Shown here: one piece after another, positions 1-34,309 of the stretch
Position numbering within the stretch: position 1 is the first letter of the stretch
Layout of the letters: the number at the start of each line of letters is the position of its first letter
Virus record (IMG/VR): IMGVR_UViG_2872152978_000008
Strand: one strand, 5' to 3'
Length of the DNA stretch: 34,309 nt
Origin: a virus
Taxonomy: Duplodnaviria; Heunggongvirae; Uroviricota; Caudoviricetes
Notes under the pieces: model-generated
Told to the model about the DNA's origin: nothing
The model's database searches: none
What the model saw: only the letters and a program-made list of their open reading frames with translations
Translations under genes and position numbers: made by a program

Positions 1-1209
1 TTACGGGGTAATGCCAACCGCTGCCGCCACTTTGTCGCCACTTGGCAGCGTTGCCAGAGGATTGAAACGGAGCGCCGTTTCCAGATGATCCGGTGCCAGA
101 TGTGCGTAACGCATAGTCATTTTTATATCGTGGTGTCCGAGAATTTTTTGTAAGGCCAGAATGTTTCCACCCGACATCATGAAGTGCGCCGCAAACGTAT
201 GGCGCAGAACGTGTGTGAGTTGACCGCGAGGGAGCACGATAGACGTTTTTTCCATCACGGATAAAAATTGAAAATAGCAGTCTGTGAAGAAATTGAACCC
301 ATCAAGCGCCATGATCTCTTCGTAAAGCTCTTTACTGATAGGGATGCTTCTGTTTTTCTTCCCCTTCGTTCTGACAAAGGTAATTCGGTATTTGGTCACC
401 TGTGAGCGGGTAAGATTTACGGCTTCACGCTAGCGTGCGCCTGTGCTTAAGCATATCTTAACTACCAGTGCCAGAATTGGGTCCTGACGTTTGCAATCAG
501 CCAGCAATTCAACAATCTGCTCATGGGTAAGCCATGCCATCTCTTTTTCTGCGATGGTGAATTTTCGCATGTTCTCCAGTGGGTTCGGATACGACCATTC
601 GCCCAGACGGGATAGTTCGCTAAAAACACTACTTAGATAGCTTTGCTCCAGGTTAATGGTGACCGGGCTTGCTCCTTTCTTCCATTTCTCGCTGAAGTAG
701 CTCTCGCCTGTCAGGCGTTTATCTCGATAGTGGGCAAACATTTTAGAGGTGAGATCGGTTGCAAGAGGATTGCCCAGAGCGTCAACCATCAACAGCAATT
801 TGTCATAGACATGCTGCCCAGCTGTCAGAGATTTACCATGTAGTTTGAACCATAGCTCAACCACGTCTTTCAGTGTTCGACGATCCACTGATTCACCCAG
901 CCAGGGCTTTGCTTCGGTTTCTTCCATCGTGTGGCGCTCAAAAGCCAGTGCTTCGCCTTTGGTGGCGAATTGTTTACGCACACGACGCCCACTTCGTCCG
1001 GCAGGGTAACATTCGCAAAGCCATTTCCCAGTGGTGAGTTTTCGTACTGCCATAAAAAATGCCCTCCAGTAGAGAGTATTTTTACTGTATGTATAACCAG
1101 TGTCAATGTATGAAATCCTACGACCATACATCTCACTGAAGCCATAATGAAGTTGGCTATTCTTTTTGCTATGTGAGCATGTAACTTTTGCGGTTAACCT
1201 GCGGCTCAT
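1..1209 (-). pseudogene. int: P2-family tyrosine integrase interrupted by an in-frame TAG at 430-432
   Basis: ORFs 430-1209 and 1-399 are in the same frame, separated only by TAG. Read-through gives LSTGAR*REAVNLTRSQV...GKKNR...HVLRHTF...MRYAHL, where P2 Int (recalled) has ARWSEAE, so TGG(W) became TAG. Catalytic R/H-x-x-R/Y residues lie downstream of the stop. Confidence 0.85.
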
Positions 1210-1241
1210 TTTTATTTTAGACGCAGATATAAAAGCAAAAG

Positions 1242-1433
1242 TTATCGTGAGTTTTTAGTACAGATTTTTTTGGATTTACTAATAGTTCCATCATTGCAAA
1301 CAAATTTTCCATCGGAGGTACAGTGAGAGACACCTCCCTTTTTCCCAGAACAAGGATAATTTTTAGCATAGGTAGTTAGTGGGCTTAATAACAAAGAGCA
1401 TGATAAAACCACAAAAAATACTTTACCAAGCAT
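1242..1433 (-). CDS. Small secreted Cys-rich basic peptide, hypothetical (possible moron)
   Basis: 63-aa ORF with strong SD (GGGAGGA) 4-5 nt before ATG. N-terminal hydrophobic signal-like segment [23 protein letters not shown], then ~40-aa Lys-rich mature part with 4 Cys. Sits in an AT-rich stretch between repressor and integrase, same strand. Confidence 0.5.
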
Positions 1434-1448
1434 AGTATCCTCCCGGTA

Positions 1449-2024
1449 TTATCTAACATATTTAACTGTTAAACTTATAATTTTACCAATTATTTCAATG
1501 TCTTCTATCTTACAGTCGAAGGCTCTGTTTCCACCCTCGACGAAGATTCTTCCACCGGGTAAACGAGTAATGTCACGGATCGTTACTTCGCCATCAATAC
1601 TTATTACCCATTTACCATCACGTATGTCATCAAATTCTTTATCACAAATAAATTCAGAATTGTTATCTGTGATGACAAAAGGTTTTTTAAACGTAGAGGG
1701 TAGAAATCCCTTATCAAAAATATAAAAACCGTCTTCACGCAAGGCACCATCAGATAATACATATTTAGCAACTTCCATAGTATTTGTATTACCTGAAGTT
1801 TGCTTTGAACCATGTCCGGTTGTGAGCCAATTAAGCGAGGTGCCCGTTTCAAGGGCGCACTGGATTACCCATTCTGCTGGGAATGAGTCACGCATGTAGC
1901 GTGTGGCGAGTGTACTTTTAGAGATTCCTAAATGATCGCACAACGCCTGTCGAGTCTTGAATCCATAAGCTTCTACCATGCGCTCTATGGCGCCTCGTCC
2001 GCCTTTCTCCAAATTCATGGTCAC
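1449..2024 (-). CDS. CI-type prophage immunity repressor
   Basis: 191-aa ORF with N-terminal HTH-like segment (TRQALCDHLGISKSTLATRYMR) and a C-terminal domain. Position between int and a divergent Apl/cII pair matches 186-type immunity region layout. Confidence 0.7.
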   Translation of the reverse strand: MTMNLEKGGRGAIERMVEAYGFKTRQALCDHLGISKSTLATRYMRDSFPAEWVIQCALETGTSLNWLTTGHGSKQTSGNTNTMEVAKYVLSDGALREDGFYIFDKGFLPSTFKKPFVITDNNSEFICDKEFDDIRDGKWVISIDGEVTIRDITRLPGGRIFVEGGNRAFDCKIEDIEIIGKIISLTVKYVR

Positions 2025-2143
2025 TCCAAGTGAACTTTTATCTTGATGATTTCACTGTGCGATCGTATGCTTATGGTGTTCACAAAATACAAACGATCCG
2101 TATTCGTCCTGATTAATCATCATTAAACGAGGAATGTTGCATC

Positions 2144-2365
2144 ATGAGACCTAACATTTCAATCACTCTTACCACGCCTCATGTGACTATTGAACGCTAT
2201 AGCGAGCTGACAGGGCTATCCATCGATACCATCAATGACATGTTGGCTGATGGACGCCTTATCCGTCACCGTCTGCGCAAAGATAAAAAACGCGAAAAAG
2301 TGATGATCAACATAGCAGCAATGACCGTTGATGCGCTTTCAGAATGCAATCTAAACCTTAATTAG
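2144..2365 (+). CDS. Apl/Cox-like small DNA-binding regulator or excisionase
   Basis: 73-aa basic ORF divergent from the repressor, with HTH-like segment ([23 protein letters not shown]). Ends with a TAG stop. Assigned by position and size. Confidence 0.5.
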
Positions 2366-2391
2366 TTCGATTCTGAAATACATCAGAGGCA

Positions 2392-2577
2392 TTGACCATG
2401 TTTGATTACCAAGTTTCCAAACATCCATATTTTGATGAAGCCTGTCGTGCATTTGCACTGCGCCACAATCTGGTGCAACTGGCAGAACGTGCAGGCATGA
2501 ATGTGCAGATTCTGCGGAACAAGCTGAACCCAGCTCAGCCTCATTTATTAACCGCACCAGAAATCTGGCTGCTTTGA
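2392..2577 (+). pseudogene. cII: CII-like regulator truncated after ~60 aa by IS911
   Basis: [59 protein letters not shown] resembles the N-terminus of 186 CII (~169 aa, recalled). Its TGA stop is the first three bases of the IS911 left inverted repeat. Confidence 0.65.
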
Positions 2578-2646
2578 AGTGGCACACTGAATTTGGCCAC
2601 CTGAACAGAGGTGATATGCTCACCTCAGAACAACACAGGTGCTCCA

Positions 2647-3815
<1,169 letters not shown>

Positions 3816-3857
3816 CCACTTCACGCCAGAGTTTTATTTGAGATCGCAAACAGGGAG

Positions 3858-4463
3858 GTGGCTTATTACAACATAAGGCAGGAGTTTAATTACTCAACTG
3901 AAATTACTGATTTCATGAAAGCGGTATATTTCCTGTATCTCAATCGTCACGGTTACCGTGGTTTATGTCGCTATAACAAGAGCGGGCATTTCAACATTCC
4001 CTACGGCAATTATAAAAATCCGTATTTCCCTGAAAAAGAAATTCGCGCATTTGCAGAAAAAGCCCAGCGAGCAACGTTTATCTGCGCCAGCTTTGATGAA
4101 ACGCTGGCGATGTTGAAGGCGGGGGATGTGGTGTATTGCGATCCACCGTATGACGGTACGTTTTCCGGCTATCACACTGATGGTTTCACTGAAGATGACC
4201 AGTATCACCTAGCATCCGTTCTTGAACATCGGTCATCAGAAGGACATCCGGTCATTGTTTCTAACAGTGACACATCCCTGATCCGTTCGCTGTATTGCAA
4301 TTTTACTCACCACTATATCAAGGTAAAACGCAGCATCGGTGTGGCAGCTGGCGAGGGTAAATCAGCAACAGAAATCATTGCTGTTTCCGGGCCGCGCTGC
4401 TGGGTGGGATTTGATTATTCGCGTGGCGTGGATAGTTCTGCCGTGTACGGAGTACGTGCATGA
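3858..4463 (+). pseudogene. Dam-like N6-adenine DNA methyltransferase, 5'-truncated fragment
   Basis: [35 protein letters not shown]...VVYCDPPY...HTDGF aligns by eye with the C-terminal ~2/3 of E. coli Dam (DPPY motif IV). The N-terminal AdoMet-binding region is missing; the fragment begins 34 bp after the IS911 right end. Confidence 0.75.
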
Positions 4464-5984
4464 GCCATGCCGATATGAACAACTGCTGCGGCTTTAACGA
4501 GGCTGCCGCAGCGTTCTCATGGAACAGCCCGAAAAAGGCCATTAACCCTTATCTGGACCCGGCGGAAGTTGCGCCGGTTTCTGCGCTTTCAAACCTGATC
4601 ACTCTGTACGCTGCCGATAACGAGCAGGAACAGTTGCGCCGCGAGGCACTGAGTGATCAGGTCTGGGAGCGTTATTTTTTTTATGAATCACGTGATCCTG
4701 TCCAGCACGAAATGGAGCAGGATAAGCTCATTAGCCGGGCAAAGCTGGCGCATGAGCAGCAGCGTTTTAATCCGGATATGGTCATTCTGGCGGACGTCAA
4801 CGCTCAGCCTTCCCATATCAGCAAGCCGCTGATGCAACGTATTGAATACTTCAGCAGCCTGGGCAGGCCAAAGGCTTATTCCCGCTATTTACGTGAGACG
4901 ATTAAGCCATGTCTGGAACGACTGGAGCATGTACGCGACAGCCAGCTATCTGCATCTTTTCGTTTTATGGCAAGCCATGTAGGGCTGGACGGCCTGCTGA
5001 TTCTGCCTGAAATGAGTCAGGATCAGGTGAAACGCCTGTCTACCCTTGTCGCTGCGCATATGAGCATGTGCCTTGATGCAGCTTGTGGTGATTTGTATGC
5101 CACCGATGACGTTAAGCCAGAAGAAATCCGCAAGACATGGGAAAAGGTGGCAGCGGAAACCCTGCGTCTGGATGTCATCCCGCCTGCGTTTGAGCAACTC
5201 CGTCGGAAAAGAAACCGCCGTAAACCCGTGCCCTATGAACTCATTCCGGGTTCGCTGGCGCGTATGTTGTGCGCCGACTGGTGGTACCGGAAATTATGGA
5301 AAATGCGTTGCGAATGGCGGGAAGAGCAGTTGCGTGCTGTCTGCCTGGTCAGCAAAAAAGCATCTCCCTATGTCAGCTATGAAGCCGTGATGCATAAACG
5401 TGAGCAGCGCCGCAAGTCATTGGAGTTTTTCCGTTCTCATGAACTGGTGAACGAAGAGGGCGACACGCTGGATATGGAAGACGTGGTAAACGCCAGCAGC
5501 AGCAACCCGGCGCACCGCCGCAATGAGATGATGGCCTGTGTTAAAGGTCTGGAGCTTATCGCGGAAATGCGCGGTGACTGCGCCGTTTTCTACACCATTA
5601 CCTGTCCGTCACGTTTCCATTCCACGCTCAATAACGGCAGACCAAACCCAACCTGGACAAATGCGACGGTAAGACAAAGCAGCGATTATCTGGTCGGCAT
5701 GTTTGCTGCATTTCGTAAGGCGATGCACAAAGCCGGGTTGCGCTGGTATGGCGTGCGGGTGGCTGAGCCGCATCATGACGGTACAGTTCACTGGCACCTG
5801 TTGTGTTTTATGCGCAAAAAAGACCGCCGCGCCATTACTGCATTGTTGCGTAAGTTTGCCATCCGTGAAGACCGCGAGGAACTGGGTAATAACACTGGTC
5901 CACGCTTTAAATATGAGCTGATAAACCCGCGCAAAGGAACGCCGACAAGCTACATCGCGAAATACATCAGTAAGAACATTGACG
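4460..5984 (+). pseudogene. A: Replication initiation gene A (rolling-circle nickase), N-terminal part, split by IS66-family insertion
   Basis: 513-aa ORF ending ...[12 protein letters not shown] at the IS66 junction; resembles P2/186 gpA. Confidence 0.85.
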
Positions 5985-6055
5985 GTAAGCGTACAGCCTG
6001 AACCGTCTGGTCAGAATCTGACGAATTAGACAAAGTGGTGTCCACCAAATAAGTA

Positions 6056-6457
6056 GTGGGAACCAAAGTGTCAGATATGCAGAAAAATGTGAATCCCGGC
6101 AGGCGAAAAGGCTGCCCTAATTATCCTCCCGAATTTAAACAGCAGCTCGTTGCTGCCTCCTGTGAACCCGGGATATCCATCTCAAAACTTGCTCTTGAAA
6201 ATGGCATTAACGCCAATCTGTTGTTCAAATGGCGACAACAATGGCGCGAGGGAAAGCTGCTATTACCTTCTTCAGAGAGCCCCCAGCTACTTCCTGTGAC
6301 TCTCGATGCAGCTGCCGAACAGCCAGAATCGCTCGCAGAGGATCCGGAAACCCTCAGTATCAGCTGTGAGGTAACGTTCCGGCACGGGACGCTCCGCTTC
6401 AATGGCAATGTCAGCGAAAAGCTCCTGACTCTGCTGATACAGGAACTGAAGCGATGA
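6056..6457 (+). CDS. IS66-family accessory protein TnpA (orf1)
   Basis: First of three co-oriented ORFs inside the IS; true start may be the internal Met at ~6077. Confidence 0.7.
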   Translation: MGTKVSDMQKNVNPGRRKGCPNYPPEFKQQLVAASCEPGISISKLALENGINANLLFKWRQQWREGKLLLPSSESPQLLPVTLDAAAEQPESLAEDPETLSISCEVTFRHGTLRFNGNVSEKLLTLLIQELKR

Positions 6458-6801
6458 TCCCGTTACCTTCCGGGACCAAAATTTGGCTGGTTGCCGGTAT
6501 CACCGATATGAGAAATGGCTTCAACGGCCTGGCGGCAAAGGTGCAGACGACGCTGAAAGACGATCCGATGTCAGGTCACGTTTTTATCTTCCGTGGGCGT
6601 AATGGCAGTCAGGTAAAGCTCCTCTGGTCTACCGGCGATGGACTGTGTCTGCTGACCAAACGGCTGGAGCGCGGCCGCTTCGCCTGGCCGTCAGCCCGGG
6701 ATGGCAAAGTGTTCCTCACACCGGCACAGCTGGCGATGCTCCTTGAAGGTATCGACTGGCGGCAGCCTAAAAGACTGCTTACGTCCCTGACTATGTTGTA
6801 A
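6454..6801 (+). CDS. IS66-family TnpB (orf2)
   Basis: 115-aa ORF overlapping orf1 stop by 4 nt (ATGA), typical IS66 tnpB arrangement. Confidence 0.75.
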   Translation: MIPLPSGTKIWLVAGITDMRNGFNGLAAKVQTTLKDDPMSGHVFIFRGRNGSQVKLLWSTGDGLCLLTKRLERGRFAWPSARDGKVFLTPAQLAMLLEGIDWRQPKRLLTSLTML

Positions 6802-6849
6802 GCCTCTTTATCCTGGTCGACGCTGAATGAGCCTGGTAATATACCCGGT

Positions 6850-8387
6850 ATGAGCAGCTCACTTCCTGACGATATCAATGCACTGAAACGTCTCCTTGCC
6901 GAACAGGAGGCGCTGAACCGTGCCCTGCTGGAAAAGCTGAACGAGCGTGAACGCGAAATAGACCATCTGCAGGCACAGCTGGATAAGCTGCGCCGGATGA
7001 ACTTCGGCAGCCGCTCCGAAAAAGTCTCCGTCGTATCGCACAGATGGAAGCTGACCTGAAGGCACTTCAGAAAGAAAGTGATACCCTTACCGGTCGGGTT
7101 GACGACCCGGCCGTGCAGCGCCCGCTGCGTCAAACCCGCACCCGCAAACCGTTCCCCGAATCACTCCCCCGCGATGAAAAACGGCTGCTGCCGGCAGCGT
7201 CATGCTGCCCGGAATGTGGAGGCTCACTGAGCTATCCGGGTGAGGATGCCGCCGAACAGCTGGAGTTGATGCGCAGCGTCTTCCGGGTTATCCGGACTGT
7301 ACGTGAAAAGCATGCCTGTACTCAGTGCGATGCCATCGTGCAGGCCCCCGCGCCTTCACGGCCCATCGAGCGGGGTATCGCAGGACCGGGGCTGCTGGCC
7401 CGCGTGCTGATCTCAAAGTATGCAGAGCACACCCCGCTGTACCGCCAGTCTGAAATGTACGGCCGCCAGGGCGTGGAGCTGAGTCGTTCACTGCTGTCGG
7501 GCTGGGTGGATGCATGCTGCCGGCTACTGTCACCGCTGGAAGAAGCGCTTCAGGATTATGTGCTGACTGACGGTAAGCTCCATGCTGATGACACGCCTGT
7601 CCCGGTGCTGTTGCCAGGCAATAAGAAAACGAAGACCGGGCGGTTATGGACCTACGTTCGTGACGACCGTAACGCCGGGTCAACGCTGGCGCCGGCGGTG
7701 TGGTTCGCTTACAGCCCGGACAGAAAAGGCATCCATCTGCAGACCCATCTTGCGGGGTTCAGTGGTGTACTGCAGGCGGATGCATACGCCGGGTTCAACG
7801 AGCTGTACCGGGATGGCCGGATAACGGAAGCCGCCTGTTGGGCTCACGCCCGCCGTAAAATCCACGATGTGCACGTTCGCACCCCGTCAGCCCTGACGGA
7901 GGAAGCGCTGAAACGGATCGGCGAACTGTACGCCATCGAGGCAGAGATAAGGGGAATGACGGCGGAGCAGCGCCTTGCCGAACGTCAGTTGAAAACGAAA
8001 CCGCTGCTGAAATCCCTGGAAAGCTGGCTGCGTGAAAAGATGAAAACCCTGTCGCGACACTCAGAACTGGCGAAAGCGTTCGCATACGCCCTGAACCAGT
8101 GGCCGGCGCTGACGTACTATGCAGATGATGGCTGGGCTGAGGCGGACAATAATATCGCTGAAAATGCGTTGCGGATGGTCAGTCTGGGCCGCAAAAACTA
8201 CCTGTTCTTCGGTTCGGATCATGGAGGAGAGCGGGGAGCGCTGCTGTACAGCCTGATCGGGACGTGCAAACTGAACGGAGTGGAGCCAGAAAGCTACCTC
8301 CGCTATGTACTTGACGTCATAGCCGACTGGCCGATAAACCGGGTCGGCGAACTGCTCCCCTGGCGCGTAGCACTGCCGACTGAATAA
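6850..8387 (+). pseudogene. IS66-family transposase TnpC carrying a frameshift near 7027-7035
   Basis: ORF 6850-7059 (MSSSLPDDINALKRLLAEQE...) and ORF 7044-8387 overlap in different frames. Adding one base in GTCTCCGTCGT restores a continuous reading ...[18 protein letters not shown].... Confidence 0.75.
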
Positions 8388-8424
8388 CACATCCCCGTCA
8401 ATACGGTTCTTGCTGCACGCTTAC

Positions 8425-9322
8425 CATTGACGGGCGTGGTCTGGCTGGCGAGATCAGCAAGGAAACGGGTAAATCCCTGCGTGATAACGCTGAATACGTT
8501 AATCCCTGGGCGTCTCTGCATCGTGTTCAGCAATTCCGCTTCTTTGGTATTCCAGGGCGTCAGGCTTACCGTGAACTGCGGTTGTTGGCTGGTCAGGCGG
8601 CAAGGCAGCAGGGTGACAAAAAAGCAGGTGCGCCGGTACTGGATAACCCGCGCCTTGATGCCATCCTGGCTGCTGCTGATGCTGGCTGTTTTGCCACCTA
8701 CATTATGAGGCAGGGCGGCGTGCTGGTTCCTCGCAAATATCACTTGATCAGAACCGCTTATGAAATCAATGAAGAGCCGACCGCCTATGGCGATCACGGT
8801 ATTCGTATTTATGGCATCTGGTCACCCATTGCAGAAGGCAAGATCTGCACTCATGCAGTGAAGTGGAAAATGGTTCGTAAAGCCGTTGACGTTCAGGAGG
8901 CGGCAGCCGACCAGGGCGCTTGCGCCCCTTGGACTCGTGGCAATAACTGTCCCCTTGCTGAAAATTTGAACCAACAGGAGAAAGATAAATCAGCTGATGG
9001 GAACCCCAGAACGGACATTACCAGCATGGATGACAAGGAGTTGCACGATTACCTGCACAGTATGAGCAAAAAAGAGCGCCGGGAACTGGCAGCAAGGTTA
9101 CGCCTGGTGAAACCGAAACGGCGTAAAGACTACAAACAGCGAATTACAGACCATCAGCGACTGCAGCTCGTGTATGAGCTGAAGTCCAGAGGATTTGATG
9201 GCAGCGAGAAAGAGGTCGATTTACTCCTTCGCGGAGGCAGTATTCCGTCAGGAGCAGGCCTGCGTATCTTCTATCGGAACCAGCGTTTGCAGGAAGATGA
9301 TCAGTGGCGGAACCTGTATTAA
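8425..9322 (+). pseudogene. A: Replication gene A, C-terminal part
   Basis: Same reading frame as 4460-5984 once the 2448-bp insertion (IS + duplication, a multiple of 3) is removed. Frame reads [31 protein letters not shown]... continuing into ORF 8582-9322. Confidence 0.8.
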
Positions 9323-9414
9323 TTACGCGGGTTAACAATTCGTGCTCTTAATAATACCAGGCATATCAGGCTGATGAACGTAAAAAAACGTTTTACATCA
9401 GTAAGATTATTATA

Positions 9415-9434
9415 TACTGTAAATATAAACAGTG
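9415..9434 (+). promoter_or_regulatory. LexA (SOS) box TACTGTAAATATAAACAGTG
   Basis: CTGT-N8-ACAG with AT-rich spacer, 42 bp upstream of the ATG at 9476, within AT-rich promoter-like sequence. Confidence 0.7.
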
Positions 9435-9475
9435 GTTATGCATGCAGTATTGCGTGTGGTGTCATAGGAGGAAAG

Positions 9476-9664
9476 ATGCAGGACTATTTTTTGGAGTCTT
9501 TGAAGCTCCAGCGCATTGATTTTTTTCTTAAGCTTGTAGCGGCTAGTGAGTGTAGTGATGAAGAGAAGGGGCTGGCTCTGCAGTGGGTTTCTGAATTGAC
9601 TGATGAACTCATGGCAAAAATCAGAACCCACGAATACAACCGCTCAATGGATGTCATCAGCTGA
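9476..9664 (+). CDS. Small SOS-regulated protein, hypothetical (possible Tum-like antirepressor)
   Basis: 62-aa ORF with AGGAGG SD 5 nt upstream and a LexA box in its promoter. The longer track ORF (from 9374) would place the LexA box inside the coding sequence. Confidence 0.5.
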   Translation: MQDYFLESLKLQRIDFFLKLVAASECSDEEKGLALQWVSELTDELMAKIRTHEYNRSMDVIS

Positions 9665-9674
9665 GGTGACTTTT

Positions 9675-9908
9675 ATGCGCATTGAAATAATGATCGATAA
9701 AGAGCAGAAGATTAGCCAGTCTACCCTGGACGCTCTTGAATCCGAGCTTTACCGCAATCTGCGCCCTCTGTATCCCAAAACGGTAATTCGTATCCGCAAA
9801 GGTAGCTCTAACGGTGTGGAACTTACCGGATTGCAACTGGACGAAGAAAGAAAACAAGTGATGAAAATTATGCAGAAGGTGTGGGAAGACGACAGCTGGC
9901 TGCATTAA
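9675..9908 (+). CDS. DinI-family protein
   Basis: MRIEIMIDKEQKISQSTLDALESELYRNLRPLYPK...VWEDDSWLH resembles E. coli DinI (MRIEVTIAK...WESADDWFVSE, recalled); GAGGTG SD upstream. Confidence 0.7.
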   Translation: MRIEIMIDKEQKISQSTLDALESELYRNLRPLYPKTVIRIRKGSSNGVELTGLQLDEERKQVMKIMQKVWEDDSWLH

Positions 9909-10043
9909 GAAACGTTGCTGGCGTCTGAACTAGCTTCTGGCGTCAGCAAGGTTGAACAACGAGCCCTTGCGAGGCGTTAGCTCTGTAGTGCATGTCTATG
10001 CCGCATGAGATCGCATGATCGTTTGAGGATCGTTTTTGCTAAG

Positions 10044-10068
10044 GCCCGCCAGAACTGGCGGGCTTTTG
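10044..10068 (+). terminator. Candidate rho-independent terminator after the SOS operon
   Basis: GC-rich hairpin GCCCGCCAG-AA-CTGGCGGGC followed by TTTTG. Confidence 0.55.
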
Positions 10069-10167
10069 CGTAGATCATGCAGGTGCATGAAAACCACTAC
10101 ATAAAGCGGGCAGGTAATGCTGCCAACTTACTGATTTAGTGTATGATGGTGATTTTAAGGTGCTTGC

Positions 10168-10443
10168 GTGGCTTCCATTTCCATCAGATGTCCTTCCTGC
10201 TCCGCTACTGAAGGCGTGGTGCGTAACGGCAAAAGCACTGCCGGACATCAGCGCTATCTCTGCTCTCATTGCCGTAAAACATGGCAACTACAGTTCACTT
10301 ACACCGCCTCTCAGCCCGGTACGCACCAGAAAATCATTGATATGGCCATGAATGGCGTCGGATGTCGCGCCAGTGCACGCATTATGGGCGTTGGCCTCAA
10401 CACGGTTTTACGTCACTTAAAAAACTCAGGCCGCAGTCGGTAA
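10168..10443 (+). CDS. insA: IS1 InsA
   Basis: [42 protein letters not shown]... is the canonical IS1 InsA. Confidence 0.9.
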
Positions 10444-10865
10444 CCTCGCGCATACAACCGGGCAGTGATGTGATTGTCTGCGCTGAAATGGACGAACAGT
10501 GGGGCTACGTCGGTGCTAAATCACGTCAGCGCTGGCTGTTTTACGCGTATGACAGGATACGGAGGACGGTTGTGGCGCACGTCTTCGGTGAACGCACTCT
10601 GACCACACTGGAGCGTCTTCTGAGCCTGCTGTCGGCCTTTGAGGTCGTGGTATGGATGACGGATGGCTGGCCGCTGTATGAATCACGCCTGAAGGGAAAG
10701 CTGCACGTTATCAGCAAGCGTTACACTCAGCGCATTGAGCGACATAATCTGAATCTGAGACAACATCTGGCAAGGCTGGGACGGAAGTCACTGTCGTTCT
10801 CAAAATCGGTGGAGCTGCATGACAAGGTCATCGGGCATTATCTGAACATAAAACACTATCAGTAA
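10362..10865 (+). CDS. insB: IS1 InsB (expressed as InsAB' by -1 frameshift)
   Basis: -1 frame relative to insA; canonical IS1 InsB sequence. Confidence 0.85.
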
Positions 10866-10889
10866 GTTGGAGTCATTACCAGCGGGCAG

Positions 10890-10910
10890 GCGTGGCGGGG
10901 ATACGATTGC
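10890..10910. other. cos-like motif GGCGTGGCGGGGATACGATTG
   Basis: First 13 nt identical to the 186 cohesive-end sequence as I recall it (GGCGTGGCGGGGAAAGCAT). It sits immediately right of the IS1 target duplication, where GC-rich phage DNA changes to the AT-rich cassette. From memory, not verified. Confidence 0.3.
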
Positions 10911-10976
10911 GCGCTAGGTATAAGTGTGTAAAATAATTCCAAAATAAATCATCACCAATGAAGTGAGAGGGTAATA

Positions 10977-12626
10977 ATGTTAGTCAAGAAAAATAAAAAT
11001 TATAGTTTATATTTTTTAATTACAAATAATCAACAGATATCTGATTCTGGTAATTATATAAAAATAGTCCCATCAAGAAGCGATTGGAATGATTTTGGAT
11101 ATTTGAGTAGAGTCGAAATATCTATTTTTAATAAAAAAGAGTGTAAGGATATAATTTCACTGAATGGTTATATTGGTTTTTTGAATTCAGAGGAGGAACG
11201 AAATGGAAAAGCAGAACTGATAAGGCGAGTGAAAAAAAAGGAAGAATCTAATTTAAAGGATGAGGGGTTTAATGATTATTTTGTCATGCTTCAGGATATG
11301 AATAATTATCGAAGACTAGTAAGATTTTTTGGGGTGAATGAATCCAAATATATATTAAATTTCATTAATGATGTTGTTTCTAAGAAAAGTGACGCTAGTG
11401 CAGAGAATTTGAGGAAAAAAGCAATCTCTTCTGATATCTTTAATAAATCTTTCATTAGAGAGTCTGAGTCGTATTTTACTTTCAAAAATGCAGGAACAGT
11501 TCTTTCCGGTATTCAATATGAGGAGTTGGGTAATTTATCACAGCACATCAAGATTAGCTATTCGAATAAAGTTAATGAAGAAGATGTATCTTATGTTTTT
11601 AATTTTGATCACGAGCATGATTTACCAAAAAGAATTTCCATAATTATAGGCGAGAATGGTGTAGGAAAAAGCCAAACGCTTAGAGAAATCGCATTGGCTG
11701 CGATTAAAGGAAAGGATAATTTGGTGGCTGTAGTTGATTCTAACGGTGTGAGCATTGAAGAACGAATTCAAATTAGTAGGCTCATTGCTTTTTCTCCAAC
11801 AAATGAAAGTAAGTGTTCATTTCCAACCGATAAAAGAATAAAATCATTGATATGGTACAAAAGATTGACTTTAAATCGTGAATCAAAATCCAAATTAAAC
11901 TTGAATGATTTAATAGTGCAACTAGCGAGGAGTAACGACGCTATCGGCTATAATCAAAGGTGGAATATATTTGTTGATGCACTGAGTGTTCTAAATAGTA
12001 ACAACGATTTAGTAATCAAATGTGGCGGTGAAAATTCACCATTTGTTAAATTAAATGAGCTTAATTCTCGAGGCGAAGAATCTAGACTATCATTATATTC
12101 TGAAATTATTCTCTCTGGCGAGCCTTTGAGGCTTATTGAAAATAAATGTTACCCTTTGAGTAGTGGGGAAATATCGTTTATTAAGTTTTGTGTACAAGTC
12201 TGTTTGTATATTGAGAATGGGACTCTTCTATTAATAGATGAGCCAGAAACACATCTCCATCCTTCATTTATTAATAAATTTATGGCATTGCTTGATAATT
12301 TATTAGAAAAGACAGGCTCTTCAGCTATCATAGCAACGCATTCGGTTTATCTTGTTCGGGAGGTTTTTAAGGAGCAAGTGACAATACTCAGAAGACGAGA
12401 TGATGGGGTAATTGTTAGCGAAAAACCGAGATTGAGTACTTTTGGGGCGAATATAGGAAATATCTCATATTTTGTTTTCGGTGAGAGTGAACCAACTCAA
12501 ATTTTAAATAAAGTAAAAAACAATATAATTGCAAAGAATATGTCTTGGGATGATGTTGAATCTAAATATAGCGAGGACTTATCACTTAATGTATTAACTG
12601 CGTTGAGAAATGAAATGGGCAATTGA
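10977..12626 (+). CDS. ABC/AAA15-type ATPase with ~220-aa N-terminal extension (PtuA-like defence ATPase candidate)
   Basis: Walker A GENGVGKSQ (~aa 226), ABC signature-like LSSGE, Walker B LLLIDEPETHLHP, H-loop ATHS. GAGAGGG SD before ATG. Very AT-rich relative to the flanking prophage. Confidence 0.75.
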   Translation: MLVKKNKNYSLYFLITNNQQISDSGNYIKIVPSRSDWNDFGYLSRVEISIFNKKECKDIISLNGYIGFLNSEEERNGKAELIRRVKKKEESNLKDEGFNDYFVMLQDMNNYRRLVRFFGVNESKYILNFINDVVSKKSDASAENLRKKAISSDIFNKSFIRESESYFTFKNAGTVLSGIQYEELGNLSQHIKISYSNKVNEEDVSYVFNFDHEHDLPKRISIIIGENGVGKSQTLREIALAAIKGKDNLVAVVDSNGVSIEERIQISRLIAFSPTNESKCSFPTDKRIKSLIWYKRLTLNRESKSKLNLNDLIVQLARSNDAIGYNQRWNIFVDALSVLNSNNDLVIKCGGENSPFVKLNELNSRGEESRLSLYSEIILSGEPLRLIENKCYPLSSGEISFIKFCVQVCLYIENGTLLLIDEPETHLHPSFINKFMALLDNLLEKTGSSAIIATHSVYLVREVFKEQVTILRRRDDGVIVSEKPRLSTFGANIGNISYFVFGESEPTQILNKVKNNIIAKNMSWDDVESKYSEDLSLNVLTALRNEMGN

Positions 12627-13491
12627 AATGAATAAATTAAAAAGACCTGTTTTTAAAGATTATTCTGCATTTAAAAAACTATCTGCAAATAAGAGATTAA
12701 AACATCATTCTGTTCTGAATGGACAGGATACATTTATACTTAATGCATATAGATCGTACATAAAGAATAAAGGGTATCTTAATGTCAATTCTTGTGGCGT
12801 ATTGAGTAACAATATTGCTGAAGCTTTGAGATATTATTATAACAATCCCGCAAAGTGTTTATCTATAATTGATGATATAAGAGCAGCTAATTCTAACTCT
12901 CTATGTCCAATGTGTGGTTCAATGCATAGCGGGACTTTGGATCATGTTTTACCCAAGGAAAACTATCCAGAATTTTCTTTATTCACTAAGAATTTGGTTC
13001 CTGCTTGCAAATGTAATACTTTCAAAAGTACTACTATAGCTAATTCTGCAGGCCATCGGATGCTGCATCCATATTTTGATAATATATTAAAACAAAGATT
13101 AATATGTGCTAATTTTTCTAAATTAGGGCGAACACCTACAATTGATGTAAAAATCATAATTGACCCAATGTCACCAGAATATAACAATGTTAAGTATCAT
13201 CTTGATAATGTTGTTATCAAGAATAATATTAAGGGGTATTTGTCTGAACAATGGGAGTCGTTTTACTTATATCCTGAGCTTGTTATTAGAGGACTGAATA
13301 AGAGTCTTTCTACTTATAGCGATGTATATGAGTTGTTGACTCGCGAGTTGTTGCTGTTGGATGAAAAACATAAAGGTAAAAATAATTGGAATTCGGTTTT
13401 TGTAGCTGGGTTAATTCGACCTGATGTGATTAGGTGGATACTCTGTGAATTACATTTAGGTAACAGAAGTCCAGACGGTCGTCTCATATGA
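12610..13491 (+). CDS. HNH endonuclease (PtuB-like defence nuclease candidate)
   Basis: CPMCGSMHSGTLDHVLPKENYPEFSLFTKNLVPACKCNTFK carries the CxxC...DH...N...CxCN HNH/zinc-finger signature. Start overlaps the ATPase stop by 17 nt (alternative ATG at 12628), suggesting translational coupling. Confidence 0.75.
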   Translation: MKWAIEMNKLKRPVFKDYSAFKKLSANKRLKHHSVLNGQDTFILNAYRSYIKNKGYLNVNSCGVLSNNIAEALRYYYNNPAKCLSIIDDIRAANSNSLCPMCGSMHSGTLDHVLPKENYPEFSLFTKNLVPACKCNTFKSTTIANSAGHRMLHPYFDNILKQRLICANFSKLGRTPTIDVKIIIDPMSPEYNNVKYHLDNVVIKNNIKGYLSEQWESFYLYPELVIRGLNKSLSTYSDVYELLTRELLLLDEKHKGKNNWNSVFVAGLIRPDVIRWILCELHLGNRSPDGRLI

Positions 13492-13501
13492 TTTTTTGCA
13501 T

Positions 13502-13527
13502 CTTCAGCGTGTATCTGCACGCTGAAG
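13502..13527. repeat. Perfect 10-bp inverted repeat (CTTCAGCGTG-TATCTG-CACGCTGAAG) downstream of the HNH gene
   Basis: Stem-loop 11 nt after the HNH stop; no canonical U-tract on either strand, so terminator function is uncertain. Confidence 0.5.
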
Positions 13528-13647
13528 AAATTCATAAAAACTGCTGCCTATTAATAAATTTTTTTAGCTGAGTTAAAGAACCTCATTTAGTGATTACGTT
13601 AAGTAGCTAGTTTATAACTATCAAATTTAACAATGTTCTCACTTACC

Positions 13648-14628
13648 AATTTATTTCCATCATTCTTTTTTGTAACGGTATTAACTCGTTACGTACAAAC
13701 ACCAGGCTCGCCTTCTCCACATCCCCAAACCCCCGACATTATTAGGCATAATCCCCATCATTTGCGGTGGCACACGATGCGCCGCCATCATGTCATCCCG
13801 GCTCACGTTCTTGATGTTCAGAAACTCATCCTTCGCCGCGACTTCTGACAACGGGATGATCTGAAGCCCGTCCTTTTTGCCGTTAGGCGAGTACATAAAC
13901 AGATTGCGGAAGTTACCTGGTCCTTTGGCGCTTTTCATCGCATTGCGGAGGTTGTTCACATCCTCCTGGTTTTGCGCGGCATCGGTCATGTACATGATGA
14001 AGCCTGCATGACTGCCGTTAATGTAATACTATCGGCGGAACAGCGTGGCGGACTCGTTGAGCAGGGCTGACGGAATGGCAGAAAGGTAACCTGGCAGGCC
14101 GTAGATCTCTTGGTTGATGTCCGGTTCCATCAGATGAAAGATGCTTCCTTTCGTGAACTGATACGGCTGCGTGGTCATGCCGTATTGCACAAACCAGTAG
14201 GTATCCAGGTCTAATCCGCGTCGGGTGTATTTTGCCAGAGCAGGCTCAAGAGCGATGACCTCTCCGAACCGGTTTGTGCGTTTCTCCAGGTAAGCGTTAC
14301 CAAATACCAGATAATCCTGCACAAAACGTGAAAAAGCCTGCTGGCTGAGCAGCGGGTGAGGGATGTAGGTACTGATCAGAATGTTGCATTTCACCGCAAT
14401 TGGTGAACTGTGATGCACGGCGGCGCGGAAGGTGCGCGCCAGTCCGTCAAAACTCACTGGCGGCTCATACCAGCGATCTGTCTGTACGCATTCCACATAG
14501 TCCAGTAGTTCACGGCGGTCCAGAACCGGAACGGGATCGCCGAAGCTGAATGCTTCGGCTGAAGTCTGGTTTTTATGCTGGGTCTGTTTCGTCGCCGCAG
14601 CGCGGTTCTTCTTACTCTTTCCCATCAA
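13648..14628 (-). pseudogene. Q: Portal protein gpQ with in-frame TAG (14029-14031) and a probable 1-bp deletion near 13727-13729
   Basis: ORFs 14029-14628 and 13681-13995 share a frame: ...ATLFRR*YYINGSHAGFIMYMTD.... Downstream the frame decays to GGLGMWRRRAWCLYVTS*, while adding one T restores a protein-like GGFGDVEKASLVFVRNELIPLQ... continuation to ~13648. Confidence 0.8.
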
Positions 14629-16391
14629 AAAATCTCCACAATATTGCTGGTATTGGCGGACTCGCCCTGCAGCGGTTCGTTAAACAGTGCGTGCATTGTT
14701 GCCCAGGCCAGATCGGCATGGCTGGCTTCTTCGCTGCGGCTGGCTTCATAGGTCGGGCGGTTGCCGCTGGCGGTGGTGGCGCGACGGATTGCCATGAATG
14801 ACTGCGCAATGTCGGTGTGCCCGGCGTCAAACTCAAGACGGCGGTGGCTGATAATGTCGTAGGCCTTGAGTACCAGGGCGTTTTTAACGTTGGGGTTGTA
14901 GACAAACTCCCGGACGGCAGGAAAAAACGCTTTCACGTTCTCGTAAACCCCGTGACCAACGCCGGTTGAGTCGATGCCGATATAGGTCACGTTGTACTGT
15001 TCAGTCAGTTTTTTGATGGCGTAAGCCTGGGCGCGAAAGTCCATTCCGCGCCACTGGTGACGCTCAAGAATGCGGAACTTACCGCCTGGCACGGCTGGCG
15101 GTGCCACCACCACGCATCCGGCGCTGTCGCCGTTCTGCGTACCTTTTGCCGGGTCATAACCGATCCACACTTCGCGCCAGCCAAACGGGCGCAGGGCCAG
15201 TGCATGAAAGTCGGTCCAGACTTCCCAGCTGTCCACCATGCACGCCTGCAATTCGCTGAGCGGGAACACGGACGCGAGATCGTCCACGAACTCGCACATC
15301 AGCAGGTTCTGGTATTCGTCAGGGCTGTACTCCATGCGCAACTGGTCAAGGTCGAACAGGTTACAGGCGCCGCGCACCGCATCTTCCACGGTGACTATCT
15401 GGCGGTATTGCCCGTCTGCGCACAGCAGGCCGGGGGCCAGATTGCTGTGGGACAGGTCGATGTCCACCTTGTCAGCTTTGTTGCGCCCACGGTTGAACAG
15501 CGCACCGGACCAGAACGGATAAGCACTGTGGGTCAGACTGGATGGTGTGGAAAAATAGGTCTGCCGCCATTTCTTGTGAATAGCCATACCAGAAGCCACT
15601 TTGCGTAGCTCCTGAAATTTCGGTATCCAGAAATATTCATCCAGATACAGGTTACCGTGATAACTCTGGGCAGTGCGGGCATTGGTGCCGAGGAAATACA
15701 GTGTGGCCCCGTTGGGAAGCACCATCGGATCGCCTTTCAGCTCCACCTCCACTTCTTTGGCAAAGTCGATGATGTACTGTTTGAAGACGTGGGCCTGTGC
15801 CTTACTGGCAGAAAGGAAAATCTGGTTACGTCCGGTAAGCAGGGCGTCAATCAGGGCTTCACGGGCAAAATAGAAGGTCGCGCCGATCTGGCGTGACTTC
15901 AGCAGGTTGCGGATGCGGTTGGTTTTTCCGGCTTCCCACCAGTGGCGCTGGTAGTTGAACATGGAGGAATGGAAATTTTTTTCCAGCTTCTCAATCTGGT
16001 CATCGGTGAAAACATTCTTTTCAGGCTGACGGCGTGGGCCTTTGTTGCGGTTGGCGACGTTAGGGTTTAAGTCGGCTTCGTTGCCGCCATTGTTAAACTT
16101 GCCGATCCGCGCGTGGCGCTCAGACTGGCGCGCCAGCAGGTCAATATCTTTGAAATCTTTCCCTTCTTTGTGCTCCTTCATGATGAGCTGGCAGTAGCGT
16201 GCGGCGGTGGTGAGCTGCATCTGATCCAGAGGCCCATAGTCACCCCACTTGTCGCGTTTTTTCCAGCTGTAAACGGTTGCAACTTTCTCGCCCAGCATTT
16301 CAGCAATGCGGGCTACGCGGTATCCCTGAAAGTACAGCAGCATGGCCTGCCGACGGGGATCGAGATCTGCGGGTGTCAGTGTGGTGTTCAT
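14625..16391 (-). CDS. P: Terminase large (ATPase) subunit gpP
   Basis: 588-aa ORF, size and sequence consistent with P2 gpP; divergent from O as in P2. Confidence 0.9.
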   Translation of the reverse strand: MNTTLTPADLDPRRQAMLLYFQGYRVARIAEMLGEKVATVYSWKKRDKWGDYGPLDQMQLTTAARYCQLIMKEHKEGKDFKDIDLLARQSERHARIGKFNNGGNEADLNPNVANRNKGPRRQPEKNVFTDDQIEKLEKNFHSSMFNYQRHWWEAGKTNRIRNLLKSRQIGATFYFAREALIDALLTGRNQIFLSASKAQAHVFKQYIIDFAKEVEVELKGDPMVLPNGATLYFLGTNARTAQSYHGNLYLDEYFWIPKFQELRKVASGMAIHKKWRQTYFSTPSSLTHSAYPFWSGALFNRGRNKADKVDIDLSHSNLAPGLLCADGQYRQIVTVEDAVRGACNLFDLDQLRMEYSPDEYQNLLMCEFVDDLASVFPLSELQACMVDSWEVWTDFHALALRPFGWREVWIGYDPAKGTQNGDSAGCVVVAPPAVPGGKFRILERHQWRGMDFRAQAYAIKKLTEQYNVTYIGIDSTGVGHGVYENVKAFFPAVREFVYNPNVKNALVLKAYDIISHRRLEFDAGHTDIAQSFMAIRRATTASGNRPTYEASRSEEASHADLAWATMHALFNEPLQGESANTSNIVEIF

Positions 16392-16533
16392 GGCACAAAC
16401 CTACAGCCTTGAATGAAGGCTTTCCCCGCCTGCGGTTTGTGTGGTTGTCGGTACAAATACCGCGCATTGTTTCACTGCCCCTATCACCGCAACCATAAGG
16501 CTCCAGTAAGTTTTTTCTAACGGAGCACGGCTC

Positions 16534-17367
16534 ATGACAGTGAAAGCAAAGCGTTTTCGCATCGGGGTGGAAGGTGCCACCACCGACGGACGCGAAATCC
16601 AGCGTGAATGGCTGGAACAGATGGCAGCCAGCTATAACCCGGCGGTGTATACCGCGCTGATTAACCTTGAGCACATCAAGTCTTATCTGCCGGACAGCAC
16701 CTTTAACCGCTACGGCAAGGTGACGGCGCTGTTTGCTGAAGAAATCACGGAAGGTCCGCTGGCAGGCAAGATGGCGCTGTATGCTGACGTTGAGCCAACG
16801 GAGTCCCTGGTGGAACTGGTGAAAAAAGGCCAGAAATTATTCACCTCTATGGAAGTCAGCCCGAAGTTCGCTGATACGGGCAAAGCCTACCTGGTCGGCC
16901 TGGCTGCCACTGATGACCCTGCCAGTCTGGGCACTGAAATGCTGACATTCAGCGCCAGTGCAGCCCATAACCCGCTGGCAAACCGCAAGCAGAATCCCGC
17001 CAATCTCTTTACCGCCGCAGAGGAAACGGTGATCGAACTGGAAGAAGTCCAGGACGACAAACCGTCCCTGTTTGCCCGCGTCACGGCGCTGTTTACCAAA
17101 AAAGAGCAGTCCGATGACGCCCGGTTCTCTGATGTGCATAAGGCCGTGGAGCTGGTCGCCACTGAGCAGCAGAACCTGAGCGCACGCACCGAAAAATCCC
17201 TGTCTGAGCAGGAAGAACGCCTGTCTGAGCTGGAGACTGCCCTGCAGGCACAGCAAACCGCCTTTAACGAACTGGTGGACAAGCTGAGTCATGAAGACAG
17301 CCGCCAGGACTACCGCCAGCGTGCAACAGGCGGTAACGCCCCCGCTGACACTCTGACCAATTGCTGA
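16534..17367 (+). CDS. O: Capsid scaffolding protein gpO
   Basis: 277 aa with Ala/Glu/Gln-rich coiled-coil C-terminal half, upstream of the major capsid gene. Confidence 0.85.
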   Translation: MTVKAKRFRIGVEGATTDGREIQREWLEQMAASYNPAVYTALINLEHIKSYLPDSTFNRYGKVTALFAEEITEGPLAGKMALYADVEPTESLVELVKKGQKLFTSMEVSPKFADTGKAYLVGLAATDDPASLGTEMLTFSASAAHNPLANRKQNPANLFTAAEETVIELEEVQDDKPSLFARVTALFTKKEQSDDARFSDVHKAVELVATEQQNLSARTEKSLSEQEERLSELETALQAQQTAFNELVDKLSHEDSRQDYRQRATGGNAPADTLTNC

Positions 17368-17383
17368 TGGAGCACAAAACCTG

Positions 17384-18442
17384 ATGAAGAAGAATACCCG
17401 CTTTGCTTTTAACGCTTACCTGCAGCAACTGGCGCGTCTGAACGGTGTGGCAGTTGAAGAACTGTCCAGCAAGTTCACCGTAGAGCCGTCCGTGCAGCAG
17501 ACGCTGGAAGACCAGATCCAGCAGTCCGCCGCTTTCCTGACTCTGATTAACGTCACGCCAGTGACTGAGCAGTCCGGTCAGCTGCTGGGGTTGGGAGTTG
17601 GCAGCACCATTGCCGGAACCACTGATACCACTGCGAAAGAGCGTGAACCTGTCGATCCGACGCTGATGGTCGATGTGGAATATAAATGCGAGCAGACCAA
17701 CTTTGACACGGTGCTGACCTACGCGAAGCTGGACCTGTGGGCGAAGTTTCAGGATTTTCAGGTGCGTATCCGTGACGCCATTGTGAAACGTCAGGCACTG
17801 GACCGCATCATGATCGGCTTTAATGGCGTGAAGCGTGCGAAAACCTCCAACCGTAGCGAAAACCCGCTGCTGCAGGATGTGAATAAAGGCTGGCTGCAGA
17901 AAATCCGTGAGGATGCACCGGATCACGTCATGGGCAGCACCACCACGGGCGGTGAAACCACACCGGGCGCAGTGAAAGTCGGGAAAGGTGGCGAATATGC
18001 CAACCTGGACGCCGTGGTGATGGATGCCGTCAATGAGCTTATCGACGTGGTCTACCAGGACGATGACGATCTGGTGGTGATTTGCGGTCGTGAACTGCTG
18101 TCTGACAAGTATTTCCCGCTGGTCAACAAAGAGCAGGAAAACAGTGAAAAACTGGCTGCCGATATGATCATCAGTCAGAAACGCATGGGTGGCCTGCAGG
18201 CCGTGCGTGCGCCGTTCTTCCCGCCGAATGCGCTGCTGATCACCCGTCTGGATAACCTGTCCATCTACTGGCAGGAAGACACCCGCCGCCGTTCAGTTAT
18301 CGACAACCCGAAACGTGACCGGATTGAAAACTTTGAATCCGTTAACGAAGCCTATGTGGTTGAGGACTACCGCTGCGCCGCACTGGTGGAAAACATCCAG
18401 ATTAGTGATTTCAGCGCCGCCGCAGCCGAAACCGGAGCGTAA
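17384..18442 (+). CDS. N: Major capsid protein gpN
   Basis: 352 aa; position and length as P2 gpN. Confidence 0.9.
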   Translation: MKKNTRFAFNAYLQQLARLNGVAVEELSSKFTVEPSVQQTLEDQIQQSAAFLTLINVTPVTEQSGQLLGLGVGSTIAGTTDTTAKEREPVDPTLMVDVEYKCEQTNFDTVLTYAKLDLWAKFQDFQVRIRDAIVKRQALDRIMIGFNGVKRAKTSNRSENPLLQDVNKGWLQKIREDAPDHVMGSTTTGGETTPGAVKVGKGGEYANLDAVVMDAVNELIDVVYQDDDDLVVICGRELLSDKYFPLVNKEQENSEKLAADMIISQKRMGGLQAVRAPFFPPNALLITRLDNLSIYWQEDTRRRSVIDNPKRDRIENFESVNEAYVVEDYRCAALVENIQISDFSAAAAETGA

Positions 18443-18445
18443 TCC

Positions 18446-19096
18446 ATGAGCCTGAGTCCCGCACGGCAGCATCGCCTGCGCGTTCAGGCTGAACAGGCCG
18501 CCCGTGAGGGTGGCAGTGTTCGCCACGCATCGGGCTATGACCTGATGCTGCTGCAACTGGCGGAAGACCGCCGCCGTCTCAAGGGCGTTCAGTCCACGGT
18601 CAAAAAAGCGGAAATCAAAGTGGAGCTGCTGCCGAAGTACGCCGCCTGGGCGGAGGGTGTCCTGGCTGCCGGAGGCGCTCAACAGGATGACGTGCTGATG
18701 TACGTGATGTTGTGGCGCATTGATGCCGGAGATTATGCCGGGGCGCTGGAGATCGGGCGTCATGCCCTGCGTCATGGATGGGTGATGCCGCTGGGCAACC
18801 GCAACGTGCAGACCGTGCTGACAGAGGAAATGGCAGATGCAGCGCAGAGCGCAATGCTTGCCGCCACCGGCTTTGATGCCGATCTGTTGCTGAAGACGCT
18901 GGAGCTGACAGACGGTCTGGATATGCCGGACCAGTCACGGGCACGTCTGCATAAAGCGATTGGCGCGGTCCTGAGTGAAAGCAATCCGGCTTCCGCCCTT
19001 AATCATCTCAACCATGCGTTACAGCTCGATCCCCGCTGTGGCGTGAAAAAAGACAAACAGCAGCTGGAGCGCAGACTGCGCAATGACAGCCGCTGA
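18446..19096 (+). CDS. M: Terminase small subunit gpM
   Basis: 216 aa immediately after N, as in P2. Confidence 0.8.
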   Translation: MSLSPARQHRLRVQAEQAAREGGSVRHASGYDLMLLQLAEDRRRLKGVQSTVKKAEIKVELLPKYAAWAEGVLAAGGAQQDDVLMYVMLWRIDAGDYAGALEIGRHALRHGWVMPLGNRNVQTVLTEEMADAAQSAMLAATGFDADLLLKTLELTDGLDMPDQSRARLHKAIGAVLSESNPASALNHLNHALQLDPRCGVKKDKQQLERRLRNDSR

Positions 19097-19191
19097 CAGA
19101 ACGTGCCCCCGCGCACGGGCGGCACGGGGTGGCGAAAGGCACAGCCACATCAAAAACCCGTCCACCGCCCTTTATTTCAGGAGAAAGCAGC

Positions 19192-19638
19192 ATGAAGTTT
19201 GTTGCGCCAGAACAGGCACCGGAACAGGCGGAAATCATTAGAAATACGCCGTTCTGGCCTGATGTGGACCTGTCGGAGTTTCGCAGTGTCATGCGCACTG
19301 ACGGCACGGTGACGCAGCCGCGTTTAAAGTAGGTTGCACTGTCGGCAATTTCGGAGGTTAACGCAGAGCTGTATGAGTTTCGCAGACGCCAGCAGATGCT
19401 GGGGTATGCGTCGGAACAGCTGGACGGGAAAAGTGAGCGCATTCAGCACTATTTCAACGCGGTTTACTGCTGGGCTCGCGCCATGCTCAACGAACGTTTC
19501 CAGGACTATGACGCCACGGCATCCGGTGCGAAGCGGGGCGAAGAACTGGCGGAAGCAAGCGGTGATTTGTGGCGTGACGCCCGCTGGGCCATCAGCCGGG
19601 TGCAGGACGCGCCGCACTGCACAGTGGAGCTTATCTGA
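19192..19638 (+). pseudogene. L: Head completion protein gpL interrupted by in-frame TAG at 19330-19332
   Basis: AGGAG SD then ATG at 19192. MKFVAPEQ...TQPRLK*VALSAISEVNAELYEFRRRQQMLGYASEQ...DLWRDARWAISRVQDAPHCTVELI is continuous in one frame apart from the TAG. Confidence 0.75.
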
Positions 19639-19841
19639 TGAAAGTGCGTGCGCATCAGTATGACACGGTGGACGCGCTTTGCTGGCGTCATTACGGGCGC
19701 ACGCAGGGTGTCACGGAGCAGGTACTGAAGGCAAATCCGGGGCTTGCCGAATACGGCCCCTTTGTACCTCACGGGCTGCAGGTGGAGCTGCCGGACATTC
19801 CGACCACCACCACCGTGCAGACCGTCCAGCTATGGGACTGA
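19638..19841 (+). CDS. X: Small tail protein gpX
   Basis: 67 aa, same size and position as P2 gpX. Confidence 0.8.
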   Translation: MKVRAHQYDTVDALCWRHYGRTQGVTEQVLKANPGLAEYGPFVPHGLQVELPDIPTTTTVQTVQLWD

Positions 19842-19844
19842 ATT

Positions 19845-20060
19845 ATGACGCTTGAGCGAATCAGCGCCTTTATCACGTATTGCATCGCCGTCGTGCTGGC
19901 CTGGCTGGGCGATTTGTCCATCAAGGATGCCTCAACGCTGGGCGGCCTGATGATTGGTGTGCTGATGCTGGCTATCAACTGGTACTACAAACACAAAGCC
20001 TACCAGCTTCTGCGCGACGGGCAGATCTCGCGGGAGGACTATGAATCCATCAATCGTTAA
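19845..20060 (+). CDS. Holin (possible pinholin)
   Basis: 71 aa with two hydrophobic segments and a charged C-terminus, immediately upstream of the lysozyme gene. Confidence 0.6.
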   Translation: MTLERISAFITYCIAVVLAWLGDLSIKDASTLGGLMIGVLMLAINWYYKHKAYQLLRDGQISREDYESINR

Positions 20061-20553
20061 ACGCTGCCTTGTCGGGGCCGTGCTGGCTATTGCTGCCACG
20101 CTGCCGGGTTTTCAGCAGCTTCACACCTCCGTGGAGGGACTGAAACTGATTGCCGATTACGAAGGTTGTCGTCTGCAGCCGTATCAGTGCAGCGCGGGTG
20201 TCTGGACCGACGGTATTGGTAATACGTCGGGCGTCATTCCCGGCAAAACCATTACGGAGCGACAGGCAGCAGAAGGGCTGATCTCCAACGTGCTGCGTGT
20301 GGAGCGGGCGCTGGAAAGGTGTGTGAAGCAACAGCCGCCGCAGAAGGTGTATGACGCTGCGGTGTCGTTTGCCTTCAACGTGGGTACGGGCAATGCCTGC
20401 AGTTCCACGCTGGTGAAATTGCTCAATCAGCGGCGCTGGGCGGATGCGTGCCGACAGTTGCCGCGCTGGGTTTATGTGAAAGGTGTTTTTAATCAGGGGC
20501 TGGATAACCGCCGTGCGCGGGAGATGGCCTGGTGTTTACAGGGAGCAAACTGA
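20041..20553 (+). CDS. Phage lysozyme (GH24) with N-terminal signal-anchor-release segment (SAR endolysin)
   Basis: N-terminal hydrophobic stretch CLVGAVLAIAATLPGF, then lysozyme-like core (LIADYEGCRLQPYQCSAGVWTDGIGNT). Confidence 0.75.
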   Translation: MNPSIVKRCLVGAVLAIAATLPGFQQLHTSVEGLKLIADYEGCRLQPYQCSAGVWTDGIGNTSGVIPGKTITERQAAEGLISNVLRVERALERCVKQQPPQKVYDAAVSFAFNVGTGNACSSTLVKLLNQRRWADACRQLPRWVYVKGVFNQGLDNRRAREMAWCLQGAN

Positions 20554-20554
20554 A

Positions 20555-20932
20555 ATGAAAAAGAAATTAATCAGCGGGCTGTTTCTGATGTTATGGATGG
20601 CGCTGTTAATCGCAGCAATAGTGTATCCGCAGGGGATTTTTCCGGTACTGGCAGCGTCCGGCGTTTGGGTAGCCTGTTTACTGACATGGGCGGTAATTCC
20701 GGTAGCACTGGCTTCGTTAATTAAGAATGGCCCGCTCTGGCAGGAGTTGAGGGCATCTTTACTGAAGACAATTACCCGAAAAGAAAACGTATTTATCAGC
20801 TGGGTGATACGATTGCTGATTGTCGTCAGTCTCGCCTGGACGGGGTGGGCCATTACCCTGGTCTTTTATCTGCTGACCGTTATTGCCTTCTGGATCACCC
20901 GTAATCAGATGGCGCAACAGGTAGCCGCATGA
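20555..20932 (+). CDS. LysA-like lysis-associated membrane protein
   Basis: Strongly hydrophobic multi-TM protein starting MKKKLISGLF with GGGAG SD; in the lysA position of P2. Confidence 0.5.
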   Translation: MKKKLISGLFLMLWMALLIAAIVYPQGIFPVLAASGVWVACLLTWAVIPVALASLIKNGPLWQELRASLLKTITRKENVFISWVIRLLIVVSLAWTGWAITLVFYLLTVIAFWITRNQMAQQVAA

Positions 20933-21357
20933 ACCGGTTGCTGCTGGTTGTGCTGGCGTTATTATTGGCGGCGCTGGGCTGGCAGACGTGGCGGCTGGCT
21001 GATGCCAGCCAGACCATCAGCACGCAGGCAGACGAGCTGCAGAGCAAAAGCCAGGCACTGGCAAAGAGCAACAGCCAGCTTATCAGCCTGTCCATTCTGA
21101 CTGAAACCAATAACCGGGAGCAGGCGCGGCTCTATGCCGAAGCAGAACAGACCAGTGTACTGCTGAGACAACGACAACGCCGGATTGAGGAACTGAAACG
21201 TGAGAACGAGGATTTACGTCGCTGGGCTGATACTCCTTTGCCTGCTGACATTATCCGGCTGCGGGAACGTCCGGCACTCACCGGAGGTGCAGCTTACCGT
21301 CAGTGGTTGTCCGCGAGTGACGCCGTGTCGGCTGGAGCAGGCAGCGCCGCGCACTAA
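20929..21357 (+). CDS. LysB / Rz-like inner-membrane spanin
   Basis: N-terminal TM segment then a coiled-coil-rich periplasmic domain (QADELQSKSQALAKSNSQ...). Confidence 0.6.
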   Translation: MNRLLLVVLALLLAALGWQTWRLADASQTISTQADELQSKSQALAKSNSQLISLSILTETNNREQARLYAEAEQTSVLLRQRQRRIEELKRENEDLRRWADTPLPADIIRLRERPALTGGAAYRQWLSASDAVSAGAGSAAH

Positions 21358-21490
21358 CGGTGATCTGAATGCGTTGCTGGATGAAACGGAGGCCGCCTGG
21401 GCGGTCTGTGCAGACAAAGTGGACATGATTATTGCGTGTCAGGAGCGAAACAGTGAACAAACCACAATCCCTGCGCCACGCCCTCAATAA
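21200..21490 (+). CDS. LysC / Rz1-like outer-membrane lipoprotein spanin, embedded out of frame in lysB
   Basis: Signal peptide with lipobox LTLSGC, Pro-rich mature part; begins inside lysB in an alternative frame. Confidence 0.6.
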   Translation: MRTRIYVAGLILLCLLTLSGCGNVRHSPEVQLTVSGCPRVTPCRLEQAAPRTNGDLNALLDETEAAWAVCADKVDMIIACQERNSEQTTIPAPRPQ

Positions 21491-21884
21491 AGCAGTGCCT
21501 TATGTCCGTAATAACCCGGACAAACTGCATCTGTTTGTGGATAACGGTTCGCTGGTTGCCTCCGGGGCTAGCTCCATGTCATGGGAGTACCGCTACACCC
21601 TGAACGTGGTGATTGAAGATTTCAGCGGCGACCAGAATCTGCTGATGGCCCCGGTTTTGCTGTGGCTGCGGGATAACCAGCCCGATGCGATCAATAACCC
21701 GGCGTTACGGGAAAAGCTATTCACCTTTGAGGTGGATATTCTGCGCAACGATGTCTGTGATATCAGCCTTAACCTGCAACTGACGGAGCGTGTGCTGGTC
21801 AGCACTGACGGCAGTGTGTCGAACGTTGAAGCGGTAGCGGAACCTGATGAACCTGAAGAAATGTGGACGGTGAAACGTGGCTGA
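21453..21884 (+). CDS. R: Tail completion protein gpR
   Basis: ~143 aa; likely GTG start at 21453 with AGGAGC SD; in the position of P2 R. Confidence 0.7.
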   Translation: MNKPQSLRHALNKAVPYVRNNPDKLHLFVDNGSLVASGASSMSWEYRYTLNVVIEDFSGDQNLLMAPVLLWLRDNQPDAINNPALREKLFTFEVDILRNDVCDISLNLQLTERVLVSTDGSVSNVEAVAEPDEPEEMWTVKRG

Positions 21885-22278
21885 ATTGCAGAAGGTGGAC
21901 GACTGGCTGAGTGCATTATTGGCGAATCTGGAGCCAGCCGCAAGAAGCCGCATGATGCGCCAGCTGGCGCAGGAACTGCGCCGGACACAGCAGCAGAACA
22001 TCAGGATGCAGCGCAATCCAGATGGCAGCAGTTATGAGCCGCGCAGGGTAACAGCACGCAGCAAAAAGGGGCGCATCAAACGTCAGATGTTTACAAAGCT
22101 GCGCACCACAAAATACCTGAAAACTGCAGCCAGCGCCGATTCTGCCAGCGTACAGTTTGAAGGTAGGGTGCAGCGCATTGCCCGTATTCACCATTACGGC
22201 TTGAGTGATCGCGTCAGTCGAAAAGGTATTTATACCATCTATGCGAAAAGGCAGTTATTAGGTTTTAATGTCCGGTAA
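21877..22278 (+). pseudogene. S: Tail completion protein gpS, 3'-truncated by IS1
   Basis: ORF runs into the IS1 left end and stops on a TAA inside the IS1 terminus (...RQLLGFNVR*). Confidence 0.7.
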
Positions 22279-22328
22279 TGCTGCCAACTTACTGATTTAG
22301 TGTATGATGGTGATTTTAAGGTGCTTGC

Positions 22329-22604
22329 GTGGCTTCCATTTCCATCAGATGTCCTTCCTGCTCCGCTACTGAAGGCGTGGTGCGTAACGGCAAAAGCACT
22401 GCCGGACATCAGCGCTATCTCTGCTCTCATTGCCGTAAAACATGGCAACTACAGTTCACTTACACCGCCTCTCAGCCCGGTACGCACCAGAAAATCATTG
22501 ATATGGCCATGAATGGCGTCGGATGTCGCGCCAGTGCACGCATTATGGGCGTTGGCCTCAACACGGTTTTACGTCACTTAAAAAACTCAGGCCGCAGTCG
22601 GTAA
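22329..22604 (+). CDS. insA: IS1 InsA (copy 2)
   Basis: Identical translation to copy 1 InsA. Confidence 0.9.
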
Positions 22605-23026
22605 CCTCGCGCATACAACCGGGCAGTGATGTGATTGTCTGCGCTGAAATGGACGAACAGTGGGGCTACGTCGGTGCTAAATCACGTCAGCGCTGGCTGT
22701 TTTACGCGTATGACAGGATACGGAGGACGGTTGTGGCGCACGTCTTCGGTGAACGCACTCTGGCCACACTGGAGCGTCTTCTGAGCCTGCTGTCGGCCTT
22801 TGAGGTCGTGGTATGGATGACGGATGGCTGGCCGCTGTATGAATCACGCCTGAAGGGAAAGCTGCACGTTATCAGCAAGCGTTACACTCAGCGCATTGAG
22901 CGACATAATCTGAATCTGAGACAACATCTGGCAAGGCTGGGACGGAAGTCACTGTCGTTCTCAAAATCGGTGGAGCTGCATGACAAGGTCATCGGGCATT
23001 ATCTGAACATAAAACACTATCAGTAA
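22523..23026 (+). CDS. insB: IS1 InsB (copy 2)
   Basis: As copy 1, with a T-to-A substitution (TLTTLERL to TLATLERL). Confidence 0.85.
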
Positions 23027-23036
23027 GTTGGCAGCA

Positions 23037-23519
23037 TTACCATGCAGCCCTCACAATATAGTTAAAAGCGACATTTCGTGGGCGTGTTTCATTCGCACCT
23101 GCAGGTTTAGTCGTTGCCGCAACAACACCACCCTCTGTAATAGCCGGGTTGGGAATTGGGTAATTATCGAAGTCAATGGCCGGAGACAGGGGCGTGATTT
23201 GTTTTAAAATCGTGGTGCCTGTAAAACTTTCCAGAGTCTGGTCGTTAGTTCGTGAAGTCCAGATTCCCCAATAGTGGTTATGACTGACAATCGCACCGTC
23301 CTGAAGCGTTAATAATCCCCTTCCGTTATCCACTCCACGTCCGTCATCCCAGCCACGAATAAACTCACCGCGTAAATCAGGCAATTTATTTGTCGGGTAA
23401 GCCTTTGCCAGTTCCGGGTATTCTTCAGCAGAAAAAGCCGCACCATTGCATTTCAGCCAGCCTGTCGGCGGAGTGGCTGAAGGCCACGGAACAGGCACAC
23501 CAACAGGTAATGCAGAGCC
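23037..23519 (-). pseudogene. Orphan tail-fibre variable C-terminal segment, clipped by IS1
   Basis: ...GWLKCNGAAFSAEEYPELAKAYP...NVAFNYIVRAAW is a typical tail-fibre C-terminal variable domain. It has no constant N-terminal part, lies inverted next to an invertase, and its 3' end runs into IS1. Confidence 0.6.
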
Positions 23520-23545
23520 TTCTCCCAAACCAACGTTTAAGAAAA
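23520..23545. other. Candidate 26-bp invertase crossover site (gix/cix/pix-like) TTCTCCCAAACCAACGTTTAAGAAAA
   Basis: Imperfect dyad resembling recalled Hin/Gin/Cin recombination sites, located at the 5' end of the inverted fibre segment and 55 bp upstream of the invertase gene. Confidence 0.45.
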
Positions 23546-23600
23546 TGCAGAGATAATGGCTAACTGGCATCATCCCCGGTTTTTATTCAGGGGATTGATC

Positions 23601-24167
23601 ATGCTTATTGGCTATGTACGCGTGTCAACAAATGACCAGAACACCGATTTGCAACGTAATGCACTGAACTGCGCGGGATGTGAGCGGATTTTTGAGGATA
23701 AAATCAGTGGCACTAAGCCCGACAGACCGGGGCTTAAAAAACTGCTCAGGACACTATCGGCAGGAGACACGCTGGTTGTCTGGAAGCTGGACAGACTGGG
23801 ACGCAGTATGCGGCATCTTGTTACGCTGATAGAAGAGTTGCGCCAGCGTGGTGTGAATTTCCGAAGCCTGACTGACAGTATTGATACCAGTACCCCAATG
23901 GGCCGTTTCTTTTTTCACGTCATGGGGGCTCTGGCTGAAATGGAACGTGAACTGATAGTTGAACGTACCAGAGCAGGGCTGGCTGCAGCTCGTGCCAAAG
24001 GCAGAGTAGGTGGACTCCGTCCTAAGTTGACCACCGAACAGTGGGCACAGATTGGACGTTTACTCGAGGCCGGAGAATCAAGACAGCGTATTGCACTGAT
24101 TTTTGATGTGGGCGTTTCTACCATTTATAGAAAATTTCCGGCGAATGAGAGCAATGAATCGCCCTGA
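23601..24167 (+). CDS. Serine DNA invertase (Hin/Gin/Pin/Cin family)
   Basis: MLIGYVRVSTNDQNTDLQRNAL...GDTLVVWKLDRLGRSMRHL... is the N-terminal resolvase catalytic domain with the active-site Ser in VRVSTNDQ; C-terminal HTH. Confidence 0.85.
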   Translation: MLIGYVRVSTNDQNTDLQRNALNCAGCERIFEDKISGTKPDRPGLKKLLRTLSAGDTLVVWKLDRLGRSMRHLVTLIEELRQRGVNFRSLTDSIDTSTPMGRFFFHVMGALAEMERELIVERTRAGLAAARAKGRVGGLRPKLTTEQWAQIGRLLEAGESRQRIALIFDVGVSTIYRKFPANESNESP

Positions 24168-24309
24168 GTCAGTATTATTTTGATTTTTCCTGTAAGCGGA
24201 CAAATACCGTCATTTTGTGTGAATAACGACACAACTGCGCTTAGCTGTTTGTCAGGCACAATCACTTCAACATAGGGCGAAGCCTAATCCAATCAGGAGG
24301 TTCGCCACT

Positions 24310-25481
24310 ATGGCTCAGGATTACCACCACGGGGTGCGCGTTGTTGAAGTCAACGAAGGCACCCGATCCATTACCACGGTGAGCACCGCCATCGTGGGTA
24401 TGGTCTGCACGGGCGATGATGCCGATGCAAAAATGTTTCCTCTTAATAAACCTGTGCTGATCACTGATGTGCTGACCGCCAGCGGTAAAGCGGGTGAGTC
24501 TGGCACGCTGGCCCGTTCGCTGGATGCCATCGCTGACCAGGCAAAACCCGTGACCGTTGTTGTGCGTGTGCCGCAGGGTGAAACGGAAGAAGAAACCACA
24601 ACCAATATCATTGGCGCAGTGACCGCCGAGGGTAAAAAAACAGGTATGAAAGCCCTGTTATCTGCCCAGTCACAGCTCGGCGTTAAACCGCGCATTCTCG
24701 GCGTGCCAGGTCACGACACGAAGGCGGTAGCTACTGAGTTGCTGAGCGTGGCGCAAAGCCTGCGTGGATTTGCTTACCTGTCAGCGTATGGTTGCAAGAC
24801 GGTGCAGGAAGCAATCACTTACCGTGAAAACTTCAGTCAGCGTGAAGGAATGCTGATCTGGCCCGACTTTACTGGCTGGGACACGGTGCTGAATGCCGAA
24901 GCAACGGCTTATGCCACCGCCCGTGCGCTCGGTCTGCGCGCTAAAATTGATGAGCAGACCGGATGGCACAAAAGCCTGTCCAACGTGGGCGTGAACGGTG
25001 TCACCGGAATTTCTGCTGATGTGTTCTGGGATCTGCAGAACCCGGCAACCGATGCAGGTCTGCTTAACCAGAACGATATCACCACGCTTATCCGCAAAGA
25101 CGGTTTCCGCTTCTGGGTTCCCGCTGTCTGAGCGATGATCCGCTCTTTGCCTTCGAAAACTACACCCGCACGGCGCAGGTGCTGATGGACACGATGGCAG
25201 AAGCGCACATGTGGGCGGTGGACAAACCGCTGAACCCGTCGCTGGCCCGCGACATTATCGAAGGTATCCGCGCCAAAATGCGTAGCCTGGTCAGTCAGGG
25301 CTATCTCATTGGTGGTGATTGCTGGCTGGACGAGTCGGTGAACGATAAAGACACGCTGAAAGCCGGGAAACTCACCATCGATTACGACTACACGCCAGTG
25401 CCGCCACTTGAAAACCTGATGCTGCGTCAGCGCATCACCGATCAGTACCTGGTGAATTTCTCCAGCCAGGTCAGCGCGTAA
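24310..25481 (+). pseudogene. FI: Tail sheath protein FI with a -1 frameshift in the G-run at 25115-25117
   Basis: ORF 24310-25131 ends ...[10 protein letters not shown]. Inserting one G restores ...[35 protein letters not shown]..., which joins ORF 25179-25481. Confidence 0.85.
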
Positions 25482-25490
25482 GGGGACAAC

Positions 25491-26006
25491 ATGGCTTTAC
25501 CACGCAAATTAAAACACCTGAACCTGTTTAACGACGGGAACAACTGGCAGGGGATCGTTGAGTCGCTGACGCTGCCGAAATTCACCCGCAAATATGAGAA
25601 GTATCGCGGCGGCGGTATGCCCGGAGCGGTGGATGTGGATCTGGGACTGGATGACAGTGCACTGGATACAGAATTTTCCATTGGTGGTACTGAACTGCTG
25701 CTGTTTAAGCAGATGGGCAAAGCCACGGTGGATGGCATCCAGCTGCGCTTTACCGGCTCTATTCAGCGTGATGATACCGGGGAAGTGCAGGCCGTGGAGC
25801 TTGTGGTGCGTGGACGTCACAAAGAAGTAGATTCCGGCGAGTGGAAGACGGGCGAAAGCAACACTACCAAAGTGACCAGTACCAACAGCTACGCGAAGCT
25901 GACCATCAATGGTGAGGTGCTCTATGAAGTGGACCTGATCAACATGGTGGAAATTGTGGACGGTGTGGACCTGATGGAAGCGCACCGCAACGCCCTCGGC
26001 CTCTGA
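25491..26006 (+). CDS. FII: Tail tube protein FII
   Basis: 171 aa directly after FI, as P2 FII. Confidence 0.85.
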   Translation: MALPRKLKHLNLFNDGNNWQGIVESLTLPKFTRKYEKYRGGGMPGAVDVDLGLDDSALDTEFSIGGTELLLFKQMGKATVDGIQLRFTGSIQRDDTGEVQAVELVVRGRHKEVDSGEWKTGESNTTKVTSTNSYAKLTINGEVLYEVDLINMVEIVDGVDLMEAHRNALGL

Positions 26007-26060
26007 TGTATCTGAACGGCGCGGAATGCCGCGCCAGAACCTAATTTACAGGACAACAAA

Positions 26061-26363
26061 ATGAGCGATAAGCAGACTGAAAAGACCATTCAACTGGATA
26101 CTCTCATCATGCGCGGTAAAACAGAAATTACCGAAATTGTGTTGCGTAAACCGCAGTCCGGTGCGCTGCGCGGCACACGCCTGCAGGCCATTATGGATAT
26201 GGATGTGAACGCGATGATGACCGTGATCCCCCGCATCTCCAGTCCGGCACTGACTGCACAGGAAATTGCAGAGATGGACCCGGCAGATCTCACTGCCATG
26301 TCGGTTGAGGTTGTCACTTTTTTGTTGAAGAAGTCGGTGCTTGCCGGTTTACCGACAGCCTGA
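26061..26363 (+). CDS. E: Tail assembly chaperone gpE
   Basis: 100-aa ORF between FII and T, with a T6G slip site near its 3' end. Confidence 0.75.
   Translation: MSDKQTEKTIQLDTLIMRGKTEITEIVLRKPQSGALRGTRLQAIMDMDVNAMMTVIPRISSPALTAQEIAEMDPADLTAMSVEVVTFLLKKSVLAGLPTA
26318..26324 (+). other. T TTT TTG slippery heptamer for programmed -1 frameshift producing E+E' (extension to ~26497)
   Basis: The -1 frame after the heptamer is open for 57 codons (VEEVGACRFTDSLTVDDLVADIATIFHWPPSV...SGASHE*) and ends overlapping the T start. Conserved chaperone frameshift of long-tailed phages. Confidence 0.6.
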
Positions 26364-26489
26364 CGGTTGACGATCTGGTGGCTGATATCGCCACCATCTT
26401 TCACTGGCCGCCATCCGTTACTGACGTTATGCCGCTGACCGAAGTGCTGGAATGGCGGGATAAAGCGATTCAGAGAAGCGGGGCCAGCC

Positions 26490-29400
26490 ATGAGTGACAA
26501 TAACCTGCGTCTGCAGGTGATTCTTAATGCGGTTGACAAACTCACCCGCCCATTTCGATCCGCGCAGGCCAGTTCAAGAGAACTGGCTGCTGCTGTCAAA
26601 AAATCCCGCGATGCAATAAAGCAGCTTGATCAGGCCGGGAGCAGTCTGGACAGCTTCCGAAAGCTGCAGGCAGAAAATCAGAAATTAGGCGACAGGCTGA
26701 ACTATGCCCGCCAGCGTGCAAATTTGCTCAGTCAGGAACTGGGAGCGATGGGGCCGCCTTCGCAACGTCAGGTTGTTGCTCTGGGCCGTCAACGGCTGGC
26801 TGTTCAGCGCCTGGAAGAACGCCAGAAAAAGCTGCAGCAGCAGACGGCGCTTGTGCGTGCAGAACTTTATCGTGCTGGTATTTCAGCTAATGATGGCGCC
26901 AGTGCGACGGCCCGCATTACCCGTGAAACGATGCGTTATAACAGGCAGCTTTCTGAGCAGGAAGCGAGGTTACGACGTGTCGGGGAGCAACAGCGAAAAA
27001 TGCACGCCGCCCGGGGGCTTACGCCAGGCGTCTTGAGGTAAGGGATCGTATTGCAGGTGCCGGAGCCACCACCACGGCTGCAGGGCTGGCAATGGGCGCA
27101 CCAGTGATGGCGGCAGTAAAAAGCTATACCAGCATGGAAGATGCCATGAAAGGTGTGGCAAAGCAGGTCAATGGTCTGCGTGACGATAATGGCAACCGCA
27201 CTGCGCGTTTTTACGAAATGCAGGGTGCCATCAAGGCTGCCAGCGAACAGTTGCCGATGGAAAACGGTGCTGTGGACTTCGCCGCACTGGTTGAAGGTGG
27301 TGCGCGCATGAACGTCGCAAACCCTGACGACAGCTGGGAAGACCAGAAACGTGACCTGCTGGCCTTCGCCAGCACGGCGGCAAAGGCGGCAACAGCCTTT
27401 GAACTGCCAGCGGATGAACTGTCAGAAAGTCTGGGGAAAATCGCCCAGCTCTACAAAATCCCTACCCGCAATATTGAGCAGCTCGGTGATGCGCTGAACT
27501 ATCTGGATGATAACGCCATGTCGAAAGGGGCGGACATCATTGATGTCATGCAACGCCTGGGCGGTGTGGCTGACCGTCTGGATTATCGTAAAGCGGCGGC
27601 GCTGGGTTCCACCTTCCTGACACTCGGCGCTGCGCCTGAGGTTGCAGCCAGTGCAGCAAACGCGATGGTGCGTGAATTGTCCATTGCCACCATGCAAAGC
27701 AAGAGTTTCTTTGAAGGGATGAATCTGCTGAAACTCAATCCAGAAGTGATTGAAAAGCAGATGACGAAGGATGCGATGGGAACTATCCAGCGGGTGCTGG
27801 AGAAGGTGAATGCGCTGCCACAGGATAAGCGCCTGTCTGCCATGACCATGTTGTTTGGTAAAGAGTTTGGCGATGACGCAGCGAAACTGGCAAACAACCT
27901 GCCGGAACTTCAGCGCCAGTTAAAACTGACTGCGGGCAATGATGCGCTCGGTTCCATGCAGAAAGAATCCGACATCAACAAGGATTCACTTTCTGCTCAG
28001 TGGTTGCTGGTCAAAACCGGAGCACAGAACACCTTCAGCAGCCTGGGGGAAACGCTGCGCCAGCCGCTGATGGATATTCTGTACACGGTGAAAAGCGTCA
28101 CGGGGGCGTTGCGTCGCTGGGTGGAAGCTAACCCGGAACTGACGGGCACTCTGATGAAAGTAGCCGCTGTGGTAGCTGCCGTTACCGTGGGCCTCGGCAC
28201 CTTAGCGGTGGCGCTGGCTGCAGTGCTGGGGCCGCTGGCAGTCATCCGTCTGGGATTCTCTGTGCTGGGTATCAAAACGTTACCTTCCGTTACGGCAGCA
28301 GTAACCCGAACCAGCAACGCGTTGTCCTGGCTGGCTGGCGCACCACTGGCACTGCTGCGACGCGGGCTTGCTTCATCGGGCAACGCTGCAGGTTTACTTA
28401 CTGCGCCGTTGTCGTCTTTGCGCCGCACGGCATCACTGACGGGAAATGTCCTGAAAACTGTAGCAGGTGCGCCGGTTGCACTTTTGCGGTCTGGATTATC
28501 CGGTTTACGTGCGGTTGCTGTGATGTTTATGAATCCACTGGCGGTACTACGCGGCGGACTGGCTGCCACAGGCACGGTGCTGCGTATGCTCGCATCCGGT
28601 CCACTGGCGATGCTGCGCGTTGCCCTGTATGCCGTCTCTGGTCTGTTAGGTGCTCTGCTCAGTCTGATAGGTCTTGTGGTTACTGCACTGGCGGGTGTGG
28701 CGCTGGTTGTCTGGAAATACTGGCAGCCCATCACCACATTTCTCGGTGGCGTGGTGGAAGGATTCAAAGCGGCGGCAGGTCCTGTCAGTGCCGCGTTCGA
28801 ACCGCTTAAGCCTGTGTTCCAGTGGATTGGCGACAAAGTACAGGCGCTGTGGGGCTGGTTTACTGATCTGCTGACGCCCGTTAAGTCGACCTCTGCCGAA
28901 CTGCAGAGTGCAGCGGCAATGGGGCGACGATTCGGGGAGGCTCTGGCGGAAGGGCTGAATATGGTCATGCATCCGCTGGACTCCCTGAAATCCGGCGTTT
29001 CCTGGTTGCTGGAGAAACTTGGCATTGTCAGTAAAGAGGCCGCAAAGGCGAAACTGCCGGAAAGCGTGACGCGTCAGCAACCTGCGACGGTGAATGCAGA
29101 CGGTAAAGTGATGATGCCATCGGGTGGTTTTCCGTCATGGGGATATGGCTTTGCGGGGATGTATGACAGCGGCGGGTATATCCCGCGCGGGCAGTTTGGC
29201 ATCGTCGGTGAAAACGGGCCGGAAATTGTTAACGGCCCGGCAAATGTGACCAGCCGGAGAAATACAGCTGCACTGGCTGCCGTTGTTGCCGGAATGATGG
29301 GTGTTGCTGCTACGCCAGCAGAGCTTCCACCGTTGCACCCTTTGGCACTTCCCGCGAAAGGCGGTGAAGCGATGGTGAGTCGTGCAGCCACTGTGCCGCC

Positions 29401-29566
29401 CGTTCAACGGATTGAGGCACCGATGCAGATCATCATTCAAACGCAGCCAGGACAAAGTGCGCAGGATATTGCGCGGGAGGTGGCCCGCCAGCTTGATGAA
29501 CGTGAACGCAGGCTGAAGGCAAAAGCCAGGAGTAACTACAGCGATCAGGGGGGATACGACGCATGA
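26490..29566 (+). pseudogene. T: Tape measure protein gpT with a frameshift in the G-run at 27013-27017
   Basis: ORF 26490-27041 and ORF 27092-29566 are in different frames. Adding one G gives ...AARGAYARRLEVRDRIAGAGATTTAAGLAMGAPVMAAVK..., continuous. Ala/Leu-rich repetitive C-terminal part typical of tape measure. Confidence 0.8.
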
Positions 29567-30048
29567 TGATGGTGCTGGGATTGTACGTGTTTATGCTGCG
29601 CACCGTGCCGTATCAGGAGCTGCAGTATCAACGCAGCTGGCGACATGCGGCAAACAGCCGGGTAAACCGACGCCCGTCAACGCAGTTTCTGGGACCGGAC
29701 AACGACATGCTGACGCTTTCTGGTGTTCTTATGCCGGAGGTAACGGGCGGCAGGCTGTCGTTGCTGGCTCTGGAGCAGATGGCAGAACAGGGAAAAGCAT
29801 GGCCCCTGATTGAAGGCAGCGGCACGATTTACGGCATGTATGTGATTGAGGGACTGAATCAGACTAAAACGGAGTTTTTCCGCGACGGTATGCCGCGCCG
29901 GATTGAGTTCACCCTGTCGCTAAAACGCGTGGATGAATCCCTGTCCGATATGTTCGGTGATCTCAGTGCGCAACTGAATAATCTGCAGGGAACGGCAACA
30001 TCTGCCTTAAGCGATATCAGTAAAACGGTGGGAGGGCTGCTGTCGTGA
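29563..30048 (+). CDS. U: Tail protein gpU
   Basis: 161 aa following T, as in P2. Confidence 0.8.
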   Translation: MMMVLGLYVFMLRTVPYQELQYQRSWRHAANSRVNRRPSTQFLGPDNDMLTLSGVLMPEVTGGRLSLLALEQMAEQGKAWPLIEGSGTIYGMYVIEGLNQTKTEFFRDGMPRRIEFTLSLKRVDESLSDMFGDLSAQLNNLQGTATSALSDISKTVGGLLS

Positions 30049-31145
30049 ATTTCAGCTCTGAACTGCTTAACAAAGGCAACAAAACTCCGGCATTCAGCAT
30101 CAGTATTGAAGGCAGGGATATCACCACTGTGCTGGACAACCGCCTGATGGGGCTGACGCTGACGGATAACCGGGGCTTTGAGGCGGACCAGCTTGATCTG
30201 GAGCTGGACGACGCCGATGGAAAAATCGTGCTGCCGCGCCGTGGGGCTGTCATTACGCTGGCGCTGGGCTGGAAGGGACAGCCGCTTTTCCCGAAAGGGG
30301 CATTCACGGTGGACGAGATTGAACACACTGGCGCACCGGATCGCCTGACTATCCGGGCGCGAAGTGCTGATTTTCGTGAAACGCTGAATACCCGCCGTGA
30401 AAAGTCGTGGCACAAGACCACCGTTGGGGAAGTGGTGAAGGAAATAGCTGCGCGGCACAAACTGAAGATGGCATTGGGTGAAGACTTGTCGGATAAACTC
30501 GTGGAGCATATAGACCAGACTAATGAGAGTGACGGCAGTTTTTTGATGCGGCTGGCGCGCCAGTACGGTGCTATTGCGTCGGTGAAAAATGGCAATCTGT
30601 TATTCATCCGGCAGGGGCAGGGTAAAAGCGCCAGCGGTAAACCACTACCGGTGATCACTATCACACGCAAGGACGGCGACAGTCACCGCTTTACCCTGGC
30701 AGATCGCGGAGCTTACACGGGCGTCATTGCCAGCTGGTTGCATACCCGCGAACCCGCGAAGAAAGAAAGCACCACGGTGAAGCGTAAGCGCAGGACTAAG
30801 AAGCAGAAGAAAGAGCCGGAAGCGAAGCAGGGCGATTACCTGGTGGGTACGGATGAAAACGTGCTGGTACTTAATCGCACTTATGCCAACCGGAGCAACG
30901 CCGAACGGGCAGCGAAAATGCAGTGGGAACGCCTGCAACGCGGCGTTGCATCATTCTCGCTACAACTGGCGGAAGGGCGGGCAGATCTCTACACAGAAAT
31001 GCCTGTGAAGGTCAGTGGCTTTAAACAGCCGATAGATGATGCGGAATGGACCATTACGACTCTGACGCATACTGTCAGCCCGGATAACGGTTTTACGACC
31101 AGTCTGGAGCTTGAAGTGAGGATTGATGATTTCGCAATGGAATGA
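30045..31145 (+). CDS. D: Late tail gene D protein
   Basis: 366 aa following U, as in P2. Confidence 0.85.
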   Translation: MNFSSELLNKGNKTPAFSISIEGRDITTVLDNRLMGLTLTDNRGFEADQLDLELDDADGKIVLPRRGAVITLALGWKGQPLFPKGAFTVDEIEHTGAPDRLTIRARSADFRETLNTRREKSWHKTTVGEVVKEIAARHKLKMALGEDLSDKLVEHIDQTNESDGSFLMRLARQYGAIASVKNGNLLFIRQGQGKSASGKPLPVITITRKDGDSHRFTLADRGAYTGVIASWLHTREPAKKESTTVKRKRRTKKQKKEPEAKQGDYLVGTDENVLVLNRTYANRSNAERAAKMQWERLQRGVASFSLQLAEGRADLYTEMPVKVSGFKQPIDDAEWTITTLTHTVSPDNGFTTSLELEVRIDDFAME

Positions 31146-31235
31146 TTCTTCGCAATGGAGAACTTTTAAGTTTGCAAAATGGAATAATGCGGTATCATTA
31201 TTGTGAATTTAGCAAAAATGGGGAGAACTCGAAAA

Positions 31236-31454
31236 ATGATGATTTGCCCACTGTGTGGAAGTGCCGCCCATACTCGCAGCAGTTTTCAGGTATCTTCATT
31301 GACCAAAGAGCGTTACAACCAGTGCCAGAACATTAACTGCAGCCATACTTTTGTTACCCATGAAACTTTTGTTCGTTCGATTGCAACGCCAAAAGAGTCA
31401 AATCCGGTTCAGCCGCATCCAATGAAATCAGGACAGGTGGCGCTCTCTCTTTGA
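31236..31454 (+). CDS. ogr: Ogr/Delta-family zinc-finger late-gene activator
   Basis: MMICPLCGSAAHTRSS...KERYNQCQNINCSHTF... carries the Cys4 pattern of P2 Ogr (recalled MFHCPLCQHAAHARTS...KERYHQCQNVNCSATF). Confidence 0.8.
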   Translation: MMICPLCGSAAHTRSSFQVSSLTKERYNQCQNINCSHTFVTHETFVRSIATPKESNPVQPHPMKSGQVALSL

Positions 31455-31534
31455 CGCTGCCGCCATTTTGTCGCCATCGTTAAAAAACAGTGCTTCTAAC
31501 ATCATGATTTTAAAAGGCATAAATTTCAGACAAC

Positions 31535-31577
31535 AAAAAACCCATCAACCTTGAACCGAAATGGCGGGGTTGATGGG
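31535..31577 (-). terminator. Candidate rho-independent terminator downstream of ybjL
   Basis: Perfect 10-bp stem CCCATCAACC/GGTTGATGGG with a 17-nt loop, followed on the minus strand by U6. Confidence 0.45.
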
Positions 31578-31689
31578 CTCCACAAAATGGGGACATCAAA
31601 GAAAAGCAGTGGCACTAATTAAGACTGATGCCCTGCGGAAAAGTTCTGCGGTTGTGCAAAAAAATTTCATTTTCAGGGCAACTTCAGTT

Positions 31690-33375
31690 TTATCCTAATC
31701 CTGGCCATACCATGACGATGATTGTCCCTGCCAGCGTCAGCAGGACGTTGGCGATTGCGTAGGTGCCCGCATAGCCCAGCGCAGGGATGTTACTGCGAGC
31801 TGTATCACTGATGATCTCCATTGCCGGCGCGCAGGTGCGTGCGCCCATCATTGCGCCGAACAACAGTGCGCGGTTCATTCGCAATACATAAGCACCGAAC
31901 AAGAAACAGATAACCACGGGCACAAGACTGACAATTAATCCGGCAATCAACATCTGACCGCCAATCGCGGCCAGGCCGTTATTAATACCGCTACCGGCGC
32001 TCAGACCAACGCCTGCCATAAACACCATCAAGCCGAACTCTTTCACCATGCTTAATGCACCTTGCGGAATGTAACCGAAGGTCGGGTGGTTAGCACGCAT
32101 AAAGCCCAGCATAATTCCGGCGAATAACAACCCGGCAGCGTTCCCCATGCCGAAACTGAATGTGCTGAACTGGAAGGTGATCATCCCGATCATCAGCCCA
32201 ATAACAAAGAAGGCGCAAAATGCCAGCAGGTCAGTGACCTGGCTGTGAATCGAGATAAAGCCGATGCGATCGGCAATGGTTTTTACGCGACGGGCATCAC
32301 CGCTGACTTGTAAAACGTCACCTTTGTTAAGCACGACGTTGTCATCTATCGGCATCTCAATCTGGCTACGAATGACGCGGTTAAGGAAGCAACCGTGATC
32401 GGTCAACTTCAGTTGTGCGAGACGTTTACCTACAGCGTTATGGTTTTTAACGACCACTTCTTCAGTGACGATACGCATGTCGAGAAGGTCACGATCGAAA
32501 ACTTCTTTACCGTTACGGAAGCTGGGATCGAGTCGGGCATGGGCGTCGGGATAGCCTACCAACGCTATTTCATCGCCCATTTGTAGCACGGCATCACCGT
32601 CTGGATTTGCCAGAATCCCGTTACGTCGAATACGTTCAATGTAGCAGCCGGTTTGTCGATAAATACCCAGTTCACGCAGATTTTTGCCGTCGGTCCAGGC
32701 CACCAGCTCCGGGCCGACGCGATAGGCGCGGATCACCGGTAAATAAACCTTACGGTTGGCATCAGTGTCCAGGCCACGTTCGCGGGCGATTTGCTGGGCG
32801 CTGGTCTGTAAGTCCTGATGCTGCAATTTCGGCAAGTAACGCGCACCAACAATCAAACTCACCAGACCGATTAAATAGGTTAAGGCATACCCGAGGCTCA
32901 GATTATCCAGTGCCAGTGAGAGCTGCCTGCTTTCCATGCCGGAATGACGCAGTGTATCGCCAGCACCGACCAGAACCGGTGTCGACGTCATAGAGCCTGC
33001 TAACATACCGGCCGTCAGGCCAATATCCCAGCCAAACAGCTTACCTAACCCTAAGGCGATCACCAGCGCACTGCCAACCATCACCAGTGCTAACATTAGG
33101 TAATTTTTCCCATCGCGAAAAAAAATGGAAAAAAAGTTCGGTCCGGCTTCGACCCCGACGCAGAAAATAAACAGCATAAAGCCAAGATTAAGCGCATCGG
33201 TGTTAATGCTGAAATGTTGTTGGCCTAATAACAGCGATACGACTAAAACGCCAATGGAATTACCCAGTTGGATCGAACCAAGTCGTAACTTTCCGAGACA
33301 TAGCCCAAGCGCGAGGACCACAAATAATAACAGAATGTAATTCCCATTTAACAATTCGGCGACGTTTATATTCAC
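31690..33375 (-). CDS. ybjL: Putative AAE-family transporter YbjL
   Basis: 561-aa membrane protein with two TrkA-C-like soluble domains between transmembrane halves; recognised as E. coli YbjL. Confidence 0.9.
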
Positions 33376-33644
33376 GGAGGCTAACTTCTTGTTTACTAGT
33401 AAGCTGTTGAAAGAAATGGTAATTTACGATAATGTTTTTTACCAGAATTCAGGGCGCAGATTCATTCAGCGCACCTAAACGATAGTAAAGTAACAATGTA
33501 TTTTACTAGTGTAATCACATTAGGTATCAACGGCTATATGAATTGCGTTGGCCTATATTAGCATGGAATGCGAAGCGGCTTTATCTTACTGAACGCCACA
33601 CTGGCGAAAAATGTGTTCGATAGACGCAGTGTCAGGAGGAACGA

Positions 33645-34022
33645 GTGAAACATAAACAACGTTGGGCGGGGGCAATCTGCTGTTTTGTCCTCTTCATTGT
33701 GGTGTGCCTTTTTCTGGCGACGTACATGAAAGGCGCTTTTCGGGCTGCCGGGCATCCTGAAATCGGCTTGCTGTTTTTCATTCTTCCTGGAGCAGTTGCC
33801 AGTTTCTTTTCACAGCGTAGAGAAGTCCTGAAACCTCTATTTGGCGCAATGCTGGCGGCACCCTGTTCAATGCTCATTATGCGGCTGTTTTTTTCACCGA
33901 CGCGCTCATTCTGGCAAGAGCTGGCATGGTTACTAAGCGCGGTGTTCTGGTGTGCGCTGGGGGCACTGTGTTTCTTATTTATCAGTAGTTTGTTTAAACC
34001 ACAGCACAGAAAAAATCAGTAA
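33645..34022 (+). CDS. ybjM: Inner membrane protein YbjM
   Basis: 125-aa hydrophobic protein between ybjL and grxA, as in the E. coli chromosome. Confidence 0.8.
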   Translation: MKHKQRWAGAICCFVLFIVVCLFLATYMKGAFRAAGHPEIGLLFFILPGAVASFFSQRREVLKPLFGAMLAAPCSMLIMRLFFSPTRSFWQELAWLLSAVFWCALGALCFLFISSLFKPQHRKNQ

Positions 34023-34041
34023 AGCCCTCAACGCGAGGGCT
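34023..34041. terminator. Candidate shared terminator hairpin between convergent ybjM and grxA
   Basis: AGCCCTC-AACGC-GAGGGCT stem-loop between the two stop codons, U-rich on the grxA side. Confidence 0.4.
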
Positions 34042-34051
34042 TGTCAGACGA

Positions 34052-34309
34052 TCAGGCGTCCAGATTTTCTTTCACCCATGCAGCAAAATCGGTATAGCCG
34101 CCGATATGTTGCTGATCGACAAAAATCTGCGGCACGGTTTCTACGGGTTTACCTGCCTTTTGTGGTAGATCTTCTTTAGTGATCCCTTCCGCACGAATAT
34201 CTACATACTGATACTGAAAATCATCGCGTTCATTGCTCAATTTCTCAGCCAGATCTTTTGCACGCACACAGTAAGGGCAACCCGAACGACCAAAAATAAC
34301 GGTTTGCAT
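34052..34309 (-). CDS. grxA: Glutaredoxin 1
   Basis: 85-aa protein MQTVIFGRSGCPYCVRAKDLAEKL... with CPYC active site; the start codon is the last three bases of the window. Confidence 0.9.
   Translation of the reverse strand: MQTVIFGRSGCPYCVRAKDLAEKLSNERDDFQYQYVDIRAEGITKEDLPQKAGKPVETVPQIFVDQQHIGGYTDFAAWVKENLDA

Follow-up and report, generated by a model that had tools for sequence, protein, structure and literature searches.

The genes int, Q, and L of a P2-like prophage are each interrupted by one in-frame amber (TAG) codon, and these three codons are genuine, inherited mutations. They very probably arose by drift, as three unrelated point mutations in a cryptic prophage of a Shigella chromosome, that is, by ordinary pseudogenization. 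The case is one of textbook prophage decay in a genome-reducing pathogen. The prophage would already have been non-functional, or becoming so, when the ambers accumulated. In the absence of selection on the phage genes, approximately 4-5% of random coding substitutions would generate a stop, and with mostly G:C>A:T mutations and common CAG and TGG codons TAG would be the stop likeliest to arise. The ambers are expected to truncate Int, Q, and L with no read-through of consequence, and probably neither selection nor a suppressor was involved.

The window, the whole 34,309-nucleotide stretch of DNA analyzed here, matches CP026840.1 with 100% identity. CP026832, the sequence of S. dysenteriae 14 ATCC 49346 (PMC10132075), contains a sister copy of its prophage, and as to species and serotype this sister copy suggests a Shigella host for CP026840.1. 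In the chromosome, the prophage is located between rcdA and ybjL. Collinear gene order together with high nucleotide identity places it among the P2-like phages (Peduoviridae). Megablast against the Klebsiella phages KP12 and 4LV2017 gave 95% identity, while the annotated intact prophage of E. coli UPEC-245U (NZ_CP049845.1) is 99.5-99.8% identical over six collinear blocks. The latter is the nearest intact relative and was used as the source of the ancestral codons.

Three amber codons in int, Q, and L

The interrupted genes and their amber codons are as follows.

1..1053, minus strand: int pseudogene, P2-type tyrosine integrase of 350 codons (translation, alignment, Pfam)
430..432, minus strand (CTA on the plus strand): int amber, W208 TGG>TAG, a G:C>A:T transition
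13599..14625, minus strand: portal gene Q pseudogene (alignment; Pfam Phage_portal; NCBIfam portal_PBSX on the N-terminal fragment)
14029..14031, minus strand (CTA on the plus strand): Q amber, K199 AAG>TAG, an A:T>T:A transversion
19192..19638, plus strand: head-completion gene L pseudogene (alignment; Pfam Phage_GPL)
19330..19332, plus strand: L amber, Q47 CAG>TAG, a G:C>A:T transition relative to UPEC-245U

At each site, the stop replaces a conserved sense codon by one base change. On the coding strand the changes are G>A (int), A>T (Q), and C>T (L), i.e., three separate single-base substitutions. A first, sequence-only reading of this DNA had described three independent nonsense lesions, and the comparison with UPEC-245U bears this out; its positions and codons were exact at all three sites, and the look at orthologous prophages that it had proposed yielded TGG, AAG, and CAG as the ancestral codons. 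The gene identities that it had assigned are upheld by Pfam on proteins with the ancestral residue restored (Int_N and Phage_integrase for int, Phage_portal for Q, and Phage_GPL for L) and by the RefSeq annotation of the intact prophage (99.5% identical). It had also described the reading frame as intact on both sides of each stop. That is correct for int only, since Q carries a 4-bp and possibly a 1-bp deletion and L an 18-bp in-frame deletion (see below).

Alignment of Int (MAFFT) with its counterparts in UPEC-245U, Klebsiella phage 4LV2017, and P2 positions W208 directly after the box-I Arg (TGAR-W), and this Trp is conserved as far as P2. Besides the nonsense codon, int carries one missense change (I118S). 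Codon 199 of Q is AAG or AAA in eight of eight intact relatives and codon 47 of L is CAG in all 11.

Every fetched related assembly of the degraded lineage that covers the sites carries the same TAGs (int, 9/9; Q, 21/21; L, 21/21). Among the carriers are Logan assemblies of independent read sets (ERR6005829, SRR8186610, SRR5023684, ERR5984638, SRR35899657, and ERR6005837). Because the TAGs recur in all covering related assemblies, independent read sets included, they are not miscalls.

Decay of the rest of the prophage

The element is a defective prophage remnant and not a viable phage. In total, it carries four IS insertions, deletions of ~8 kb have removed essential early and tail genes, and smaller lesions are found in Q, L, FI, and T.

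2575..3823, plus strand: IS3-family (IS911-like) insertion in the CII-like gene
5985..8424, plus strand: IS66-family element interrupting replication gene A, flanked by an 8-bp target duplication (CATTGACG)
10114..10881, plus strand: IS1 copy with a 9-bp target duplication, located between the genes for the DinI-like protein and the AAA ATPase
22274..23041, plus strand: IS1 copy truncating tail gene S
23042-23536: inverted H-fibre remnant next to the IS1 copy in S and its ~6-kb deletion
13645..13652, minus strand: site of a 4-bp deletion in Q (ATTTATTT>ATTT) relative to the intact relative, a frameshift of the last ~17 codons
13729, minus strand: further 1-bp deletion in Q (C6>C5), only in the CP0268xx long-read assemblies and possibly a consensus error
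19411..19412, plus strand: junction of an 18-bp in-frame deletion in L relative to the intact relative, with LAEVPA lost
25114..25114, plus strand: 1-bp deletion (G4>G3) splitting sheath gene FI, only in CP0268xx-series assemblies (slippage or assembly error)
27012: 1-bp deletion (G6>G5) splitting tape-measure gene T, only in CP0268xx-series assemblies (slippage or assembly error)

The 1.8-kb deletion that adjoins the IS911-like insertion runs from the CII-like gene (3′ part) into dam (5′ part), and Fil, DUF5347, DUF2732, TraR, and the beginning of dam are gone. A deletion of ~6 kb adjoins the IS1 copy in S and comprises V, W, J, I, most of H, and G. A complete set of essential replication, head, tail, and lysis genes is therefore lacking, with A split, V, W, J, I, and most of H lost, and Q, L, and int truncated. 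The IS66-family element has its own transposase split (69 + 447 aa), and the IS1 copy at 10114..10881 was found only in CP026840.1 among the loci covering the site. The 18-bp deletion in L is present in all 11 loci checked. In Q, the TAG is older than the 4-bp deletion, because five related loci carry the TAG only. In addition, an apparent stop in T (L161, TTA>TAA) in ten 95%-identical prophages turned out to be an artefact of alignment register; it was dismissed because an intact T ORF of 824-1025 aa is called at every one of these loci except one, the exception having no T gene listed.

Selection was measured on the whole element, because int, Q, and L alone have too few changes. The fixed coding changes in the prophage are 14 synonymous, 26 nonsynonymous, and 3 stop, and the polymorphic ones are 10, 17, and 3, respectively; the neutral expectation is 31% : 65% : 4.6%. 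For the 43 fixed changes, neutrality predicts ~2.0 nonsense changes, and three are seen. Hence, at the level of the whole element there is no purifying selection, as is characteristic of pseudogenes. The older divergence of host genes (158 synonymous, 23 nonsynonymous, and 0 stop) reveals purifying selection there. In genome annotations, the element should be labelled a defective prophage and its int, Q, and L genes pseudogenes.

Why all three codons are amber

The sequence-only reading considered three ambers mildly unexpected, at roughly 1 in 27 with equally likely stops. This value is too low. When the codon routes to a stop are counted in the ancestral genes, P(3/3 TAG) is 0.06 if all substitutions are treated as equal, 0.12 if transitions are favored, and 0.14-0.16 under the lineage's own spectrum. 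In that spectrum, 39 of 59 polarised mutations (66%) are G:C>A:T, and this dominance, combined with the abundance of CAG and TGG codons, leads to TAG in an expected 52-55% of nonsense hits and to a P(3/3) of ~0.15. The all-amber trio is thus roughly what the mutation bias of the lineage predicts. For E. coli and Shigella this means that the three stops are not equally likely: under the G:C>A:T bias and with abundant CAG and TGG codons, amber should account for about half of newly arising nonsense codons.

In a wider survey, TAG accounts for nine of ten independent stop-gains (P 0.015-0.023, a post hoc value that includes the three window cases). The seven new stop-gains alone, from related copies and flanking host genes, comprise six TAGs (P 0.08-0.10). 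Relatives carrying TAA or TGA at similar frequency, which the earlier reading had named as evidence against itself, are the opposite of what is seen here. Two of the three window ambers and seven of the ten survey stop-gains arose from CAG or TGG by G:C>A:T, and all seven G:C>A:T stop-gains gave TAG vs ~60% expected. A weak residual TAG excess is accordingly present in the survey. Since ambers predominate in host and prophage genes alike, this predominance is a trait of mutation in the lineage and not of int, Q, and L. Relatives retrieved through two conserved proteins, the K lysozyme and the FII tube protein, were intact E. coli prophages only, which gave no new stop-gains and were used as outgroups. 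A literature search for the shares of TAG, TAA, and TGA among Shigella pseudogene lesions found no figure, and PMC7918605 gives none. It is very improbable that the carrier Shigella lineage has a real amber excess beyond G:C>A:T pressure and codon usage. If it had, this would point to a context-specific mutational process unrecognised so far or, alternatively, to a past period in which amber suppression or weak termination at UAG lowered the cost of UAG lesions in host genes.

The suggestion that the lineage has, or had, an amber-suppressor tRNA or weak RF1 termination, such that UAG lesions were tolerated and kept and some full-length Int, Q, and L was made, is even less probable. It would fit the nine TAGs among ten independent stop-gains in prophage and flanking host genes (nominal P ~0.02), but the excess is marginal in the independent events (6/7, P ~0.09), and as the prophage genes evolve neutrally tolerance cannot explain retention there. 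The sequence-only reading held the genes to be suppressible in a supE or supF background. At the codon level this is correct, and supE would restore Gln47 of L; biologically it is moot given the IS elements, the ~8 kb of deletions, and the Q frameshift. Because of these other lesions suppression cannot revive the phage, and with V, W, J, I, most of H, and early genes lost and A split, read-through would be without phenotype. Moreover, TAG acts as a genuine stop, as had been proposed for the Apl-like gene and is borne out by the intact relative, which ends likewise.

2144..2365, plus strand: Apl/Cox-like gene with its natural TAG stop at 2363-2365 (same stop in the intact relative)

Of the 47 phage genes of the intact relative, three (Apl, J, and G) end in a natural TAG, as do three (rimK, yliI, and rcdA) of the 27 flanking host genes. 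TAG thus terminates phage and host genes, in-frame TAGs number only three in ~30 kb, and each is a derived single-base change, which is not the picture of TAG reassignment or programmed read-through. A search for tRNA genes in the window found none, which also speaks against a suppressor.

Deamination of 5-methylcytosine at Dcm sites (CCAGG to CTAGG, CCTGG to CCTAG) is reportedly the classic source of lacI amber hot spots, as Coulondre and colleagues had it in 1978. As an origin of the window ambers a Dcm hot spot is less likely still. At two of the three ambers a CAG or TGG codon did undergo C>T or G>A, and the W280 TGG>TAG change in the nearby host gene dacC falls in CCTGG. However, the contexts are gcTGGc in int and agCAGg in L, the Q change is an A>T transversion, and none lies in CCWGG. 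Only one of the seven G:C>A:T stop-gains of the survey is at a Dcm site, and with the contexts of all ten stop-gains considered only dacC fits, which rules out the hot spot for the three window sites.

Sequencing or assembly errors are a hardly credible source of the TAGs. The window belongs to a long-read assembly series, in which CP026832 is described as a PacBio sequence, and its three 1-bp homopolymer deletions resemble consensus errors. The TAGs, by contrast, are substitutions and not homopolymer indels, and they occur in every fetched covering relative, from different projects and in separate-run Logan assemblies. Miscalls, which the earlier reading had named as what would overturn it, therefore fail as an explanation. 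Equally far-fetched are laboratory-made conditional-lethal (sus/am) mutations or chemical mutagenesis of the strain. In their favor, all three codons are amber, Q and L are the sort of essential gene chosen for am mutants, and the six private mutations of the sister strain L030 (CP026828.1) are all G:C>A:T, three of them CAG>TAG. Against them, the ambers are common to many Shigella assemblies differing in IS content and other mutations, and so arose before those strains diverged. The phage is also distinct from P2 (~95-96% identity to sequenced relatives, 99.5% to the UPEC prophage), and it occupies a natural chromosomal site with IS damage alongside.

Relation to known systems

With the P2-like phages (the UPEC-245U prophage, 4LV2017, and P2) the element shares the order int-CI-Apl-CII...A...Q-P-O-N-M-L-X-Y-K...FI-FII-E-T-U-D-ogr. 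Unlike its intact relatives, the window copy is non-viable, having lost ~8 kb and acquired four IS elements and three nonsense codons.

Like classical amber (sus/am) phage mutants, the element carries single UAGs, here in the morphogenetic genes Q and L and in int, for each of which supE, supF, or supD would formally act as a suppressor. In the P2 record, gpQ (portal) and gpL (capsid completion protein) are products of head genes, and in the classical P2 literature both genes are essential. Q and L therefore have ambers in essential genes, as sus/am mutants do. A true am mutant has an otherwise intact genome, so that a suppressor host restores its growth. The present element has additional lesions (four IS elements, deletions of ~8 kb, and the 4-bp frameshift deletion in Q) that render suppression irrelevant. 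Furthermore, unlike in classical am mutants, the window ambers are of natural origin and are passed on within a wild lineage.

Belinky et al. 2021 (PMC7918605) argued for read-through of in-frame stops in bacterial genes from purifying selection around the stop. The present stops resemble those cases in being conserved across several related genomes. They differ in that the surrounding genes are neutral and that the conservation stems from recent common ancestry (>99.5% identity).

The decay of Shigella cryptic prophages is the closest parallel. Shared features are the conserved site, insertions of IS1, IS911-like, and IS66-family elements, IS-adjacent deletions, small indels, nonsense substitutions, and a neutral substitution pattern, and the nearby host genes dacC, potF, potH, mdfA, and gstB are decaying too. 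There is no material difference; the sole peculiarity is that all three nonsense substitutions in the window copy are TAG.

Ancestry of the three amber codons

The window is a P2-like prophage. Klebsiella phages KP12 and 4LV2017 share ~95% identity with it, and the intact, annotated prophage that E. coli UPEC-245U (NZ_CP049845.1) carries between rcdA and ybjL matches it in six collinear blocks at 99.5-99.8% identity. The window was absent from the E. coli complete-genome set searched, and exact-protein look-ups gave 100% identity to CP026840.1. The same degraded prophage is also carried by CP026807, CP026823, CP026825, CP026828, CP026832, CP026834, CP026842, and CP045784, together with many draft and Logan assemblies. 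CP026832 is the PacBio sequence of Shigella dysenteriae 14 ATCC 49346 (PMC10132075). Since that strain has the degraded prophage in common with the window, the host is a Shigella of the CP026832 clade; for CP026840.1, we infer the exact serotype.

The ORF table and translations place a single in-frame TAG in each of three genes, and base-by-base comparison with the intact relative gives the substitution:

1-1053, minus strand: tyrosine integrase gene int; TAG at 430-432; W208 TGG>TAG (G:C>A:T)
13599-14625, minus strand: portal gene Q; TAG at 14029-14031; K199 AAG>TAG (A:T>T:A)
19192-19638, plus strand: head-completion gene L; TAG at 19330-19332; Q47 CAG>TAG (G:C>A:T)

With the ancestral residue restored, the products match the Pfam families Int_N and Phage_integrase (int), Phage_portal (Q), and Phage_GPL (L). 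W208 of int comes right after the box-I arginine (LSTGAR-W), with the same residue in 4LV2017 and P2; K199 of Q is kept in three of three outgroups, and position 47 of L is Gln in close relatives and Glu in P2. In the covering loci of 20 further intact prophages, the Q codon is AAG or AAA (8/8) and the L codon is CAG (11/11). Comparison with related prophages, proposed by an earlier sequence-only reading, thus yields TGG, AAG, and CAG as the ancestral codons. Moreover, every covering locus of the degraded lineage has TAG (int 9/9, Q 21/21, L 21/21), assemblies from independent sequencing runs included; hence, the three TAGs are real, inherited, and older than the divergence of the strains. The sequence-only reading had placed all three sites exactly. 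Its further claim of a frame intact on both sides holds for int only: Q has a 4-bp deletion near its 3′ end and L an 18-bp in-frame deletion. Because five related loci show the Q amber without the 4-bp deletion, the amber arose first.

Other damage to the prophage and its host flanks

Relative to the intact UPEC-245U prophage, the window has these further lesions:

2575-3823: IS911-like element in the CII-like gene; an adjoining 1.8-kb deletion removes the 3′ part of this gene, the 5′ part of dam, and all that lies between them
5985-8424: IS66-family element in replication gene A, with the 8-bp duplication CATTGACG
10114-10881: IS1 copy
13729: 1-bp deletion in a C6 run, splitting Q
22274-23041: IS1 copy truncating S; an adjoining ~6-kb deletion removes V, W, J, I, and most of H, and an inverted fibre remnant remains
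25114: 1-bp deletion in a G4 run, splitting FI
27012: 1-bp deletion in a G6 run, splitting T

All three 1-bp deletions are confined to the CP0268xx long-read assemblies, the series that includes CP026840.1. In Q, the 1-bp deletion alone, the 4-bp deletion alone, and both together are all seen, a pattern that would need homoplasy; the two deletions are in phylogenetic conflict. The 1-bp deletions may be long-read consensus errors.

The IS66-family element is itself decayed in the window copy, as its transposase (6850-8387, plus strand) is split into 69 and 447 aa, whereas sister strains have one 512-aa ORF. At 23042-24167 lies the remnant of an invertible tail-fibre segment, flipped relative to the UPEC reference, with a 178-aa Collar-domain ORF on the minus strand; the adjoining Cin/Gin-type invertase gene is intact and carries R139L. 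Between the DinI-like gene and Q (10977-13491, plus strand), an AAA_15/AAA_21 ATPase (549 aa) and an HNH endonuclease (293-aa ORF) correspond to PDC-M01A/B, a candidate defence system in PADLOC; the ATPase also gives weaker matches to PtuA (Septu) models. Amid the decay elsewhere in the prophage, the two ORFs have stayed intact, with a single missense change; in some sister strains, the ATPase gene lacks 7 bp close to its 5′ end.

Additional host pseudogenes lie beside the prophage. In the left flank (related loci L002-L009), 8/8 related assemblies share a 2-bp deletion in mdfA and a 1-bp deletion in gstB, and a GT-rich run of mdfA holds additional indels that vary. The potFGHI putrescine transporter operon, ~4-8 kb past the window's right end (related loci L023-L032), carries repeated independent lesions in sister strains (potF Q250*, potH Q104*, potH S109*, a 1-bp deletion in potH, and an insertion in potG), a pattern suggestive of convergent loss or relaxed selection in this Shigella clade.

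Amber predominance and chance

The sequence-only reading had put the chance of three ambers at roughly 1 in 27, assuming equally likely stops, and called the result mildly unexpected. For every stop, all single-base changes leading to it were enumerated across 47 ancestral phage genes (10,799 codons), and the lineage's own spectrum was taken from 59 polarisable mutations in ~30 related loci.

Probability of TAG under three null models
Null model; P(TAG given nonsense); P(3 of 3 TAG)
All substitutions equal; 0.395; 0.06
Fourfold transition preference; 0.49; 0.12
Lineage's own spectrum; 0.52-0.55; 0.14-0.16

The spectrum comprises 39 G:C>A:T, 7 G:C>T:A, 7 A:T>C:G, 3 A:T>G:C, 2 A:T>T:A, and 1 G:C>C:G, and its strong G:C>A:T bias works chiefly on CAG and TGG codons (349 and 162 in the ancestral phage genes, with 84 CAA and 56 CGA). 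A realistic figure is ~1 in 7, under which the supposed unexpectedness disappears.

Stop-creating substitutions in the ancestral frame were also tabulated across 61 reference CDS of the prophage and host flanks in all related loci. The sequence-only reading had named related prophages with TAA or TGA nonsense at similar frequency as a refutation; the ten independent stop-gains comprise nine TAG, one TGA, and no TAA:

int, Q, and L: the three window ambers
D: Q49 CAG>TAG
P: W152 TGG>TAG
dacC: W280 TGG>TAG
potF: Q250 CAG>TAG
potH: Q104 CAG>TAG
potH: S109 TCG>TAG
YdcA-like gene: C38 TGT>TGA

Seven of these arose by G:C>A:T change at CAG or TGG. Since stop-gains in prophage and host flanks alike are mostly TAG, amber predominance reflects mutation across the lineage and is peculiar neither to int, Q, and L nor to the prophage. 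Set against the expectation of 0.52-0.55, nine of ten gives P ~0.015-0.023, a value that includes the three prompting cases; the seven new events only (6/7 TAG) give P ~0.08-0.10. These values hint weakly at a residual, unexplained TAG excess in the lineage. Across the whole 21.7-kb related locus L030 of a sister strain (CP026828.1), the six private coding mutations are all G:C>A:T and none is synonymous; three are CAG>TAG (D, potF, and potH), an unusually large nonsense share in so small a set.

Suppression, Dcm sites, and neutral decay

Three phage and three host genes genuinely terminate at TAG, among them, as the sequence-only reading had noted, the Apl/Cox-like ORF (2144-2365, 73 codons). 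No tRNA gene was found within the window. The proposed suppressibility of the three genes has no functional meaning here, even given a suppressor, because the element is without essential genes.

Dcm-site deamination, the classic amber hot-spot mechanism, reportedly described by Coulondre and colleagues in 1978, fits none of the three window ambers and only host dacC among the ten stop-gains. The dacC W280 stop (17546-17548 of related locus L004, ~6 kb past the window's left end), present in 7/8 related assemblies, lies in a CCTGG Dcm site, the sole stop-gain of the survey to fit this 5-methylcytosine mechanism.

With the lineage spectrum, neutral expectation for the prophage genes is 31% synonymous, 65% missense, and 4.6% nonsense.

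Coding changes in prophage and flanking host genes
Class; synonymous; missense; nonsense
Prophage genes, fixed; 14; 26; 3
Prophage genes, polymorphic; 10; 17; 3
Flanking host genes, older divergence; 158; 23; 0
Flanking host genes, recent; 8; 17; 4

Among the 43 fixed prophage changes, three are nonsense against ~2.0 expected. The prophage drifts without selection, and its nonsense mutations are as numerous as expected. The three lesions are a case of ordinary pseudogenisation by nonsense mutation, in a Shigella prophage with multiple other defects.

What the first reader, a model, noticed from the sequence alone, without database searches (positions are those of the whole stretch)
1210..1450. 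Small Cys-rich, Lys-rich secreted peptide encoded between repressor and integrase
A 63-aa ORF with a strong Shine-Dalgarno and signal-peptide-like N-terminus lies in a markedly AT-rich insertion, on the same strand as and just downstream of the repressor gene. It would be expected to be expressed in the lysogen. Four cysteines in a ~40-aa basic mature peptide suggest a disulfide-stabilised exported product (toxin, bacteriocin-like or surface-modifying), a possible lysogenic-conversion factor.
Basis: inference. Interest (0 to 1): 0.55.

Follow-up and report, generated by a model that had tools for sequence, protein, structure and literature searches.

The report
Prophage YdcA-family periplasmic mini-protein gene
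The small ORF is a real, strongly conserved gene for an exported, cysteine-rich 40-residue protein of the catalogued but uncharacterised YdcA family. It sits directly behind the repressor gene in many P2/186-like prophages, so lysogens probably make it, but what it does is still unknown.

Summary
Window 1242-1433 (minus strand) is a 63-codon gene with a GGGAGGA ribosome-binding site. It starts 15 nt after the cI stop codon and lies 188 nt upstream of int.

It matches NCBIfam NF007463 above the curated cutoff, PHROG 6000 and Pfam PF27300 (YdcA). RefSeq already labels the identical protein "YdcA family protein". About 632 of 5426 complete E. coli genomes carry it, almost always together with this cI. 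Selection on it is strongly purifying (dN/dS about 0.05-0.1).

The product has a Sec/signal-peptidase-I type leader and no conserved lipobox. The mature part is 40 aa, net charge +7, with four invariant cysteines.

Phage 186 has cI abutting int, so this gene is an addition to the lysogenic operon. The order cI→YdcA→(cargo)→int recurs in E. coli, Klebsiella, Yersinia and Haemophilus HP2-type prophages.

The domain also occurs fused to three families of exported nucleases. It resembles the disulfide-pinned lobes of Legionella T4SS protein Dis2.

Function is unknown. My best guess is a lysogen-expressed periplasmic protective factor, analogous but not homologous to Vibrio phage K139 Glo. Nothing supports a toxin or bacteriocin. 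This is a member of a known family and of moderate interest.

The parts
1242..1433 (-). ydcA-like CDS (63 codons plus TAA stop at 1242-1244)
   Evidence: ORF list. NCBIfam NF007463 E 7.7e-34, above cutoff. PHROG 6000. Precomputed Pfam PF27300:YdcA on homologues. PGAP name 'YdcA family protein'. Purifying selection.
1365..1433 (-). Codons 1-23: predicted Sec signal peptide [23 protein letters not shown], with cleavage predicted after Ala23
   Evidence: Sequence features and family statistics: Ala at -1 in 260 of 272 members, K/R in the n-region in 263 of 272, lipobox-like motif in 5 of 272. Ala23 is invariant in alignment A1. No SignalP run was available, so this is inferred.
1245..1364 (-). 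Codons 24-63: mature YdcA domain [40 protein letters not shown] (4 Cys, net +7)
   Evidence: Invariant or near-invariant P27, C28, K32, G33, G34, H37, C38, F44, C46, D48, G49, S52, S54, K55, C58. AF2 core pLDDT 85-92. Foldseek top hits are Dis2.
1438..1444 (-). Shine-Dalgarno GGGAGGA, 4 nt before the ATG
   Evidence: Read directly. Conserved in 77 of 79 IMG/VR copies.
1449..2018 (-). cI repressor (189 aa from the ATG at 2016-2018). Its stop codon lies 15 nt before the ydcA-like ATG
   Evidence: Pfam Phage_CI_repr 2.8e-33 plus Phage_CI_C 2.7e-29. 31% identity to 186 CI and 32% to HP2 cI. PGAP annotation in relatives.
1054..1241 (.). 188-nt spacer between the ydcA-like gene and int. It contains a hairpin directly after the stop (1182-1244), a promoter-like TTGACA-17-AAAAAT (1106-1078, minus strand) and the int RBS. 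No minus-strand intrinsic terminator was found
   Evidence: scan; inverted repeat; z = -4.5; no covariation. The first ~60 nt upstream of int (1054-1113) are shared with same-int phages.
1..1053 (-). P2/186-type integrase, a pseudogene here: TGG to TAG at 430-432 (C431T relative to the UPEC-245U prophage)
   Evidence: The ORF is split at 430. Pfam Int_N plus Phage_integrase on the two halves. Base difference list.
2019..2143 (.). cI-apl intergenic control region, where the face-to-face lytic and lysogenic promoters are expected by analogy with 186
   Evidence: 186 record annotation: pL/pE drive cI then int. K139: PL drives cI, orf2, glo, int. The simple promoter scan found no site above threshold here, so the promoter is inferred, not shown.
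2144..2365 (+). apl/cox-like excisionase-repressor, transcribed divergently
   Evidence: PHROG 575 E 6e-31.

Best explanation
**What it is (shown or nearly shown).** This is a prophage-borne member of the YdcA family. It is the second cistron of the lysogenic operon of a degraded 186-like (Peduoviridae) prophage, in the order cI, then 15 nt, then ydcA-like, then 188 nt, then int.

**How the product is made (inferred from sequence and homologues).**
- The operon's transcripts (pL for maintenance and pE for establishment, by analogy with 186) should cover the gene. No terminator follows cI, and a strong SD sits right after the cI stop. Every lysogen should therefore make the 63-aa precursor.
- The precursor is exported by Sec and cut by signal peptidase I after Ala23.
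- The 40-aa basic domain is oxidised to two disulfides, giving a soluble periplasmic protein of about 4.3 kDa.

**What it does (hypothesis).** It acts in the envelope as a protective accessory factor for the lysogen. The most likely form is superinfection exclusion or blocking of DNA entry at the periplasmic stage. The conserved Lys/Ser/Gly-rich surface would bind an anionic ligand (incoming DNA) or an outer-membrane-proximal protein complex. This would work like the soluble periplasmic exclusion protein Glo, which Vibrio phage K139 encodes in the same cI-int interval, but the two are not homologous.

**Confidence split.** About 0.9 for the identity and about 0.7 for lysogen expression and periplasmic location. 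About 0.3 for an exclusion or defence role. The overall figure given is a compromise between these.
For: **Identity.**
- NCBIfam, PHROG and Pfam matches.
- The identical protein is in RefSeq as 'YdcA family protein'.

**Selection.**
- dN/dS about 0.05-0.1.
- 79 of 79 located IMG/VR copies intact; 19 of 21 variable sites at codon position 3.

**Operon placement.**
- 15-nt gap after cI with an SD, and no minus-strand terminator before int.
- In HP2-type prophages the cI stop overlaps the YdcA start (TAATG).
- 186 has cI abutting int within one annotated pL/pE operon.

**Linkage to cI.**
- 632 E. coli genomes carry the gene and 648 carry this cI.
- The order cI→YdcA→(KAP NTPase)→int is seen in a second E. 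coli allele, in Klebsiella, in Yersinia and in HP2-like prophages, although the cI proteins are only about 31-32% identical.

**Export and disulfides.**
- Leader statistics.
- The solved Dis2 lobes are disulfide-pinned and sit by the outer membrane.

**Protective role.**
- The same cI-int slot in sibling prophages holds PD-Lambda-1 (3e-120) and PDC-S20 (2e-171).
- The literature describes a cI-int defence hotspot in K139-like phages (PMC9122126).
- K139 Glo is annotated as periplasmic and involved in exclusion.

**Nucleic-acid or envelope targeting.**
- The domain follows a signal peptide and precedes SNase, Endonuclease_NS or PLD-nuclease domains.
- One such fusion lies in a P2-like phage contig.
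- Mean net charge is +3.4 per 30-residue domain.
- Periplasmic nucleases carried by mobile elements are known to degrade incoming DNA (PMC12378983).
Against: - There are no experimental data on this protein or on any YdcA-family member's mechanism.
- It has no PADLOC hit.
- Chromosomal, non-prophage copies exist. E. coli K-12 ydcA has an RpoS-type promoter and an acid/3-HP phenotype, and a Moraxella bovoculi copy sits among housekeeping genes. This points as much to an envelope or stress role as to exclusion.
- 186, ESSI2_ev129 and same-int phages lack the gene, and an IS truncates it in one strain. It is therefore dispensable.
- Dis2 is itself dispensable and binds proteins (DotK, DotC, DotD), not DNA.
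- The lysogenic promoter was not detected by the simple scan.
- The signal peptide call is heuristic.
Confidence: 0.4

Rival explanations
1. Host-fitness (lysogenic conversion) factor. The periplasmic mini-protein improves envelope or stress tolerance of the lysogen, doing the same job as the chromosomal ydcA, and has no role against other phages.
For: - Deleting ydcA in E. coli W sensitised cells to 300 mM 3-hydroxypropionate, and the authors cite acid-induced expression under YdcI (PMC7642389).
- There is an RpoS-holoenzyme promoter between rydC and ydcA, and the gene is up-regulated in stationary or persister-enriched cultures.
- Core-genome copies exist in Moraxella.
- Acinetobacter prophages carry it in a tail-region cargo island next to YedD and LprI envelope proteins.
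Against: - The K-12 phenotypes are weak and indirect, and no mechanism is known.
- The tight conservation of cI→YdcA adjacency across Peduoviridae whose cI proteins are only ~31-32% identical, and the defence cargo sharing the slot, fit a phage-centred role better.
- The nuclease fusions are not explained.
Confidence: 0.25
2. The YdcA domain is simply a generic periplasmic anchoring or oligomerisation module that docks onto outer-membrane lipoprotein complexes, as Dis2 docks on DotC/DotD/DotK. The free-standing prophage copy modulates some host envelope machine (secretion system, pilus or porin complex), with consequences that need not involve phages.
For: - Dis2 similarity in sequence and fold, and its protein contacts near the outer membrane.
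- Tandem and fused architectures, including a VasL (T6SS) fusion.
- UniRef labels some members 'Conjugal transfer protein'.
Against: - The Dis2 homology is borderline.
- No partner gene is conserved next to YdcA other than cI.
- E. coli hosts of these prophages have no Dot/Icm system.
Confidence: 0.15
3. Secreted toxin, bacteriocin or microcin released by the lysogen.
For: The peptide is small, basic and cysteine-rich with an N-terminal leader.
Against: - The leader is a Sec/SPase-I type rather than a double-glycine leader.
- There is no immunity, modification or export gene nearby: the neighbours are cI and int.
- Single-copy chromosomal homologues without partners are widespread.
- There is no significant match to any toxin family.
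Confidence: 0.03
4. Outer-membrane lipoprotein that masks a phage receptor (Cor/Llp-like), using the VLSC motif at residues 9-12 as a lipobox.
For: V9-L10-S11-C12 loosely fits a lipobox. One Yersinia homologue is labelled 'Lipoprotein' in UniRef.
Against: - Cys12 is not conserved. Only 5 of 272 family members have any lipobox-like motif before the domain, whereas Ala at the SPase-I site is near-universal.
- Cleavage at Cys12 would leave a hydrophobic stretch in the mature protein.
Confidence: 0.03
5. A chance ORF, or a spacer whose real role is cis-regulatory (RNA structure controlling int expression).
For: The spacer RNA after the stop folds better than shuffles (z = -4.5).
Against: - Clear coding signature and HMM matches.
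- The hairpin shows no compensatory changes, and substitutions break pairs.
- No Rfam match.
Confidence: 0.01

Closest known systems
E. coli K-12 YdcA (b1419) and the YdcA family (Pfam PF27300, NCBIfam NF007462-4 / PRK10040, PHROG 6000)
   Same: Same family by curated HMM. Same architecture: a Sec leader plus one ~35-aa domain with the motif PCSGKKGG(V/I)SHC...F(V/I)CNDG(S/T)xSxSKKxC and four Cys. About 51% identity to K-12 YdcA. K-12 YdcA is likewise described as a predicted periplasmic 57-aa protein of unknown function (PMC11340327).
   Different: This copy is prophage-borne and is the second gene of the cI-int lysogenic operon. K-12 ydcA is a stand-alone chromosomal gene next to rydC/cybB with its own RpoS-type promoter.
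Glo of Vibrio cholerae phage K139 (Peduoviridae)
   Same: Glo is encoded between cI and int in the PL lysogenic operon of a P2-family phage. It has an N-terminal signal peptide and is annotated and cited as a soluble periplasmic protein involved in phage exclusion.
   Different: No sequence relationship: hhalign probability 2.4%, with only the leaders aligning. Glo is 137 aa and not Cys-rich. An exclusion activity has not been tested for YdcA-like proteins.
Dis2 (Lpg0823) of the Legionella pneumophila Dot/Icm T4SS outer-membrane cap (PDB 7MUC/7MUD)
   Same: It is the only solved structure that resembles the model. Profile hit E 6.7e-4 with the motif CS-KMGGI-YC...VCNNG..S. Foldseek top two hits, probability 0.87-0.93, 38-39% identity. 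50% identity over 26 aa to both repeats of the tandem YdcA protein P0081. Its lobes are disulfide-pinned, periplasmic and near the outer membrane.
Defence cargo of the cI-int / int-primase hotspot in P2-like prophages (PD-Lambda-1, PDC-S20 KAP NTPase)
   Same: Same genomic slot, same orientation, in prophages with the same integrase and attachment site near rcdA. This hotspot is described in PMC9122126 and PMC13586616.
   Different: Those are large cytoplasmic ATPase/nuclease-type proteins that vary between prophages. The YdcA-like gene is tiny, exported, has no PADLOC match, and stays next to cI while the other cargo is inserted downstream of it.
Periplasmic nucleases of mobile elements that degrade incoming DNA (IdeA/SxnA of Vibrio ICEs, Dns of Campylobacter CJIE1)
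   Same: They are carried by mobile elements, exported, and act on incoming DNA in the periplasm (PMC12378983). Some YdcA-domain proteins are fused to SNase, Endonuclease_NS or PLD nuclease domains, one of them in a P2-like phage contig.
   Different: The window protein has no catalytic domain. Any DNA-related role would have to be by binding or blocking, and this is untested.

Membership tests
YdcA family (NCBIfam NF007463 / Pfam PF27300 / PHROG 6000) | Match to the curated family model above its cutoff | tested here: met
   NF007463: 115.3 bits against a cutoff of 93, E 7.7e-34, residues 5-63 on model positions 1-58 of 58. PHROG 6000 E 9.2e-34. Homologues and the cluster representative carry precomputed PF27300. 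PF27300 is absent from the local Pfam copy, so the direct Pfam scan was empty.
YdcA family (NCBIfam NF007463 / Pfam PF27300 / PHROG 6000) | Four conserved cysteines and the PCSGKKGG(V/I)SHC...FVCNDG.xSxSKKxC motif in a ~35-aa domain | tested here: met
   All motif residues are present. C28, C38, C46 and C58 are invariant or at least 90% conserved in alignments of 29 and 47 sequences.
YdcA family (NCBIfam NF007463 / Pfam PF27300 / PHROG 6000) | N-terminal cleavable Sec signal peptide (periplasmic product) | tested here: inconclusive
   Sequence features fit, and the family shows Ala at -1 in 260 of 272 members. No dedicated predictor (SignalP/LipoP) and no experiment were available.
Lysogen-expressed accessory gene (moron) of a temperate phage | Located in a prophage, and absent from some close relatives that are otherwise collinear | tested here: met
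   The window is collinear with a complete P2/186-like prophage. 186, ESSI2_ev129, vB_EcoM-813R9 and 4LV2017 lack the gene at this position.
Lysogen-expressed accessory gene (moron) of a temperate phage | Own promoter and terminator (autonomous transcription unit) | tested here: not met
   No minus-strand promoter-like site between cI and the ORF, and no terminator after it. It is embedded in the cI-int operon instead.
Lysogen-expressed accessory gene (moron) of a temperate phage | Transcribed in the lysogen | not testable with these tools
   Inferred from the 15-nt cI-ORF gap, and from the annotated pL/pE operons of 186 and the PL operon of K139.
Glo-type periplasmic superinfection-exclusion proteins (K139) | Gene between cI and int in the lysogenic operon, with a soluble periplasmic product | tested here: met
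   The position is met. The periplasmic location is predicted only.
Glo-type periplasmic superinfection-exclusion proteins (K139) | Sequence homology to Glo | tested here: not met
   hhalign probability 2.4%, with only the signal peptides aligning.
Glo-type periplasmic superinfection-exclusion proteins (K139) | Excludes superinfecting phage after adsorption | not testable with these tools
   Needs plating and DNA-entry assays.
Known anti-phage defence systems (PADLOC-DB v2) | Match to a defence-protein model | tested here: not met
   0 families for the ORF. Neighbouring-slot proteins from sibling prophages hit PD-Lambda-1 and PDC-S20 strongly.
Bacterial lipoproteins (Cor/Llp/Bor-type prophage envelope proteins) | Conserved lipobox [LVI][ASTVI][GAS]C at the end of the leader | tested here: not met
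   VLSC at residues 9-12 is specific to this allele. 5 of 272 family members have a lipobox-like motif.
Bacteriocins / microcins | Adjacent immunity and export or maturation genes, and a dedicated leader | tested here: not met
   The neighbours are cI and int only. The leader is Sec-type. No toxin family match.
Dis2 (Lpg0823) T4SS component | Two disulfide-linked lobes, and association with Dot/Icm genes or complex | tested here: not met
   The window protein has a single domain in a prophage context. The domain-level resemblance is only borderline to probable.

The most novel reading that the evidence does not exclude
The cI-coupled YdcA mini-protein is a widespread, so far unrecognised periplasmic superinfection-exclusion or DNA-entry-blocking factor of P2/186/HP2-type prophages.

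On this reading the YdcA domain is a general periplasmic module that targets DNA or the outer-membrane-proximal envelope. That would explain three things at once:
- its fusion to three unrelated families of exported nucleases;
- its presence as the two lobes of Legionella T4SS protein Dis2;
- the existence of orphan E. coli ydcA, which would be a domesticated copy.
Probability: 0.2. Interest if true: 0.65.

Novelty: new member of a known kind. Interest (0 to 1): 0.35.

Why it matters
If the lysogen really makes this protein, about one in nine sequenced E. coli strains, including BL21(DE3), carry a phage-supplied periplasmic mini-protein of unknown function, tied to the immunity repressor.

Finding its target would give a function to the orphan gene ydcA and to Pfam PF27300. 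It could add a very small, exported type of prophage protection to a slot otherwise filled by large cytoplasmic defence proteins. It could also explain the 'species-specific' Dis2 subunit of the Legionella secretion system.

As it stands, this is a correctly spotted but already catalogued gene of unknown function.

Tried and rejected
1. **Direct Pfam scan of the ORF.** It gave only a sub-threshold GULLO2-like hit. The local Pfam copy lacks PF27300.
2. **DUF3761 idea.** I recalled that the motif might be a circular permutation of DUF3761. Scanning 52 domain sequences against Pfam at E ≤ 10 showed no consistent family, so I dropped it.
3. **Nucleotide search of the phage collection.** It found only the 58 nt next to int. 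The protein-level search was needed.
5. **Domain-only profile against PDB.** The Dis2 hit weakens to E 0.078, level with LDL-receptor class A modules (E 0.016-0.05). I treat the LDLa hits as cysteine-pattern noise.
6. **Hairpin after the stop codon.** It is thermodynamically unusual but has no covariation, and substitutions break pairs. There is no Rfam hit. I do not claim it as functional.
7. **Promoter scan.** It did not recover the lysogenic promoter in 2019-2143. The operon model therefore rests on analogy with 186 and K139.
8. **IMG/VR locus scan.** It returned only near-identical E. coli copies among the best 80. It gave conservation statistics but no diversity.
9. **Contexts of the PLD and Endonuclease_NS fusions.** These were uninformative.
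10. **Nesper et al. 1999 (K139 Glo).** The paper is not held in the library. The properties of Glo are taken from the GenBank annotation and from citing papers.
Full report
**1. The observation**

The flagged interval contains one credible ORF: window 1242..1433 on the minus strand, ATG start, 63 aa. Read on the coding strand, the context is ...GTT AGA TAA TACCGGGAGGATACT ATG CTT GGT....

- The TAA is the stop of the repressor gene cI (1449-2018).
- A GGGAGGA Shine-Dalgarno (1438-1444) follows at once.
- The ORF starts 15 nt after the cI stop.
- It ends 188 nt before the start of the integrase gene (1-1053). All three genes are on the minus strand.

The product is [23 protein letters not shown]|[40 protein letters not shown].

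- The leader has a basic residue, a 12-residue hydrophobic core and T-Y-A at -3 to -1.
- The predicted mature peptide is 40 aa, 4.26 kDa, pI 9.6, with 9 K/R against 2 D/E, and four Cys.

The low-GC tract (0.29-0.41) runs from about 1050 to 1800 and includes the C-terminal half of cI. Similarity to phages with the same integrase stops at about 1113. So the ORF is part of an AT-rich immunity module rather than a discrete insertion.

**2. It is a real gene**

- The protein matches NCBIfam NF007463 (PRK10040.1-2) at E 7.7e-34, 115 bits against a curated cutoff of 93. It matches PHROG 6000 at E 9e-34.
- Homologues carry the precomputed Pfam family PF27300, named YdcA. That family is too new for the local Pfam copy, which explains the empty direct scan.
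- The exact sequence is in the public collection, in a 90%-identity cluster of 355 members. RefSeq annotates it as 'hypothetical protein' or 'YdcA family protein'.
- The ORF region is found in 632 of 5426 complete E. coli genomes, and this cI in 648. BL21(DE3) is among them.
- Between alleles that differ at about 5-7% of nucleotides, synonymous changes dominate. For example, window against L007 gives 10 of 42.8 synonymous sites changed against 3 of 146 non-synonymous. In the mature part the figures are 7 of 25.8 against 1 of 94.
- Among the 80 best IMG/VR loci, my start-codon pattern located the gene in 79 (it missed L088). All 79 are intact 63-aa ORFs. Of 21 variable sites, 19 are third codon positions and 18 are silent. 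The SD is kept in 77 of 79.

**3. The genomic setting**

The window is collinear with a complete ~34-kb P2/186-like prophage, integrated between ybjL and rcdA in E. coli UPEC-245U (99.6-99.8% identity in the shared blocks). The copy in the window is degraded:

- int carries a TGG to TAG change at 430-432;
- an IS3-type element (2575-3823) replaces about 1.8 kb, from the 3' part of cII to the 5' part of dam;
- an IS66-family element (5986-8424) interrupts the replication gene;
- an IS1 lies at 10115-10880.

cI and the YdcA-like gene are intact.

Phage 186 has an annotated operon in which pL (maintenance) and CII-activated pE (establishment) drive cI, int and orf69 up to a terminator. There cI and int overlap by one base, and nothing lies between them. 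In the window I found no minus-strand terminator between cI and int. The gene therefore looks like an extra cistron in the lysogenic operon. This step is inferred: the simple scan did not find the promoter itself, and no expression data were available.

**4. The cI-int interval in relatives**

- Phages with the same integrase carry other things in this slot. vB_EcoM-813R9 has a 558-aa protein that matches PD-Lambda-1 at 3e-120. Klebsiella phage 4LV2017 has a 349-aa unknown. ESSI2_ev129 has nothing.
- Some E. coli strains have cI→YdcA-like→KAP NTPase→int. That NTPase matches PADLOC PDC-S20 at 2e-171.
- The literature already describes a defence hotspot between cI and int in K139-like Vibrio phages (PMC9122126). 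It also places about 8% of P2 defence systems between int and the primase (PMC13586616).
- The YdcA-like gene behaves differently from this variable cargo. It stays directly after cI, and other cargo is added downstream of it.
- The order cI→YdcA→(cargo)→int recurs widely:
  - a second E. coli allele with a different leader (70% identity);
  - Klebsiella and Yersinia;
  - HP2-type prophages from metagenomes, where the cI stop overlaps the YdcA start;
  - the reference genomes of Haemophilus phages HP2 and S2, where the 60-aa ORF is present but not annotated.
- The window's cI is only 31% identical to 186 CI and 32% identical to HP2 cI. The YdcA domains of the window and HP2 are about 73% identical.
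- The family also occurs in the tail-region cargo islands of Acinetobacter and Moraxella prophages, and as an ordinary chromosomal gene (Moraxella bovoculi; E. coli K-12 ydcA).

**5. The protein family**

- An exhaustive profile search found 443 clusters (at 50% identity) with E ≤ 1e-3. They come mostly from Gamma- and Betaproteobacteria (names).
- The typical member is 55-65 aa: a variable leader plus an extremely conserved domain, N-x-P-C-S-G-K-K-G-G-[VI]-S-H-C-x(2,4)-G-K-F-[VI]-C-N-D-G-[ST]-x-S-x-S-K-K-x-C.
- Ala occupies the predicted -1 position in 260 of 272 members, and lipobox-like motifs are rare at 5 of 272. My heuristic favours Ala, but Ala23 is also invariant in the alignment.
- The domain is basic on average, at +3.4 per 30 residues.
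- Some members are tandem repeats of two or three domains.
- In others the domain follows the leader and precedes one of the following:
  - a Staphylococcal-nuclease domain (P0120, E 4.8e-24);
  - a DNA/RNA non-specific endonuclease (P0192, 8e-33; P0184, 6e-24);
  - a PLD-type domain (P0189, 5e-19);
  - a VasL domain (P0117).
- The precomputed annotations confirm the PF27300 plus nuclease architectures. The SNase fusion lies in a P2-like phage contig.

**6. Structure**

- AlphaFold2 with a 47-sequence alignment gives mean pLDDT 75.7, with 85-92 over the domain: a short helical turn and a beta-hairpin.
- A profile search of PDB sequences finds one significant hit, chain AN of 7MUC/7MUD at E 6.7e-4. 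This is Dis2 (Lpg0823) of the Legionella Dot/Icm T4SS. The alignment is CCS-KMGGINYC..GRLVCNNG, with a second weaker repeat.
- Foldseek independently ranks the same chain first and second (probability 0.87-0.93, 38-39% identity, E 0.13).
- The Dis2 fragment is 50% identical over 26 residues to both repeats of the tandem family member P0081.
- Dis2 contacts DotK, DotC and DotD and is dispensable (PMC12716638).
- It is the best available support for an exported, disulfide-bonded fold.

**7. What is known about YdcA**

- K-12 YdcA is described as a 57-aa predicted periplasmic protein of unknown function next to rydC (PMC11340327).
- An RpoS-holoenzyme promoter lies between rydC and ydcA (PMC5493296).
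- Deleting ydcA in E. coli W sensitised cells to 3-hydroxypropionate (PMC7642389).
- I found no mechanistic study.

**8. Most likely mechanism**

- Shown: family membership, coding constraint, operon-like placement, and recurrent linkage to cI.
- Inferred:
  - co-transcription with cI in lysogens;
  - Sec export and cleavage after Ala23;
  - two disulfides and a soluble periplasmic location.
- Hypothesis: a protective role for the lysogen at the periplasmic stage of infection or DNA entry. The reasons are:
  - (a) the position matches that of glo in K139, whose product is annotated and cited as a soluble periplasmic exclusion protein, although Glo is not homologous;
  - (b) the slot is otherwise used for defence genes;
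  - (c) the domain is attached to three unrelated exported nucleases, and periplasmic nucleases of mobile elements are known to destroy incoming DNA (PMC12378983);
  - (d) the conserved basic surface fits an anionic ligand.
- I put this at about 0.3.
- The main rival is a host-fitness or stress role shared with chromosomal ydcA, at about 0.25.
- Next is a generic envelope-docking role in the manner of Dis2, at about 0.15.
- Toxin or bacteriocin, lipoprotein, and chance-ORF readings are each unlikely (section on rivals).

**9. Novelty and verdict**

The protein is already catalogued and annotated, so it is a member of a known but uncharacterised family. In its setting it is one more lysogenic-operon accessory gene of a P2-family prophage.

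Three points seem under-appreciated:
- the conserved cI→YdcA pairing;
- the unannotated copy in HP2 and S2;
- the nuclease fusions and the probable relationship to Dis2.

I score interest as moderate to low (0.35). The finding was correctly spotted and is testable, but it is not surprising to a specialist, and its function remains open.

Noticed in passing
window 430-432 (int, minus strand): The integrase is a pseudogene. A single C to T change at 431, relative to the UPEC-245U prophage, turns a TGG codon into TAG and splits int into 1-399 and 430-1053.
   Followed up: yes
window 2575-3823: An IS3-type element (OrfA/OrfB transposase) truncates cII at about 2574. About 1.8 kb of the reference prophage is lost with it (the rest of cII, fil, DUF5347, DUF2732, traR-like and the 5' part of dam).
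   Followed up: partly
window 5986-8424 and 10115-10880: An IS66-family element (TnpA/TnpB/TnpC-like ORFs) interrupts the gpA replication-endonuclease gene, and an IS1 (InsA/InsB) lies further on. With the other lesions this makes a heavily IS-ridden, immobile prophage remnant, as is typical of Shigella-like genomes. A 100% identical partial protein is labelled Shigella flexneri.
   Followed up: partly
window 22274-23533: Relative to the reference prophage, about 770 bp (22274-23041) have no counterpart, and 23042-23533 align in inverted orientation. This is in the tail-fibre region next to a recombinase gene and is probably the invertible host-range segment.
   Followed up: no
[not shown]
   Followed up: yes
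window 1182-1244 (minus-strand RNA): A long AT-rich hairpin starts at the ORF stop codon. The 197-nt spacer folds at -52.7 kcal/mol (z = -4.5 against shuffles). It has no U-tract and no compensatory changes among six alleles, and several substitutions break pairs. Its function, if any, is unknown.
   Followed up: partly
PDB 7MUC/7MUD chain AN (Legionella Dis2, Lpg0823) against family alignment A2: The two lobes of Dis2 are described in the literature as Legionella-specific with no structural relatives. They look like a tandem YdcA-family domain pair (profile E 6.7e-4; Foldseek top hit; 50% identity to both repeats of P0081).
   Followed up: partly
P0120, P0192, P0184, P0189, P0117 (family members); L031 5001-5669: The YdcA domain is fused, directly after a signal peptide, to SNase, Endonuclease_NS, PLD-type and VasL domains. 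The SNase fusion is in a P2-like phage contig between the tail genes and the early region.
   Followed up: partly
P0056, P0057, P0059-P0061, P0079, P0140 (105-190 aa family members): A second, unrelated-looking Cys-rich basic C-terminal module (C-x-C-x5-C-x-G-P-R-G-G-x-[YF]-C-x5-G-x-K-x-Y) follows the YdcA domain in a Betaproteobacteria-type subgroup. It was not identified.
   Followed up: no
L003 3636-5312; L011 142-1473; L016-L019 and L117-L118 6198-7529 / 4198-5529: In sibling prophages the cI-int interval carries PD-Lambda-1 (DUF4041 + T5orf172) or a KAP NTPase (PADLOC PDC-S20). The KAP NTPase is always placed after the YdcA-like gene.
   Followed up: yes
L029 25571-28085 (reference prophage; the corresponding part of the window was not examined): The reference prophage carries an AAA-family ATPase plus HNH endonuclease pair in the known gpA-gpQ defence hotspot, and a DUF5677 gene among the baseplate genes.
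   Followed up: no

Follow-up and report, generated by a model that had tools for sequence, protein, structure and literature searches.

Replication gene A (gpA) of a P2/186-like prophage in a Shigella dysenteriae lineage is interrupted by an insertion sequence which, judged by its nucleotide sequence, belongs to ISEc22 of the IS66 family. The 2440-bp element occupies 5985-8424 of the window (the whole stretch of DNA that was analysed, 34,309 nucleotides) and is bordered by identical copies of the octamer CATTGACG at 5977-5984 and 8425-8432. Taken as a whole, we are highly confident that these features are best explained by a single transposition of ISEc22 into gpA, followed by fixation of the insertion in a lineage and by later decay of its transposase gene, tnpC. 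The insertion is real, had been correctly read, and is of an ordinary and already known kind; no result contradicted it. The features on which the argument depends are as follows.

2575-3824: IS911; no target duplication, deletions at its flanks
4460-5984, + strand: gene A 5' part, codons 1-508 and the first base of codon 509
5977-5984: left copy of the 8-bp target duplication, CATTGACG; single in the SF-468 empty site
5985-8424, + strand: ISEc22 (IS66 family), 2440 bp; other copies are 2441 bp
5985-6006, + strand: left terminal inverted repeat, GTAAGCGTACAGCCTGAACCGT; 19/22 against the reverse complement of the right end
6077-6457, + strand: tnpA, 126 aa according to public-record gene calls; PF01527 HTH_Tnp_1, E=1.8e-12
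6454-6801, + strand: tnpB, IS66 accessory protein, 115 aa, intact; PF05717 TnpB_IS66, E=1.6e-38
6850-7059, + strand: tnpC 5' fragment, 69 aa; frame lost at a 1-bp deletion, 7027/7028
7044-8387, + strand: tnpC 3' fragment, 447-aa ORF; zf-IS66, DDE_Tnp_IS66 and IS66 C-terminal domains
8403-8424, - strand: right terminal inverted repeat, reverse complement GTAAGCGTGCAGCAAGAACCGT
8425-8432: right copy of the 8-bp target duplication, CATTGACG; single in the SF-468 empty site
8433-9322, + strand: gene A 3' part, last two bases of codon 509 to codon 804 and stop; no internal stop
22274-23041: IS1; no target duplication, deletions at its flanks

Gene A and the insertion site

As it stands, the gene A ORF runs to 6001, with a 513-aa product whose last residues are ...KNIDGKRTA*; only in silico removal of the insertion makes the gene continuous. 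A sequence-only reading of this DNA had described an IS66-family element with a perfect 8-bp duplication, after which the A frame resumes 2448 bp further on, and each part of that description held. Removal of 5985-8432 (2448 bp, 816 codons), which that reading had proposed as a check, joins 4460-5984 to 8433-9322 in a single 804-aa ORF; it shares 793 of 804 residues, with no gaps, with the replication endonuclease of the E. coli SF-468 prophage, which is intact and also 804 aa long. The SF-468 gene represents the empty site, having one CATTGACG exactly at the junction, while the flanking 8-mers were found identical when inspected again. Gene order (dam-A-DinI-like) is also the same as in the intact SF-468 prophage.

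The octamer is present in two copies on the forward strand of the 34.3-kb window, each adjoining one end of the element and with no others, where chance alone would give approximately 0.5 per strand (34309/65536). The match does not extend leftward, and rightward one extra base (G) agrees. Two further ISEc22 copies likewise have 8-bp duplications (AATCAACC and GATAATTC), and 8 bp is the length of the IS66 target duplication (PMC6778807); no additional ISEc22 copy was found within the window. From this footprint, consisting of the target duplication and the empty site, a past transposition may be read. A single ISEc22 would have entered codon 509 of gene A, which encodes an HUH rolling-circle replication endonuclease; the transposase would have cut CATTGACG with the 8-bp stagger usual for the family, and gap repair would have left the octamer at both sides. 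No rearrangement would have come after it, so that the halves of gpA are still contiguous except for the IS, and the interrupted gene would give at most a 513-aa product.

An IS could also come to lie between the gpA halves through recombination of two IS copies, or through a repeat mis-joined in assembly, and IS-mediated rearrangements are abundant in Shigella genomes; IS911 and IS1, in this same window, have no target duplications, and deletions border both of them. Against such an origin, one and the same octamer stands on either side of the element, the two flanks adjoin precisely in the SF-468 empty site, and the junction is repeated on 15 contigs of independent assemblies. We give this origin practically no chance of being correct, and the empty site and the gapless 804-aa joined ORF refute it.

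Over its 5' part, gene A is 99.7% identical in nucleotide sequence to genes that carry the annotation 'replication endonuclease' in E. coli, and PF05840 Phage_GPA matches residues 188-510 of the joined protein (E=1e-127, 426 bits), which at 804 aa is longer than the A protein of P2 (761 aa). Both the HUH motif (H444-W-H446) and the paired tyrosines (Y498/Y502, YxxxY) lie upstream of the insertion; an HUH motif and a tyrosine pair in YxxxY spacing are described for P2 A (PMC3986222). Gene A therefore has PF05840, HUH and YxxxY tyrosines in common with P2/186-family replication protein A, and differs in being interrupted after codon 508. In the truncated product the Pfam GPA domain is complete, both catalytic motifs are present and the C-terminal 295 residues are missing; because these are gone, GpA function is presumed to be lost, and the prophage would be unable to start its own replication. 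The earlier view that the insertion inactivated the initiator is thus presumptive, given the domain and motifs that are kept. A search allowing up to three mismatches found no match to GCGCCTCGGAGTCCTGTCAA, a tentative version of the P2 ori nick-site oligonucleotide that may be wrong.

Identity of the element

Three consecutive ORFs are found on the + strand, namely tnpA (HTH), tnpB (IS66 Orf2-like) and tnpC (DDE_Tnp_IS66), and the tnpA stop overlaps the tnpB start in an ATGA at 6454-6457 (translational coupling). The element ends, GTAAGCGTACAGCCTGAACCGT and GTAAGCGTGCAGCAAGAACCGT, are imperfect inverted repeats that agree at 19 of 22 positions, and GTAAGCGT starts both of them, giving termini of the GTAAGCG type. 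Ends beginning 5'-GTAAGCG are the signature of the IS66 family as it is known from ISfinder, and that start is said to have been given as the family's end signature by Han and colleagues in 2001. Full-length comparison (2440/2441 bp) gave 99.6% nucleotide identity to E. coli copies annotated ISEc22, where the annotation is the PGAP label 'IS66-like element ISEc22 family transposase' and not the ISfinder type sequence; identity to Shigella plasmid copies (pINV-type) was 99.8%, again over the full length. With ISEc22 as annotated by NCBI PGAP on E. coli and Shigella chromosomes and plasmids, the element shares its tnpA-tnpB-tnpC order, ends, length class and 8-bp target duplication, and the assignment of the family by the earlier reading can accordingly be narrowed to ISEc22. 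IS66 and IS679 are the prototypes of the family (Machida 1984; Han et al. 2001; both as cited in PMC6778807), and here too three ORFs, the ATGA overlap of tnpA and tnpB, a DDE TnpC, GTAAGCG-type termini and the 8-bp duplication are shared, although ISEc22 is a different isoform.

The tnpC frameshift and mobility

The tnpC gene had been described as frameshifted, and this is so: GTCTCC-GTCGT (CC) stands here in place of GTCTCCCGTCGT (CCC) in every other copy compared, splitting tnpC into pieces of 69 aa and 447 aa, the second of which retains PF03050 (E=1.6e-106) together with PF13005 and PF13817. An intact DDE transposase is therefore missing, which bears on autonomy and not on membership of the IS66 family; all three ORFs are reportedly required, according to the 2001 work of Han and colleagues. 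When one C is put back in silico, a 512-aa TnpC results with a single private substitution, P297L. There are three private C-to-T substitutions in this tnpC (7556, 7738 and 8153), of which one is non-synonymous.

The suggested search for copies with intact tnpC found one in the same strain, a 2441-bp ISEc22 on plasmid CP026841.1, from which the present copy differs by the 1-bp deletion and four substitutions. Both IS ends here are identical to those of the plasmid copy. The earlier suggestion that the IS may now be immobile is consequently sound as far as the split tnpC goes and too strong in its wording, because the ends match those of an intact copy that is a potential source of TnpC in trans. 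This ISEc22 is probably at most non-autonomous, and the plasmid copy could in principle supply TnpC to it. In the sequence of events that we favour, the three C-to-T changes and the deletion would have arisen later, in the ATCC 9753 sequence only, producing a non-autonomous copy with intact ends that TnpC from another copy could in principle use.

Only one assembly has the frameshift, and the missing base belongs to a homopolymer; an assembly error is therefore possible. On this account the insertion is real, the missing base is a homopolymer undercall in CP026840.1, a long-read-style sequence, and the IS is actually intact and autonomous. The 447-aa product is recorded in CP026840.1 only; at the orthologous gpA insertion, two other assemblies show the C at 7027 and encode an intact 512-aa TnpC; and over the 16 kb compared there is just one more private 1-bp indel, likewise a shortened run, C6 to C5 at 13729. 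On the other hand, three private C-to-T changes in the same copy do not look like typical consensus errors and speak for true divergence of this copy, and both 1-bp deletions lie in dead-prophage sequence free of selection, where genuine indels are expected. We consider an artefact a serious possibility, although the less likely one, and the frameshift may serve as an assembly-quality flag for CP026840.1.

Should the deletion be genuine, a near-full-length transposase might still be made by -1 ribosomal slippage on GAA AAA G (7018-7024), upstream of the deletion; the downstream frame is indeed -1 and open from 6987, and the two frames overlap over the A5 run. This is very improbable, as TnpC lies in one frame in all other copies compared and the run, read in the zero frame, does not form the canonical X XXY YYZ heptamer. 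Programmed frameshifting as the designed state of tnpC was rejected, all the other copies being single-frame.

Distribution of the insertion and decay of the prophage

Over 16 kb, the window matches Shigella dysenteriae ATCC 9753 (CP026840.1) at 100% identity, the strain name being given by the partner plasmid record. Exact matches to the 513-aa junction product place the gpA::IS junction on 15 contigs of several assemblies, among them long contigs from GCA_002968215.1 and GCA_002968235.1 as well as some short-read contigs that cross the left junction, and the insertion therefore predates their divergence. It is thus old enough to be common to a lineage, for which it could be a marker; the description of a simple, 'relatively recent' transposition is right in the first adjective and applies only loosely in the second. 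A 200-bp left-junction probe was covered at 80% or more by no record among 5,426 complete E. coli genomes and a phage collection, from which the insertion is therefore absent, and the exact 38-mer junction had no match in GTDB species-representative genomes.

The prophage adjoins ybjL and carries at least eight lesions, gpA included. The integrase has a nonsense codon, there is an IS911-associated deletion and there are two IS1 copies; baseplate genes are lost, the portal, sheath and tape-measure genes are broken, and early genes have also gone. Because at least seven other lesions exist, the ISEc22 insertion is not what killed the prophage, and it would have become fixed in a prophage with many other losses. 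The N-terminal 509 GpA residues are identical on 15 of 15 contigs, the two nucleotide differences between strains being synonymous. It is conceivable, at very long odds, that the GpA fragment is retained as a functional truncated nickase, or that the insertion helped to lock an immobile prophage in place and so lets the host keep its intact PDC-M01-type cargo genes; in either case the event would count as a step of domestication rather than as decay alone.

Under the favoured explanation, a single transposition, the insertion has little import beyond annotation, and the proper label is a gpA pseudogene interrupted by ISEc22 in a defective P2/186-like prophage of Shigella dysenteriae ATCC 9753. 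IS-driven pseudogenisation in Shigella, as described by Hawkey et al. 2020 (PMC7373316), is matched by the two IS1 copies, IS911 and the IS66-family element within this 34-kb region; in that study the IS66-family element of S. dysenteriae Sd197 is ISEc8, not ISEc22, and neither the locus nor the strain of the present insertion is mentioned. The case illustrates cleanly how a simple insertion of an IS66-family element leaves its 8-bp footprint. The footprints of IS911 and IS1 in the window have been lost via adjacent deletions, unlike that of ISEc22.

Insertion of an IS element in gene A

Two copies of the octamer CATTGACG (5977-5984 and 8425-8432) enclose an IS element of 2440 bp (5985-8424) within gpA, the replication gene A of a P2/186-like prophage; they are the only forward-strand copies in the window, and chance expectation is ~0.5 per strand (by arithmetic). 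The left junction reads ...AAGAACATTGACG / GTAAGCGTACAGCC... and the right ...GCACGCTTAC / CATTGACGGGCGTGG..., and the terminal inverted repeats, which start GTAAGCGT, match at 19 of 22 positions. As reference for the empty site we used E. coli SF-468, where the gene is uninterrupted; there both flanks of the element meet at one single CATTGACG, so that the perfect 8-bp duplication and the simple transposition described in the sequence-only reading are borne out. In silico removal of 5985-8432 (2448 bp), as that reading had proposed, yields a single continuous ORF from 4460 to 9322, whose 804-aa product is identical to the SF-468 protein at 793 of 804 residues, gapless and equal in length.

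The interrupted gene is a gene A of the usual P2/186 type. In about 1,270 complete E. coli genomes, genes annotated 'replication endonuclease' share 99.7% identity with the 5' flank, and the joined protein matches Pfam Phage_GPA (E=1e-127; residues 188-510) and carries the same HUH motif (H444/H446) and paired tyrosines (Y498/Y502) as described for P2 protein A (PMC3986222). The insertion point follows the first base of codon 509, and the interrupted ORF (4460-6001) ends in KRTA after 509 native residues. Because this truncated product retains the entire Pfam domain and both catalytic motifs, inactivation of the initiator, which had been asserted outright, may only reasonably be inferred from the loss of the C-terminal 295 residues.

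The target duplication includes ATTGACG, and its reverse complement, CGTCAAT, occurs 22 bp in from the right IS end; the two form a 7-bp inverted repeat (8396-8402 versus 8426-8432) around the right terminal repeat. Nothing like this pairing occurs at two other ISEc22 sites examined, AATCAACC and GATAATTC, so the repeat is probably due to chance.

Identity, distribution and autonomy of the element

Genes of the element
6077-6457, tnpA, with an HTH_Tnp_1 domain
6454-6801, tnpB, with a TnpB_IS66 domain; its start overlaps the tnpA stop in ATGA
tnpC, with zf-IS66, DDE_Tnp_IS66 and IS66 C-terminal domains

Assignment to the IS66 family agrees with these domains and with megablast comparison, in which the element is 99.6% identical over its full length to E. 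coli copies labelled 'IS66-like element ISEc22 family' by PGAP, and 99.8% identical to plasmid copies of Shigella dysenteriae and S. boydii. The two other ISEc22 copies examined measure 2441 bp each and have 8-bp duplications, the size found here and reported for IS66 (PMC6778807). Full-length near-identity and the duplications of other copies mark the element as an ordinary representative of an IS already known, ISEc22. As far as they are testable, all structural features of the family are present except an intact transposase, a defect which bears on autonomy and not on family membership.

The insertion is real and common to a lineage. An exact look-up found the 513-aa junction protein on 15 contigs. 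Over 16 kb the window matches CP026840.1 at 100% identity, and the record of the partner plasmid in that assembly, CP026841.1, names Shigella dysenteriae strain ATCC 9753. Both junctions recur in long contigs from GCA_002968215.1 and GCA_002968235.1, and the left junction is crossed by short contigs of other assemblies and by one SRA run. The same junctions in several assemblies rule out an assembly artefact, and 'relatively recent' must be qualified, the insertion being shared by a lineage. Two 12-bp indels (1392/1393; 9681-9692) and one of 4 bp (13648) distinguish ATCC 9753 from L004 and L005, loci of related assemblies with the orthologous insertion; the indel at 9681-9692 falls at the beginning of the DinI-like gene, whose called product has 77 aa in ATCC 9753 and 73 aa in L004 and L005.

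The frameshift in tnpC was correctly recognized: one C is absent from GTCTCCCGTCGT at 7027/7028 relative to every ISEc22 copy compared, and putting it back in silico gives a 512-aa TnpC that differs from the same strain's plasmid copy at one residue (P297L). The -1 frame opens at 6987, so that both tnpC fragments extend over a GAA AAA G run; programmed frameshifting was rejected because all other copies encode TnpC in one frame. Since the orthologous elements of GCA_002968215.1 and GCA_002968235.1 retain the C at 7027 and encode an intact TnpC of 512 aa, and the only record of the 447-aa frameshift product is CP026840.1, the lesion is either a post-insertion change in ATCC 9753 or a homopolymer miscall. 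Such an assembly artefact is a real possibility, though less likely than not; in its favour, another private 1-bp indel occurs just once in the compared 16 kb, at 13729, and it too is a deletion in a C-run. Besides the frameshift, the ATCC 9753 copy has a further three private C-to-T changes in tnpC.

A 2441-bp ISEc22 whose TnpC is intact lies on the strain's own plasmid, CP026841.1, and its two ends match those in the window exactly. The chromosomal copy is for this reason at most non-autonomous, and its suggested immobility needs that caveat.

Decay of the prophage

The intact prophage of SF-468, also located between rcdA and ybjL, served as reference for the survey of lesions in the window.

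Lesions and IS elements besides ISEc22
1-1053, minus strand, integrase, nonsense codon at position 208 of 350 (stop at 430-432)
2575-3824, IS911, 1250 bp, full-length, 100% identical to Shigella plasmid copies
dam remnant, stop codon inside the remaining fragment
10113-10880, second IS1, 768 bp, duplication AGCGGGCA, between the DinI-like gene and cargo genes
13646-14625, portal gene, internal stop and frameshift; C5 versus C6 at 13729, private to the ATCC 9753 assembly
19192-19635, gpL, internal stop codon
22274-23041, IS1 without target duplication, flanks 22267-23534
24310-25478, sheath gene, frameshifted near 25104-25116
26490-29566, tape-measure gene, apparently split into 183-aa and 824-aa ORFs, N-terminal part divergent

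Related assemblies share the integrase nonsense codon and have the gene called in two parts, of 207 aa and 103 aa; the prophage is probably unable to excise. Between cII codon 60 and dam codon 57, IS911 stands in place of ~1.8 kb of early-operon DNA, and the genes missing are fil, a traR-like gene and those for DUF5347 and DUF2732; the flanks of IS911 (..GCTGCTT / CGCCAGAG..) lack a target duplication, which suggests an adjacent deletion. The IS1 at 22274-23041 occupies the place of the gpS sequence starting with codon 130, of gpV, W, J and I, and of most of the tail-fibre gene H. Next to an intact invertase-like recombinase (23601-24164) lies a leftover of the H C-terminus in inverted orientation (23043-23534, minus).

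Among the three older elements (ISEc22, IS911 and this IS1), ISEc22 alone has kept its duplication, which fits a simple insertion. The IS1 at 10113-10880 is found only in ATCC 9753 and, being absent from the otherwise orthologous L004 and L005, is strain-specific and younger than the ISEc22 insertion. The lesions follow the same pattern as the IS-driven decay described in Shigella (PMC7373316). It was not the ISEc22 insertion that killed the prophage. The event is a textbook insertional inactivation within a defective prophage of a public annotated genome, with nothing new in kind; the original observation is confirmed, and its interpretation supported with caveats on recency, sole causality and 'immobility'.

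Cargo genes and chromosomal site

An intact two-gene cargo (10977-12626 and 12610-13491) is located between the DinI-like gene and what remains of the portal gene, and encodes a 549-aa AAA_15/AAA_21 ATPase and a 293-aa partner. The top PADLOC hits are PDC-M01A (E=3e-55) and PDC-M01B (E=1e-33), and the pair is a candidate defence system; in a prophage that is decaying elsewhere, no other accessory part seems as well preserved.

Right end of the window (31236-34022)
31236-31451, ogr-like gene, intact
31690-33375, minus strand, ybjL, host chromosome
33645-34022, plus strand, ybjM, host chromosome

This passage from the ogr-like gene into ybjL and ybjM shows that the prophage occupies the rcdA/ybjL site, as the intact SF-468 prophage does.

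Follow-up and report, generated by a model that had tools for sequence, protein, structure and literature searches.

Most single-base deficits in a defective P2-like prophage of Shigella dysenteriae CP026840.1 are probably consensus errors

Four genes in a P2-like prophage remnant of Shigella dysenteriae serotype 4, one of them belonging to an inserted ISEc22 element, each lack a single base, and we put at roughly 0.85 the probability of the following reading: the deficits in the portal gene Q, the tail sheath gene FI and the tail tape-measure gene T are residual consensus errors of the record CP026840.1, that in the ISEc22 gene tnpC probably reflects a true mutation, and other lesions make the prophage truly defective. 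Errors are favoured in Q, FI and T because same-clone and sister assemblies carry longer runs at these sites and because the distribution of the short alleles matches a single, unpolished PacBio project and not phylogeny. On the real chromosome FI and T would thus most likely be intact open reading frames, and the run in Q would be C6. Taken as a whole, the observation is an ordinary one and mostly artefact.

The window, i.e. the whole stretch of 34,309 nucleotides that was analysed (IMGVR_UViG_2872152978_000008), corresponds to ~3,543,917-3,578,225 of CP026840.1, whose loci are 100% identical to it; this genome is listed as S. dysenteriae 4 in the supplementary text of Yassine et al. 2022. 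The window holds the prophage remnant, which adjoins ybjL, and the P2-like prophage (L001) of E. coli UPEC-245U (NZ_CP049845.1), 99.6-99.8% identical to the window, served as the intact reference. The alleles, their distribution over assemblies and the same-clone comparisons were all read directly from the sequences, and the features discussed below are collected in Table 1.

An earlier note on this DNA had described one missing base in each of the four genes. Alignment to near-identical intact references recovers all four deficits and places each of them in a G/C run, which corrects the location in Q, where the note had chosen AAA at 13727-13729: it is the directly adjoining C run that is one base short. 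The accompanying idea that one inserted base restores a long frame held for T (1025 aa), FI (390 aa) and tnpC (512 aa), each with the expected Pfam domains, and failed for Q, which would still contain a nonsense codon and a lost ATTT unit. Over the comparable parts, these four deficits are the only 1-bp indels between the window and its close relatives.

Table 1. Positions in the window of the genes, insertion sequences and lesions discussed in the text
Feature	Position	Strand	Remarks
ISEc22 (IS66 family)	5986..8424	+	in prophage replication gene A; alignment breaks 5985/8425, short target duplication
tnpA	6077-6457	+	ISEc22
tnpB	6454-6801	+	ISEc22
tnpC	6850-8387	+	ISEc22
tnpC frameshift	7028..7029	+	CC vs CCC in every other copy examined (for CDC 74-1112 see text); tnpC broken into ORFs of 69 and 447 aa
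IS1, first copy	10115..10880	+	upstream of the cargo genes; insA/insB-like ORF pattern; missing from sister-clade contigs
Portal gene Q, remnant	13599..14625	-	truly inactivated by nonsense codon and 4-bp loss
ATTT loss in Q	13649..13656	-	(ATTT)2 vs (ATTT)3 in other lineages; real loss of 4 bp close to the 3' end
C run in Q	13730..13734	-	C5 (coding strand G5), true sequence most likely C6; probable consensus error
Nonsense codon in Q	14029..14031	-	AAG -> TAG, real; SNP 14031 vs UPEC-245U prophage
IS1, second copy	22274..23041	+	at the edge of the baseplate/tail-fibre deletion; from alignment to UPEC-245U prophage
Inverted tail-fibre fragment	23042-23536		beside second IS1; UPEC-245U prophage 23714-24208, inverted
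Tail sheath gene FI	24310..25481	+	here split into 273-aa and 100-aa ORFs
G run in FI	25115..25117	+	GGG, true sequence most likely GGGG (G4 in UPEC-245U prophage); probable consensus error
Tape-measure gene T	26490..29566	+	here split into 183-aa and 824-aa ORFs
G run in T	27013..27017	+	G5, true sequence most likely G6 (G6 in UPEC-245U prophage); probable recurrent consensus error

Run lengths in Q, FI and T across assemblies

Three independently produced assemblies of the source clone, AERM01000113.1 (CDC 74-1112), Logan SRR7527638 and ABULTN010000004.1, differ from the window by 0 SNPs over 23012-34309 (11.3 kb) and share with it 26104T and 31135C, two bases missing from every other genome examined. 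All three carry an extra G at 25115 in FI and a further one at 27013 in T; beyond these two sites, AERM01000113.1 has one additional C at 23098 and ABULTN010000004.1 lacks 9 bp at 25955. Once repaired, FI is an ORF of 390 aa with sheath domains (Pfam), and this exact product was found on 289 Shigella contigs, the frameshifted 273-aa product on one contig, namely the source. The sole other GGG at this site is that of CP026842, a genome from a different clade that is itself rich in errors, which makes the shared allele a homoplasy. Less probably, a private real mutation in the sequenced culture accounts for a deficit, especially that in FI.

The repaired T encodes 1025 aa with a PhageMin_Tail domain, equal in length to T of the UPEC-245U prophage, and exactly this product occurs on 41 S. 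dysenteriae contigs. The G5 allele is carried by nine of the ten CP0267xx-CP0268xx genomes examined, across clades, and by none of five closely related assemblies from outside the project. Likewise, the frameshifted N-terminus of T was recovered from 13 megabase-sized and two small contigs, and all of the large ones listed (9/9) belong to the same accession series. Translation continues past 27013 in short-read contigs of another clade, where T has 773 aa (164, 28 and further contigs), while in project assemblies of that clade the T product is broken into 183 + 572 aa. Accepting the T frameshift as real on the strength of nine related complete genomes is refuted by the short-read read-through in both clades and by the single accession series of those genomes. 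What a real frameshift looks like is illustrated, in contrast, by the +1 G at 28488 in T of the other clade, which follows the SNP clade and is seen in short-read contigs. Outside the project, G5 is found in Logan ERR14938997 as well as four Logan contigs that diverge from the window by ~3%, and G6 tracts may therefore mutate for real in some lineages.

In Q, one C is missing at 13730 in comparison with the UPEC-245U prophage. The C5 allele is limited to CP026823, CP026825, CP026832 and CP026840 and the other 14 assemblies examined have C6, i.e. C5 occurs in 4/6 project genomes and 0/12 other assemblies. Run length is incongruent with the SNP tree and differs between genomes that are only 0-1 SNP apart over 11.35 kb; CP026823 (C5) and CP026807 (C6) have no SNP between them in that stretch, this indel being their sole difference. 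Further, C6 is present in sister-clade short-read contigs and, as deduced from its protein record and not read from DNA, in CDC 74-1112. The 117-aa Q product that results from C6 was found on 34 contigs including CDC 74-1112, and a 133-aa Q product on 293 contigs.

The closed Shigella genomes of Kim et al. 2018 are reportedly unpolished PacBio RS II consensus assemblies. Sister project genomes have 23 private one-base differences, all of which are deletions in G/C runs (~11 in CP026825 and ~9 in CP026842), with none in A/T runs and no insertions; the window contains 54 A/T runs of at least 6 bases. Of the three G/C runs whose true length is six bases, the window shows a contraction in two; at the third (29548), two other project genomes show one. 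The error does not affect all project genomes alike, given that CP026828 has G6 in T and that CP026807 and CP026834 have C6 in Q. Tens to hundreds of short-read contigs of the matching clades keep the intact forms of T and of the Q run. Yassine et al. 2022 excluded the PacBio genomes of this set, which had received no short-read polishing, for "numerous indels in the homopolymers". A PacBio-only project with such assemblies has most likely under-called G/C homopolymers by one base, and the cause, judged from the sequences, would lie in the sequencing chemistry together with the consensus step.

The tnpC deficit and competing explanations

The fourth deficit lies in an element that shares 99.5% identity with annotated copies of ISEc22 over ~2.44 kb, and related Shigella genomes carry the same ISEc22 insertion in gene A. 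The layout of tnpA-tnpB-tnpC, the DDE_Tnp_IS66 transposase and the short target duplication are those of the IS66 family. In comparison with intact ISEc22 copies, tnpC is one C short at 7028 (GTCTCCCGTCGT -> GTCTCCGTCGT), so that only the first 60 residues of the truncated TnpC are native; the repaired protein has 512 aa and the domains LZ_Tnp_IS66, zf-IS66, DDE_Tnp_IS66 and DDE_Tnp_IS66_C. The TnpA protein of the window is very widespread (6015 blocks), and its look-up is uninformative on other ISEc22 copies of the source genome.

A real mutation is the probable source of the CC in tnpC, since CDC 74-1112 has this CC too, together with the linked SNP 7556T, on contig AERM01000043.1 and in a different, truncated ISEc22 copy; this call comes from one independent assembly, which itself deviates at a homopolymer (the +C at 23098) and in which IS copies are possibly collapsed. 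The allele would then be carried by the ISEc22 lineage of the clone, giving rise to a copy without full-length transposase. A search of 1396 complete E. coli genomes (3129 ISEc22 places) and of PLSDB plasmids returned no CC.

An explanation by assembly artefacts at all four sites, where the CC of CDC 74-1112 would be a coincident error or stem from a different IS copy, is unlikely. It would agree with tnpC being once more a one-base C-run deletion in the same error-prone assembly, with private C-run deletions of sister project genomes inside the same tnpC (7157, 7170, 7349), with the CCC in the gene A ISEc22 copies of seven other Shigella genomes, with the 69-aa tnpC product occurring in no Logan or other short-read assembly, and with the AERM01 draft having a homopolymer error itself. 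However, the identical combination of CC and 7556T was obtained in an independent same-clone assembly with its own contigs and gene calls, the errors of the source assembly hit runs of 4-6 bases and none of the 515 three-base G/C runs in the checkable parts, and the repaired tnpC protein of the window haplotype was found nowhere in an exact-product look-up.

The opposite view, that all four deficits are real slippage and reflect neutral decay of a dead prophage and its IS, perhaps in a historical strain kept long in the laboratory, is very unlikely. It can draw on the prophage being non-functional otherwise, so that selection against such mutations would be lacking, on G/C tracts of 4-6 bases as natural slippage sites, on the G5 of T in a few non-project assemblies and on the genuine +1 G frameshift in T of another clade. 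On the other hand, it needs independent contractions of T in nine of ten project strains, spread over different clades whose short-read assemblies have G6, a Q contraction that arises or reverts among genomes 0-1 SNP apart, and an FI contraction that happened twice in unrelated genomes, and it has to face the longer runs of same-clone assemblies at 0 SNPs. Moreover, the project-wide bias towards G/C deletions and the published warning (Yassine et al. 2022) fit a technical cause.

It is highly improbable that true hypermutability affects the tracts of 4-6 G/C bases in Q, FI and T, with cultures as mixtures of run lengths from which sequencing samples differing majority alleles, although this would account for the G5 of T in a small number of assemblies that do not belong to the PacBio project. 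Almost no credence is due to the runs being functional, as programmed ribosomal frameshifts or as phase-variable (contingency) tracts that switch genes: one programmed -1 frameshift (E/E+E') is indeed known from tail operons of the P2 type, and phase variation by homopolymer tracts from other bacteria, but the intact homologues have a longer run and a single frame (343, 390, 1025 and 512 aa) and none of the sites combines a slippery heptamer with conservation of a second frame, which rules out programmed frameshifting, the true E/E' site is separate and intact, the prophage has no baseplate, fibre, portal or replication functions, and run length tracks the sequencing project.

Consensus errors in Q, FI and T next to a probable mutation in tnpC thus remain our preferred reading. 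The earlier note had weighed slippage decay against sequencing error and had named the extra base in independent data as the check between them. Approximated with public assemblies, this check returned the extra base for FI, T and Q and the CC of CDC 74-1112 for tnpC; same-clone alleles and project-tracking favour error in FI, T and the Q run, and decay is probable in tnpC only.

Real decay of the prophage

The prophage is defective through real lesions, namely ISEc22 in A, two IS1 copies, an IS3-family element, a deletion and the lesions in Q and L. Decay, an option that the note had left open, is a correct idea for the prophage in this wider sense, by way of lesions that the note did not contain (inserted IS elements, the nonsense codons of Q and L, the 4-bp loss and deletions). 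The IS3-family element replaces ~1.8 kb of early genes, the segment 19097-23713 of the UPEC-245U prophage is gone from the window, and L has an 18-bp deletion in addition to its nonsense codon. The intact Q of the UPEC-245U prophage encodes 343 aa and matches Pfam Phage_portal. The nonsense codon in Q of the window is present in every Shigella copy examined, and at least 1000 Shigella spp. contigs encode the 198-aa N-terminal fragment that ends at this codon. The ATTT loss is common to short-read contigs (L018-L022) and CDC 74-1112, the latter through product P0066 (34 contigs).

An inherited lesion should be congruent with the SNP phylogeny among relatives and visible across technologies. This pattern was found for the nonsense codon and the ATTT loss in Q, the nonsense codon in L and the +1 G at 28488 of the other clade, in part for the CC of tnpC (one independent same-clone assembly and a linked SNP), and for none of the Q run, FI and T.

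Consequences and comparison with known systems

The main value of these results is one of data hygiene, as closed references for Shigella serotypes are provided by CP026840.1 and the sister records. A literal reading of the homopolymer deletions in these genomes inflates the number of pseudogenes and points to a decay that never happened. The ~24.6 kb of the window that can be checked against same- or sister-clone assemblies contain three errors, and several hundred would be expected genome-wide if this rate held, as an extrapolation from those ~24.6 kb. Studies of gene loss, prophage integrity and allele typing in Shigella should therefore polish or mask these records. By contrast, real decay at this locus takes the form of inserted IS elements, nonsense codons and phylogeny-congruent indels.

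The deficits in Q, FI and T resemble the residual PacBio RS II homopolymer deletions in the genomes of Kim et al. 2018 in that they are one-base, restricted to G/C runs, either private or recurrent within one project, independent of phylogeny and missing in short-read same-clone assemblies. The tnpC site does not fit this class and seems real, and the attribution to the chemistry and consensus step is here one that we infer. The programmed -1 frameshift of P2 (E/E+E') is represented in the same operon by TTTTTTG at 26318-26324, just upstream of T and with E' in the -1 frame; unlike this site, the four deficits are not slippery heptamers and each breaks a single-frame protein. In its gene order, the remnant follows the UPEC-245U prophage from int, CI, A and the cargo genes through Q, P, O, N, M, L, X, holin, lysozyme, R and S, and downstream through FI, FII, E, E', T, U, D and ogr. 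It differs from that prophage in the missing V-W-J-I-H, the ISEc22 in A, the IS3-family element, the two IS1 copies, the nonsense codons in Q and L and the small deletions. Its assignment as P2-like is supported by the collinear blocks Q-P, O-N-M-L and FI-FII-E-E'-T-U-D-ogr, with which the Pfam families concur.

Four single-base deficits in a decayed P2-like prophage

The ORF map and composition identify the window as a P2-like prophage. Exact-protein look-ups led to loci on CP026840.1 that are 100% identical to it, at about 3,543,917-3,578,225 on a chromosome of 4,716,399 bp; Yassine et al. 2022 (PMC8795385) cite CP026840 as S. dysenteriae 4 in their supplement. Megablast against complete E. 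coli genomes yielded a fully annotated, intact prophage in UPEC-245U (L001), also beside ybjL, with 99.6-99.8% identity. The prophage is truly decayed, not via the four runs discussed below but because of nonsense codons, deletions and inserted IS elements. The IS3-family element displaced CII, fil and adjoining genes as far as part of the dam region, and positions 19097-23713 of L001 (V, W, J, I and most of H) are missing beside the second IS1. A 495-bp tail-fibre fragment adjoining this IS1 (22274-23536 region) has the opposite orientation to L001, and a resolvase/invertase gene (23556-24167) lies next to it, an arrangement suggestive of a once invertible fibre segment. The head-completion gene L, absent from an earlier note's list of lesions, carries a CAG to TAG nonsense codon (19330-19332) and an 18-bp in-frame deletion (junction 19411/19412), both of which are real since they are shared by related Shigella genomes and short-read contigs. 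The integrase is called in two pieces (207 aa, 430-1053; 103 aa, 1-312), a split that recurs in every related Shigella genome fetched.

Coordinates of the deficits and other features (window positions unless stated otherwise)
Feature	Coordinates	Remarks
Integrase, minus strand	1-1053	two pieces
IS3-family element (HTH_Tnp_1 and rve ORFs)	2575-3820	takes the place of ~1.8 kb of early genes compared with L001
ISEc22 (IS66 family), 2.44 kb, in replication gene A	5986-8424	absent from L001
tnpC deficit	7028-7029	CCC to CC
IS1, first copy	10115-10880	absent from L001
Two cargo genes	10977-13491	between DinI-like gene and Q
Q deficit	13730-13734	C6 to C5
Head-completion gene L	19193-19638	two lesions compared with intact prophage
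IS1, second copy	22274-23041	adjoins V-W-J-I-H baseplate/fibre deletion and inverted fibre fragment
FI deficit	25115-25117	GGGG to GGG
TTTTTTG, near end of E	26318-26324	
E' ORF, 39 aa	26378-26497	-1 frame
T deficit	27013-27017	G6 to G5
Second ISEc22 copy, truncated, near topB	9016-11996 of AERM01000043.1 (L024)	CDC 74-1112

The earlier note had ascribed frameshifts in tnpC, Q (portal), FI (tail sheath) and T (tape measure) to single missing bases, caused either by slipped-strand decay or by homopolymer sequencing error. Base-by-base comparison of the window with L001, and of tnpC with intact ISEc22 copies, confirmed all four deficits in the record, and no further one-base indels relative to close relatives were found in the regions compared. 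The missing base in Q, however, belongs to the C run and not to the adjoining AAA where it had been placed. Re-insertion of one base restores uninterrupted ORFs in tnpC (512 aa), FI (390 aa) and T (1025 aa), whose products contain the expected Pfam domains, but does not rescue Q because this gene also has a nonsense codon (AAG to TAG, 14029-14031) and is one ATTT unit short at 13649-13656 compared with L001.

Distribution of the Q, FI and T alleles

Judged from the sequences compared, the deficits in FI, T and the Q run are each very probably assembly artefacts (probability about 0.9), and there is no novel biology in the four sites. The exact repaired T protein occurs in 41 S. dysenteriae contigs, from which we drew three same-clone assemblies: AERM01000113.1 (CDC 74-1112), the Logan SRR7527638 assembly and ABULTN010000004.1. 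All three lack substitutions relative to window positions 23012-34309, share with it 26104T and 31135C (absent in every other genome examined), and contain the extra G in both FI and T; other differences are an additional C at 23098 in AERM01 and 9 bp missing at 25955 in ABULTN01. These public assemblies, the nearest available stand-in for the independent reads that the earlier note had named as the test, favour the artefact for FI and T.

The frameshifted FI product was found in a single contig among ~15 billion proteins, CP026840.1 itself, and repaired FI in 289 Shigella contigs. In our allele table of fetched loci, G3 in FI was limited to the window and CP026842, which belongs to a different clade. 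The frameshifted T N-terminus occurs in 13 megabase-sized and two small contigs; among the large ones listed, all nine have accessions CP0267xx-CP0268xx, the series of the PacBio project that includes CP026840.1. Yassine et al. 2022 (PMC8795385) set these closed Kim et al. genomes aside for their numerous homopolymer indels and state that they had not been polished with short reads. In the neighbouring SNP clade, assemblies of this project split T into 183 + 572 aa, whereas short-read contigs (164, 28 and further ones) encode a single 773-aa T that reads through 27013 and ends only at an additional G at 28488. The latter serves as a positive control: it behaves like a true frameshift in that its distribution matches the SNP clade and short-read data contain it too. 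G5 at the T site was present in nine of ten project genomes and in none of five closely related non-project assemblies in the allele table. Outside the project it was seen in Logan ERR14938997, itself with several other homopolymer indels, and in four Logan contigs with ~3% divergence from the window, from SRR19634182, SRR19634191, SRR19634193 and SRR22550175. Of these four, three have G5 at 29548 too. G6 tracts may thus have really contracted in other lineages.

For Q, the allele table contains C5 in 4/6 project genomes and 0/12 others. CP026823 (C5) and CP026807 (C6) lack any SNP over 11.35 kb and differ solely in this run. The short-read sister clade (L018-L022) is 2-5 SNPs away from the window and has (ATTT)2 and two derived SNPs in common with it, yet C6 in all its members. 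CDC 74-1112 encodes the C6 product as well, judging by its protein record (EFW52432.1).

Errors in unpolished RS II/Quiver consensus sequences are typically homopolymer deletions. In the regions compared, sister project assemblies have 23 private one-base differences (~11 in CP026825, ~9 in CP026842), all deletions in G/C runs and none in A/T runs. The window contains 54 A/T runs at least six bases long but just three true G/C 6-runs, two of which are contracted in the window. The third (29548-29553, T/U junction) is G5 in the project genomes CP026825 and CP026866 and in three divergent Logan contigs, so that T runs on into the U frame. A missing G at 33959 (ybjM) and the additional G at 28488 are common to CP026805, CP026823, CP026825 and CP026842; both track the SNP clade, and the one at 28488 is confirmed by short-read contigs.

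The CC allele of ISEc22 tnpC

The tnpC deficit is likely genuine, an allele carried by the clone's ISEc22 lineage. CCC is present in all seven other Shigella copies of the gene A insertion, and CC was found neither in 3129 ISEc22 places of 1396 E. coli genomes nor in PLSDB plasmids. The 69-aa frameshift product is, however, annotated in CDC 74-1112 (EFW51752.1). The truncated copy in this draft (L024) differs from the gene A copy, being fused to a 120-bp IS1 end and broken by another IS66-family element at the equivalent of window 7604, but matches it in both CC and the linked substitution 7556T. A real deletion is the simplest reading because two independent assemblies of one clone agree both on this loss from a run of three bases and on a linked SNP; CC has perhaps spread between ISEc22 copies by gene conversion. 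Our confidence is tempered because IS copies were possibly collapsed in the draft, which has one homopolymer discrepancy itself, and because the 69-aa product is reported by no other short-read assembly.

In three sister PacBio genomes (L014, L016, L017) tnpC of the same ISEc22 is split differently (126+372, 126+372 and 186+310 aa) by one private C-run deletion each, at 7157, 7170 and 7349, while CP026807, CP026834, CP045784 and PSSQ01 have the intact 512-aa gene. These splits illustrate assembly noise. CP026840.1 and its sister records need short-read polishing before pseudogenes are counted.

Cargo genes and the E/E' frameshift site

Both low-GC (31-32%) cargo genes are intact in the window, encoding a 549-aa AAA_15/AAA_21 ATPase, truncated in the sister clade by a 7-bp deletion at 11005, and a 293-aa partner annotated in L001 as HNH endonuclease. 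In PADLOC, the pair matches the candidate defence system PDC-M01A/B and, less strongly, PtuA (Septu). The TTTTTTG near the end of E is likewise intact and unrelated to the four lesions; it is the programmed frameshift site to be expected in tail chaperone genes of the P2 type.

Follow-up and report, generated by a model that had tools for sequence, protein, structure and literature searches.

A probable LexA-controlled antirepressor operon of the split tum type in a defective 186-like prophage

The window analysed here, that is, the whole stretch of DNA of 34,309 nucleotides, contains a defective P2/186-like (Peduoviridae) prophage, in which a LexA (SOS) box within a promoter, a 62-aa open reading frame (ORF), a DinI-like gene and an intrinsic terminator follow one another just downstream of replication gene A, in the same order as in Fels-2, DuoHS, PSP3 and 186. 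A preliminary description of this DNA, read from the sequence without tools, had placed the operon next to gene A; the operon does adjoin that gene, but only a 3' fragment of it is left there, the gene being interrupted at about 6056-8400 by an IS66-family element. Coordinates of the features are collected in Table 1.

Table 1. Positions of the operon features, of related elements in the window and of similar ORFs in two comparison loci
Feature	Position	Strand	Basis or remark
186-type CI immunity repressor	1449-2024	-	Pfam Phage_CI_repr E 2.8e-33, Phage_CI_C E 2.7e-29
3' fragment of replication gene A	8582-9322	+	phrog_14885 E 2.4e-172; phrog_91 'nicking at origin of replication'; ORF map
-35 hexamer TTTACA, p95-like SOS promoter	9392-9397	+	read from sequence; predicted
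LexA (SOS) box TACTGTAAATATAAACAGTG	9415-9434	+	unique in window, 17/20 to consensus; conserved upstream of small ORF
Likely -10 TACTGT (first six bases of LexA box)	9415-9420	+	17 bp after -35
Possible second LexA box CAGTGGTTATGCATGCAGTA, degenerate	9430-9449	+	13/20 to consensus by hand count
Shine-Dalgarno AGGAGG of 62-aa ORF	9466-9471	+	read from sequence
tumA-type gene, predicted antirepressor, 62 aa	9476-9664	+	ATG 9476, TGA 9662-9664; phrog_698, profile homology to 186 Tum
dinI-like gene (tumB type), 77 aa	9675-9908	+	Pfam PF06183, phrog_189, 186 Tum C-half
Stem-loop without U tail, just after dinI-like gene	9911-9953	+	RNA fold; position of 186 partial terminator t95a
Intrinsic terminator hairpin	10041-10068	+	11-bp G+C-rich stem 10041-10066, GAAC loop, UUUUG tail; RNA fold
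TumA-like ORFs in ESSI-2-type loci	L006 1501-1668; L007 1501-1713		comparison loci

The agreement of the box with the E. coli LexA consensus TACTGTATATATATACAGTA extends over 17 of 20 positions, and when the whole 34-kb window was scanned with up to three mismatches allowed, this was the single match; the same scan on dinucleotide-preserving shuffles gave a match in none of 100. Its core CTGTAAATATAAACAG (9417-9432) is the sole CTGT-N8-ACAG palindrome in the 34-kb window, has an A/T-rich spacer and lies inside the promoter, and by these sequence characters it is an E. coli-type LexA box, at which binding of LexA is predicted. We also checked the corresponding position in other genomes, and each of the nine loci compared, those of the distant ESSI-2, PSP3 and 186 among them, had a CTGT-N8-ACAG box upstream of the small ORF. 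The near-consensus box that had been proposed from the letters of the sequence is thus confirmed.

The promoter itself was established by comparison with the annotated operon of phage 186, in which the LexA site contributes its first six bases as the -10 element of p95, exactly as in the layout found here. A generic promoter scan did not call it, because its -10 matches at only 3 of 6 positions. The -35 hexamer is conserved in Fels-2, DuoHS, SopEphi and Yersinia MLG42, and the AT-rich, promoter-like region noticed earlier can now be described more exactly as a p95-like promoter, TTTACA-17 bp-TACTGT, that overlaps the box.

A possible second LexA box, degenerate in sequence, overlaps the first box by 4 nt. 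In the corresponding sequences of the relatives (CAGTGGTTATATGTACAGTA in Fels-2 and CAGTGGTTATATATACAGTA in SopEphi) the right half is good and the left core reads GTG, not CTG; the sequence in the window carries two substitutions with respect to these relatives, one of them within ACAG. The distance from the first box to the start codon is 41-47 nt in the Fels-2 group (41 nt here) and 18-23 nt in 186, PSP3 and ESSI-2, and the candidate second box accounts for the distance that is greater by about 21 nt than in 186 and PSP3. One possibility is that phages of the Fels-2 group might set an induction threshold by means of two overlapping LexA boxes, of which the second is weakened here.

The 62-aa ORF with a strong Shine-Dalgarno sequence, which the preliminary description had also pointed out, is indeed present, and it is the orthologue of STM2728 of Fels-2 and of tum (ECHS_RS04495) of the prophage DuoHS in E. 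coli HS. Against the PHROG profiles its product gave phrog_698 (E 3.6e-38) and also phrog_8554 and phrog_1993, and the N-terminal 69 residues of the 186 Tum protein match the same three families in the same columns, phrog_1993 at 1.9e-23, phrog_8554 at 3.2e-12 and phrog_698 at 6.4e-6. When an alignment of 27 diverse family members, obtained by an exhaustive search of representative sequences, was compared with 186 Tum by hhalign, residues 3-45 were aligned to residues 3-45 with a probability of 94.9% and an E-value of 4.7e-8. That exhaustive search had collected 66 relatives at E <= 0.001, all of them short stand-alone proteins and none a fused protein of Tum length, and the link of the family to the fused Tum rests on profile comparisons for this reason. 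The small protein is therefore homologous, by profiles, to the N-terminal, non-DinI half of 186 Tum; pairwise BLASTP gave no alignment of it with either 186 Tum or PSP3 TumA, and the match of the family profile to PSP3 TumA alone was weak (probability 7%).

Within the family the core of residues 1-47 is conserved and the tail is variable, and the AlphaFold model of the protein is a two-helix hairpin (pLDDT 85.6). A Pfam search assigned no family to the protein, and a sequence search of the PDB with the family profile found nothing. The ratio dN/dS calculated against the SopEphi and Yersinia orthologues was 0.06-0.09, and the ORF is therefore under strong purifying selection. Absence of conservation of the small ORF among related prophages had been named beforehand as an outcome that would refute the proposal; what we found is a family widespread in Enterobacterales and maintained under the selection just mentioned. 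Cronobacter phage ESSI-2 and Escherichia phage ESSI2_ev015 have a TumA-like ORF, 41-49% identical, behind a LexA box and carry no DinI-like gene beside it.

RefSeq and almost all phage records call the 62-aa gene 'hypothetical protein', PHROG 698 is of 'unknown function', and in the ESSI-2 record the TumA-like ORF is wholly unannotated. A few records use the label 'levan regulatory (domain) protein', which we set aside as an unsupported propagated name.

The start codon of the DinI-like gene lies 10 nt past the stop codon of the small ORF. Its 77-aa product matches the Pfam family DinI (PF06183) with an E-value of 6.6e-23 and 81.3 bits, the gathering cut-off being 24.2, over residues 14-76, by which the entire model is covered; it also matches phrog_189 (E 1.5e-29) and the DinI structure 1GHH in the PDB (E 2.7e-6). 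With residues 71-145 of 186 Tum it shares 41% identity (E 3e-24), so that it is both a member of the DinI family, as the preliminary description had assigned it, and the counterpart of the DinI-like downstream half of the Tum module.

Downstream of this gene, RNA folding of the region 9905-10075 gave a z-score of -3.2, and the G+C-rich terminator noted there in the earlier reading was located as an 11-bp stem followed by TTTTG. A simple terminator scan of the region did not call it, because its tail has only four T. The same hairpin is conserved in Fels-2, where it follows orf97, and in phage 813R9, where it follows the dinI-like gene. The additional stem-loop just after the dinI-like gene is a putative counterpart of the partial terminator t95a, judging from its position in 186. 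An Rfam search detected no RNA family in the operon region, and the operon lacks the orf97 homologue located behind the DinI gene in 186 and Fels-2.

The same element carries a cognate 186-type CI repressor, and its gene is intact. The protein is 95% identical to CI of DuoHS and 31% identical to CI of 186, and it is the presumed target of the antirepressor. Between int and cI there is in addition a 63-aa ORF (1242-1433, minus strand) with a signal-peptide-like N-terminus, several cysteines and no Pfam family, and DuoHS has an ORF of the same size (ECHS_RS23290) at this position.

Other parts of the prophage have decayed. Besides the IS66-family element in gene A, an IS3-family element (2611-3815) cuts cII, and the genes from there as far as the 5' part of dam have been lost; the portal (Q) gene (14029-14628, minus strand) is seemingly truncated, with 199 aa as compared with about 341-346 aa in DuoHS and Fels-2. 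An IS1 copy lies just after the terminator (10113-10880) and an identical direct copy at 22274-23040, 12,161 bp apart, and the segment that they enclose could be deleted through them. With gene A, cII, dam and portal broken by IS elements or deletions, the prophage is defective and incapable of replication or packaging, and its SOS switch is probably orphaned; because the prophage is broken, the switch can do no more than lift the repression of a dead prophage or work in trans.

The P2 tin/old hotspot, situated after the SOS operon and before the portal gene, carries a two-gene cargo of low GC content (30-35%) at 10977-13491, whose first gene encodes an AAA_21/PtuA-like ATPase of 549 aa and whose second gene encodes a 293-aa partner; the pair matches PDC-M01A/B, a candidate defence system in PADLOC (E 3.2e-55 and 1.2e-33), and is related to Septu. 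At the right border of the prophage, beside ybjL, the gene for the small RNA RybB was found at 31532-31610 on the minus strand (Rfam RF00110, 105 bits), and with these two genes the window ends.

Genetic information on this type of operon is available from DuoHS, the P2-like prophage of E. coli HS studied in the Phollow paper (PMC12055606). In that study an in-frame deletion of tum (ECHS_RS04495) abolished lysis induced by mitomycin C, and a lexA(Ind-) background had the same effect (PMC12055606). ECHS_RS04495 is a 189-nt 'hypothetical protein' gene located between gene A and the DinI-like gene, and its product is identical to the 62-aa protein of the window at 61 of 62 residues, the difference being T51S; by this orthology the small ORF corresponds to a gene that is genetically needed for SOS induction. 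NHR24 and NHR28, the published primers for the deletion, align perfectly to the window at 9456-9478 and 9662-9684, which are the borders of the 62-aa ORF, and according to these primers the deletion joins the start and stop codons of tum and leaves the ribosome-binding site of the DinI-like gene intact (PMC12055606). It is formally possible that the deletion may have acted through the downstream DinI-like gene. Induction of transcription by DNA damage in a LexA-dependent manner is suggested, for the operon in the window, by the box together with the lexA(Ind-) phenotype of DuoHS, whose promoter is identical.

From the features of the sequence, the homology to the two halves of Tum, the near-identity to tum of DuoHS and the presence of an intact cognate CI, all observed here, we consider it very probable that the operon represents the SOS operon, with tum in the split arrangement, of a Fels-2/DuoHS-type (186-like, Peduoviridae) prophage. 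In an undamaged cell, LexA would sit on the box, over the -10 of the p95-like promoter, and keep the operon off; upon DNA damage, RecA would become active, LexA would cleave itself and the promoter would fire. The 62-aa protein, a two-helix antirepressor of the TumA type, would then bind the non-cleavable 186-type CI and so free the lytic promoter, the physical binding of the two proteins being expected by analogy with 186 Tum, for which it has been shown. The 77-aa TumB-type protein would modulate the activity of the RecA filament and thereby tune the SOS signal, a role suggested by its family membership and by what the 186 record says of truncated Tum products, and transcription would end at the terminator hairpin. 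The preliminary description had guessed that the 62-aa protein could be a compact antirepressor, and this guess gains support from the homology to the N-terminal half of Tum, the match of the DinI-like ORF to the C-terminal half, the published split tum and the phenotype of the DuoHS deletion.

If the small ORF encoded an unrelated protein, or merely a leader with no antirepressor activity, the operon would be only a host-directed modulator of the SOS response, that is, a DinI 'moron'. Only the DinI-like gene belongs to a curated family, while the 62-aa protein has no Pfam family, bears the PHROG label of unknown function and is hypothetical in the records, and the module has stayed intact in a defective prophage, as such a reading would allow. 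Profile homology to the antirepressor half of 186 Tum and strong purifying selection on the small ORF are not what it predicts, however; deletion of the 61/62-identical orthologue abolishes induction of DuoHS, and phages of the ESSI-2 type keep the small ORF behind a LexA box in the absence of DinI, and we therefore think this reading very unlikely. Those ESSI-2-type loci would point to the small protein as the essential effector, and they speak equally against the converse idea, that the antirepressor proper is the DinI-like protein and that the small ORF does no more than aid its expression, for example by translational coupling. Coupling is conceivable across the 10 nt that separate the small-ORF stop codon from the DinI-like start, and among the Tum products of 186 are DinI-sized ones that 'modulate SOS induction'; yet the 186 record credits only full-length Tum with inhibition of CI and treats the DinI-only products as modulators, the DuoHS deletion spares the ribosome-binding site of the DinI-like gene, and for PSP3 the activity is reported, as a second-hand statement in PMC3121763, to reside in the upstream gene. 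Considering these points together, an antirepressor function of the DinI-like protein seems to us extremely unlikely.

Whether the split tum operon still does anything in this strain is a separate matter, and the chances appear to us about evenly balanced that the module is a non-functional relic, which decay has just not reached and which has no consequence in the cell. The disruption of gene A, cII, dam and portal, the two IS1 copies flanking a large segment and the two substitutions in the possible second LexA box would fit a relic, whereas promoter, box, the two ORFs, terminator and CI have each remained intact, and the differences from the functional DuoHS copy amount to one amino acid of TumA and 5% of CI. 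This question concerns present use and not identity, and a relic is compatible with the main explanation. Uses other than self-induction can also be considered, such as a trans-inducer of co-resident prophages of the Fels-2/DuoHS type, comparable to the cross-talk of Gifsy antirepressors, or an SOS switch by which Apl is derepressed and the element is cut out along with its PDC-M01 cargo, and, as a related idea, the threshold set by two boxes; we regard such additional service as unlikely.

The operon is thus correctly described and ordinary, a known DNA-damage switch, because the split tum module has already been described in Fels-2 and PSP3. The reading as a 186-like SOS operon is supported, with the two additions that the arrangement is not new and that the prophage is defective; the only novelty that may remain lies in a possible use, such as one in trans, of a switch that has stayed intact within a dead prophage, and in a possible role of the second, degenerate box. 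A LexA-controlled antirepressor operon was correctly recognised by a reading made without tools, and little was added otherwise. The practical importance lies in annotation: genetics has defined the 62-aa gene as tum of a widespread group of prophages, yet it is 'hypothetical' in databases, and linking phrog_698 to Tum would improve predictions of prophage inducibility.

A region of 751 bp containing the module is 96.7-98.7% identical to Fels-2 and to several Peduoviridae of E. coli and Klebsiella, and the module is present in 1146 of 5426 complete E. coli genomes, or about a fifth. The resemblance to DuoHS is especially close, since the order of A, tum and dinI-like gene is the same, the promoter and LexA box are identical and both prophages occupy the same chromosomal site, next to ybjL and rybB. 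They differ in that DuoHS is intact and inducible whereas the prophage in the window is broken by IS3-family, IS66-family and IS1 insertions, in the cargo after the operon (the PDC-M01 pair here, hypothetical genes in DuoHS), and in the two substitutions just downstream of the LexA box in the window. In Fels-2 of Salmonella Typhimurium LT2, STM2728 is a hypothetical protein of 62 aa, identical to ours at 61 of 62 residues, and STM2726.1 is annotated as 'DinI family, similar to TumB of PsP3'; at the DNA level the identity is 96.7%, the LexA box is the same, and a 732-bp orf97 homologue (STM2726), which the window does not have, is inserted between the DinI gene and the terminator. The lethality of a lexA null mutation in Salmonella has been attributed to Fels-2 (Bunny 2002, as cited elsewhere), and a term search in the text of a paper on the Salmonella SOS regulon (PMC8072944, strain 14028) turned up no Fels-2 locus.

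In PSP3, a LexA box, a small ORF (60 aa) and a DinI-like ORF likewise lie downstream of gene A, and in the record tumA carries the note 'similar to 5' end 186 tum; UV induction of prophage', with tumB entered as a gene of its own; PSP3 TumA is only about 22% identical to the protein of the window, and the box is 20 nt from the start codon instead of 41 nt. Phage 186 has the LexA-controlled promoter with the box over the -10, and the halves of its Tum are homologous to the two proteins of the window, but they are fused there into one protein of 146 aa, internal starts yield DinI-sized products, and orf97 follows; the record states that full-length Tum 'inhibits CI DNA binding' and that the truncated products 'modulate SOS induction'. 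According to a published summary, 186 Tum binds CI and keeps it off the operator (Shearwin et al. 1998, summarised in PMC3121763). Lemire et al. (2011, PMC3121763) pointed out that 186 Tum resembles an antirepressor fused to DinI and that Fels-2 and PSP3 carry tum split in two, the upstream TumA being the antirepressor and the downstream TumB a DinI homologue; the antirepressor activity of the upstream gene in PSP3 is quoted there second-hand, as a personal communication. The antirepressors GfoA, GftA and FsoA of the Gifsy and Fels-1 prophages described in the same study resemble the present system in that a small LexA-controlled antirepressor is combined with a DinI homologue and directed to non-cleavable repressors, but in those operons dinI comes first, the prophages are lambdoid, and the antirepressor and repressor families are, by their description, unrelated to those of the window (Lemire et al. 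2011, PMC3121763).

What the first reader, a model, noticed from the sequence alone, without database searches (positions are those of the whole stretch)
10105..23050. Two direct IS1 copies bracket an 11.4-kb segment; the second marks deletion of the baseplate and tail-fibre genes
Copy 1 has a 9-bp target duplication (simple insertion near cos). Copy 2 has none, truncates gpS on its left and clips an inverted tail-fibre fragment on its right. Genes expected between S and the invertase (V, W, J, I, H, G in P2) are absent. The direct repeats also make the intervening segment (defence cassette plus head and lysis genes) a substrate for IS1-mediated excision.
Basis: partly seen in the sequence, partly recalled or inferred. 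Interest (0 to 1): 0.55.

Follow-up and report, generated by a model that had tools for sequence, protein, structure and literature searches.

The report
IS1 scars in a decayed Shigella prophage
Two copies of the common jumping gene IS1 sit in a dead P2/186-like prophage of a Shigella dysenteriae genome; one marks a 6-kb loss of the baseplate and tail-fibre genes and the other is a recent insertion into the packaging site, which is ordinary Shigella genome decay.

Summary
Two 768-bp IS1 copies in direct orientation lie at 10113-10880 and 22274-23041. They differ at 4 bases and bracket 11,393 bp.

**Copy 1.** It is a simple insertion with an 8-bp target duplication (AGCGGGCA), not 9 bp. It abuts the 186-like cohesive-end sequence of cos. 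Among the 10 complete genomes compared it occurs only in the window's own genome, Shigella dysenteriae CP026840.1.

**Copy 2.** It has no target duplication. A 99.6%-identical intact prophage at the same chromosomal site (E. coli UPEC-245U) shows that about 6.0 kb is missing there. The loss covers the last 15 codons of S, a DUF5677 gene, V, W, J, I, most of H and the tail-fibre assembly genes.

**The "inverted" fibre fragment.** IS1 did not invert it. It is the normal flipped state of an invertase-controlled tail-fibre segment, seen contiguously in 83 complete E. coli genomes. The deletion removed one of the two crossover sites.

**Spread and context.** The copy-2 junction is indexed in 345 blocks of public assemblies. 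All eight complete genomes whose fetched locus spans both ends carry both junctions. A sister lineage lost the same module through different IS1 junctions, and one member also lost the head and lysis genes next to that IS1. The prophage carries at least nine other lesions.

**Verdict.** No IS1-IS1 recombinant was found. This is an ordinary, already known kind of event.

The parts
10105..10112 (.). Left copy of the 8-bp target duplication AGCGGGCA of IS1 copy 1. These are the last 8 bp of the phage right end before the cos nick.
10113..10880 (+). IS1 copy 1, 768 bp. insA is 10168-10443, insB' is 10362-10865, and the A6C frameshift motif is at 10419-10425. It is a strain-specific simple insertion.
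   Evidence: The junctions occur only in L019 (CP026840.1), and 9 other complete genomes have the empty site.
10881..10888 (.). Right copy of the 8-bp target duplication AGCGGGCA.
10889..10907 (+). cos cohesive-end equivalent, GGCGTGGCGGGGATACGAT. Phage 186 cos is GGCGTGGCGGGGAAAGCAT. IS1 copy 1 separates it from its left-hand flank.
10977..13491 (+). Two-gene cargo in the cos-proximal gpA-gpQ hotspot: an AAA ATPase (10977-12626) and an HNH protein (12610/12628-13491). They match the PADLOC candidate system PDC-M01A/B, which is Septu-like. Both genes are intact.
   Evidence: E 3e-55 and 1e-33. (99.8% and 100% identity to the intact relative). PMC9122126 for the hotspot.
13602..14628 (-). Portal (Q) pseudogene, with a stop at 14029-14031, a 1-bp deletion at 13730 and a 4-bp deletion at 13649.
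   Evidence: The 198-aa fragment is also called in the sister lineage.
14625..19096 (.). Terminase P (minus strand, 14625-16391), scaffold O, capsid N and small terminase M (plus strand). All are full length.
19192..19638 (+). Head-completion L pseudogene, with a Q47 stop at 19330 and an 18-bp in-frame deletion.
19638..21884 (+). X, holin, lysozyme, LysA, LysB, LysC and R. All are full length.
21877..22273 (+). gpS truncated after codon 132 of 147. The open reading frame runs 5 nt into IS1, giving a 133-aa product.
   Evidence: The exact product is indexed in 345 assembly blocks.
22274..23041 (+). IS1 copy 2, 768 bp, with no target duplication. It is the scar of a deletion of about 6.0 kb. Its right inverted repeat is a variant that matches the left one perfectly.
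23042..23534 (-). C-terminal variable part of tail-fibre H (residues 350-513, Collar domain). It lies in the flipped orientation of the invertible segment.
23520..23545 (.). The single remaining 26-bp crossover site, TTCTCCCAAACCAACGTTTAAGAAAA. Its partner site was deleted.
   Evidence: The intact relative has sites at L001 29130-29155 and 30984-31009.
23601..24167 (+). Serine invertase (Resolvase plus HTH_7). The reading frame is intact, but the enzyme has no second site to act on.

Best explanation
The window is a defective P2/186-like prophage inserted between rcdA and ybjL in Shigella dysenteriae CP026840.1. It is decaying under the IS expansion typical of Shigella.

**Copy 2.** It is what remains after an IS1-associated deletion of about 6.0 kb. 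An IS1 sat in the AT-rich 3' end of S or at the tfa/H boundary. The interval between those two points was then lost in one of two ways: IS1 transposase-promoted adjacent deletion (intramolecular transposition), or RecA recombination between two direct IS1 copies. At that moment the invertase-controlled tail-fibre segment was in its flipped orientation. The lost interval was therefore one contiguous block: S codons 133-147, DUF5677, V, W, J, I, H constant part with the left crossover site, Hv', tfa' and tfa. That event is old and is fixed in a clade.

**Copy 1.** It is a much younger simple transposition into cos, with an 8-bp duplication.

**The pair.** The two copies now form 768-bp direct repeats. 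These could in principle recombine and remove cos-proximal cargo, head genes and lysis genes. That step is inferred, not observed.
For: - **Source genome.** The window is 100% identical to CP026840.1. That genome is labelled S. dysenteriae ATCC and has matching size (PMC12679885).
- **What is missing.** The intact relative L001 is 99.6% identical and sits at the same chromosomal site. It supplies the missing genes and fixes the end points at L001 24521 and 29633.
- **Flipped state.** The right flank of copy 2 is collinear with the intact prophage L047, which is in the flipped state. 83 complete E. coli genomes share that arrangement. The crossover sites are identified.
- **Spread of the copy-2 junction.** The S'-IS1 fusion product is indexed in 345 assembly blocks. 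Both junctions are present in all eight complete genomes whose locus spans them. The junction is in none of 5,426 complete E. coli genomes.
- **Copy 1.** It has an 8-bp duplication. The empty site is present in 9 of 10 complete genomes. The target abuts the 186-like cos.
- **Sister lineage.** It has independent junctions at L001 24591 and 30137. Strain L014 has an identical IS1 and an identical right junction, but a further 6,814 bp is gone on the left. IS1-adjacent, one-sided losses therefore really occur in this prophage.
- **Target preference.** Three of the five IS1 deletion junctions lie in DNA of 28-32% GC. IS1 is known to prefer AT-rich targets (from my own knowledge).
- **Already defective.** The IS911-type deletion and the portal stop are shared with the sister lineage, so the prophage was already dead before the tail module was lost.
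Against: - No intermediate genome was found. Such a genome would carry an IS1 with its own target duplication at only one end point and intact tail genes. The choice between adjacent deletion and recombination between two copies is therefore unresolved.
- Only 24 of the 345 blocks were read, so the distribution of copy 1 and of any recombinant is not exhaustively known.
- Some single-base frameshifts in this PacBio-era assembly could be sequencing errors. The tape-measure frameshift, however, is consistent with the gene calls of four other genomes.
Confidence: 0.9

Rival explanations
1. Sub-mechanism A. A single IS1 inserted at one end point. Its transposase then made an adjacent deletion by intramolecular transposition to the other end point. 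One IS1 was kept and the duplication was lost.
For: In sister strain L014, the same IS1 (including a private SNP at position 50) and the same right junction are kept, while 6.8 kb on the left is gone. That is the expected product of a one-ended IS1 deletion. IS1-promoted adjacent deletions are a classical property of IS1, first shown in the gal region in the 1970s (from my own knowledge).
Against: The final structure is identical to that left by recombination between two copies. The variant right inverted repeat of copy 2 is not explained.
Confidence: 0.5
2. Sub-mechanism B. Two independent direct IS1 insertions occurred, one in S and one at the tfa/H boundary. Homologous recombination between them then deleted the interval.
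For: Copy 2 looks like a mosaic. Its body is identical to the sister-lineage IS1, but its right inverted repeat differs by 3 nt. Deletion between homologous IS copies is the mechanism usually invoked in Shigella (PMC7373316).
Against: No two-copy intermediate was seen in any of the roughly 20 complete genomes read.
Confidence: 0.4
3. The IS1-flanked 12.9-kb unit is a Tn9-like composite transposon that arrived as a unit, carrying the defence cassette.
For: Two direct IS1 copies flank a cargo that includes a defence cassette.
Against: - The interior is collinear with the intact prophage at 99.55% identity.
- The outer flanks share no duplication.
- Copy 1 is absent from 9 of 10 genomes that already have the interior and copy 2.
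- The cassette is not on any PLSDB plasmid.
- The copy-1 junction is absent from the species-representative genomes and the JGI metagenomes.
Confidence: 0.02
4. Assembly artefact. Collapse or mis-joining at IS1 repeats created a false S-IS1-H junction, or a false copy 1.
For: IS1 is highly repeated in Shigella, and this assembly series shows variable frameshifts between strains.
Against: The copy-2 junctions recur in many independent long-read and short-read assemblies. Short-read contigs end inside IS1 on both sides. Copy 1 has a clean 8-bp duplication of a site that is single-copy elsewhere.
Confidence: 0.02

Closest known systems
IS1 (IS1 family), with its adjacent deletions and IS-IS recombination as seen throughout Shigella genome decay (Hawkey et al. 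2020, PMC7373316)
   Same: 768 bp long, GGTAATG... terminal repeats, insA/insB' with an A6C frameshift, an 8-bp duplication at copy 1, and a deletion scar without duplication at copy 2. It occurs in an IS1-rich Shigella genome alongside IS911-type and IS66-family elements.
   Different: Nothing essential. Copy 2 carries a right inverted repeat that matches the left one perfectly over 23 bp. Copy 1 and the sister-lineage IS1 carry a different right repeat.
Phage 186 / P2 (Peduoviridae) and related prophages with an invertible tail-fibre segment
   Same: The gene order is int-cI-...-A-dinI-like-cos-cargo-Q-P-O-N-M-L-X-holin-lysozyme-LysABC-R-S ... sheath-tube-E-T-U-D-ogr. The cos sequence is close to that of 186. 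Cargo lies in the gpA-gpQ hotspot (PMC9122126).
   Different: The prophage is defective. It carries four IS elements and a missing baseplate and fibre module. It also has stops or frameshifts in int, Q, L, sheath and T, a replication gene A split by an IS, and a cos split by IS1.
Gin/Cin/Pin/Hin-type serine-invertase switches of tail-fibre genes (Mu G segment, P1 C segment, e14 P segment)
   Same: A serine recombinase sits next to a segment that carries alternative fibre C-termini and assembly genes, bounded by 26-bp inverted crossover sites. Both orientations occur among relatives.
   Different: In the window only one crossover site and one fibre fragment survive, so the switch cannot operate. 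The consensus of these sites is recalled from memory.
Tn9-type composite transposons (direct IS1 copies flanking cargo)
   Same: Two direct IS1 copies flank 11.4 kb that includes a defence cassette.
   Different: The structure formed in place by two separate events of different age. The unit has no flanking duplication, and no second location is known.

Membership tests
IS1 family insertion sequence | Length of about 768 bp with imperfect terminal inverted repeats of about 23 bp starting GGTRATG | tested here: met
   Both copies are 768 bp. The repeats are GGTAATGCTGCCAACTTACTGAT and GGTAATGACTCC... (copy 1) or GGTAATGCTGCC... (copy 2).
IS1 family insertion sequence | insA and insB' reading frames joined by a -1 frameshift at an A6C motif, with InsA and IS1 DDE domains | tested here: met
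   PF03811, PF12759 and PF03400 at E 6e-20 to 3e-74. TTAAAAAACTC is at 10417-10427.
IS1 family insertion sequence | Target duplication of 8-9 bp on simple insertion | tested here: met
   Copy 1 has 8 bp, AGCGGGCA, checked against the empty site. Copy 2 has none, as expected for a deletion scar.
Tn9-like composite transposon | Target duplication flanking the whole IS-cargo-IS unit | tested here: not met
   The outer flanks are ...AGCGGGCA and ATGCAGCC..., which share no repeat.
Tn9-like composite transposon | The unit is found at more than one genomic location | tested here: not met
   The interior is collinear with the prophage. The cassette is not on plasmids. The copy-1 junction is found nowhere else.
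P2/186-like (Peduoviridae) prophage | Characteristic gene order and protein families (GPA, portal, terminase, GPO, P2 capsid, GpR, GpS, sheath, tube, GpE, GpU, GPD, Ogr) | tested here: met
   Annotation of the intact relative, tblastn mapping and Pfam labels on identical loci.
P2/186-like (Peduoviridae) prophage | 19-nt cohesive-end cos site | tested here: met
   Positions 10889-10907 match 186 cos at 16 of 19 positions, and the flanks also align. Function was not tested, and the site is split from its left flank by IS1.
Serine-invertase tail-fibre switch (Gin/Cin/Pin/Hin type) | Serine recombinase gene adjacent to the segment | tested here: met
   Resolvase plus HTH_7, E 3e-53, with an intact 188-aa frame.
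Serine-invertase tail-fibre switch (Gin/Cin/Pin/Hin type) | Two inverted crossover sites bounding the segment | tested here: not met
   Only the site at 23520-23545 remains. The intact relative has two.
PDC-M01 / Septu-like defence cassette | Adjacent PtuA-like ATPase and HNH nuclease genes matching the system's profiles | tested here: met
   PDC-M01A at E 3e-55, PtuA at 1e-31 and PDC-M01B at 1e-33.
PDC-M01 / Septu-like defence cassette | Protection against phage infection | not testable with these tools
   This needs a plaque assay.

The most novel reading that the evidence does not exclude
The two IS1 copies have turned the left arm of a dead prophage into a potentially mobile Tn9-like composite element. 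That arm holds the cos remnant, a Septu-like PDC-M01 defence cassette, and the capsid and lysis genes. IS1 could move the element to plasmids or excise it as a circle, which would be a route for spreading phage-hotspot defence systems without a phage.
Probability: 0.03. Interest if true: 0.4.

Novelty: already known. Interest (0 to 1): 0.15.

Why it matters
It matters little beyond bookkeeping. This is a clean, well-resolved example of how IS1 dismantles prophages in Shigella. It includes a dated order of events, two lineages that lost the same tail module through different junctions, and a strain that shows a further one-sided loss.

There are three practical points:
- The locus should be annotated as a defective prophage.
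- The "inverted" fibre fragment is an invertase state, not an IS1 inversion.
- The intact Septu-like cassette survives in a dead prophage, so it acts as a chromosomal gene rather than a phage one.

The copy-2 junction could serve as a lineage marker. It is indexed in 345 assembly blocks and is absent from 5,426 complete E. coli genomes.

Tried and rejected
- The first look-up of the S'-IS1 fusion protein with a V start found nothing. It worked with an M start.
- I scanned for the copy-1 left junction, which an IS1-IS1 recombinant would also keep. There were no hits in GTDB species-representative genomes or JGI metagenomes.
- The copy-2 junction is also absent from the species representatives. 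This is probably because Shigella is folded into E. coli there.
- A plasmid search for the defence cassette found nothing relevant.
- The S::IS1 junction is in no complete E. coli genome.
- I looked for an intermediate genome with one IS1 plus a duplication and intact tail genes. None appeared among the roughly 20 complete genomes returned.
- The composite-transposon origin and the assembly-artefact reading were rejected (see the rival explanations).
- The DUF5677 gene lost from the S-V gap has no PADLOC match.
- I could not measure how common the copy-2 type right inverted repeat is. Only three full IS1 right ends with distinct flanks are in the fetched loci.
- One script failed because I assumed each fetched locus had its own file. 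Two literature calls failed on term syntax.


Full report
**1. The observation**

A repeat search and base-by-base extension give two IS1 copies, each 768 bp and on the + strand. Copy 1 is 10113-10880 and copy 2 is 22274-23041. They lie 12,161 bp apart start to start and enclose 11,393 bp.

The copies differ at IS position 490 and at positions 759-761 in the right inverted repeat. Pfam finds InsA and the IS1 DDE transposase. The A6C frameshift motif is present.

Copy 1 is flanked by AGCGGGCA on both sides. Copy 2 has no flanking repeat of 5 bp or more.

**2. Where the window comes from**

The window is 100% identical to CP026840.1 over the two overlapping loci fetched. A paper lists that assembly (GCF_002950155.1, 4,716,399 bp) as a Shigella dysenteriae ATCC strain (PMC12679885).

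The window is a P2/186-like prophage. It starts inside int and ends in the chromosomal genes ybjL, ybjM and grxA.

**3. The intact relative and the deletion**

E. coli UPEC-245U carries the same prophage at the same site, between rcdA and ybjL. It is 99.6% identical and every gene is annotated as intact (locus L001).

The blastn map shows two things:
- Window 10881-22273 equals L001 13106-24521.
- Window 23042-23536 equals L001 29633-29139, inverted. From 23520 onward the window rejoins L001 at 30984.

On the left, gpS therefore stops after codon 132 of 147. On the right, the first DNA after IS1 is the last 164 codons of tail-fibre H, on the minus strand.

The missing genes are DUF5677, V, W, J, I, the constant part of H, and the assembly and alternative-fibre genes. 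This amounts to about 6.0 kb.

**4. Why the fibre fragment is inverted**

L001 has two 26-bp inverted sites, at 29130-29155 and 30984-31009. They bound a 1.9-kb segment next to a serine recombinase. The window keeps only a hybrid site at 23520-23545.

The window's arrangement of Hv (minus strand), site and invertase is contiguous in 83 complete E. coli genomes. In one of them, FDAARGOS_1249, the whole series is present: S-V-W-J-I-H-tfa'-tfa(-)-Hv(-)-invertase.

Window 23042-26000 is collinear with that genome. The segment was therefore flipped when the deletion happened, and the loss was one contiguous block ending exactly at the tfa/H boundary. IS1 inverted nothing. The invertase frame is intact, but the enzyme now has only one site.

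**5. Age and spread of the two copies**

The 133-aa S'-IS1 fusion product is indexed in 345 blocks of public assemblies. Both copy-2 junctions are present in all eight complete genomes whose locus spans them (L002-L009). The left junction alone is also seen in eight further loci. The junction is in none of 5,426 complete E. coli genomes.

Copy 1 is present only in the source genome. Nine other complete genomes have the empty site. Short-read contigs of about 13.1-13.3 kb have the length expected for a run from the IS66 element to copy 2 with no copy 1 between them. The copy-1 junction is absent from GTDB representatives and JGI metagenomes.

Copy 2 is therefore old and fixed in a clade. Copy 1 is recent, so the bracketing is a feature of a single strain.

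**6. Copy 1 and cos**

The sequence right after the copy-1 duplication is GGCGTGGCGGGGATACGAT followed by TGCGCGC. It aligns with the annotated cos of phage 186, GGCGTGGCGGGGAAAGCAT followed by TGCGCGC. The DNA left of IS1 aligns with the right end of 186.

The 8-bp target is therefore the last 8 bp before the nick. IS1 separates the cohesive-end sequence from its left flank. That this disables packaging is an inference.

**7. A sister lineage**

Several genomes keep S and gene A intact but have an IS1 joined to L001 24591 on the left and 30137 on the right, with the segment unflipped. These include CP000036, which from my own knowledge is S. boydii Sb227. The same module was thus lost through different junctions.

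Strain CP162059.1 (L014) has an identical IS1, including a private SNP, and the same right junction. Its left junction, however, is at L001 17777, inside the terminase gene. A further 6,814 bp of head and lysis genes has been lost beside the IS1.

**8. Mechanism**

Two routes give the same product:
- adjacent deletion promoted by IS1 transposase;
- recombination between two direct IS1 copies.

No intermediate genome was found. L014 favours one-ended deletions. The mosaic look of copy 2 hints at two parental copies, since its body is identical to the sister-lineage IS1 but its right repeat differs by 3 nt. I leave the split at roughly 50:40.

Three of the five IS1 deletion junctions lie in DNA of 28-32% GC. 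This fits the known preference of IS1 for AT-rich targets (from my own knowledge).

**9. Context of decay**

The prophage carries the following other lesions:

| Lesion | Position | Shared or private |
|---|---|---|
| IS3-family element with IS911-like ends, replacing 1.8 kb of early genes | 2575-3820 | Shared with the sister lineage |
| IS66-family element in gene A, 8-bp duplication | 5985-8424 | Window's lineage |
| Stop codon in int | 430-432 | Not established |
| Stop codon in the portal gene | 14029-14031 | Shared with the sister lineage |
| Two frameshifts in the portal gene | 13730, 13649 | Not established |
| Stop codon in L, plus an 18-bp in-frame deletion | 19330, 19412 | Window's lineage |
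| Frameshift in the sheath gene | 25115 | Not established |
| Frameshift in the tape-measure gene | 27013 | The same 183-aa fragment is called in four other genomes |

The shared lesions show that the prophage was already dead before the tail module was lost.

The ATPase-HNH cargo next to cos is intact. It matches the PADLOC candidate system PDC-M01, which is Septu-like. It lies in the documented gpA-gpQ hotspot (PMC9122126).

**10. Verdict**

The phenomenon is textbook IS-driven decay in Shigella (PMC7373316).

There is no evidence that the bracketed segment moves or has been excised. A composite-transposon origin is excluded. Interest is low.

Noticed in passing
window 2575-3820: An IS3-family element with IS911-like ends (from memory), with orfA at 2611-2949 and orfB at 2976-3815. 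It replaces 1.8 kb of the early region present in the intact relative (cII 3' end, fil, DUF5347, DUF2732, traR, dam 5' end; L001 7435-9269). Both junctions are shared with the sister (Sb227-type) lineage, so this is the oldest IS event in the prophage.
   Followed up: partly
window 5985-8424: An IS66-family element (tnpA, tnpB, tnpC) inserted in replication gene A with an 8-bp duplication, CATTGACG. It is specific to the window's lineage. Its tnpC carries a private 1-bp deletion at 7028, giving 447 aa against 512 aa in other strains.
   Followed up: partly
window 430-432, 13649, 13730, 14029-14031, 19330, 19412, 25115, 27013: Point lesions relative to the intact relative: a stop in int; a stop, a 1-bp deletion and a 4-bp deletion in the portal gene; a stop and an 18-bp in-frame deletion in L; a 1-bp deletion in the sheath gene; and a 1-bp deletion in the tape-measure gene. 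The portal stop is shared with the sister lineage. The 183-aa tape-measure fragment is called in four other genomes. Some single-base indels could be assembly errors.
   Followed up: partly
window 23018-23041 (right end of IS1 copy 2): The right inverted repeat of copy 2 reads GGTAATGCTGCC..., a perfect 23-bp match to the left repeat. Copy 1 and the sister-lineage IS1 have GGTAATGACTCC.... All genomes with the copy-2 junction share the variant. Its origin is unknown; it could be an allele, a conversion or a recombinant.
   Followed up: partly
L014 (CP162059.1) 14576-15343, compared with L035: A sister-lineage strain lost 6,814 bp (5' part of terminase P through S) immediately left of an otherwise identical IS1 with an identical right junction. 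This is a natural one-sided IS1-adjacent deletion of the head and lysis module.
   Followed up: yes
window 23520-24167: An intact serine invertase gene with only one surviving crossover site. The switch is orphaned.
   Followed up: yes
L001 24572-25591 (absent from the window): The intact relative carries a 339-aa DUF5677 gene on the opposite strand between S and V, at the position of P2 orf30. It has no PADLOC match, and other relatives such as L047 lack it. It may be a second small cargo site.
   Followed up: partly
window 10977-13491: The ATPase plus HNH cassette (PDC-M01, Septu-like) is 99.8-100% identical to the E. coli relative and is intact in nearly all Shigella loci read. The exact ATPase and HNH sequences are indexed in 1,221 and 1,555 assembly blocks, which also include non-Shigella genomes such as the E. 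coli relative. One strain (L036) has a truncated ATPase.
   Followed up: partly
L012, L021, L034, L041 (other strains, early region): Several related strains carry an extra IS1 inserted into or next to the IS911-type element. Others (L018/L039) have the left part of the prophage replaced by IS110- and IS66-family elements. The locus differs from strain to strain through IS activity.
   Followed up: no

Follow-up and report, generated by a model that had tools for sequence, protein, structure and literature searches.

The window, by which we mean the whole 34,309-nt stretch of DNA analysed here, carries a prophage of the P2 family (Peduoviridae). Its central part holds, from left to right, a DinI-like gene, an IS1 element, a GC-rich sequence resembling the cohesive-end site (cos) of phage 186, an AT-rich cargo segment with two genes, a damaged copy of the portal gene Q and the terminase genes (Table 1). 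The DinI-like gene, to which the DinI protein of a relative maps by tblastn (9675-9905), is also annotated in L005, a locus of E. coli UPEC-245U/190328 (NZ_CP049845, cos at about 4233172, reverse strand) in which prophage and cassette match those of the window at 99.6% identity and IS1 is missing from cos. Both subunits of the cognate terminase, gpP and gpM, are encoded in the same element by full-length genes, and Terminase_6N and Terminase_6C Pfam matches for gpP were obtained on a locus identical to the window. Between the DinI-like gene and cos lies a terminator-like hairpin, whose columns (10044-10067) are moderately conserved among 140 distinct cos regions of relatives. The consensus terminator scan did not flag this hairpin because its T-run is only 4 long, and the counts from the promoter and terminator scan of 9900-13700 were not above those from shuffled sequences. 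A left-arm hairpin was also considered as a feature of the site and rejected, since the P2 stem (CCGCCC...GGGCGG) is retained neither in 186 nor in the window.

Table 1. Features of the prophage around cos, in window coordinates.
Feature	Position	Strand	Basis
IS66-family element, 2.4 kb, interrupting replication gene A	5986-8424		HTH_Tnp_1, TnpB_IS66 and DDE_Tnp_IS66 ORFs
DinI-like gene, last conserved phage gene left of cos	9675..9908	+	Pfam DinI, E=1.3e-22
GC-rich hairpin GCCCGCCA-GAAC-TGGCGGGC, then TTTT, terminator-like	10044..10067	+	read from sequence
Left 29 bp of cos core, TGCATGAAAACCACTACATAAAGCGGGCA	10084..10112	+	alignment with P2, P4, 186 and SEN8 junctions
Left copy of IS1 target-site duplication, AGCGGGCA	10105..10112	+	single copy in L005
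IS1, 768 bp, terminal inverted repeats	10113..10880	+	InsA/InsB ORFs 10168-10443 and 10362-10865
Right copy of duplication, AGCGGGCA, core positions -8 to -1, adjoining the cohesive-end sequence	10881..10888	+	
Homologue of the 19-nt cohesive-end sequence, GGCGTGGCGGGGATACGAT	10889..10907	+	16/19 to annotated 186 cos
Right 7 bp of cos core, TGCGCGC	10908..10914	+	conserved in P2, P4, 186 and relatives
AT-rich, variable cargo (GC 0.318) of the cos-Q hotspot	10915..13648	+	homology breakpoints against 160 loci
AAA_21/AAA_15 ATPase, PADLOC PDC-M01A, PtuA-like	10977..12626	+	PADLOC E=3e-55; Pfam AAA_21
Partner protein, 293 aa, PADLOC PDC-M01B	12610..13491	+	PADLOC E=1e-33
Portal gene Q, pseudogene	13599..14628	-	base-by-base comparison with intact 343-aa L005 gene
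Terminase large (ATPase) subunit gpP, 588 aa, full length	14625..16391	-	ORF; L005 annotation
gpM homologue, terminase small/endonuclease subunit, 216 aa	18446..19096	+	99.6% collinear with L005 'terminase endonuclease subunit'
Second IS1, orientation as first, 764/768 identical, without target duplication	22274-23041		

The original prediction had recognized the first 13 nt of the 186 cohesive end in a motif at 10890-10910 and considered this motif as a possible packaging site. A string search of the whole window found the 21-mer GGCGTGGCGGGGATACGATTG once, at 10889-10909; the motif is therefore present, and its coordinates were off by one. In the 186 record (NC_001317), cos is annotated as bases 1-19, GGCGTGGCGGGGAAAGCAT, which the 19-mer of the window does equal over the first 13 nt; the positions that differ are 14, 16 and 17 (ATACGAT in the window against AAAGCAT in 186). 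The identity is 14/19 to P2 (GGCGAGGCGGGGAAAGCAC), 14/19 to P4 and 18/19 to the putative cos of SEN8. The GC-rich 19-nt sequence of the P2 family, GGCG(A/T)GGCGGGGAAAGCA(C/T), occurs here and at no second place in the window. Likewise, the family pattern GGCGNGGCGGGGN8GCGCGC had its sole match in the whole window at 10889-10914 with 0 mismatches, the chance expectation being 0.03 matches at <=2 mismatches in dinucleotide-preserving shuffles. The pattern search revealed no second cos-like sequence elsewhere in the window, nor between the stop of the HNH-like gene and Q, an interval in which the original prediction had also seen none.

When the core around this 19-mer (described below) was compared with deposited phages by blastn, the last base in the genome records of SEN8, SEN1 and EtG proved to be the homologue of 10888, and the first base in that of Smp131 the homologue of 10889, the ends of at least SEN8 and Smp131 having been chosen by their depositors by analogy with P2; the SEN8 record labels its site only as a 'putative cos site'. 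Core similarity, synteny and genome-record ends all agree with the proposed packaging site and, judged from the sequence, 10889-10907 is the cos homologue of a P2/186-family prophage. The cohesive-end function of this 19-mer variant is predicted from its homologues, which would place the top-strand nick before 10889 and the bottom-strand nick after 10907.

Two variants of cos exist in this clade: a majority form with ...ATACGAG followed by CGCGCGC, and a minority form with ...ATACGAT followed by TGCGCGC, to which the window (10889-10914) belongs and which is found in 6/147 surveyed loci. The two bases that differ between the variants straddle the predicted bottom-strand nick; besides the window, the loci at which variants were noted are L010, L111, L123, L134, L152, L005 and L006. 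In a single IMG/VR scan with an exact 28-mer of left arm plus cos, none of 118 loci with the variant of the window had P4-type genes, and 112 were P2-like.

The similarity to P2-family phages extends well beyond the 19-mer. The joined ends of P2, P4 and 186 have in common a block of 29 bp on the left, the 19-mer and 7 bp on the right, over which P2 and its otherwise unrelated satellite P4 are identical at 52/55 positions. This block is equivalent to the "55-bp core" that Ziermann and Calendar (1990) described; in the passages of later papers that cite that work, the core is conserved in P2-family phages and needed for packaging (PMC3931495; PMC5694545; PMC9594776). The indispensable part of the left arm was judged from conservation together with such secondary citations. 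The relative L005 displays the core before insertion, reading ...TGCATGAAAACCACTACATAAAGCGGGCA, then GGCGTGGCGGGGATACGAT, then TGCGCGC..., with one copy of AGCGGGCA. This pre-insertion core is identical to that of 186 at 46/55 positions, to P2 at 43/55, to P4 at 42/55 and to SEN8 at 52/55. In 186 and PSP3, which have identical cos sequences, TGCGCGC directly follows the 19-mer as it does here, and the 186 left arm, TGCATnAAAACC...AAAG(C/T)GGGCA, is conserved with the window. P2 and P4 share the 29+19+7 architecture; the requirement for the core was demonstrated in these two, and would hold for the variant of the window by homology. In 140 distinct cos sequences, from Enterobacterales to Pseudomonas, the information content was 1.5-1.8 bits per position from -29 to +26, counted from the start of the 19-mer, and no more than 0.17 bits at +27 and beyond. 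Within the left arm, conservation peaked at -8 to -1 (1.79 bits). Positions -29 to -9 had 1.51 bits per position and lie within the sole sequence common to P2 and the unrelated satellite.

The IS1 element is inserted within this conserved core, between positions -9 and -8, rather than beside it. The original prediction had IS1 9 bp from cos; the adjacency was correct, and the distance from the end of IS1 to the first cos base is 8 bp. The element has the length of an IS1 (~768 bp), inverted repeats, InsA and InsB ORFs (91 and 167 aa) and a duplicated target within the 8-9 bp typical of the element. The inverted-repeat consensus of IS1 is GGTAATG...CATTACC, and a Pfam DDE_Tnp_IS1 match was obtained on an identical public locus (L182). 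The insertion shifts 21 conserved bases, positions -29 to -9 (TGCATGAAAACCACTACATAA), 776 bp from the cleavage site. In the resulting allele, 35/55 core positions and 9/29 left-arm positions still match; a contiguous 55-bp core is present in the ancestral allele represented by L005 and absent from the window. Since 21 of the 29 left-arm bases are split off, the window holds a disrupted P2-family cos. Longer cos flanks raise the transduction of P2 cosmids >1000-fold (PMC9594776). Together with the strong conservation of positions -29 to -9, this points to an IS1-split cos that is probably no longer usable as a packaging signal. The insertion at cos is absent from 9/10 sister loci that carry the identical ATPase. 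Recurrence of IS1 at cos was not found in the two other E. coli prophages that have IS1 in the hotspot, in which it is located elsewhere within the cargo.

To the right of the core, the GC content of 10915-13648 is 0.318, against 0.47 left of cos. This segment is the AT-rich cassette between cos and Q that was seen originally, and the ATPase and HNH-like genes are indeed found there. The ATPase matches PtuA models in PADLOC at 1e-31 and, better, PDC-M01A at 3e-55. Its partner is named HNH endonuclease by RefSeq in L005; no Pfam match, HNH included, was obtained for the partner itself, and the best 25 of its 38 PADLOC matches listed are all PDC-M01B models. Septu combines the PtuA ATPase with the PtuB HNH nuclease; the ATPase of the window matches PtuA, whereas the matches listed for its partner are to PDC-M01B. 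Both cassette proteins thus match the candidate defence system PDC-M01, and the ATPase plus HNH-like pair is best filed, from these profile matches, as PDC-M01, a Septu-like candidate defence system.

The borders of the cassette were defined by comparison with relatives. In most loci the left homology limit falls at 10913-10917, where the core ends on its right side. On the other flank, P2, 186 and most relatives become alignable again at 13649-13668, some 17 codons within Q, so the cassette seems to bring its own AT-rich C-terminal tail of the portal protein. Alignment of 13492-13649, within the interval that the original prediction proposed for comparison (13490-13700), detected no similarity to the cos-Q spacers or terminators of P2 or 186. 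These junctions fit a cassette that probably arrived by homologous recombination between P2-like genomes, one exchange having occurred within Q and the other in the cos core or to its left. The last ~17 portal codons (13599-13668) are AT-rich and cannot be aligned as DNA with P2, 186 or most relatives. The portal tail keeps a similar residue pattern (...INKLVSENIVKFDSYKLAT against ...NDWLGQEVIRFKNYSLD...).

The original prediction regarded a position between cos and Q as unusual for cargo. We surveyed 160 loci encoding relatives of the portal protein, 80 from bacterial assemblies (one genome per species) and 80 from IMG/VR. The cos pattern (<=2 mismatches) was found in 147/160 loci, always between the A/DinI side and Q, so that the window and these 147 loci share the order A, DinI, cos, cargo, Q, P. 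The distance from cos to Q exceeded 700 bp in 121/147 loci (53/73 genome loci and 68/74 viral loci), an 82% that describes relatives of one portal clade with cos located by pattern, and not all Peduoviridae. A short distance of <=300 bp, as in P2 and 186, was found in 12/147. The long intervals had a median GC of 0.36, and 118/121 of them contained an ORF of at least 150 aa; their longest ORFs belong to 61 protein families. Matches among the cos-Q cargo include retron RT-Toprim, Old, AbiL, AriA, PtuA, TIR, GmrSD, PIN and DprA. More than 700 bp was present on both sides of cos in 53 loci. The relative L006 (NZ_CP148579, 3600-8900) has two hypothetical genes in the DinI-cos interval and, in the cos-Q interval, the ATPase/HNH pair found in the window.

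Deposited phages also have genes between cos and the portal gene, among them SEN8, Cartapus (a DUF4145 protein) and phiCTX (the ctx toxin gene). Dodd and Egan (1996) and Nakayama (1999), as these are cited in PMC5694545, had earlier suggested that the interval between cosL and Q is a hotspot, and Rousset (2022) described the whole gpA-gpQ region adjoining cos as a defence hotspot. The cos-proximal hotspot, with the retrons Ec67 and Ec86, the ctx gene of phiCTX and the gpA-gpQ cargo, is hypervariable, AT-rich, enriched in defence genes and bounded by A/DinI and Q, and the window, with its candidate defence pair, fits this description: variable genes lie at a fixed position beside cos, with breakpoints at 10913-10917 and 13649-13668. 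The cargo position is therefore not unusual in this group; it is unusual only against the two model phages P2 and 186. To the known hotspot the present analysis adds only the left breakpoint at the core edge (+27) and the right junction of this cassette about 17 codons inside Q.

The arrangement can be compared with that of well-known phages. In 186, as in the window, cos lies between the tum/DinI region and the portal gene; 186 differs in having 176 bp with the terminator tW between cos and the portal gene, orf97 to the left of cos and a core that no IS1 interrupts. P2 and 186 have 167-177 bp with a terminator and no gene between cos and Q, and carry their accessory genes across cos (old/tin in P2, orf97 in 186). 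In the satellite P4, the cargo (gop, beta, cII) begins just right of cos, like that of the window, whose 19-mer P4 and P2 match at 14/19. By its cos core, the closest deposited phage is SEN8 (Felsduovirus, NC_047753), with a hypothetical protein and an HNH endonuclease between cos and portal. The Escherichia phage Cartapus (NC_070909) places its accessory gene as the window does. The cargo genes of SEN8 and Cartapus differ from those of the window, and their 19-mers end in ...ACGAG followed by CGCGCGC, against ...ACGAT followed by TGCGCGC in the window. In lambda, cos is the site that terminase recognizes and nicks, producing 5' cohesive ends and defining the ends of virion DNA. Lambda cos has a cosQ-cosN-cosB organization with 12-nt ends and an IHF/R-site cosB, and is packaged from concatemers; it is a functional analogue only, having no sequence similarity to the site in the window, which we do not assign to that class.

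The prophage itself is defective: Q is a pseudogene, gene A is interrupted and baseplate genes are deleted. Relative to L005, Q carries three lesions: a nonsense mutation (14031) and deletions of 1 bp (near 13730) and 4 bp (near 13649). The nonsense mutation is present in 10/10 sister loci and the 1-bp deletion in 2/10, while the 4-bp deletion and IS1 at cos occur in only 1/10, the locus identical to the window. The lesions of Q were thus gathered stepwise, and this distribution among sister loci indicates that the insertion at cos was a late event in an already non-functional prophage. GenBank CP026840.1 is identical to the window over positions 6977-16626 and is probably its source genome; CP000036.1, which we take to be Shigella boydii Sb227, contains the same prophage. 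The ATPase protein is unchanged in many assemblies and is indexed in identical form in 1221 blocks. The IS66-family element has ~9 bp of overlap at its junctions in gene A, and its transposase ORF is 447 aa in the window and 512 aa in sister loci.

Beyond 22273, where gpS ends and the second IS1 follows, the window is no longer collinear with L005, and the baseplate genes V, W, J and I and most of H consequently appear to be deleted. Downstream of the second IS1, to about 25500, lie a minus-strand tail-collar/tail-fibre fragment, a Hin/Cin-type invertase gene (23556-24167) and two ORFs into which the sheath gene is broken. A composite transposon, in which the two same-orientation IS1 copies would flank cos, the cassette and the head genes, was considered and rejected, since the first IS1 has its own target duplication. 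The early region at 2575-3820 differs from its counterpart in L005 (7135-8969 there) despite 99.6% identity elsewhere, a sign that another module, located between CII and the methylase/A region, may have been exchanged. A host permease gene with Asp-Al_Ex and TrkA_C domains (ybjL-like, 31690-33375, minus strand) lies beyond the prophage end; the other flank in a relative is rcdA (ybjK), and the attachment site accordingly lies between these genes.

We interpret the locus as the relic of a P2-family cos, split by IS1 and situated next to a known cargo hotspot, and give this reading as a whole a probability of about 0.9. In an intact relative, replicated circular DNA would be recognized at the ~55-bp core by gpM and gpP, which would introduce two nicks spaced by 19 nt, and cleavage is predicted to leave the 5' overhangs GGCGTGGCGGGGATACGAT. 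The virion DNA would then start with cos, cargo, Q and P and end with DinI, the hairpin and the left core. The cargo hotspot starts at +27, and the Septu-like candidate defence pair was probably swapped in by homologous recombination, joining at the cos core on one side and within the 3' end of Q on the other. The insertion of IS1 into the core of a prophage already without its portal gene would most likely have abolished recognition by terminase.

That the original 13-nt match was a chance GC-rich sequence, with the true packaging site elsewhere or absent, has next to no probability. A match of thirteen nucleotides would alone be weak evidence, but the agreement covers the 55-bp core, the pattern occurs once against 0.03 expected and at the same position in 147 syntenic loci, four phage records break exactly at the junction of 10888 and 10889, and the window has no other cos-like sequence. 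We find it hardly more credible that, for P2-like phages, the cos-Q interval is an unusual and perhaps new place for cargo. The absence of any gene there from P2 and 186 invites this view, against which stand cargo in that interval in 121/147 relatives and on both sides of cos in 53 loci, the genes that SEN8, Cartapus and phiCTX have there, and the earlier description of the interval as a hotspot by Dodd and Egan (1996) and Nakayama (1999), as cited in PMC5694545, and its place within the gpA-gpQ region of Rousset (2022).

It is unlikely, too, that cos still works despite IS1, positions -8 to +26 sufficing for the terminase of a superinfecting relative, by which the chromosome would be nicked or packaged. 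The target duplication restores the 8 bp beside the nick, where conservation within the left arm is highest (1.79 bits), and the 19-mer and the right 7 bp are untouched. However, P2 terminase prefers monomeric circles, so that a single chromosomal cos would be a poor substrate. Strong conservation extends to positions -29 to -9 (1.51 bits in 140 sequences), which lie within the only sequence common to P2 and P4, and longer flanks gave >1000-fold P2 cosmid transduction (PMC9594776). A selected insertion, that is, a domestication in which IS1 in the core shields the host from cleavage or hijacking by superinfecting P2-like terminases while the defence cassette is kept, is very improbable. IS1 does lie precisely within the 55-bp target, and the neighbouring cassette genes are still full-length ORFs. 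Yet the insertion is found in 1/10 sister loci with the identical ATPase, the host lineage is rich in insertion sequences (two copies of IS1 and one IS66-family element in this prophage alone), and the different cargo positions of IS1 in two other prophages give no sign of recurrence. Both this type of site and its hotspot are known, and the element that split it, in a prophage undergoing decay, is a common insertion sequence.

The value of these results is mainly for annotation, since the site is of an already known kind and current understanding is unchanged. The unit to look for in such genomes is the 55-bp cos core, beyond the 19-mer alone. The decay of this prophage forms a stepwise series in which packaging functions were lost while the defence cassette stayed intact. 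The cargo hotspot of P2-like phages spans both sides of cos, its right-hand part beginning one base past the core, and the location of cos fixes where the ends of the virion genome would lie in this prophage family.

Follow-up and report, generated by a model that had tools for sequence, protein, structure and literature searches.

A candidate anti-phage ATPase-HNH cassette of divergent Septu type in the cos-proximal cargo slot of a decayed P2-like prophage

The window analyzed here, the whole stretch of 34,309 nt, contains a decayed P2-like prophage of Shigella dysenteriae. Between the cos site and the portal gene, Q, of the prophage lie two genes that we consider a probable anti-phage module, a Septu-type (PDC-M01) pair carried as non-essential cargo in the hotspot between gpA and gpQ, whose mode of action would most likely be superinfection exclusion or abortive infection. 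The first gene encodes an ABC-type ATPase whose catalytic motifs are all intact, and the second encodes a beta-beta-alpha-Me (HNH) nuclease with intact zinc and catalytic motifs. The cassette reveals neither a new class of system nor a new hotspot.

The host prophage is dead, having acquired four IS elements, a portal pseudogene, and a baseplate deletion, and the cassette within it is intact. The cassette is AT-rich foreign cargo of a P2-family prophage: the GC content is 0.318 at positions 10915 to 13650, a block of ~2.7 kb, versus 0.529 across the remainder of the window. When the region was compared with other P2-like phages, homology broke off at 10914 and restarted at 13649 to 13662. Composition and homology breaks agree on an AT-rich cargo between cos and the portal gene of a P2-family prophage, as the original prediction had it, and the interval that it had given (10915 to 13690) is, by these homology edges, essentially the variable cargo module itself (10915 to 13650, + strand), which has cos on one side and the 3′ end of Q on the other. 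According to the ORF listing, the module contains the ATPase and HNH genes alone. In the intact E. coli copy and in the copies from IMG/VR, the gene order is gpA, a hypothetical gene, DinI, cos, the ATPase gene, the HNH gene, and Q. Of 5426 complete E. coli genomes, only 3 have the module, and a megablast search of a phage collection (50,697 records) did not return the cassette. Different cargo occupies the identical cos-to-Q slot in other P2-like phages, and in P2 itself the cos-Q interval is only ~170 nt.

The left border of the slot is a P2-like cos site (10889 to 10914, + strand), made up of a 19-nt cohesive end, GGCGTGGCGGGGATACGAT, at 10889 to 10907, followed by the right flank TGCGCGC. 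In an alignment with the annotated cosL and cosR of P2, the cohesive end is identical at 14 of 19 positions and the flanks AAGCGGGC and TGCGCGCT are conserved, so that what had been called a cos-like site is a real cos. With five mismatches, the site escaped a search for the P2 cos that allowed up to three, which gave no match, and it was recognized on visual inspection and from the alignment. The 26-mer at 10889 to 10914 is shared unchanged by all six E. coli/Shigella copies, in each of which it precedes the ATPase start codon by 61 nt.

The original prediction had also held that the cassette occupies a nonclassical position, and this claim was not supported. The P2 defense hotspot is the cos-proximal region bounded by gpA and gpQ, old and tin included, and the ATPase (WP_112048222) is already present in Table S5A for that hotspot (Rousset et al. 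2022, PMC9122126). The cassette was found just there, as variable cargo that adjoins cos and is flanked by gpA and gpQ in a P2-like prophage. That it does not sit at the tin/old position is true in a narrow sense, since P2 old and tin are on the gpA side of cos and the cassette is on the Q side, but the hotspot is the same. Its location in a published defense hotspot, together with the other cargo that other phages have in the slot, speaks for the anti-phage reading.

The ATPase gene (10977 to 12626, + strand) encodes a PtuA-like protein of 549 aa, of the PDC-M01A family, and the HNH gene (12628 to 13491, + strand) encodes a PtuB-like protein of 287 aa, of the PDC-M01B family. The HNH ORF as listed extends from 12610 to 13491 (+ strand), but because all 25 aligned homologs begin with MNK, we place the true start codon at the ATG at 12628. 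As a consequence, the TGA stop codon of the ATPase gene (12624 to 12626) is separated from the HNH start codon by a single nucleotide (TGA-A-ATG, 12624 to 12630, + strand). This spacing fits a termination-reinitiation mechanism and suggests that the two genes are translationally coupled, in keeping with the original prediction. In homologous pairs at other loci, the ATPase and HNH genes overlap by 4 to 8 nt. Both ORFs are real: at the base composition concerned, 549 codons would stay free of stop codons by chance with a probability of ~6e-22, and 287 codons with a probability of ~8e-12, and homologs of each protein number in the hundreds.

The motifs named in the original prediction were all located. 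In the ATPase, we found the Walker A motif GENGVGKS (aa 225 to 232, 11649 to 11672), the signature LSSGE (aa 394 to 398, 12156 to 12170), and the Walker B motif LLLIDEPE (aa 417 to 424, 12225 to 12248), together with the H-loop ATHS (aa 453 to 456, 12333 to 12344). The HNH protein carries CPMC (aa 93 to 96, 12904 to 12915), DH (aa 105 and 106, 12940 to 12945), and, within the sequence NLVPACKCN (12991 to 13017), both N122 and CKCN (aa 127 to 130); these are followed by H147, by LHPYFD (13063 to 13080), and by a conserved C-terminal NNWNS motif (13381 to 13395). The catalytic and zinc motifs are invariant in alignments of 22 ATPase and 25 HNH homologs. In overall architecture, the ABC head of the ATPase comes after a conserved N-terminal domain specific to the family (aa 1 to ~210), and the second protein combines a beta-beta-alpha-Me (HNH) core with a conserved C-terminal helical domain. 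Neither the N-terminal 210 aa of the ATPase nor the C-terminal 141 aa of the HNH protein gave a Pfam match at E values of up to 1, and the ATPase N-terminal domain was seen only in PDC-M01A models. As judged from these profile searches, both domains are without known relatives.

Among the PADLOC models, the best match for the ATPase was PDC-M01A (3e-55, aa 27 to 539 of 549) and that for the HNH protein was PDC-M01B (1e-33, aa 2 to 264 of 287), and the two matching genes are adjacent. All 25 HNH homologs match every PDC-M01B model among the best 25 matches listed. The ATPase also matches the PADLOC PtuA model over its full length (1e-31), and its top Pfam match is AAA_21, described as “putative AbiEii toxin, type IV TA system”; it is an ABC-type (AAA_15/AAA_21) ATPase with intact motifs that is recognizable as PtuA. 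When its profile was compared with the PDB, it retrieved only generic ABC heads (UvrA and EF3) and, at ~8e-4, AriA and the ATPase of retron Ec83.

The link between the HNH protein and PtuB depended on the use of a PtuB family alignment rather than a single sequence. When the HNH family was compared by hhalign with an alignment of canonical TIGR02646-type PtuB proteins, which itself matches PtuB chains of known structure (1.6e-16 to 2e-7), the probability was 96.5% (E value, 8e-10) over just 88 columns around the HNH core, whereas comparison with a single canonical PtuB sequence gave a probability of only 20.9%. Searches of the PDB with the HNH protein by phmmer, by hmmsearch with a 25-sequence profile, or by Foldseek returned no PtuB, and the sequence searches yielded noise (Spo0B and S100-A9) and a weak HNH match (4h9d; E value, 0.19). 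In a fold comparison, the best structural matches for the ATPase and the HNH protein were PtuA and PtuB, respectively, although the margin of PtuA-type chains over generic SMC/ABC heads was only about 1 Z unit. We therefore regard the second protein as a beta-beta-alpha-Me (HNH) nuclease homologous to PtuB.

The original prediction of a Septu-like pair thus stood with one amendment. Profile searches, fold comparison, and gene adjacency all spoke for it, and in the searches with PADLOC, Pfam, and NCBIfam, no non-defense family claimed either protein; the best matches, however, are to PDC-M01 and not to canonical PtuA and PtuB. These comparisons support the reading of the locus as a Septu-like defense cassette, as a divergent subtype marked by the ~210-aa N-terminal domain of the ATPase and by the CxC zinc knuckle and NNWNS tail of the HNH protein.

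Septu (structures 8EE4 and 8EE7), as reportedly described by Doron et al. in 2018, consists of a PtuA ATPase and a PtuB HNH nuclease. The cassette resembles it in being a two-gene operon in which an ABC-type ATPase gene lies upstream of an HNH nuclease gene with no other conserved partner, and both are found in mobile or defense-island contexts. The differences lie within the proteins. The Walker A lysine, K43 in Septu EcB88 (PMC13096335), is K231 in the cassette ATPase, where it follows the N-terminal domain. The solved PtuB chains are 215 to 266 aa long, shorter than the cassette HNH protein, and the second zinc knuckle is CxxC in canonical PtuB but CxC, invariantly (25 of 25), in the cassette family. 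Also unlike Septu, the HNH protein has the conserved NNWNS motif and matched no Pfam or NCBIfam model, the HNH and TIGR02646 models included. The cassette shows no structural difference from PADLOC PDC-M01 (Payne et al.), which is its own family. PDC-M01 is an unpublished computational candidate without a published phenotype, and its calls overlap Septu calls on the same genes (PMC11811056). Likewise, a P4-hotspot protein labeled Septu by Rousset et al. (PMC9122126) matched PDC-M01B at 2.6e-37.

Two other groups of systems were considered and rejected. Unlike the PtuAB of type I-A retrons (Retron-Eco7/Ec78 and Ec83), the cargo is not accompanied by a reverse transcriptase gene, and a search of the cargo with Rfam found no retron ncRNA or other RNA family. 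The ATPase scored 41 bits against the NCBIfam PtuA model of retron Ec78 (NF041760), for which the cutoff is 500, and retron-specific PtuA elements are not expected in it. OLD, Gabija, and PARIS have as their hallmark a Toprim nuclease domain or a characteristic partner (GajB helicase or AriB). Old is, like the cassette, an ABC-type ATPase-nuclease, but it is a single ATPase-Toprim protein with no HNH partner. That the pair belongs not to Septu but to one of these or another ABC-ATPase nuclease family (AbiL or restriction-associated AAA) is very improbable: matches to OLD/Gabija/PARIS-type families are confined to the shared ABC head, neither protein contains Toprim, UvrD, or DUF4435, the full-length ATPase matches are to PDC-M01A and PtuA, and the HNH partner is nearest to PtuB by both structure and profile.

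The genomic contexts of the pair bear on two further explanations. The ATPase gene is directly upstream of, and co-oriented with, the HNH gene in all 12 related loci (35 to 100% identity), and the flanking genes vary among all of the contexts examined; the pair travels jointly between prophages and genomic islands. Its neighbors, which also speak for defense, include in Stenotrophomonas AbiJ/Abi_C, Peptidase_U49, and SduA_C, in a prophage-like region of Pseudomonas an RVT_1 gene, and, elsewhere, an ABC-3C system. In HK97-like cos phages, a small HNH protein encoded beside the terminase is conserved within the lineage and needed for cos cleavage, and the HNH gene described here also lies between cos and the portal/terminase genes. 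A role as a DNA-packaging accessory of the terminase is nevertheless so improbable that we rejected it. The gene is part of a foreign AT-rich cargo that is sporadic in E. coli genomes and was absent from the phage records; relatives with the same cos and terminase hold other genes in the slot, and P2, with its short cos-Q interval, holds none. Moreover, the protein is large (287 aa), has a PtuB-like fold, and is constantly paired with the ATPase, non-phage contexts included.

The second explanation is that the cassette is a selfish module for addiction or inter-element competition, in which the ATPase would hold a toxic HNH protein in check, in the manner of a toxin-antitoxin pair, and which would serve to stabilize the cos-linked cargo or to exclude rival P2 or P4 elements rather than unrelated phages. 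The AbiEii toxin description of its top Pfam match, its intactness in an otherwise decaying prophage, and the constant 61-nt spacing between it and cos among enterobacterial copies would all suit such a role, and hotspot cargo is able to act against P2 relatives (Rousset et al. 2022, PMC9122126). On the other hand, many homologous pairs reside in chromosomal islands not associated with any cos, and no antitoxin-type features were seen in the cassette. We consider this explanation unlikely, and it is compatible with defense, because abortive-infection systems are formally toxin-antitoxin-like.

For the anti-phage reading, a mechanism can be proposed by analogy with Septu and retron PtuAB (PMC12819146, PMC13096335). 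In canonical Septu, a PtuA oligomer binds PtuB and the nuclease is restrained by ATP (PMC12819146). By analogy, the cassette ATPase would oligomerize and keep the HNH subunit in an inactive complex, with the nuclease gated by ATP binding or hydrolysis. A phage cue, perhaps read by the family-specific N-terminal domain of the ATPase, or a fall in ATP induced by infection might then release or activate the nuclease, which would nick DNA and/or cause tRNA cleavage, arresting the infected cell and blocking phage yield. Because the ATPase N-terminal and HNH C-terminal domains are without known relatives, the sensing and regulatory steps of this scheme are pure analogy. We think it rather doubtful that PDC-M01 is a mechanistically distinct ATPase-HNH system, with an N-terminal phage sensor, a different HNH substrate or docking mode, and a unit fused to cos and Q. 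Such a unit, traveling in enterobacterial P2-like phages fused to cos and the last Q codons, would form the far left end of the genome as packaged. If the cassette is active, it would provide the first experimental handle on a widespread Septu-related candidate subfamily (the HNH profile matches ~3,900 clusters built at 50% identity), and the ATPase N-terminal domain may reveal how infection is sensed by ABC-ATPase/HNH systems.

The right border of the slot is formed by portal gene Q (13599 to 14628, − strand), the last ~17 codons of which fall within cargo-specific sequence. Q is a pseudogene; in comparison with the intact E. coli copy, it has gained a stop codon by a nonsense change at 14031 and has lost 4 nt at 13648 and 1 nt at 13729, and it is broken in the ORF listing into ORFs at 13681 to 13995 and 14029 to 14628. 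Between the HNH gene and Q, starting 11 nt past the HNH stop codon, is a hairpin with a 10-bp stem (CTTCAGCGTG/CACGCTGAAG, 13502 to 13527); neither strand shows a U-tract, the hairpin was not called in the terminator scan, and its role as a terminator is putative. Terminator-like sites (4 versus 2.3 ± 1.7 in shuffled controls) and promoter-like sites (17 versus 13.7 ± 3.7) were not clearly above the controls.

Upstream of the cassette, outside the system, lies an IS1 element (10113 to 10881, + strand) with an 8-bp target duplication, AGCGGGCA. The element is inserted 96 nt ahead of the ATPase start codon, with the cos cleavage site 8 nt to its right, and is missing from the E. coli copy of the locus; the prophage of E. 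coli UPEC-245U is an intact, IS-free relative. The position of IS1 raises the possibility that, in the S. dysenteriae copy, the cassette is a silent remnant that is intact by chance and functionless, its promoter cut off by IS1 and/or its AT-rich DNA silenced. In line with this idea, the interval from IS1 to the ATPase ATG yielded no promoter-like site in a promoter scan, and the rest of the prophage is decaying. There are only five substitutions between the cassette and its E. coli copy, too few to show purifying selection on it. Against silence, both cassette ORFs are complete, with one amino acid change in the ATPase and none in the HNH protein, whereas the adjacent 1-kb Q has suffered three inactivating lesions, and the ATPase gene keeps a good ribosome-binding site (GAGAGGG). 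We consider a silent remnant less likely than not, and it would bear on activity in one strain and not on the identity of the module. The locus offers a clean case of putative defense cargo outliving its prophage in the IS-riddled genome of S. dysenteriae. A second copy of IS1, 99.6% identical, lies at 22274 to 23042.

The cassette is real. Its ATPase gene occupies nucleotides 10977 to 12626 of the plus strand and encodes 549 amino acids. The adjoining HNH gene was called as an open reading frame at 12610 to 13491 on the same strand, but we place its start at the ATG at 12628 because all 25 aligned homologues have MNK(L/I) at the N terminus; this gives a product of 287 amino acids, with the ATG following the ATPase TGA stop codon (12624 to 12626) after a gap of 1 nt. 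Every motif quoted in the original prediction was found, and both frames are open. In the ATPase we located Walker A GENGVGKS (residues 225 to 232), the signature LSSGE (394 to 398), Walker B LLLIDEPE (417 to 424) and an H-loop, ATHS (453 to 456), and in the HNH protein CPMC (93 to 96), DH (105 and 106), N122, CKCN (127 to 130) and H147. None of these residues varies in the alignments, which comprise 22 and 25 homologues, and both predicted catalytic centres are conserved and undamaged. The pair lies, as had been noted, in a sharply AT-rich block, with a GC content of 0.318 in 10915 to 13650 and 0.529 in the remainder of the window; at the composition of the block, the probability that a frame stays open by chance is ~6e-22 for 549 codons and ~8e-12 for 287 codons. 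Directly 3′ of the HNH stop codon is a hairpin (13502 to 13527) with a perfect 10-bp stem and without a U-tract on either strand.

The window is a P2-like prophage of Shigella dysenteriae, and an identical HNH protein carries that species name. Of 5426 complete E. coli genomes, only 3 carried the cassette, at 99.3 to 99.5% identity, and none was found in deposited phage genomes. In the intact prophage of E. coli UPEC-245U, our reference for comparisons, the gene order is int, cI, ..., DNA adenine methylase, gpA, hypothetical, DinI-like, the ATPase and HNH genes, portal Q and terminase P, with capsid, lysis and tail genes downstream. Alignment to the annotated ends of phage P2 located the cos site at 10889 to 10907 (GGCGTGGCGGGGATACGAT); 14 of its 19 positions are identical to P2 cos and there is conservation on either side (AAGCGGGC and TGCGCGCT), and by this alignment the site is a genuine cos. 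Homology to other P2-like phages ends at 10914 and restarts at 13649 to 13662, within the final codons of Q. The cargo module therefore spans about 10915 to 13650, nearly exactly the interval first proposed (10915 to 13690), and, as predicted, has cos on one side and the portal gene on the other. Since its right recombination border is inside Q, the module provides the final ~17 codons of that gene.

The proposal that this is not a classical cargo position holds to the extent that P2 old and tin sit across cos. The slot is not new, as Rousset et al. (2022; PMC9122126) described a P2 hotspot in the cos-proximal region from gpA to gpQ, old and tin included. In phage vB_EcoM-813R9, the same cos-to-Q slot is filled by a different gene, the product of which has a Hypoth_Ymh domain, and an IMG/VR relative, L016, carries the cassette plus additional cargo on the gpA side of cos. 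Both sides of cos are therefore cargo slots in this lineage. The extra 2.6 kb in L016 (1658 to 4262) lies between DinI and cos and contains two open reading frames (288 and 217 amino acids), neither of which had a Pfam match.

Profile searches with PADLOC supported the reading of the pair as Septu-like. The best full-length matches were to the candidate family PDC-M01 (PDC-M01A for the ATPase, 3e-55; PDC-M01B for the HNH protein, 1e-33), and the ATPase had a further full-length match, to a PtuA model (1e-31). PDC-M01 is a computational candidate that has not been published, and its calls reportedly fall on the same genes as Septu calls (PMC11811056). The P4-hotspot “Septu” protein of Rousset et al. 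is itself a PDC-M01B protein (2.6e-37), with 33% identity to the window protein in the HNH core. In Pfam the ATPase matched AAA_21 and AAA_15 alone, and the HNH protein had no match in Pfam or NCBIfam and no link to PtuB in a direct PDB sequence search or with Foldseek. More sensitive remote searches connect it to PtuB: with hhalign, the HNH family alignment matched a canonical TIGR02646-type PtuB alignment over 88 columns across the HNH core (probability 96.5%, E 8e-10), and that PtuB alignment in turn matched PtuB chains of solved structure (1.6e-16 to 2e-7). Both proteins have their own PHROGs, with function unassigned there. The family is already catalogued as a candidate, the hotspot is published and the exact ATPase gene is in a published supplementary table (Table S5A of Rousset et al.). 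The chief value of the cassette would be as a test case for the candidate PDC-M01 branch and its uncharacterised N-terminal domain.

That domain sets the ATPase apart from canonical Septu. A conserved region of ~210 amino acids precedes Walker A, so that the Walker A lysine is K231, whereas it is K43 in Septu EcB88 (PMC13096335). Scanned by itself, the region had no Pfam match and was recognised solely by PDC-M01A models. The HNH protein, for its part, is longer than solved PtuB chains. In all 25 sequences, CxC takes the place of the canonical Septu CxxC at the second zinc knuckle, and the helical domain at the C terminus, which is recognised by PDC-M01B models alone, contains an NNWNS motif that does not vary.

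The ATPase gene was directly upstream of the HNH gene in all 12 related loci (35 to 100% identity), with varying neighbours. The Stenotrophomonas pair lies in an island with AbiJ/Abi_C, Peptidase_U49 and SduA_C genes, the Serratia pair close to the portal gene of a different P2-like prophage, and the Bradyrhizobium and Providencia pairs at chromosomal sites. A Pseudomonas pair is in a prophage-like region with a reverse transcriptase (RVT_1) gene 1.4 kb downstream and a DUF4917 gene ~3.8 kb downstream, which may be a further defence cluster (L011, 10285 to 13643). The most distant pair found (35% identity; IMG/VR locus L020, 3832 to 9061) adjoins an ABC-3C system comprising an SMC-like ATPase, MComp1 and CTD1. 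Among 1.84 billion proteins searched, the HNH profile matched ~3,900 clusters at 50% identity. The two genes are coupled and inherited together, and they form a mobile cargo module found in settings rich in defence genes.

Taken together, these results indicate that the cassette is probably a Septu-type defence module. By analogy with Septu and retron PtuAB (PMC12819146, PMC13096335), an ATPase oligomer would sequester the HNH subunit with nucleotide state as the gate, the nuclease would be activated by a phage cue or by falling ATP, and DNA nicking, tRNA cleavage or both would arrest the infected cell. The family-specific N-terminal domain may read the phage cue. Our confidence in any single step of this analogy is much lower than in the assignment as a whole. 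It is improbable that the pair serves mainly as an addiction or competition module, a role compatible with defence. We rejected a packaging HNH associated with terminase, as the gene is seldom present, forms part of variable cargo and never occurs without the ATPase, including at sites outside phages. OLD, Gabija and PARIS were also rejected, since a Toprim domain is absent and the partner resembles PtuB. A retron effector was ruled out since the cargo contains no reverse transcriptase gene and no RNA family detected by Rfam; the pair therefore stands alone.

Set against the intact prophage of E. coli, the one in the window is defunct. An IS3-family element (about 2575 to 3820; HTH_Tnp_1 orfA and rve orfB) replaces ~1.8 kb from cII to the methylase gene, with loss of cII, fil, DUF5347, DUF2732, a TraR-like gene and the 5′ part of the methylase gene. 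A 2.4-kb IS66-family element (about 5986 to 8424; HTH_Tnp_1, TnpB_IS66 and DDE_Tnp_IS66 open reading frames) interrupts the replication gene gpA, with 9 bp of E. coli sequence duplicated at the junction. Portal gene Q (13599 to 14628, minus strand) is a pseudogene, with a nonsense mutation at 14031 and two frameshifts, caused by the loss of 4 nt at 13648 and of 1 nt at 13729. A second IS1 (22274 to 23042; 99.6% identical to the copy at cos) is followed by an inverted 495-bp tail-fibre gene fragment. The prophage lacks the greater part of the tail-fibre gene, together with a DUF5677 cargo gene and the baseplate genes V, W, J and I; the rearrangement (22274 to 23536) looks like an IS1-mediated deletion and inversion.

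The IS1 at cos (10113 to 10881; 8-bp target duplication AGCGGGCA) splits the conserved left flank 8 nt left of the cleavage site and has probably abolished packaging. It also ends 96 nt upstream of the ATPase ATG and may have cut off or replaced the cassette promoter, and a promoter search detected none between IS1 and the ATG. It is thus possible, if somewhat doubtful, that the cassette is a silent remnant in this strain. Compared with the E. coli copy, its HNH protein is unchanged and its ATPase differs at a single residue, which is Y125 in the window and N in E. coli. An intact cassette in a decayed prophage is suggestive of selection, with too few substitutions for proof.

At the ogr-side end of the prophage, between it and ybjL, we found the host sRNA gene rybB (Rfam RF00110, 105 bits; 31532 to 31610, minus strand), and the attachment site could thus lie at this gene or close to it.

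Follow-up and report, generated by a model that had tools for sequence, protein, structure and literature searches.

Does the short region in which a DNA invertase gene, a candidate crossover site and a tail-fibre fragment lie side by side still serve as a host-range switch, or is it what a switch has left behind? The window analysed here, a stretch of 34,309 nucleotides from a Caudoviricetes virus record (IMGVR_UViG_2872152978_000008), carries these elements at positions 23037-24167, and a preliminary description made from the letters alone had read them as the right-hand half of a switch like the G segment of Mu. Our analysis indicates, with a probability of roughly 0.85, that the region is a fixed, non-invertible right-hand relic of a Pin/Gin-type tail-fibre host-range switch in a P2-like prophage. 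New beyond the preliminary description are the IS1 junction, the extent of the loss, the orthology to the e14 P-pin system within a P2-like backbone, and the R139L allele of the invertase. The features of the locus, in window coordinates, are the following.

21432-21884, left of gene S: homologue of P2 gpR
21877-22273, plus strand: homologue of P2 gene S (virion morphogenesis), cut at about codon 132 by IS1
22274-23041, plus strand: IS1, 768 bp, with the Pfam domains InsA and DDE_Tnp_IS1
23042-23533, minus strand: tail-fibre C-terminal cassette of the StfE / Mu Sv' type, with a Collar domain
23520-23545, strand not given: right-hand crossover site, 26 bp, core at 23532-23533
23546-23600, plus strand: spacer between the crossover site and the invertase start, read from the sequence and the ATCC 8739 alignment
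23601-24167, plus strand: Din-family serine DNA invertase, 188 aa, full length
23622-23685, within the invertase 5′ end: candidate Fis-dependent recombinational enhancer
24015-24017, plus strand: codon 139 of the invertase, CTC (Leu), Arg in relatives
Starting at 24310, right of the invertase: P2-type tail sheath gene

The element that hosts the region is a P2-like (Peduoviridae) prophage, not a lambdoid one. Its late genes from X to ogr are present at 91-100% identity to the prophage of E. coli ATCC 8739 (~80% for lysB and the N-terminal part of T), and they follow the P2-like order X-holin-lysozyme-lysB-R-S-[V W J I H G]-FI-FII-E-T-U-D-ogr, minus V-W-J-I-H-tfa. Searches by tblastn with V, W, J, I, H, tfa and tfaE of ATCC 8739 returned zero matches anywhere in the window, while residues 1-130 of the 154-residue S protein of ATCC 8739 were matched. 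Likewise, the Pfam profile Phage_tail_S is covered by the truncated S from position 2 to 132 of 148, and the open reading frame of gene S extends to 22278, its final codon and stop being built with IS1 bases. The window also holds IS3- and IS66-family elements beside two IS1 copies.

The invertase gene truly starts at the ATG at 23601, inside a longer open reading frame of 23556-24167, and an AGGGGA ribosome-binding site lies at 23589-23594. Its 188-aa product matched the Pfam profiles Resolvase (2.8e-53) and HTH_7 (1.3e-13), and it aligned without gaps to the Mu Gin structures 3UJ3 and 4M6F over residues 1-184 (E 2.5e-91), with the catalytic Ser9 present; no NCBIfam model reached its cut-off for either the invertase or the cassette. 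The protein is 97.9% identical to the invertases of ATCC 8739 and of the record ‘Klebsiella phage KP12’ (KP12 below), 85% to that of S164, 84% to PinE, 77% to Cin and 73% to Gin, and its invertase cluster comprises 2365 member sequences. Judged by its domains, its length, Ser9 and the adjoining 26-bp site, the gene product is assigned to the Din family (Hin/Gin/Cin/Pin), as the preliminary description had proposed. An origin from a Mu-like element was considered and rejected, the backbone being P2-like and the invertase nearer to PinE.

The 26-mer TTCTCCCAAACCAACGTTTAAGAAAA occurs once in the window, at 23520-23545; the invertase ATG follows 55 bp downstream, and on the minus strand the 26-mer falls within the 5′ end of an open reading frame of 178 aa. 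It is built of two 12-bp half-sites around a 2-bp core at 23532-23533, TTCTCCCAAACC-AA-CGTTTAAGAAAA, and 8 of the 12 half-site positions are symmetric about the central AA, which agrees with the imperfect dyad noticed earlier in front of the invertase. Alignment to the known sites, as the preliminary description had suggested, gave 25/26 identity to the published pixR (TTCTCCCAAACC AA CGTTTATGAAAA; Table 3 of PMC3241671), with the left half-site and the AA core the same as in pixL and pixR, and a family match to hix, gix and cix. The window site matches the dix consensus no worse than pixR, and it equals the right-hand site of KP12 in 26/26 positions. It is overlapped by a 16-nt sequence, CCTTCTCCCAAACCAA, at 23518-23533, and this repeat is the place where inversion of the e14 P segment was mapped experimentally (PMC12529663). 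Chance resemblance was rejected, since intact switches have base-for-base orthologues of the site and of both genes.

A single site was found. Exact and mismatch searches, a scan with the Din consensus and an inverted-repeat search revealed no partner site on either strand of the 34.3 kb, and further copies of the 26-mer at up to 3 mismatches were absent from the window (0.00 expected by chance). The Din-consensus scan detected one site in the window and two each in e14, ATCC 8739 and KP12, and on Mu it recovered exactly the annotated gixL and gixR. The second copy, the partner fibre segment and the chaperone, which had been named as the things to look for, are thus all lacking in the window. 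One site alone leaves no segment to invert, and therefore the switch is dead.

The fibre fragment is encoded by the 178-aa reading frame at 23037-23573 on the minus strand, which has a Phage Tail Collar domain (9e-16) and lacks the constant N-terminal part; the window likewise lacks any match to H. The fragment is a fibre C-terminal domain without its constant part, as first described. Both of its ends are non-native. The first ~13 codons fall outside the invertible segment and begin at a spurious ATG at 23573 in the spacer, and the stop codon (23037-23039) together with the last residue, W, comes from IS1 and not from the phage gene. The native TAA was cut after its first base by IS1, and on the minus strand …GCA TAA TG… now reads …GCA T/GG TAA, the slash marking the IS1 boundary, which changes the protein end from …IVRAA-stop to …IVRAAW-stop. 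In the native gene the cassette stop overlaps the start of tfa′, and here tfa′ is lost from its first base. The cassette proper, counted from the crossover-site core up to where its native codons end, has about 163 codons; its identity is 97.7% to ATCC 8739, 98.7% to pro483 ORF34 and 58% to StfE of e14, and its counterpart in ATCC 8739 is a ‘phage tail protein’ between tfaE and the invertase. In no relative examined was the cassette seen as a complete, non-invertible gene. These ends also explain the 178-aa ‘phage tail protein’ of many Shigella assemblies, which is an orphan cassette with non-native ends.

How the cassette was once used can be read from the intact relatives. In the ATCC 8739 prophage, which sits at the same chromosomal site as the window prophage, beside ybjL, and in pro483, KP12, S164 and ENT90, the order is H – tfa – tfa′ – cassette – invertase – sheath. 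The two sites of ATCC 8739 form an inverted repeat 1831 bp apart, bounding a segment of ~1.85 kb, and the left site lies inside the fibre gene H. The reading frame crosses the site, and H and the cassette both read …GLGE… there. When the segment of ATCC 8739 was inverted in silico at the core dinucleotides, the 473-aa H became an open 513-aa protein ending in …NYIVRAA, and joining the constant part of ATCC 8739 in silico to the window cassette likewise gave an open frame of 514 aa. Outside the sites ATCC 8739 and KP12 run collinear (95.6-96.4%), the stretch between the sites is inverted, and the breakpoints fall at the 26-mers; the 26-mers are therefore real strand-exchange points in this P2-like prophage family. 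Sequencing reads have also shown inversion directly, both for P2-like prophages and for e14 (PMC4272514). The relatives thus show the cassette as the second tip in a two-site segment of ~1.85 kb, and the reading of the region as the right-hand half of a G-segment-like switch is upheld.

These comparisons suggest how the ancestor was arranged. The prophage with the switch would have been of the P2-like kind (Peduoviridae), integrated beside ybjL in a Shigella lineage, with an H gene carrying the left site where the constant part meets the variable tip. Downstream of H there would have been tfa, then tfa′ and a second tip cassette on the opposite strand, the right site and the invertase gene. 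Fis, bound to an enhancer in the invertase 5′ end, would have helped to flip the ~1.85-kb segment, with either tip fused in frame to the constant part. One cassette, one crossover site and the invertase are what remains of it. The preliminary description had further supposed a mosaic ancestor because classical P2 lacks a switch. The premise holds for P2 itself, whose order H – G – fun(Z) – FI was checked and includes no invertase, but the supposition understates how common the switch is among P2-like phages: it is a regular feature of a large P2-like branch, including Peduovirus pro483 and S164 as well as ENT90.

The left border of the relic is an IS1 copy. This IS1 is complete, with insA at 22329-22604, an insB frame at 22523-23026 and identical 23-bp terminal inverted repeats (GGTAATGCTGCCAACTTACTGAT). 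No target-site duplication was found at its ends (22274-23041), where the 9-bp flanks differ (TTAATGTCC / ATGCAGCCC), and the other IS1 of the window, at 10115-10882, provided an internal control with an 8/9-bp duplication, AGCGGGCA(G). Because the duplication is absent, the fibre-side IS1 marks a rearrangement endpoint and not a simple insertion. Homology to all intact relatives starts exactly at 23042, immediately behind IS1. Measured on ATCC 8739, the gap spans ~6.6 kb, of which 1.5 kb is an ATPase gene specific to that strain, and what was lost is the 3′ end of S, V-W-J-I-H, both chaperone genes and the left crossover site. An IS1-associated rearrangement, most simply an adjacent deletion, would have taken everything from about codon 132 of S to the second base of the cassette stop; recombination between two IS1 copies would be another simple reading.

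The same junction could in principle have come about by IS1-mediated inversion or transposition, with the left half surviving elsewhere in the genome next to another IS1, so that the distant sites could flip a large chromosomal interval. The missing target duplication fits inversion as well as deletion, and with two IS1 copies and the IS3- and IS66-family elements in the window, IS-driven rearrangement is frequent here. However, no missing gene was found within the 34-kb window, the IS1/cassette junction had no exact match in a one-genome-per-species collection, and a deletion would be the simpler event. For hin, moreover, the enhancer is described as naturally close to one hix, and by analogy a far partner may be used with low efficiency. 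We regard a surviving left half as very unlikely, and deletion rather than inversion is the simplest reading of the junction.

The lesion is not peculiar to this record. The same junction, the same site and the same invertase DNA recur at no fewer than eight loci of independent NCBI assemblies named Shigella, with 0-1 differences in 587 bp and an identical invertase. The chimeric 178-aa protein with the IS1-derived W was found in 46 blocks of the assembly collection; 201 contigs carry the invertase protein and 46 the cassette protein, and in the sources these proteins are named ‘Shigella dysenteriae’ or ‘MULTISPECIES: Shigella’. The window is also 100% identical to CP026840.1 over 20.5 kb. Since the same junction and allele recur across the assemblies and in CP026840.1, the lesion is real and fixed in a Shigella lineage, and the locus shows how IS1 dismantles prophages in Shigella.

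Could the 178-aa frame nevertheless have been kept for a function of its own? It might be expressed alone from the outside ATG and serve the host, for example by masking a phage receptor, as has been proposed for StfE2 of e14. The frame is open and identical in many assemblies, and it is the positional equivalent of e14 stfE, which after inversion gives StfE2 through an outside start (PMC12529663). Yet the non-inverted StfE was not protective in the e14 study (PMC12529663), and the start and stop of the window frame are by-products of the site flank and of IS1. Promoter-like and terminator matches around the site were no better and no commoner than in shuffled sequence, and the C-terminal chaperone gene is deleted. 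The cassette appears to have no promoter of its own and, with neither an N-terminus nor a chaperone, is unable to make a fibre. A function for the lone frame is accordingly barely plausible.

The 5′ end of the invertase gene may have retained a regulatory element. Two 15-mers of the form G-N13-C, at 23622-23636 (GTGTCAACAAATGAC) and 23671-23685 (GCGCGGGATGTGAGC), have centres 49 bp apart, the first lies ~97 bp from the crossover core, and G1 and C15 of both are kept in gin, cin and pinE. Synonymous-codon conservation was computed over six diverged invertase genes, and identical-codon use at conserved residues was 0.5-0.73 in codons 1-40 vs 0.32-0.45 in the 3′ half. As published, the hin enhancer consists of a pair of Fis sites at ~100 bp from hix, separated by a stretch that holds ATTTA/TAATG; in position and in its intervening A/T motifs, GATTTG…GTAATG, the window fits this description. 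From these features we infer a candidate Fis-dependent enhancer inside the invertase 5′ end.

Whether the invertase itself is still active is bound up with one codon. Relative to ATCC 8739 and KP12, the gene has 20-21 synonymous and 4 non-synonymous codon differences, and its protein carries both S40P and R139L. Ser9 and every other conserved residue are kept, R139L aside, and given the intact reading frame, the conserved residues and the mainly synonymous changes, the gene may not be a pseudogene. R139L is a single-base change, CGC to CTC, at a codon that is CGC, CGT, CGA or AGA (Arg) in relatives. Position 139 is Arg in 120/120 of the nearest 90%-cluster representatives, and it is the only site at which the window residue was found in 0/120 while at least 90% agree on another residue. 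It is also Arg in 78 of 79 loci of other species, the exception being a Cys in a protein that matches residues 1-155 only, which brings the count to 198/199 homologues in total.

Leu139 aligns with Arg139 of Gin, Arg140 of Hin and Arg142 of γδ resolvase, the arginine of the DNA-binding arm, which follows Gly-Gly; in the homologues this arm lies along the minor groove, at the site's centre. In Hin, Gly139-Arg140 is reportedly required for hix binding. R142 is among the side chains displayed in a figure of the 1GDT arm–DNA complex (PMC3241657). An alanine scan of the Gin arm, made with zinc-finger fusions that no longer had the native DNA-binding domain, did not place Arg139 among the residues with a >100-fold drop in recombination upon their loss (PMC3985619). 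Because R139L hits an otherwise invariant arginine of the minor-groove arm, the invertase of the window is probably weakened or inactive. The naturally occurring R139L allele is a test case for what the arm arginine does in Din invertases.

If the invertase does retain activity, action on another prophage's segment is the only route by which the gene could still matter, and this raises the question of whether it was retained for acting in trans on Din-type segments of other prophages in the genome. Din invertases are interchangeable, and the action of cryptic-prophage invertases on another prophage's segment is documented for PinQ and PinR, on the P segment of e14, and for Fin of Fels-2, on the H segment of Salmonella (PMC12529663). 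The reading frame is full length and identical in the eight assemblies and on the 201 contigs, Ser9 and the candidate enhancer are intact, and the differences from relatives are mostly synonymous. Against this, R139L lies at a residue that is Arg in all but one of the 199 homologues, and the identity across assemblies reflects recent common descent only, not selection. Retention for action in trans is hence unlikely.

A more specific version would be that the stranded invertase, in spite of R139L or even on account of it, recognises Din-type sites at other places in the Shigella chromosome and flips the fibre segment of a different prophage; it would have been domesticated by the host to regulate a protein that masks a receptor or acts against phages, with PinQ and e14 StfE2 as the precedent. 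We consider this very improbable. We would give similarly little weight to the corresponding idea that the remaining site and the embedded enhancer persist as the regulatory region of the invertase only. Were the invertase to act in trans, the locus would be a Shigella example of the recently proposed recombinase-controlled anti-phage mechanism. Taken as a relic, the locus is a decayed copy of a well-known system and a case of ordinary prophage decay in Shigella, and its significance beyond the annotation of a switch remnant is small.

Invertase loci of other species were surveyed for partner sites. An earlier consensus-score scan of 79 such loci missed many proximal sites, because the outer half-sites are degenerate, and a consensus-free inverted-repeat search with controls was used for the partner sites. 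The survey was rough and took only loci with enough upstream DNA (n=50); a partner repeat lies 1.3-3.6 kb upstream in ~32 of them, and 16 lack one by the search's own criterion. Since these 16 of the 50 loci have no partner repeat, stranded invertases are not rare.

Comparison with the known systems sets out what the window shares with each of them. The G segment with Gin of Mu and the C segment with Cin of P1 follow the same logic, a constant part, two alternative tips together with their chaperones, and an invertase located beyond the right end, and their invertases are 73-77% identical to that of the window over the full length, with a site of the same family. They differ in that the core is AA in the window vs GA in gix, in that the cassettes are mostly unrelated, and in the phage backbone. 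PinQ and PinR of Qin and Rac, and Fels-2 Fin, the named invertase of the P2-like switch group, likewise reside in defective prophages; for the window invertase a substrate could only be elsewhere in the genome. PinQ, which shares only 38% identity with PinE, is demonstrably active, whereas the window allele has a substitution at an invariant DNA-binding residue.

The closest kin are the P2-like invertible segments of ATCC 8739, pro483, KP12, S164 and ENT90, with a 97-99% identical cassette, site and invertase, and in these the switch lies between the fibre genes and the sheath gene FI, as in the window. The relatives are intact, with two sites and both orientations represented, whereas the window copy has lost S′-V-W-J-I-H-tfa-tfa′ and the left site. 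Among the named systems, the nearest is the P segment with pin of e14 (stfP-tfaP / tfaE-stfE / pinE) in E. coli K-12, rather than the G segment with gin of Mu. The element of the window is P2-like and not lambdoid, its invertase has R139L, and it represents the right third only, whereas in e14 the two sites, the two chaperones and the constant part all survive and inversion still takes place. The cassette reading frame has the same length as e14 stfE (537 bp), although only 58% identical to StfE. Cassette, right site and invertase nevertheless stand in the same order and on the same strands in the two elements, with 84% identity of the invertases, 25/26 identity of the site to pixR, and CCTTCTCCCAAACCAA common to both.

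A second complete IS1 copy in the window was used as the internal control for the IS1 copy at the fibre remnant. It lies in the same orientation as that copy and carries a target duplication on both sides, and is a simple insertion:

10115-10882, complete IS1, second copy, flanked on both sides by the 8/9-bp target duplication AGCGGGCA(G).

Across the right end of the IS1 at the fibre remnant and into the first bases of the orphan fibre cassette, a promoter-like match directed towards the invertase was found:

23028-23057, plus strand, TTGGCA-18-CACAAT.

The number of such matches was no higher than in shuffled sequence.

Breakage also affects the early part of the prophage:

430-1209, integrase ORF, with its match confined to the N-terminal integrase domain.
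2611-3815, IS3-family element with an rve domain, adjoining the CI-type repressor.
6056-8387, IS66-family element with a 447-aa transposase (7044-8387), following replication gene A.

Within the IS66-family element the scan covered the transposase, which is preceded by two short ORFs at 6056-6801.

Two tail genes of the window are split by frameshifts:

24310-25481, sheath gene, split into 273 and 100 aa.
26490-29566, tape-measure gene, split into 183 and 824 aa.

Among the eight Shigella assemblies compared, these splits were found only in CP026840.1 (L008), which is identical to the window. The sheath gene was unbroken in the other seven, and the tape measure in these was intact in three, split at another place in two and not called in the remaining two. 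Other assemblies have breaks that differ from those of the window. The sheath and tape-measure splits of the window are probably indel errors of assembly and not real lesions.

In the intact relative, the E. coli ATCC 8739 prophage (L001), a gene for a 'P-loop ATPase, Sll1717 family' (2526-4037) is inserted between S and V, and the S-V interval that holds it is the one missing from the window. The fibre segment of OM835953.1 (L004) is in the opposite orientation to that of ATCC 8739, and its fused fibre gene is apparently interrupted (6007-7275, then 7317-7559). This record is named 'Klebsiella phage KP12 clone KP12_3' and classified under Vequintavirinae; its gene content is that of a P2-like element, and it differs little from prophages of E. 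coli, to which it is nearly identical.

At 23 of the 79 invertase loci from other species (including L017, L023, L024, L029, L031, L035, L040, L043, L044, L048, L049 and others), the contig breaks off 60-270 bp upstream of where the invertase begins, either at the crossover site or beside it. Such a break is expected when the culture that was sequenced holds a mixture of both orientations. L033 and L034, from E. coli ECMA0423 and S. flexneri SFBU1023, carry an 83%-identical invertase; no recognisable crossover site was found upstream of it in either locus (about 5860-6000), and a 17-C homopolymer run (TTCTCCCCCCCCCCCCCCCCCGAC) occupies its place in both.

The window carries a candidate defence cassette, with the replication region on one side of it and the portal gene on the other:

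10977-13491, two overlapping genes, for an AAA_21 ATPase (549 aa) and a protein of 293 aa.

The two proteins match A and B of the PADLOC candidate defence system PDC-M01 (3e-55 and 1e-33, respectively), with weaker PtuA/AriA-like matches also obtained, and the cassette occupies the place of old/tin in P2.
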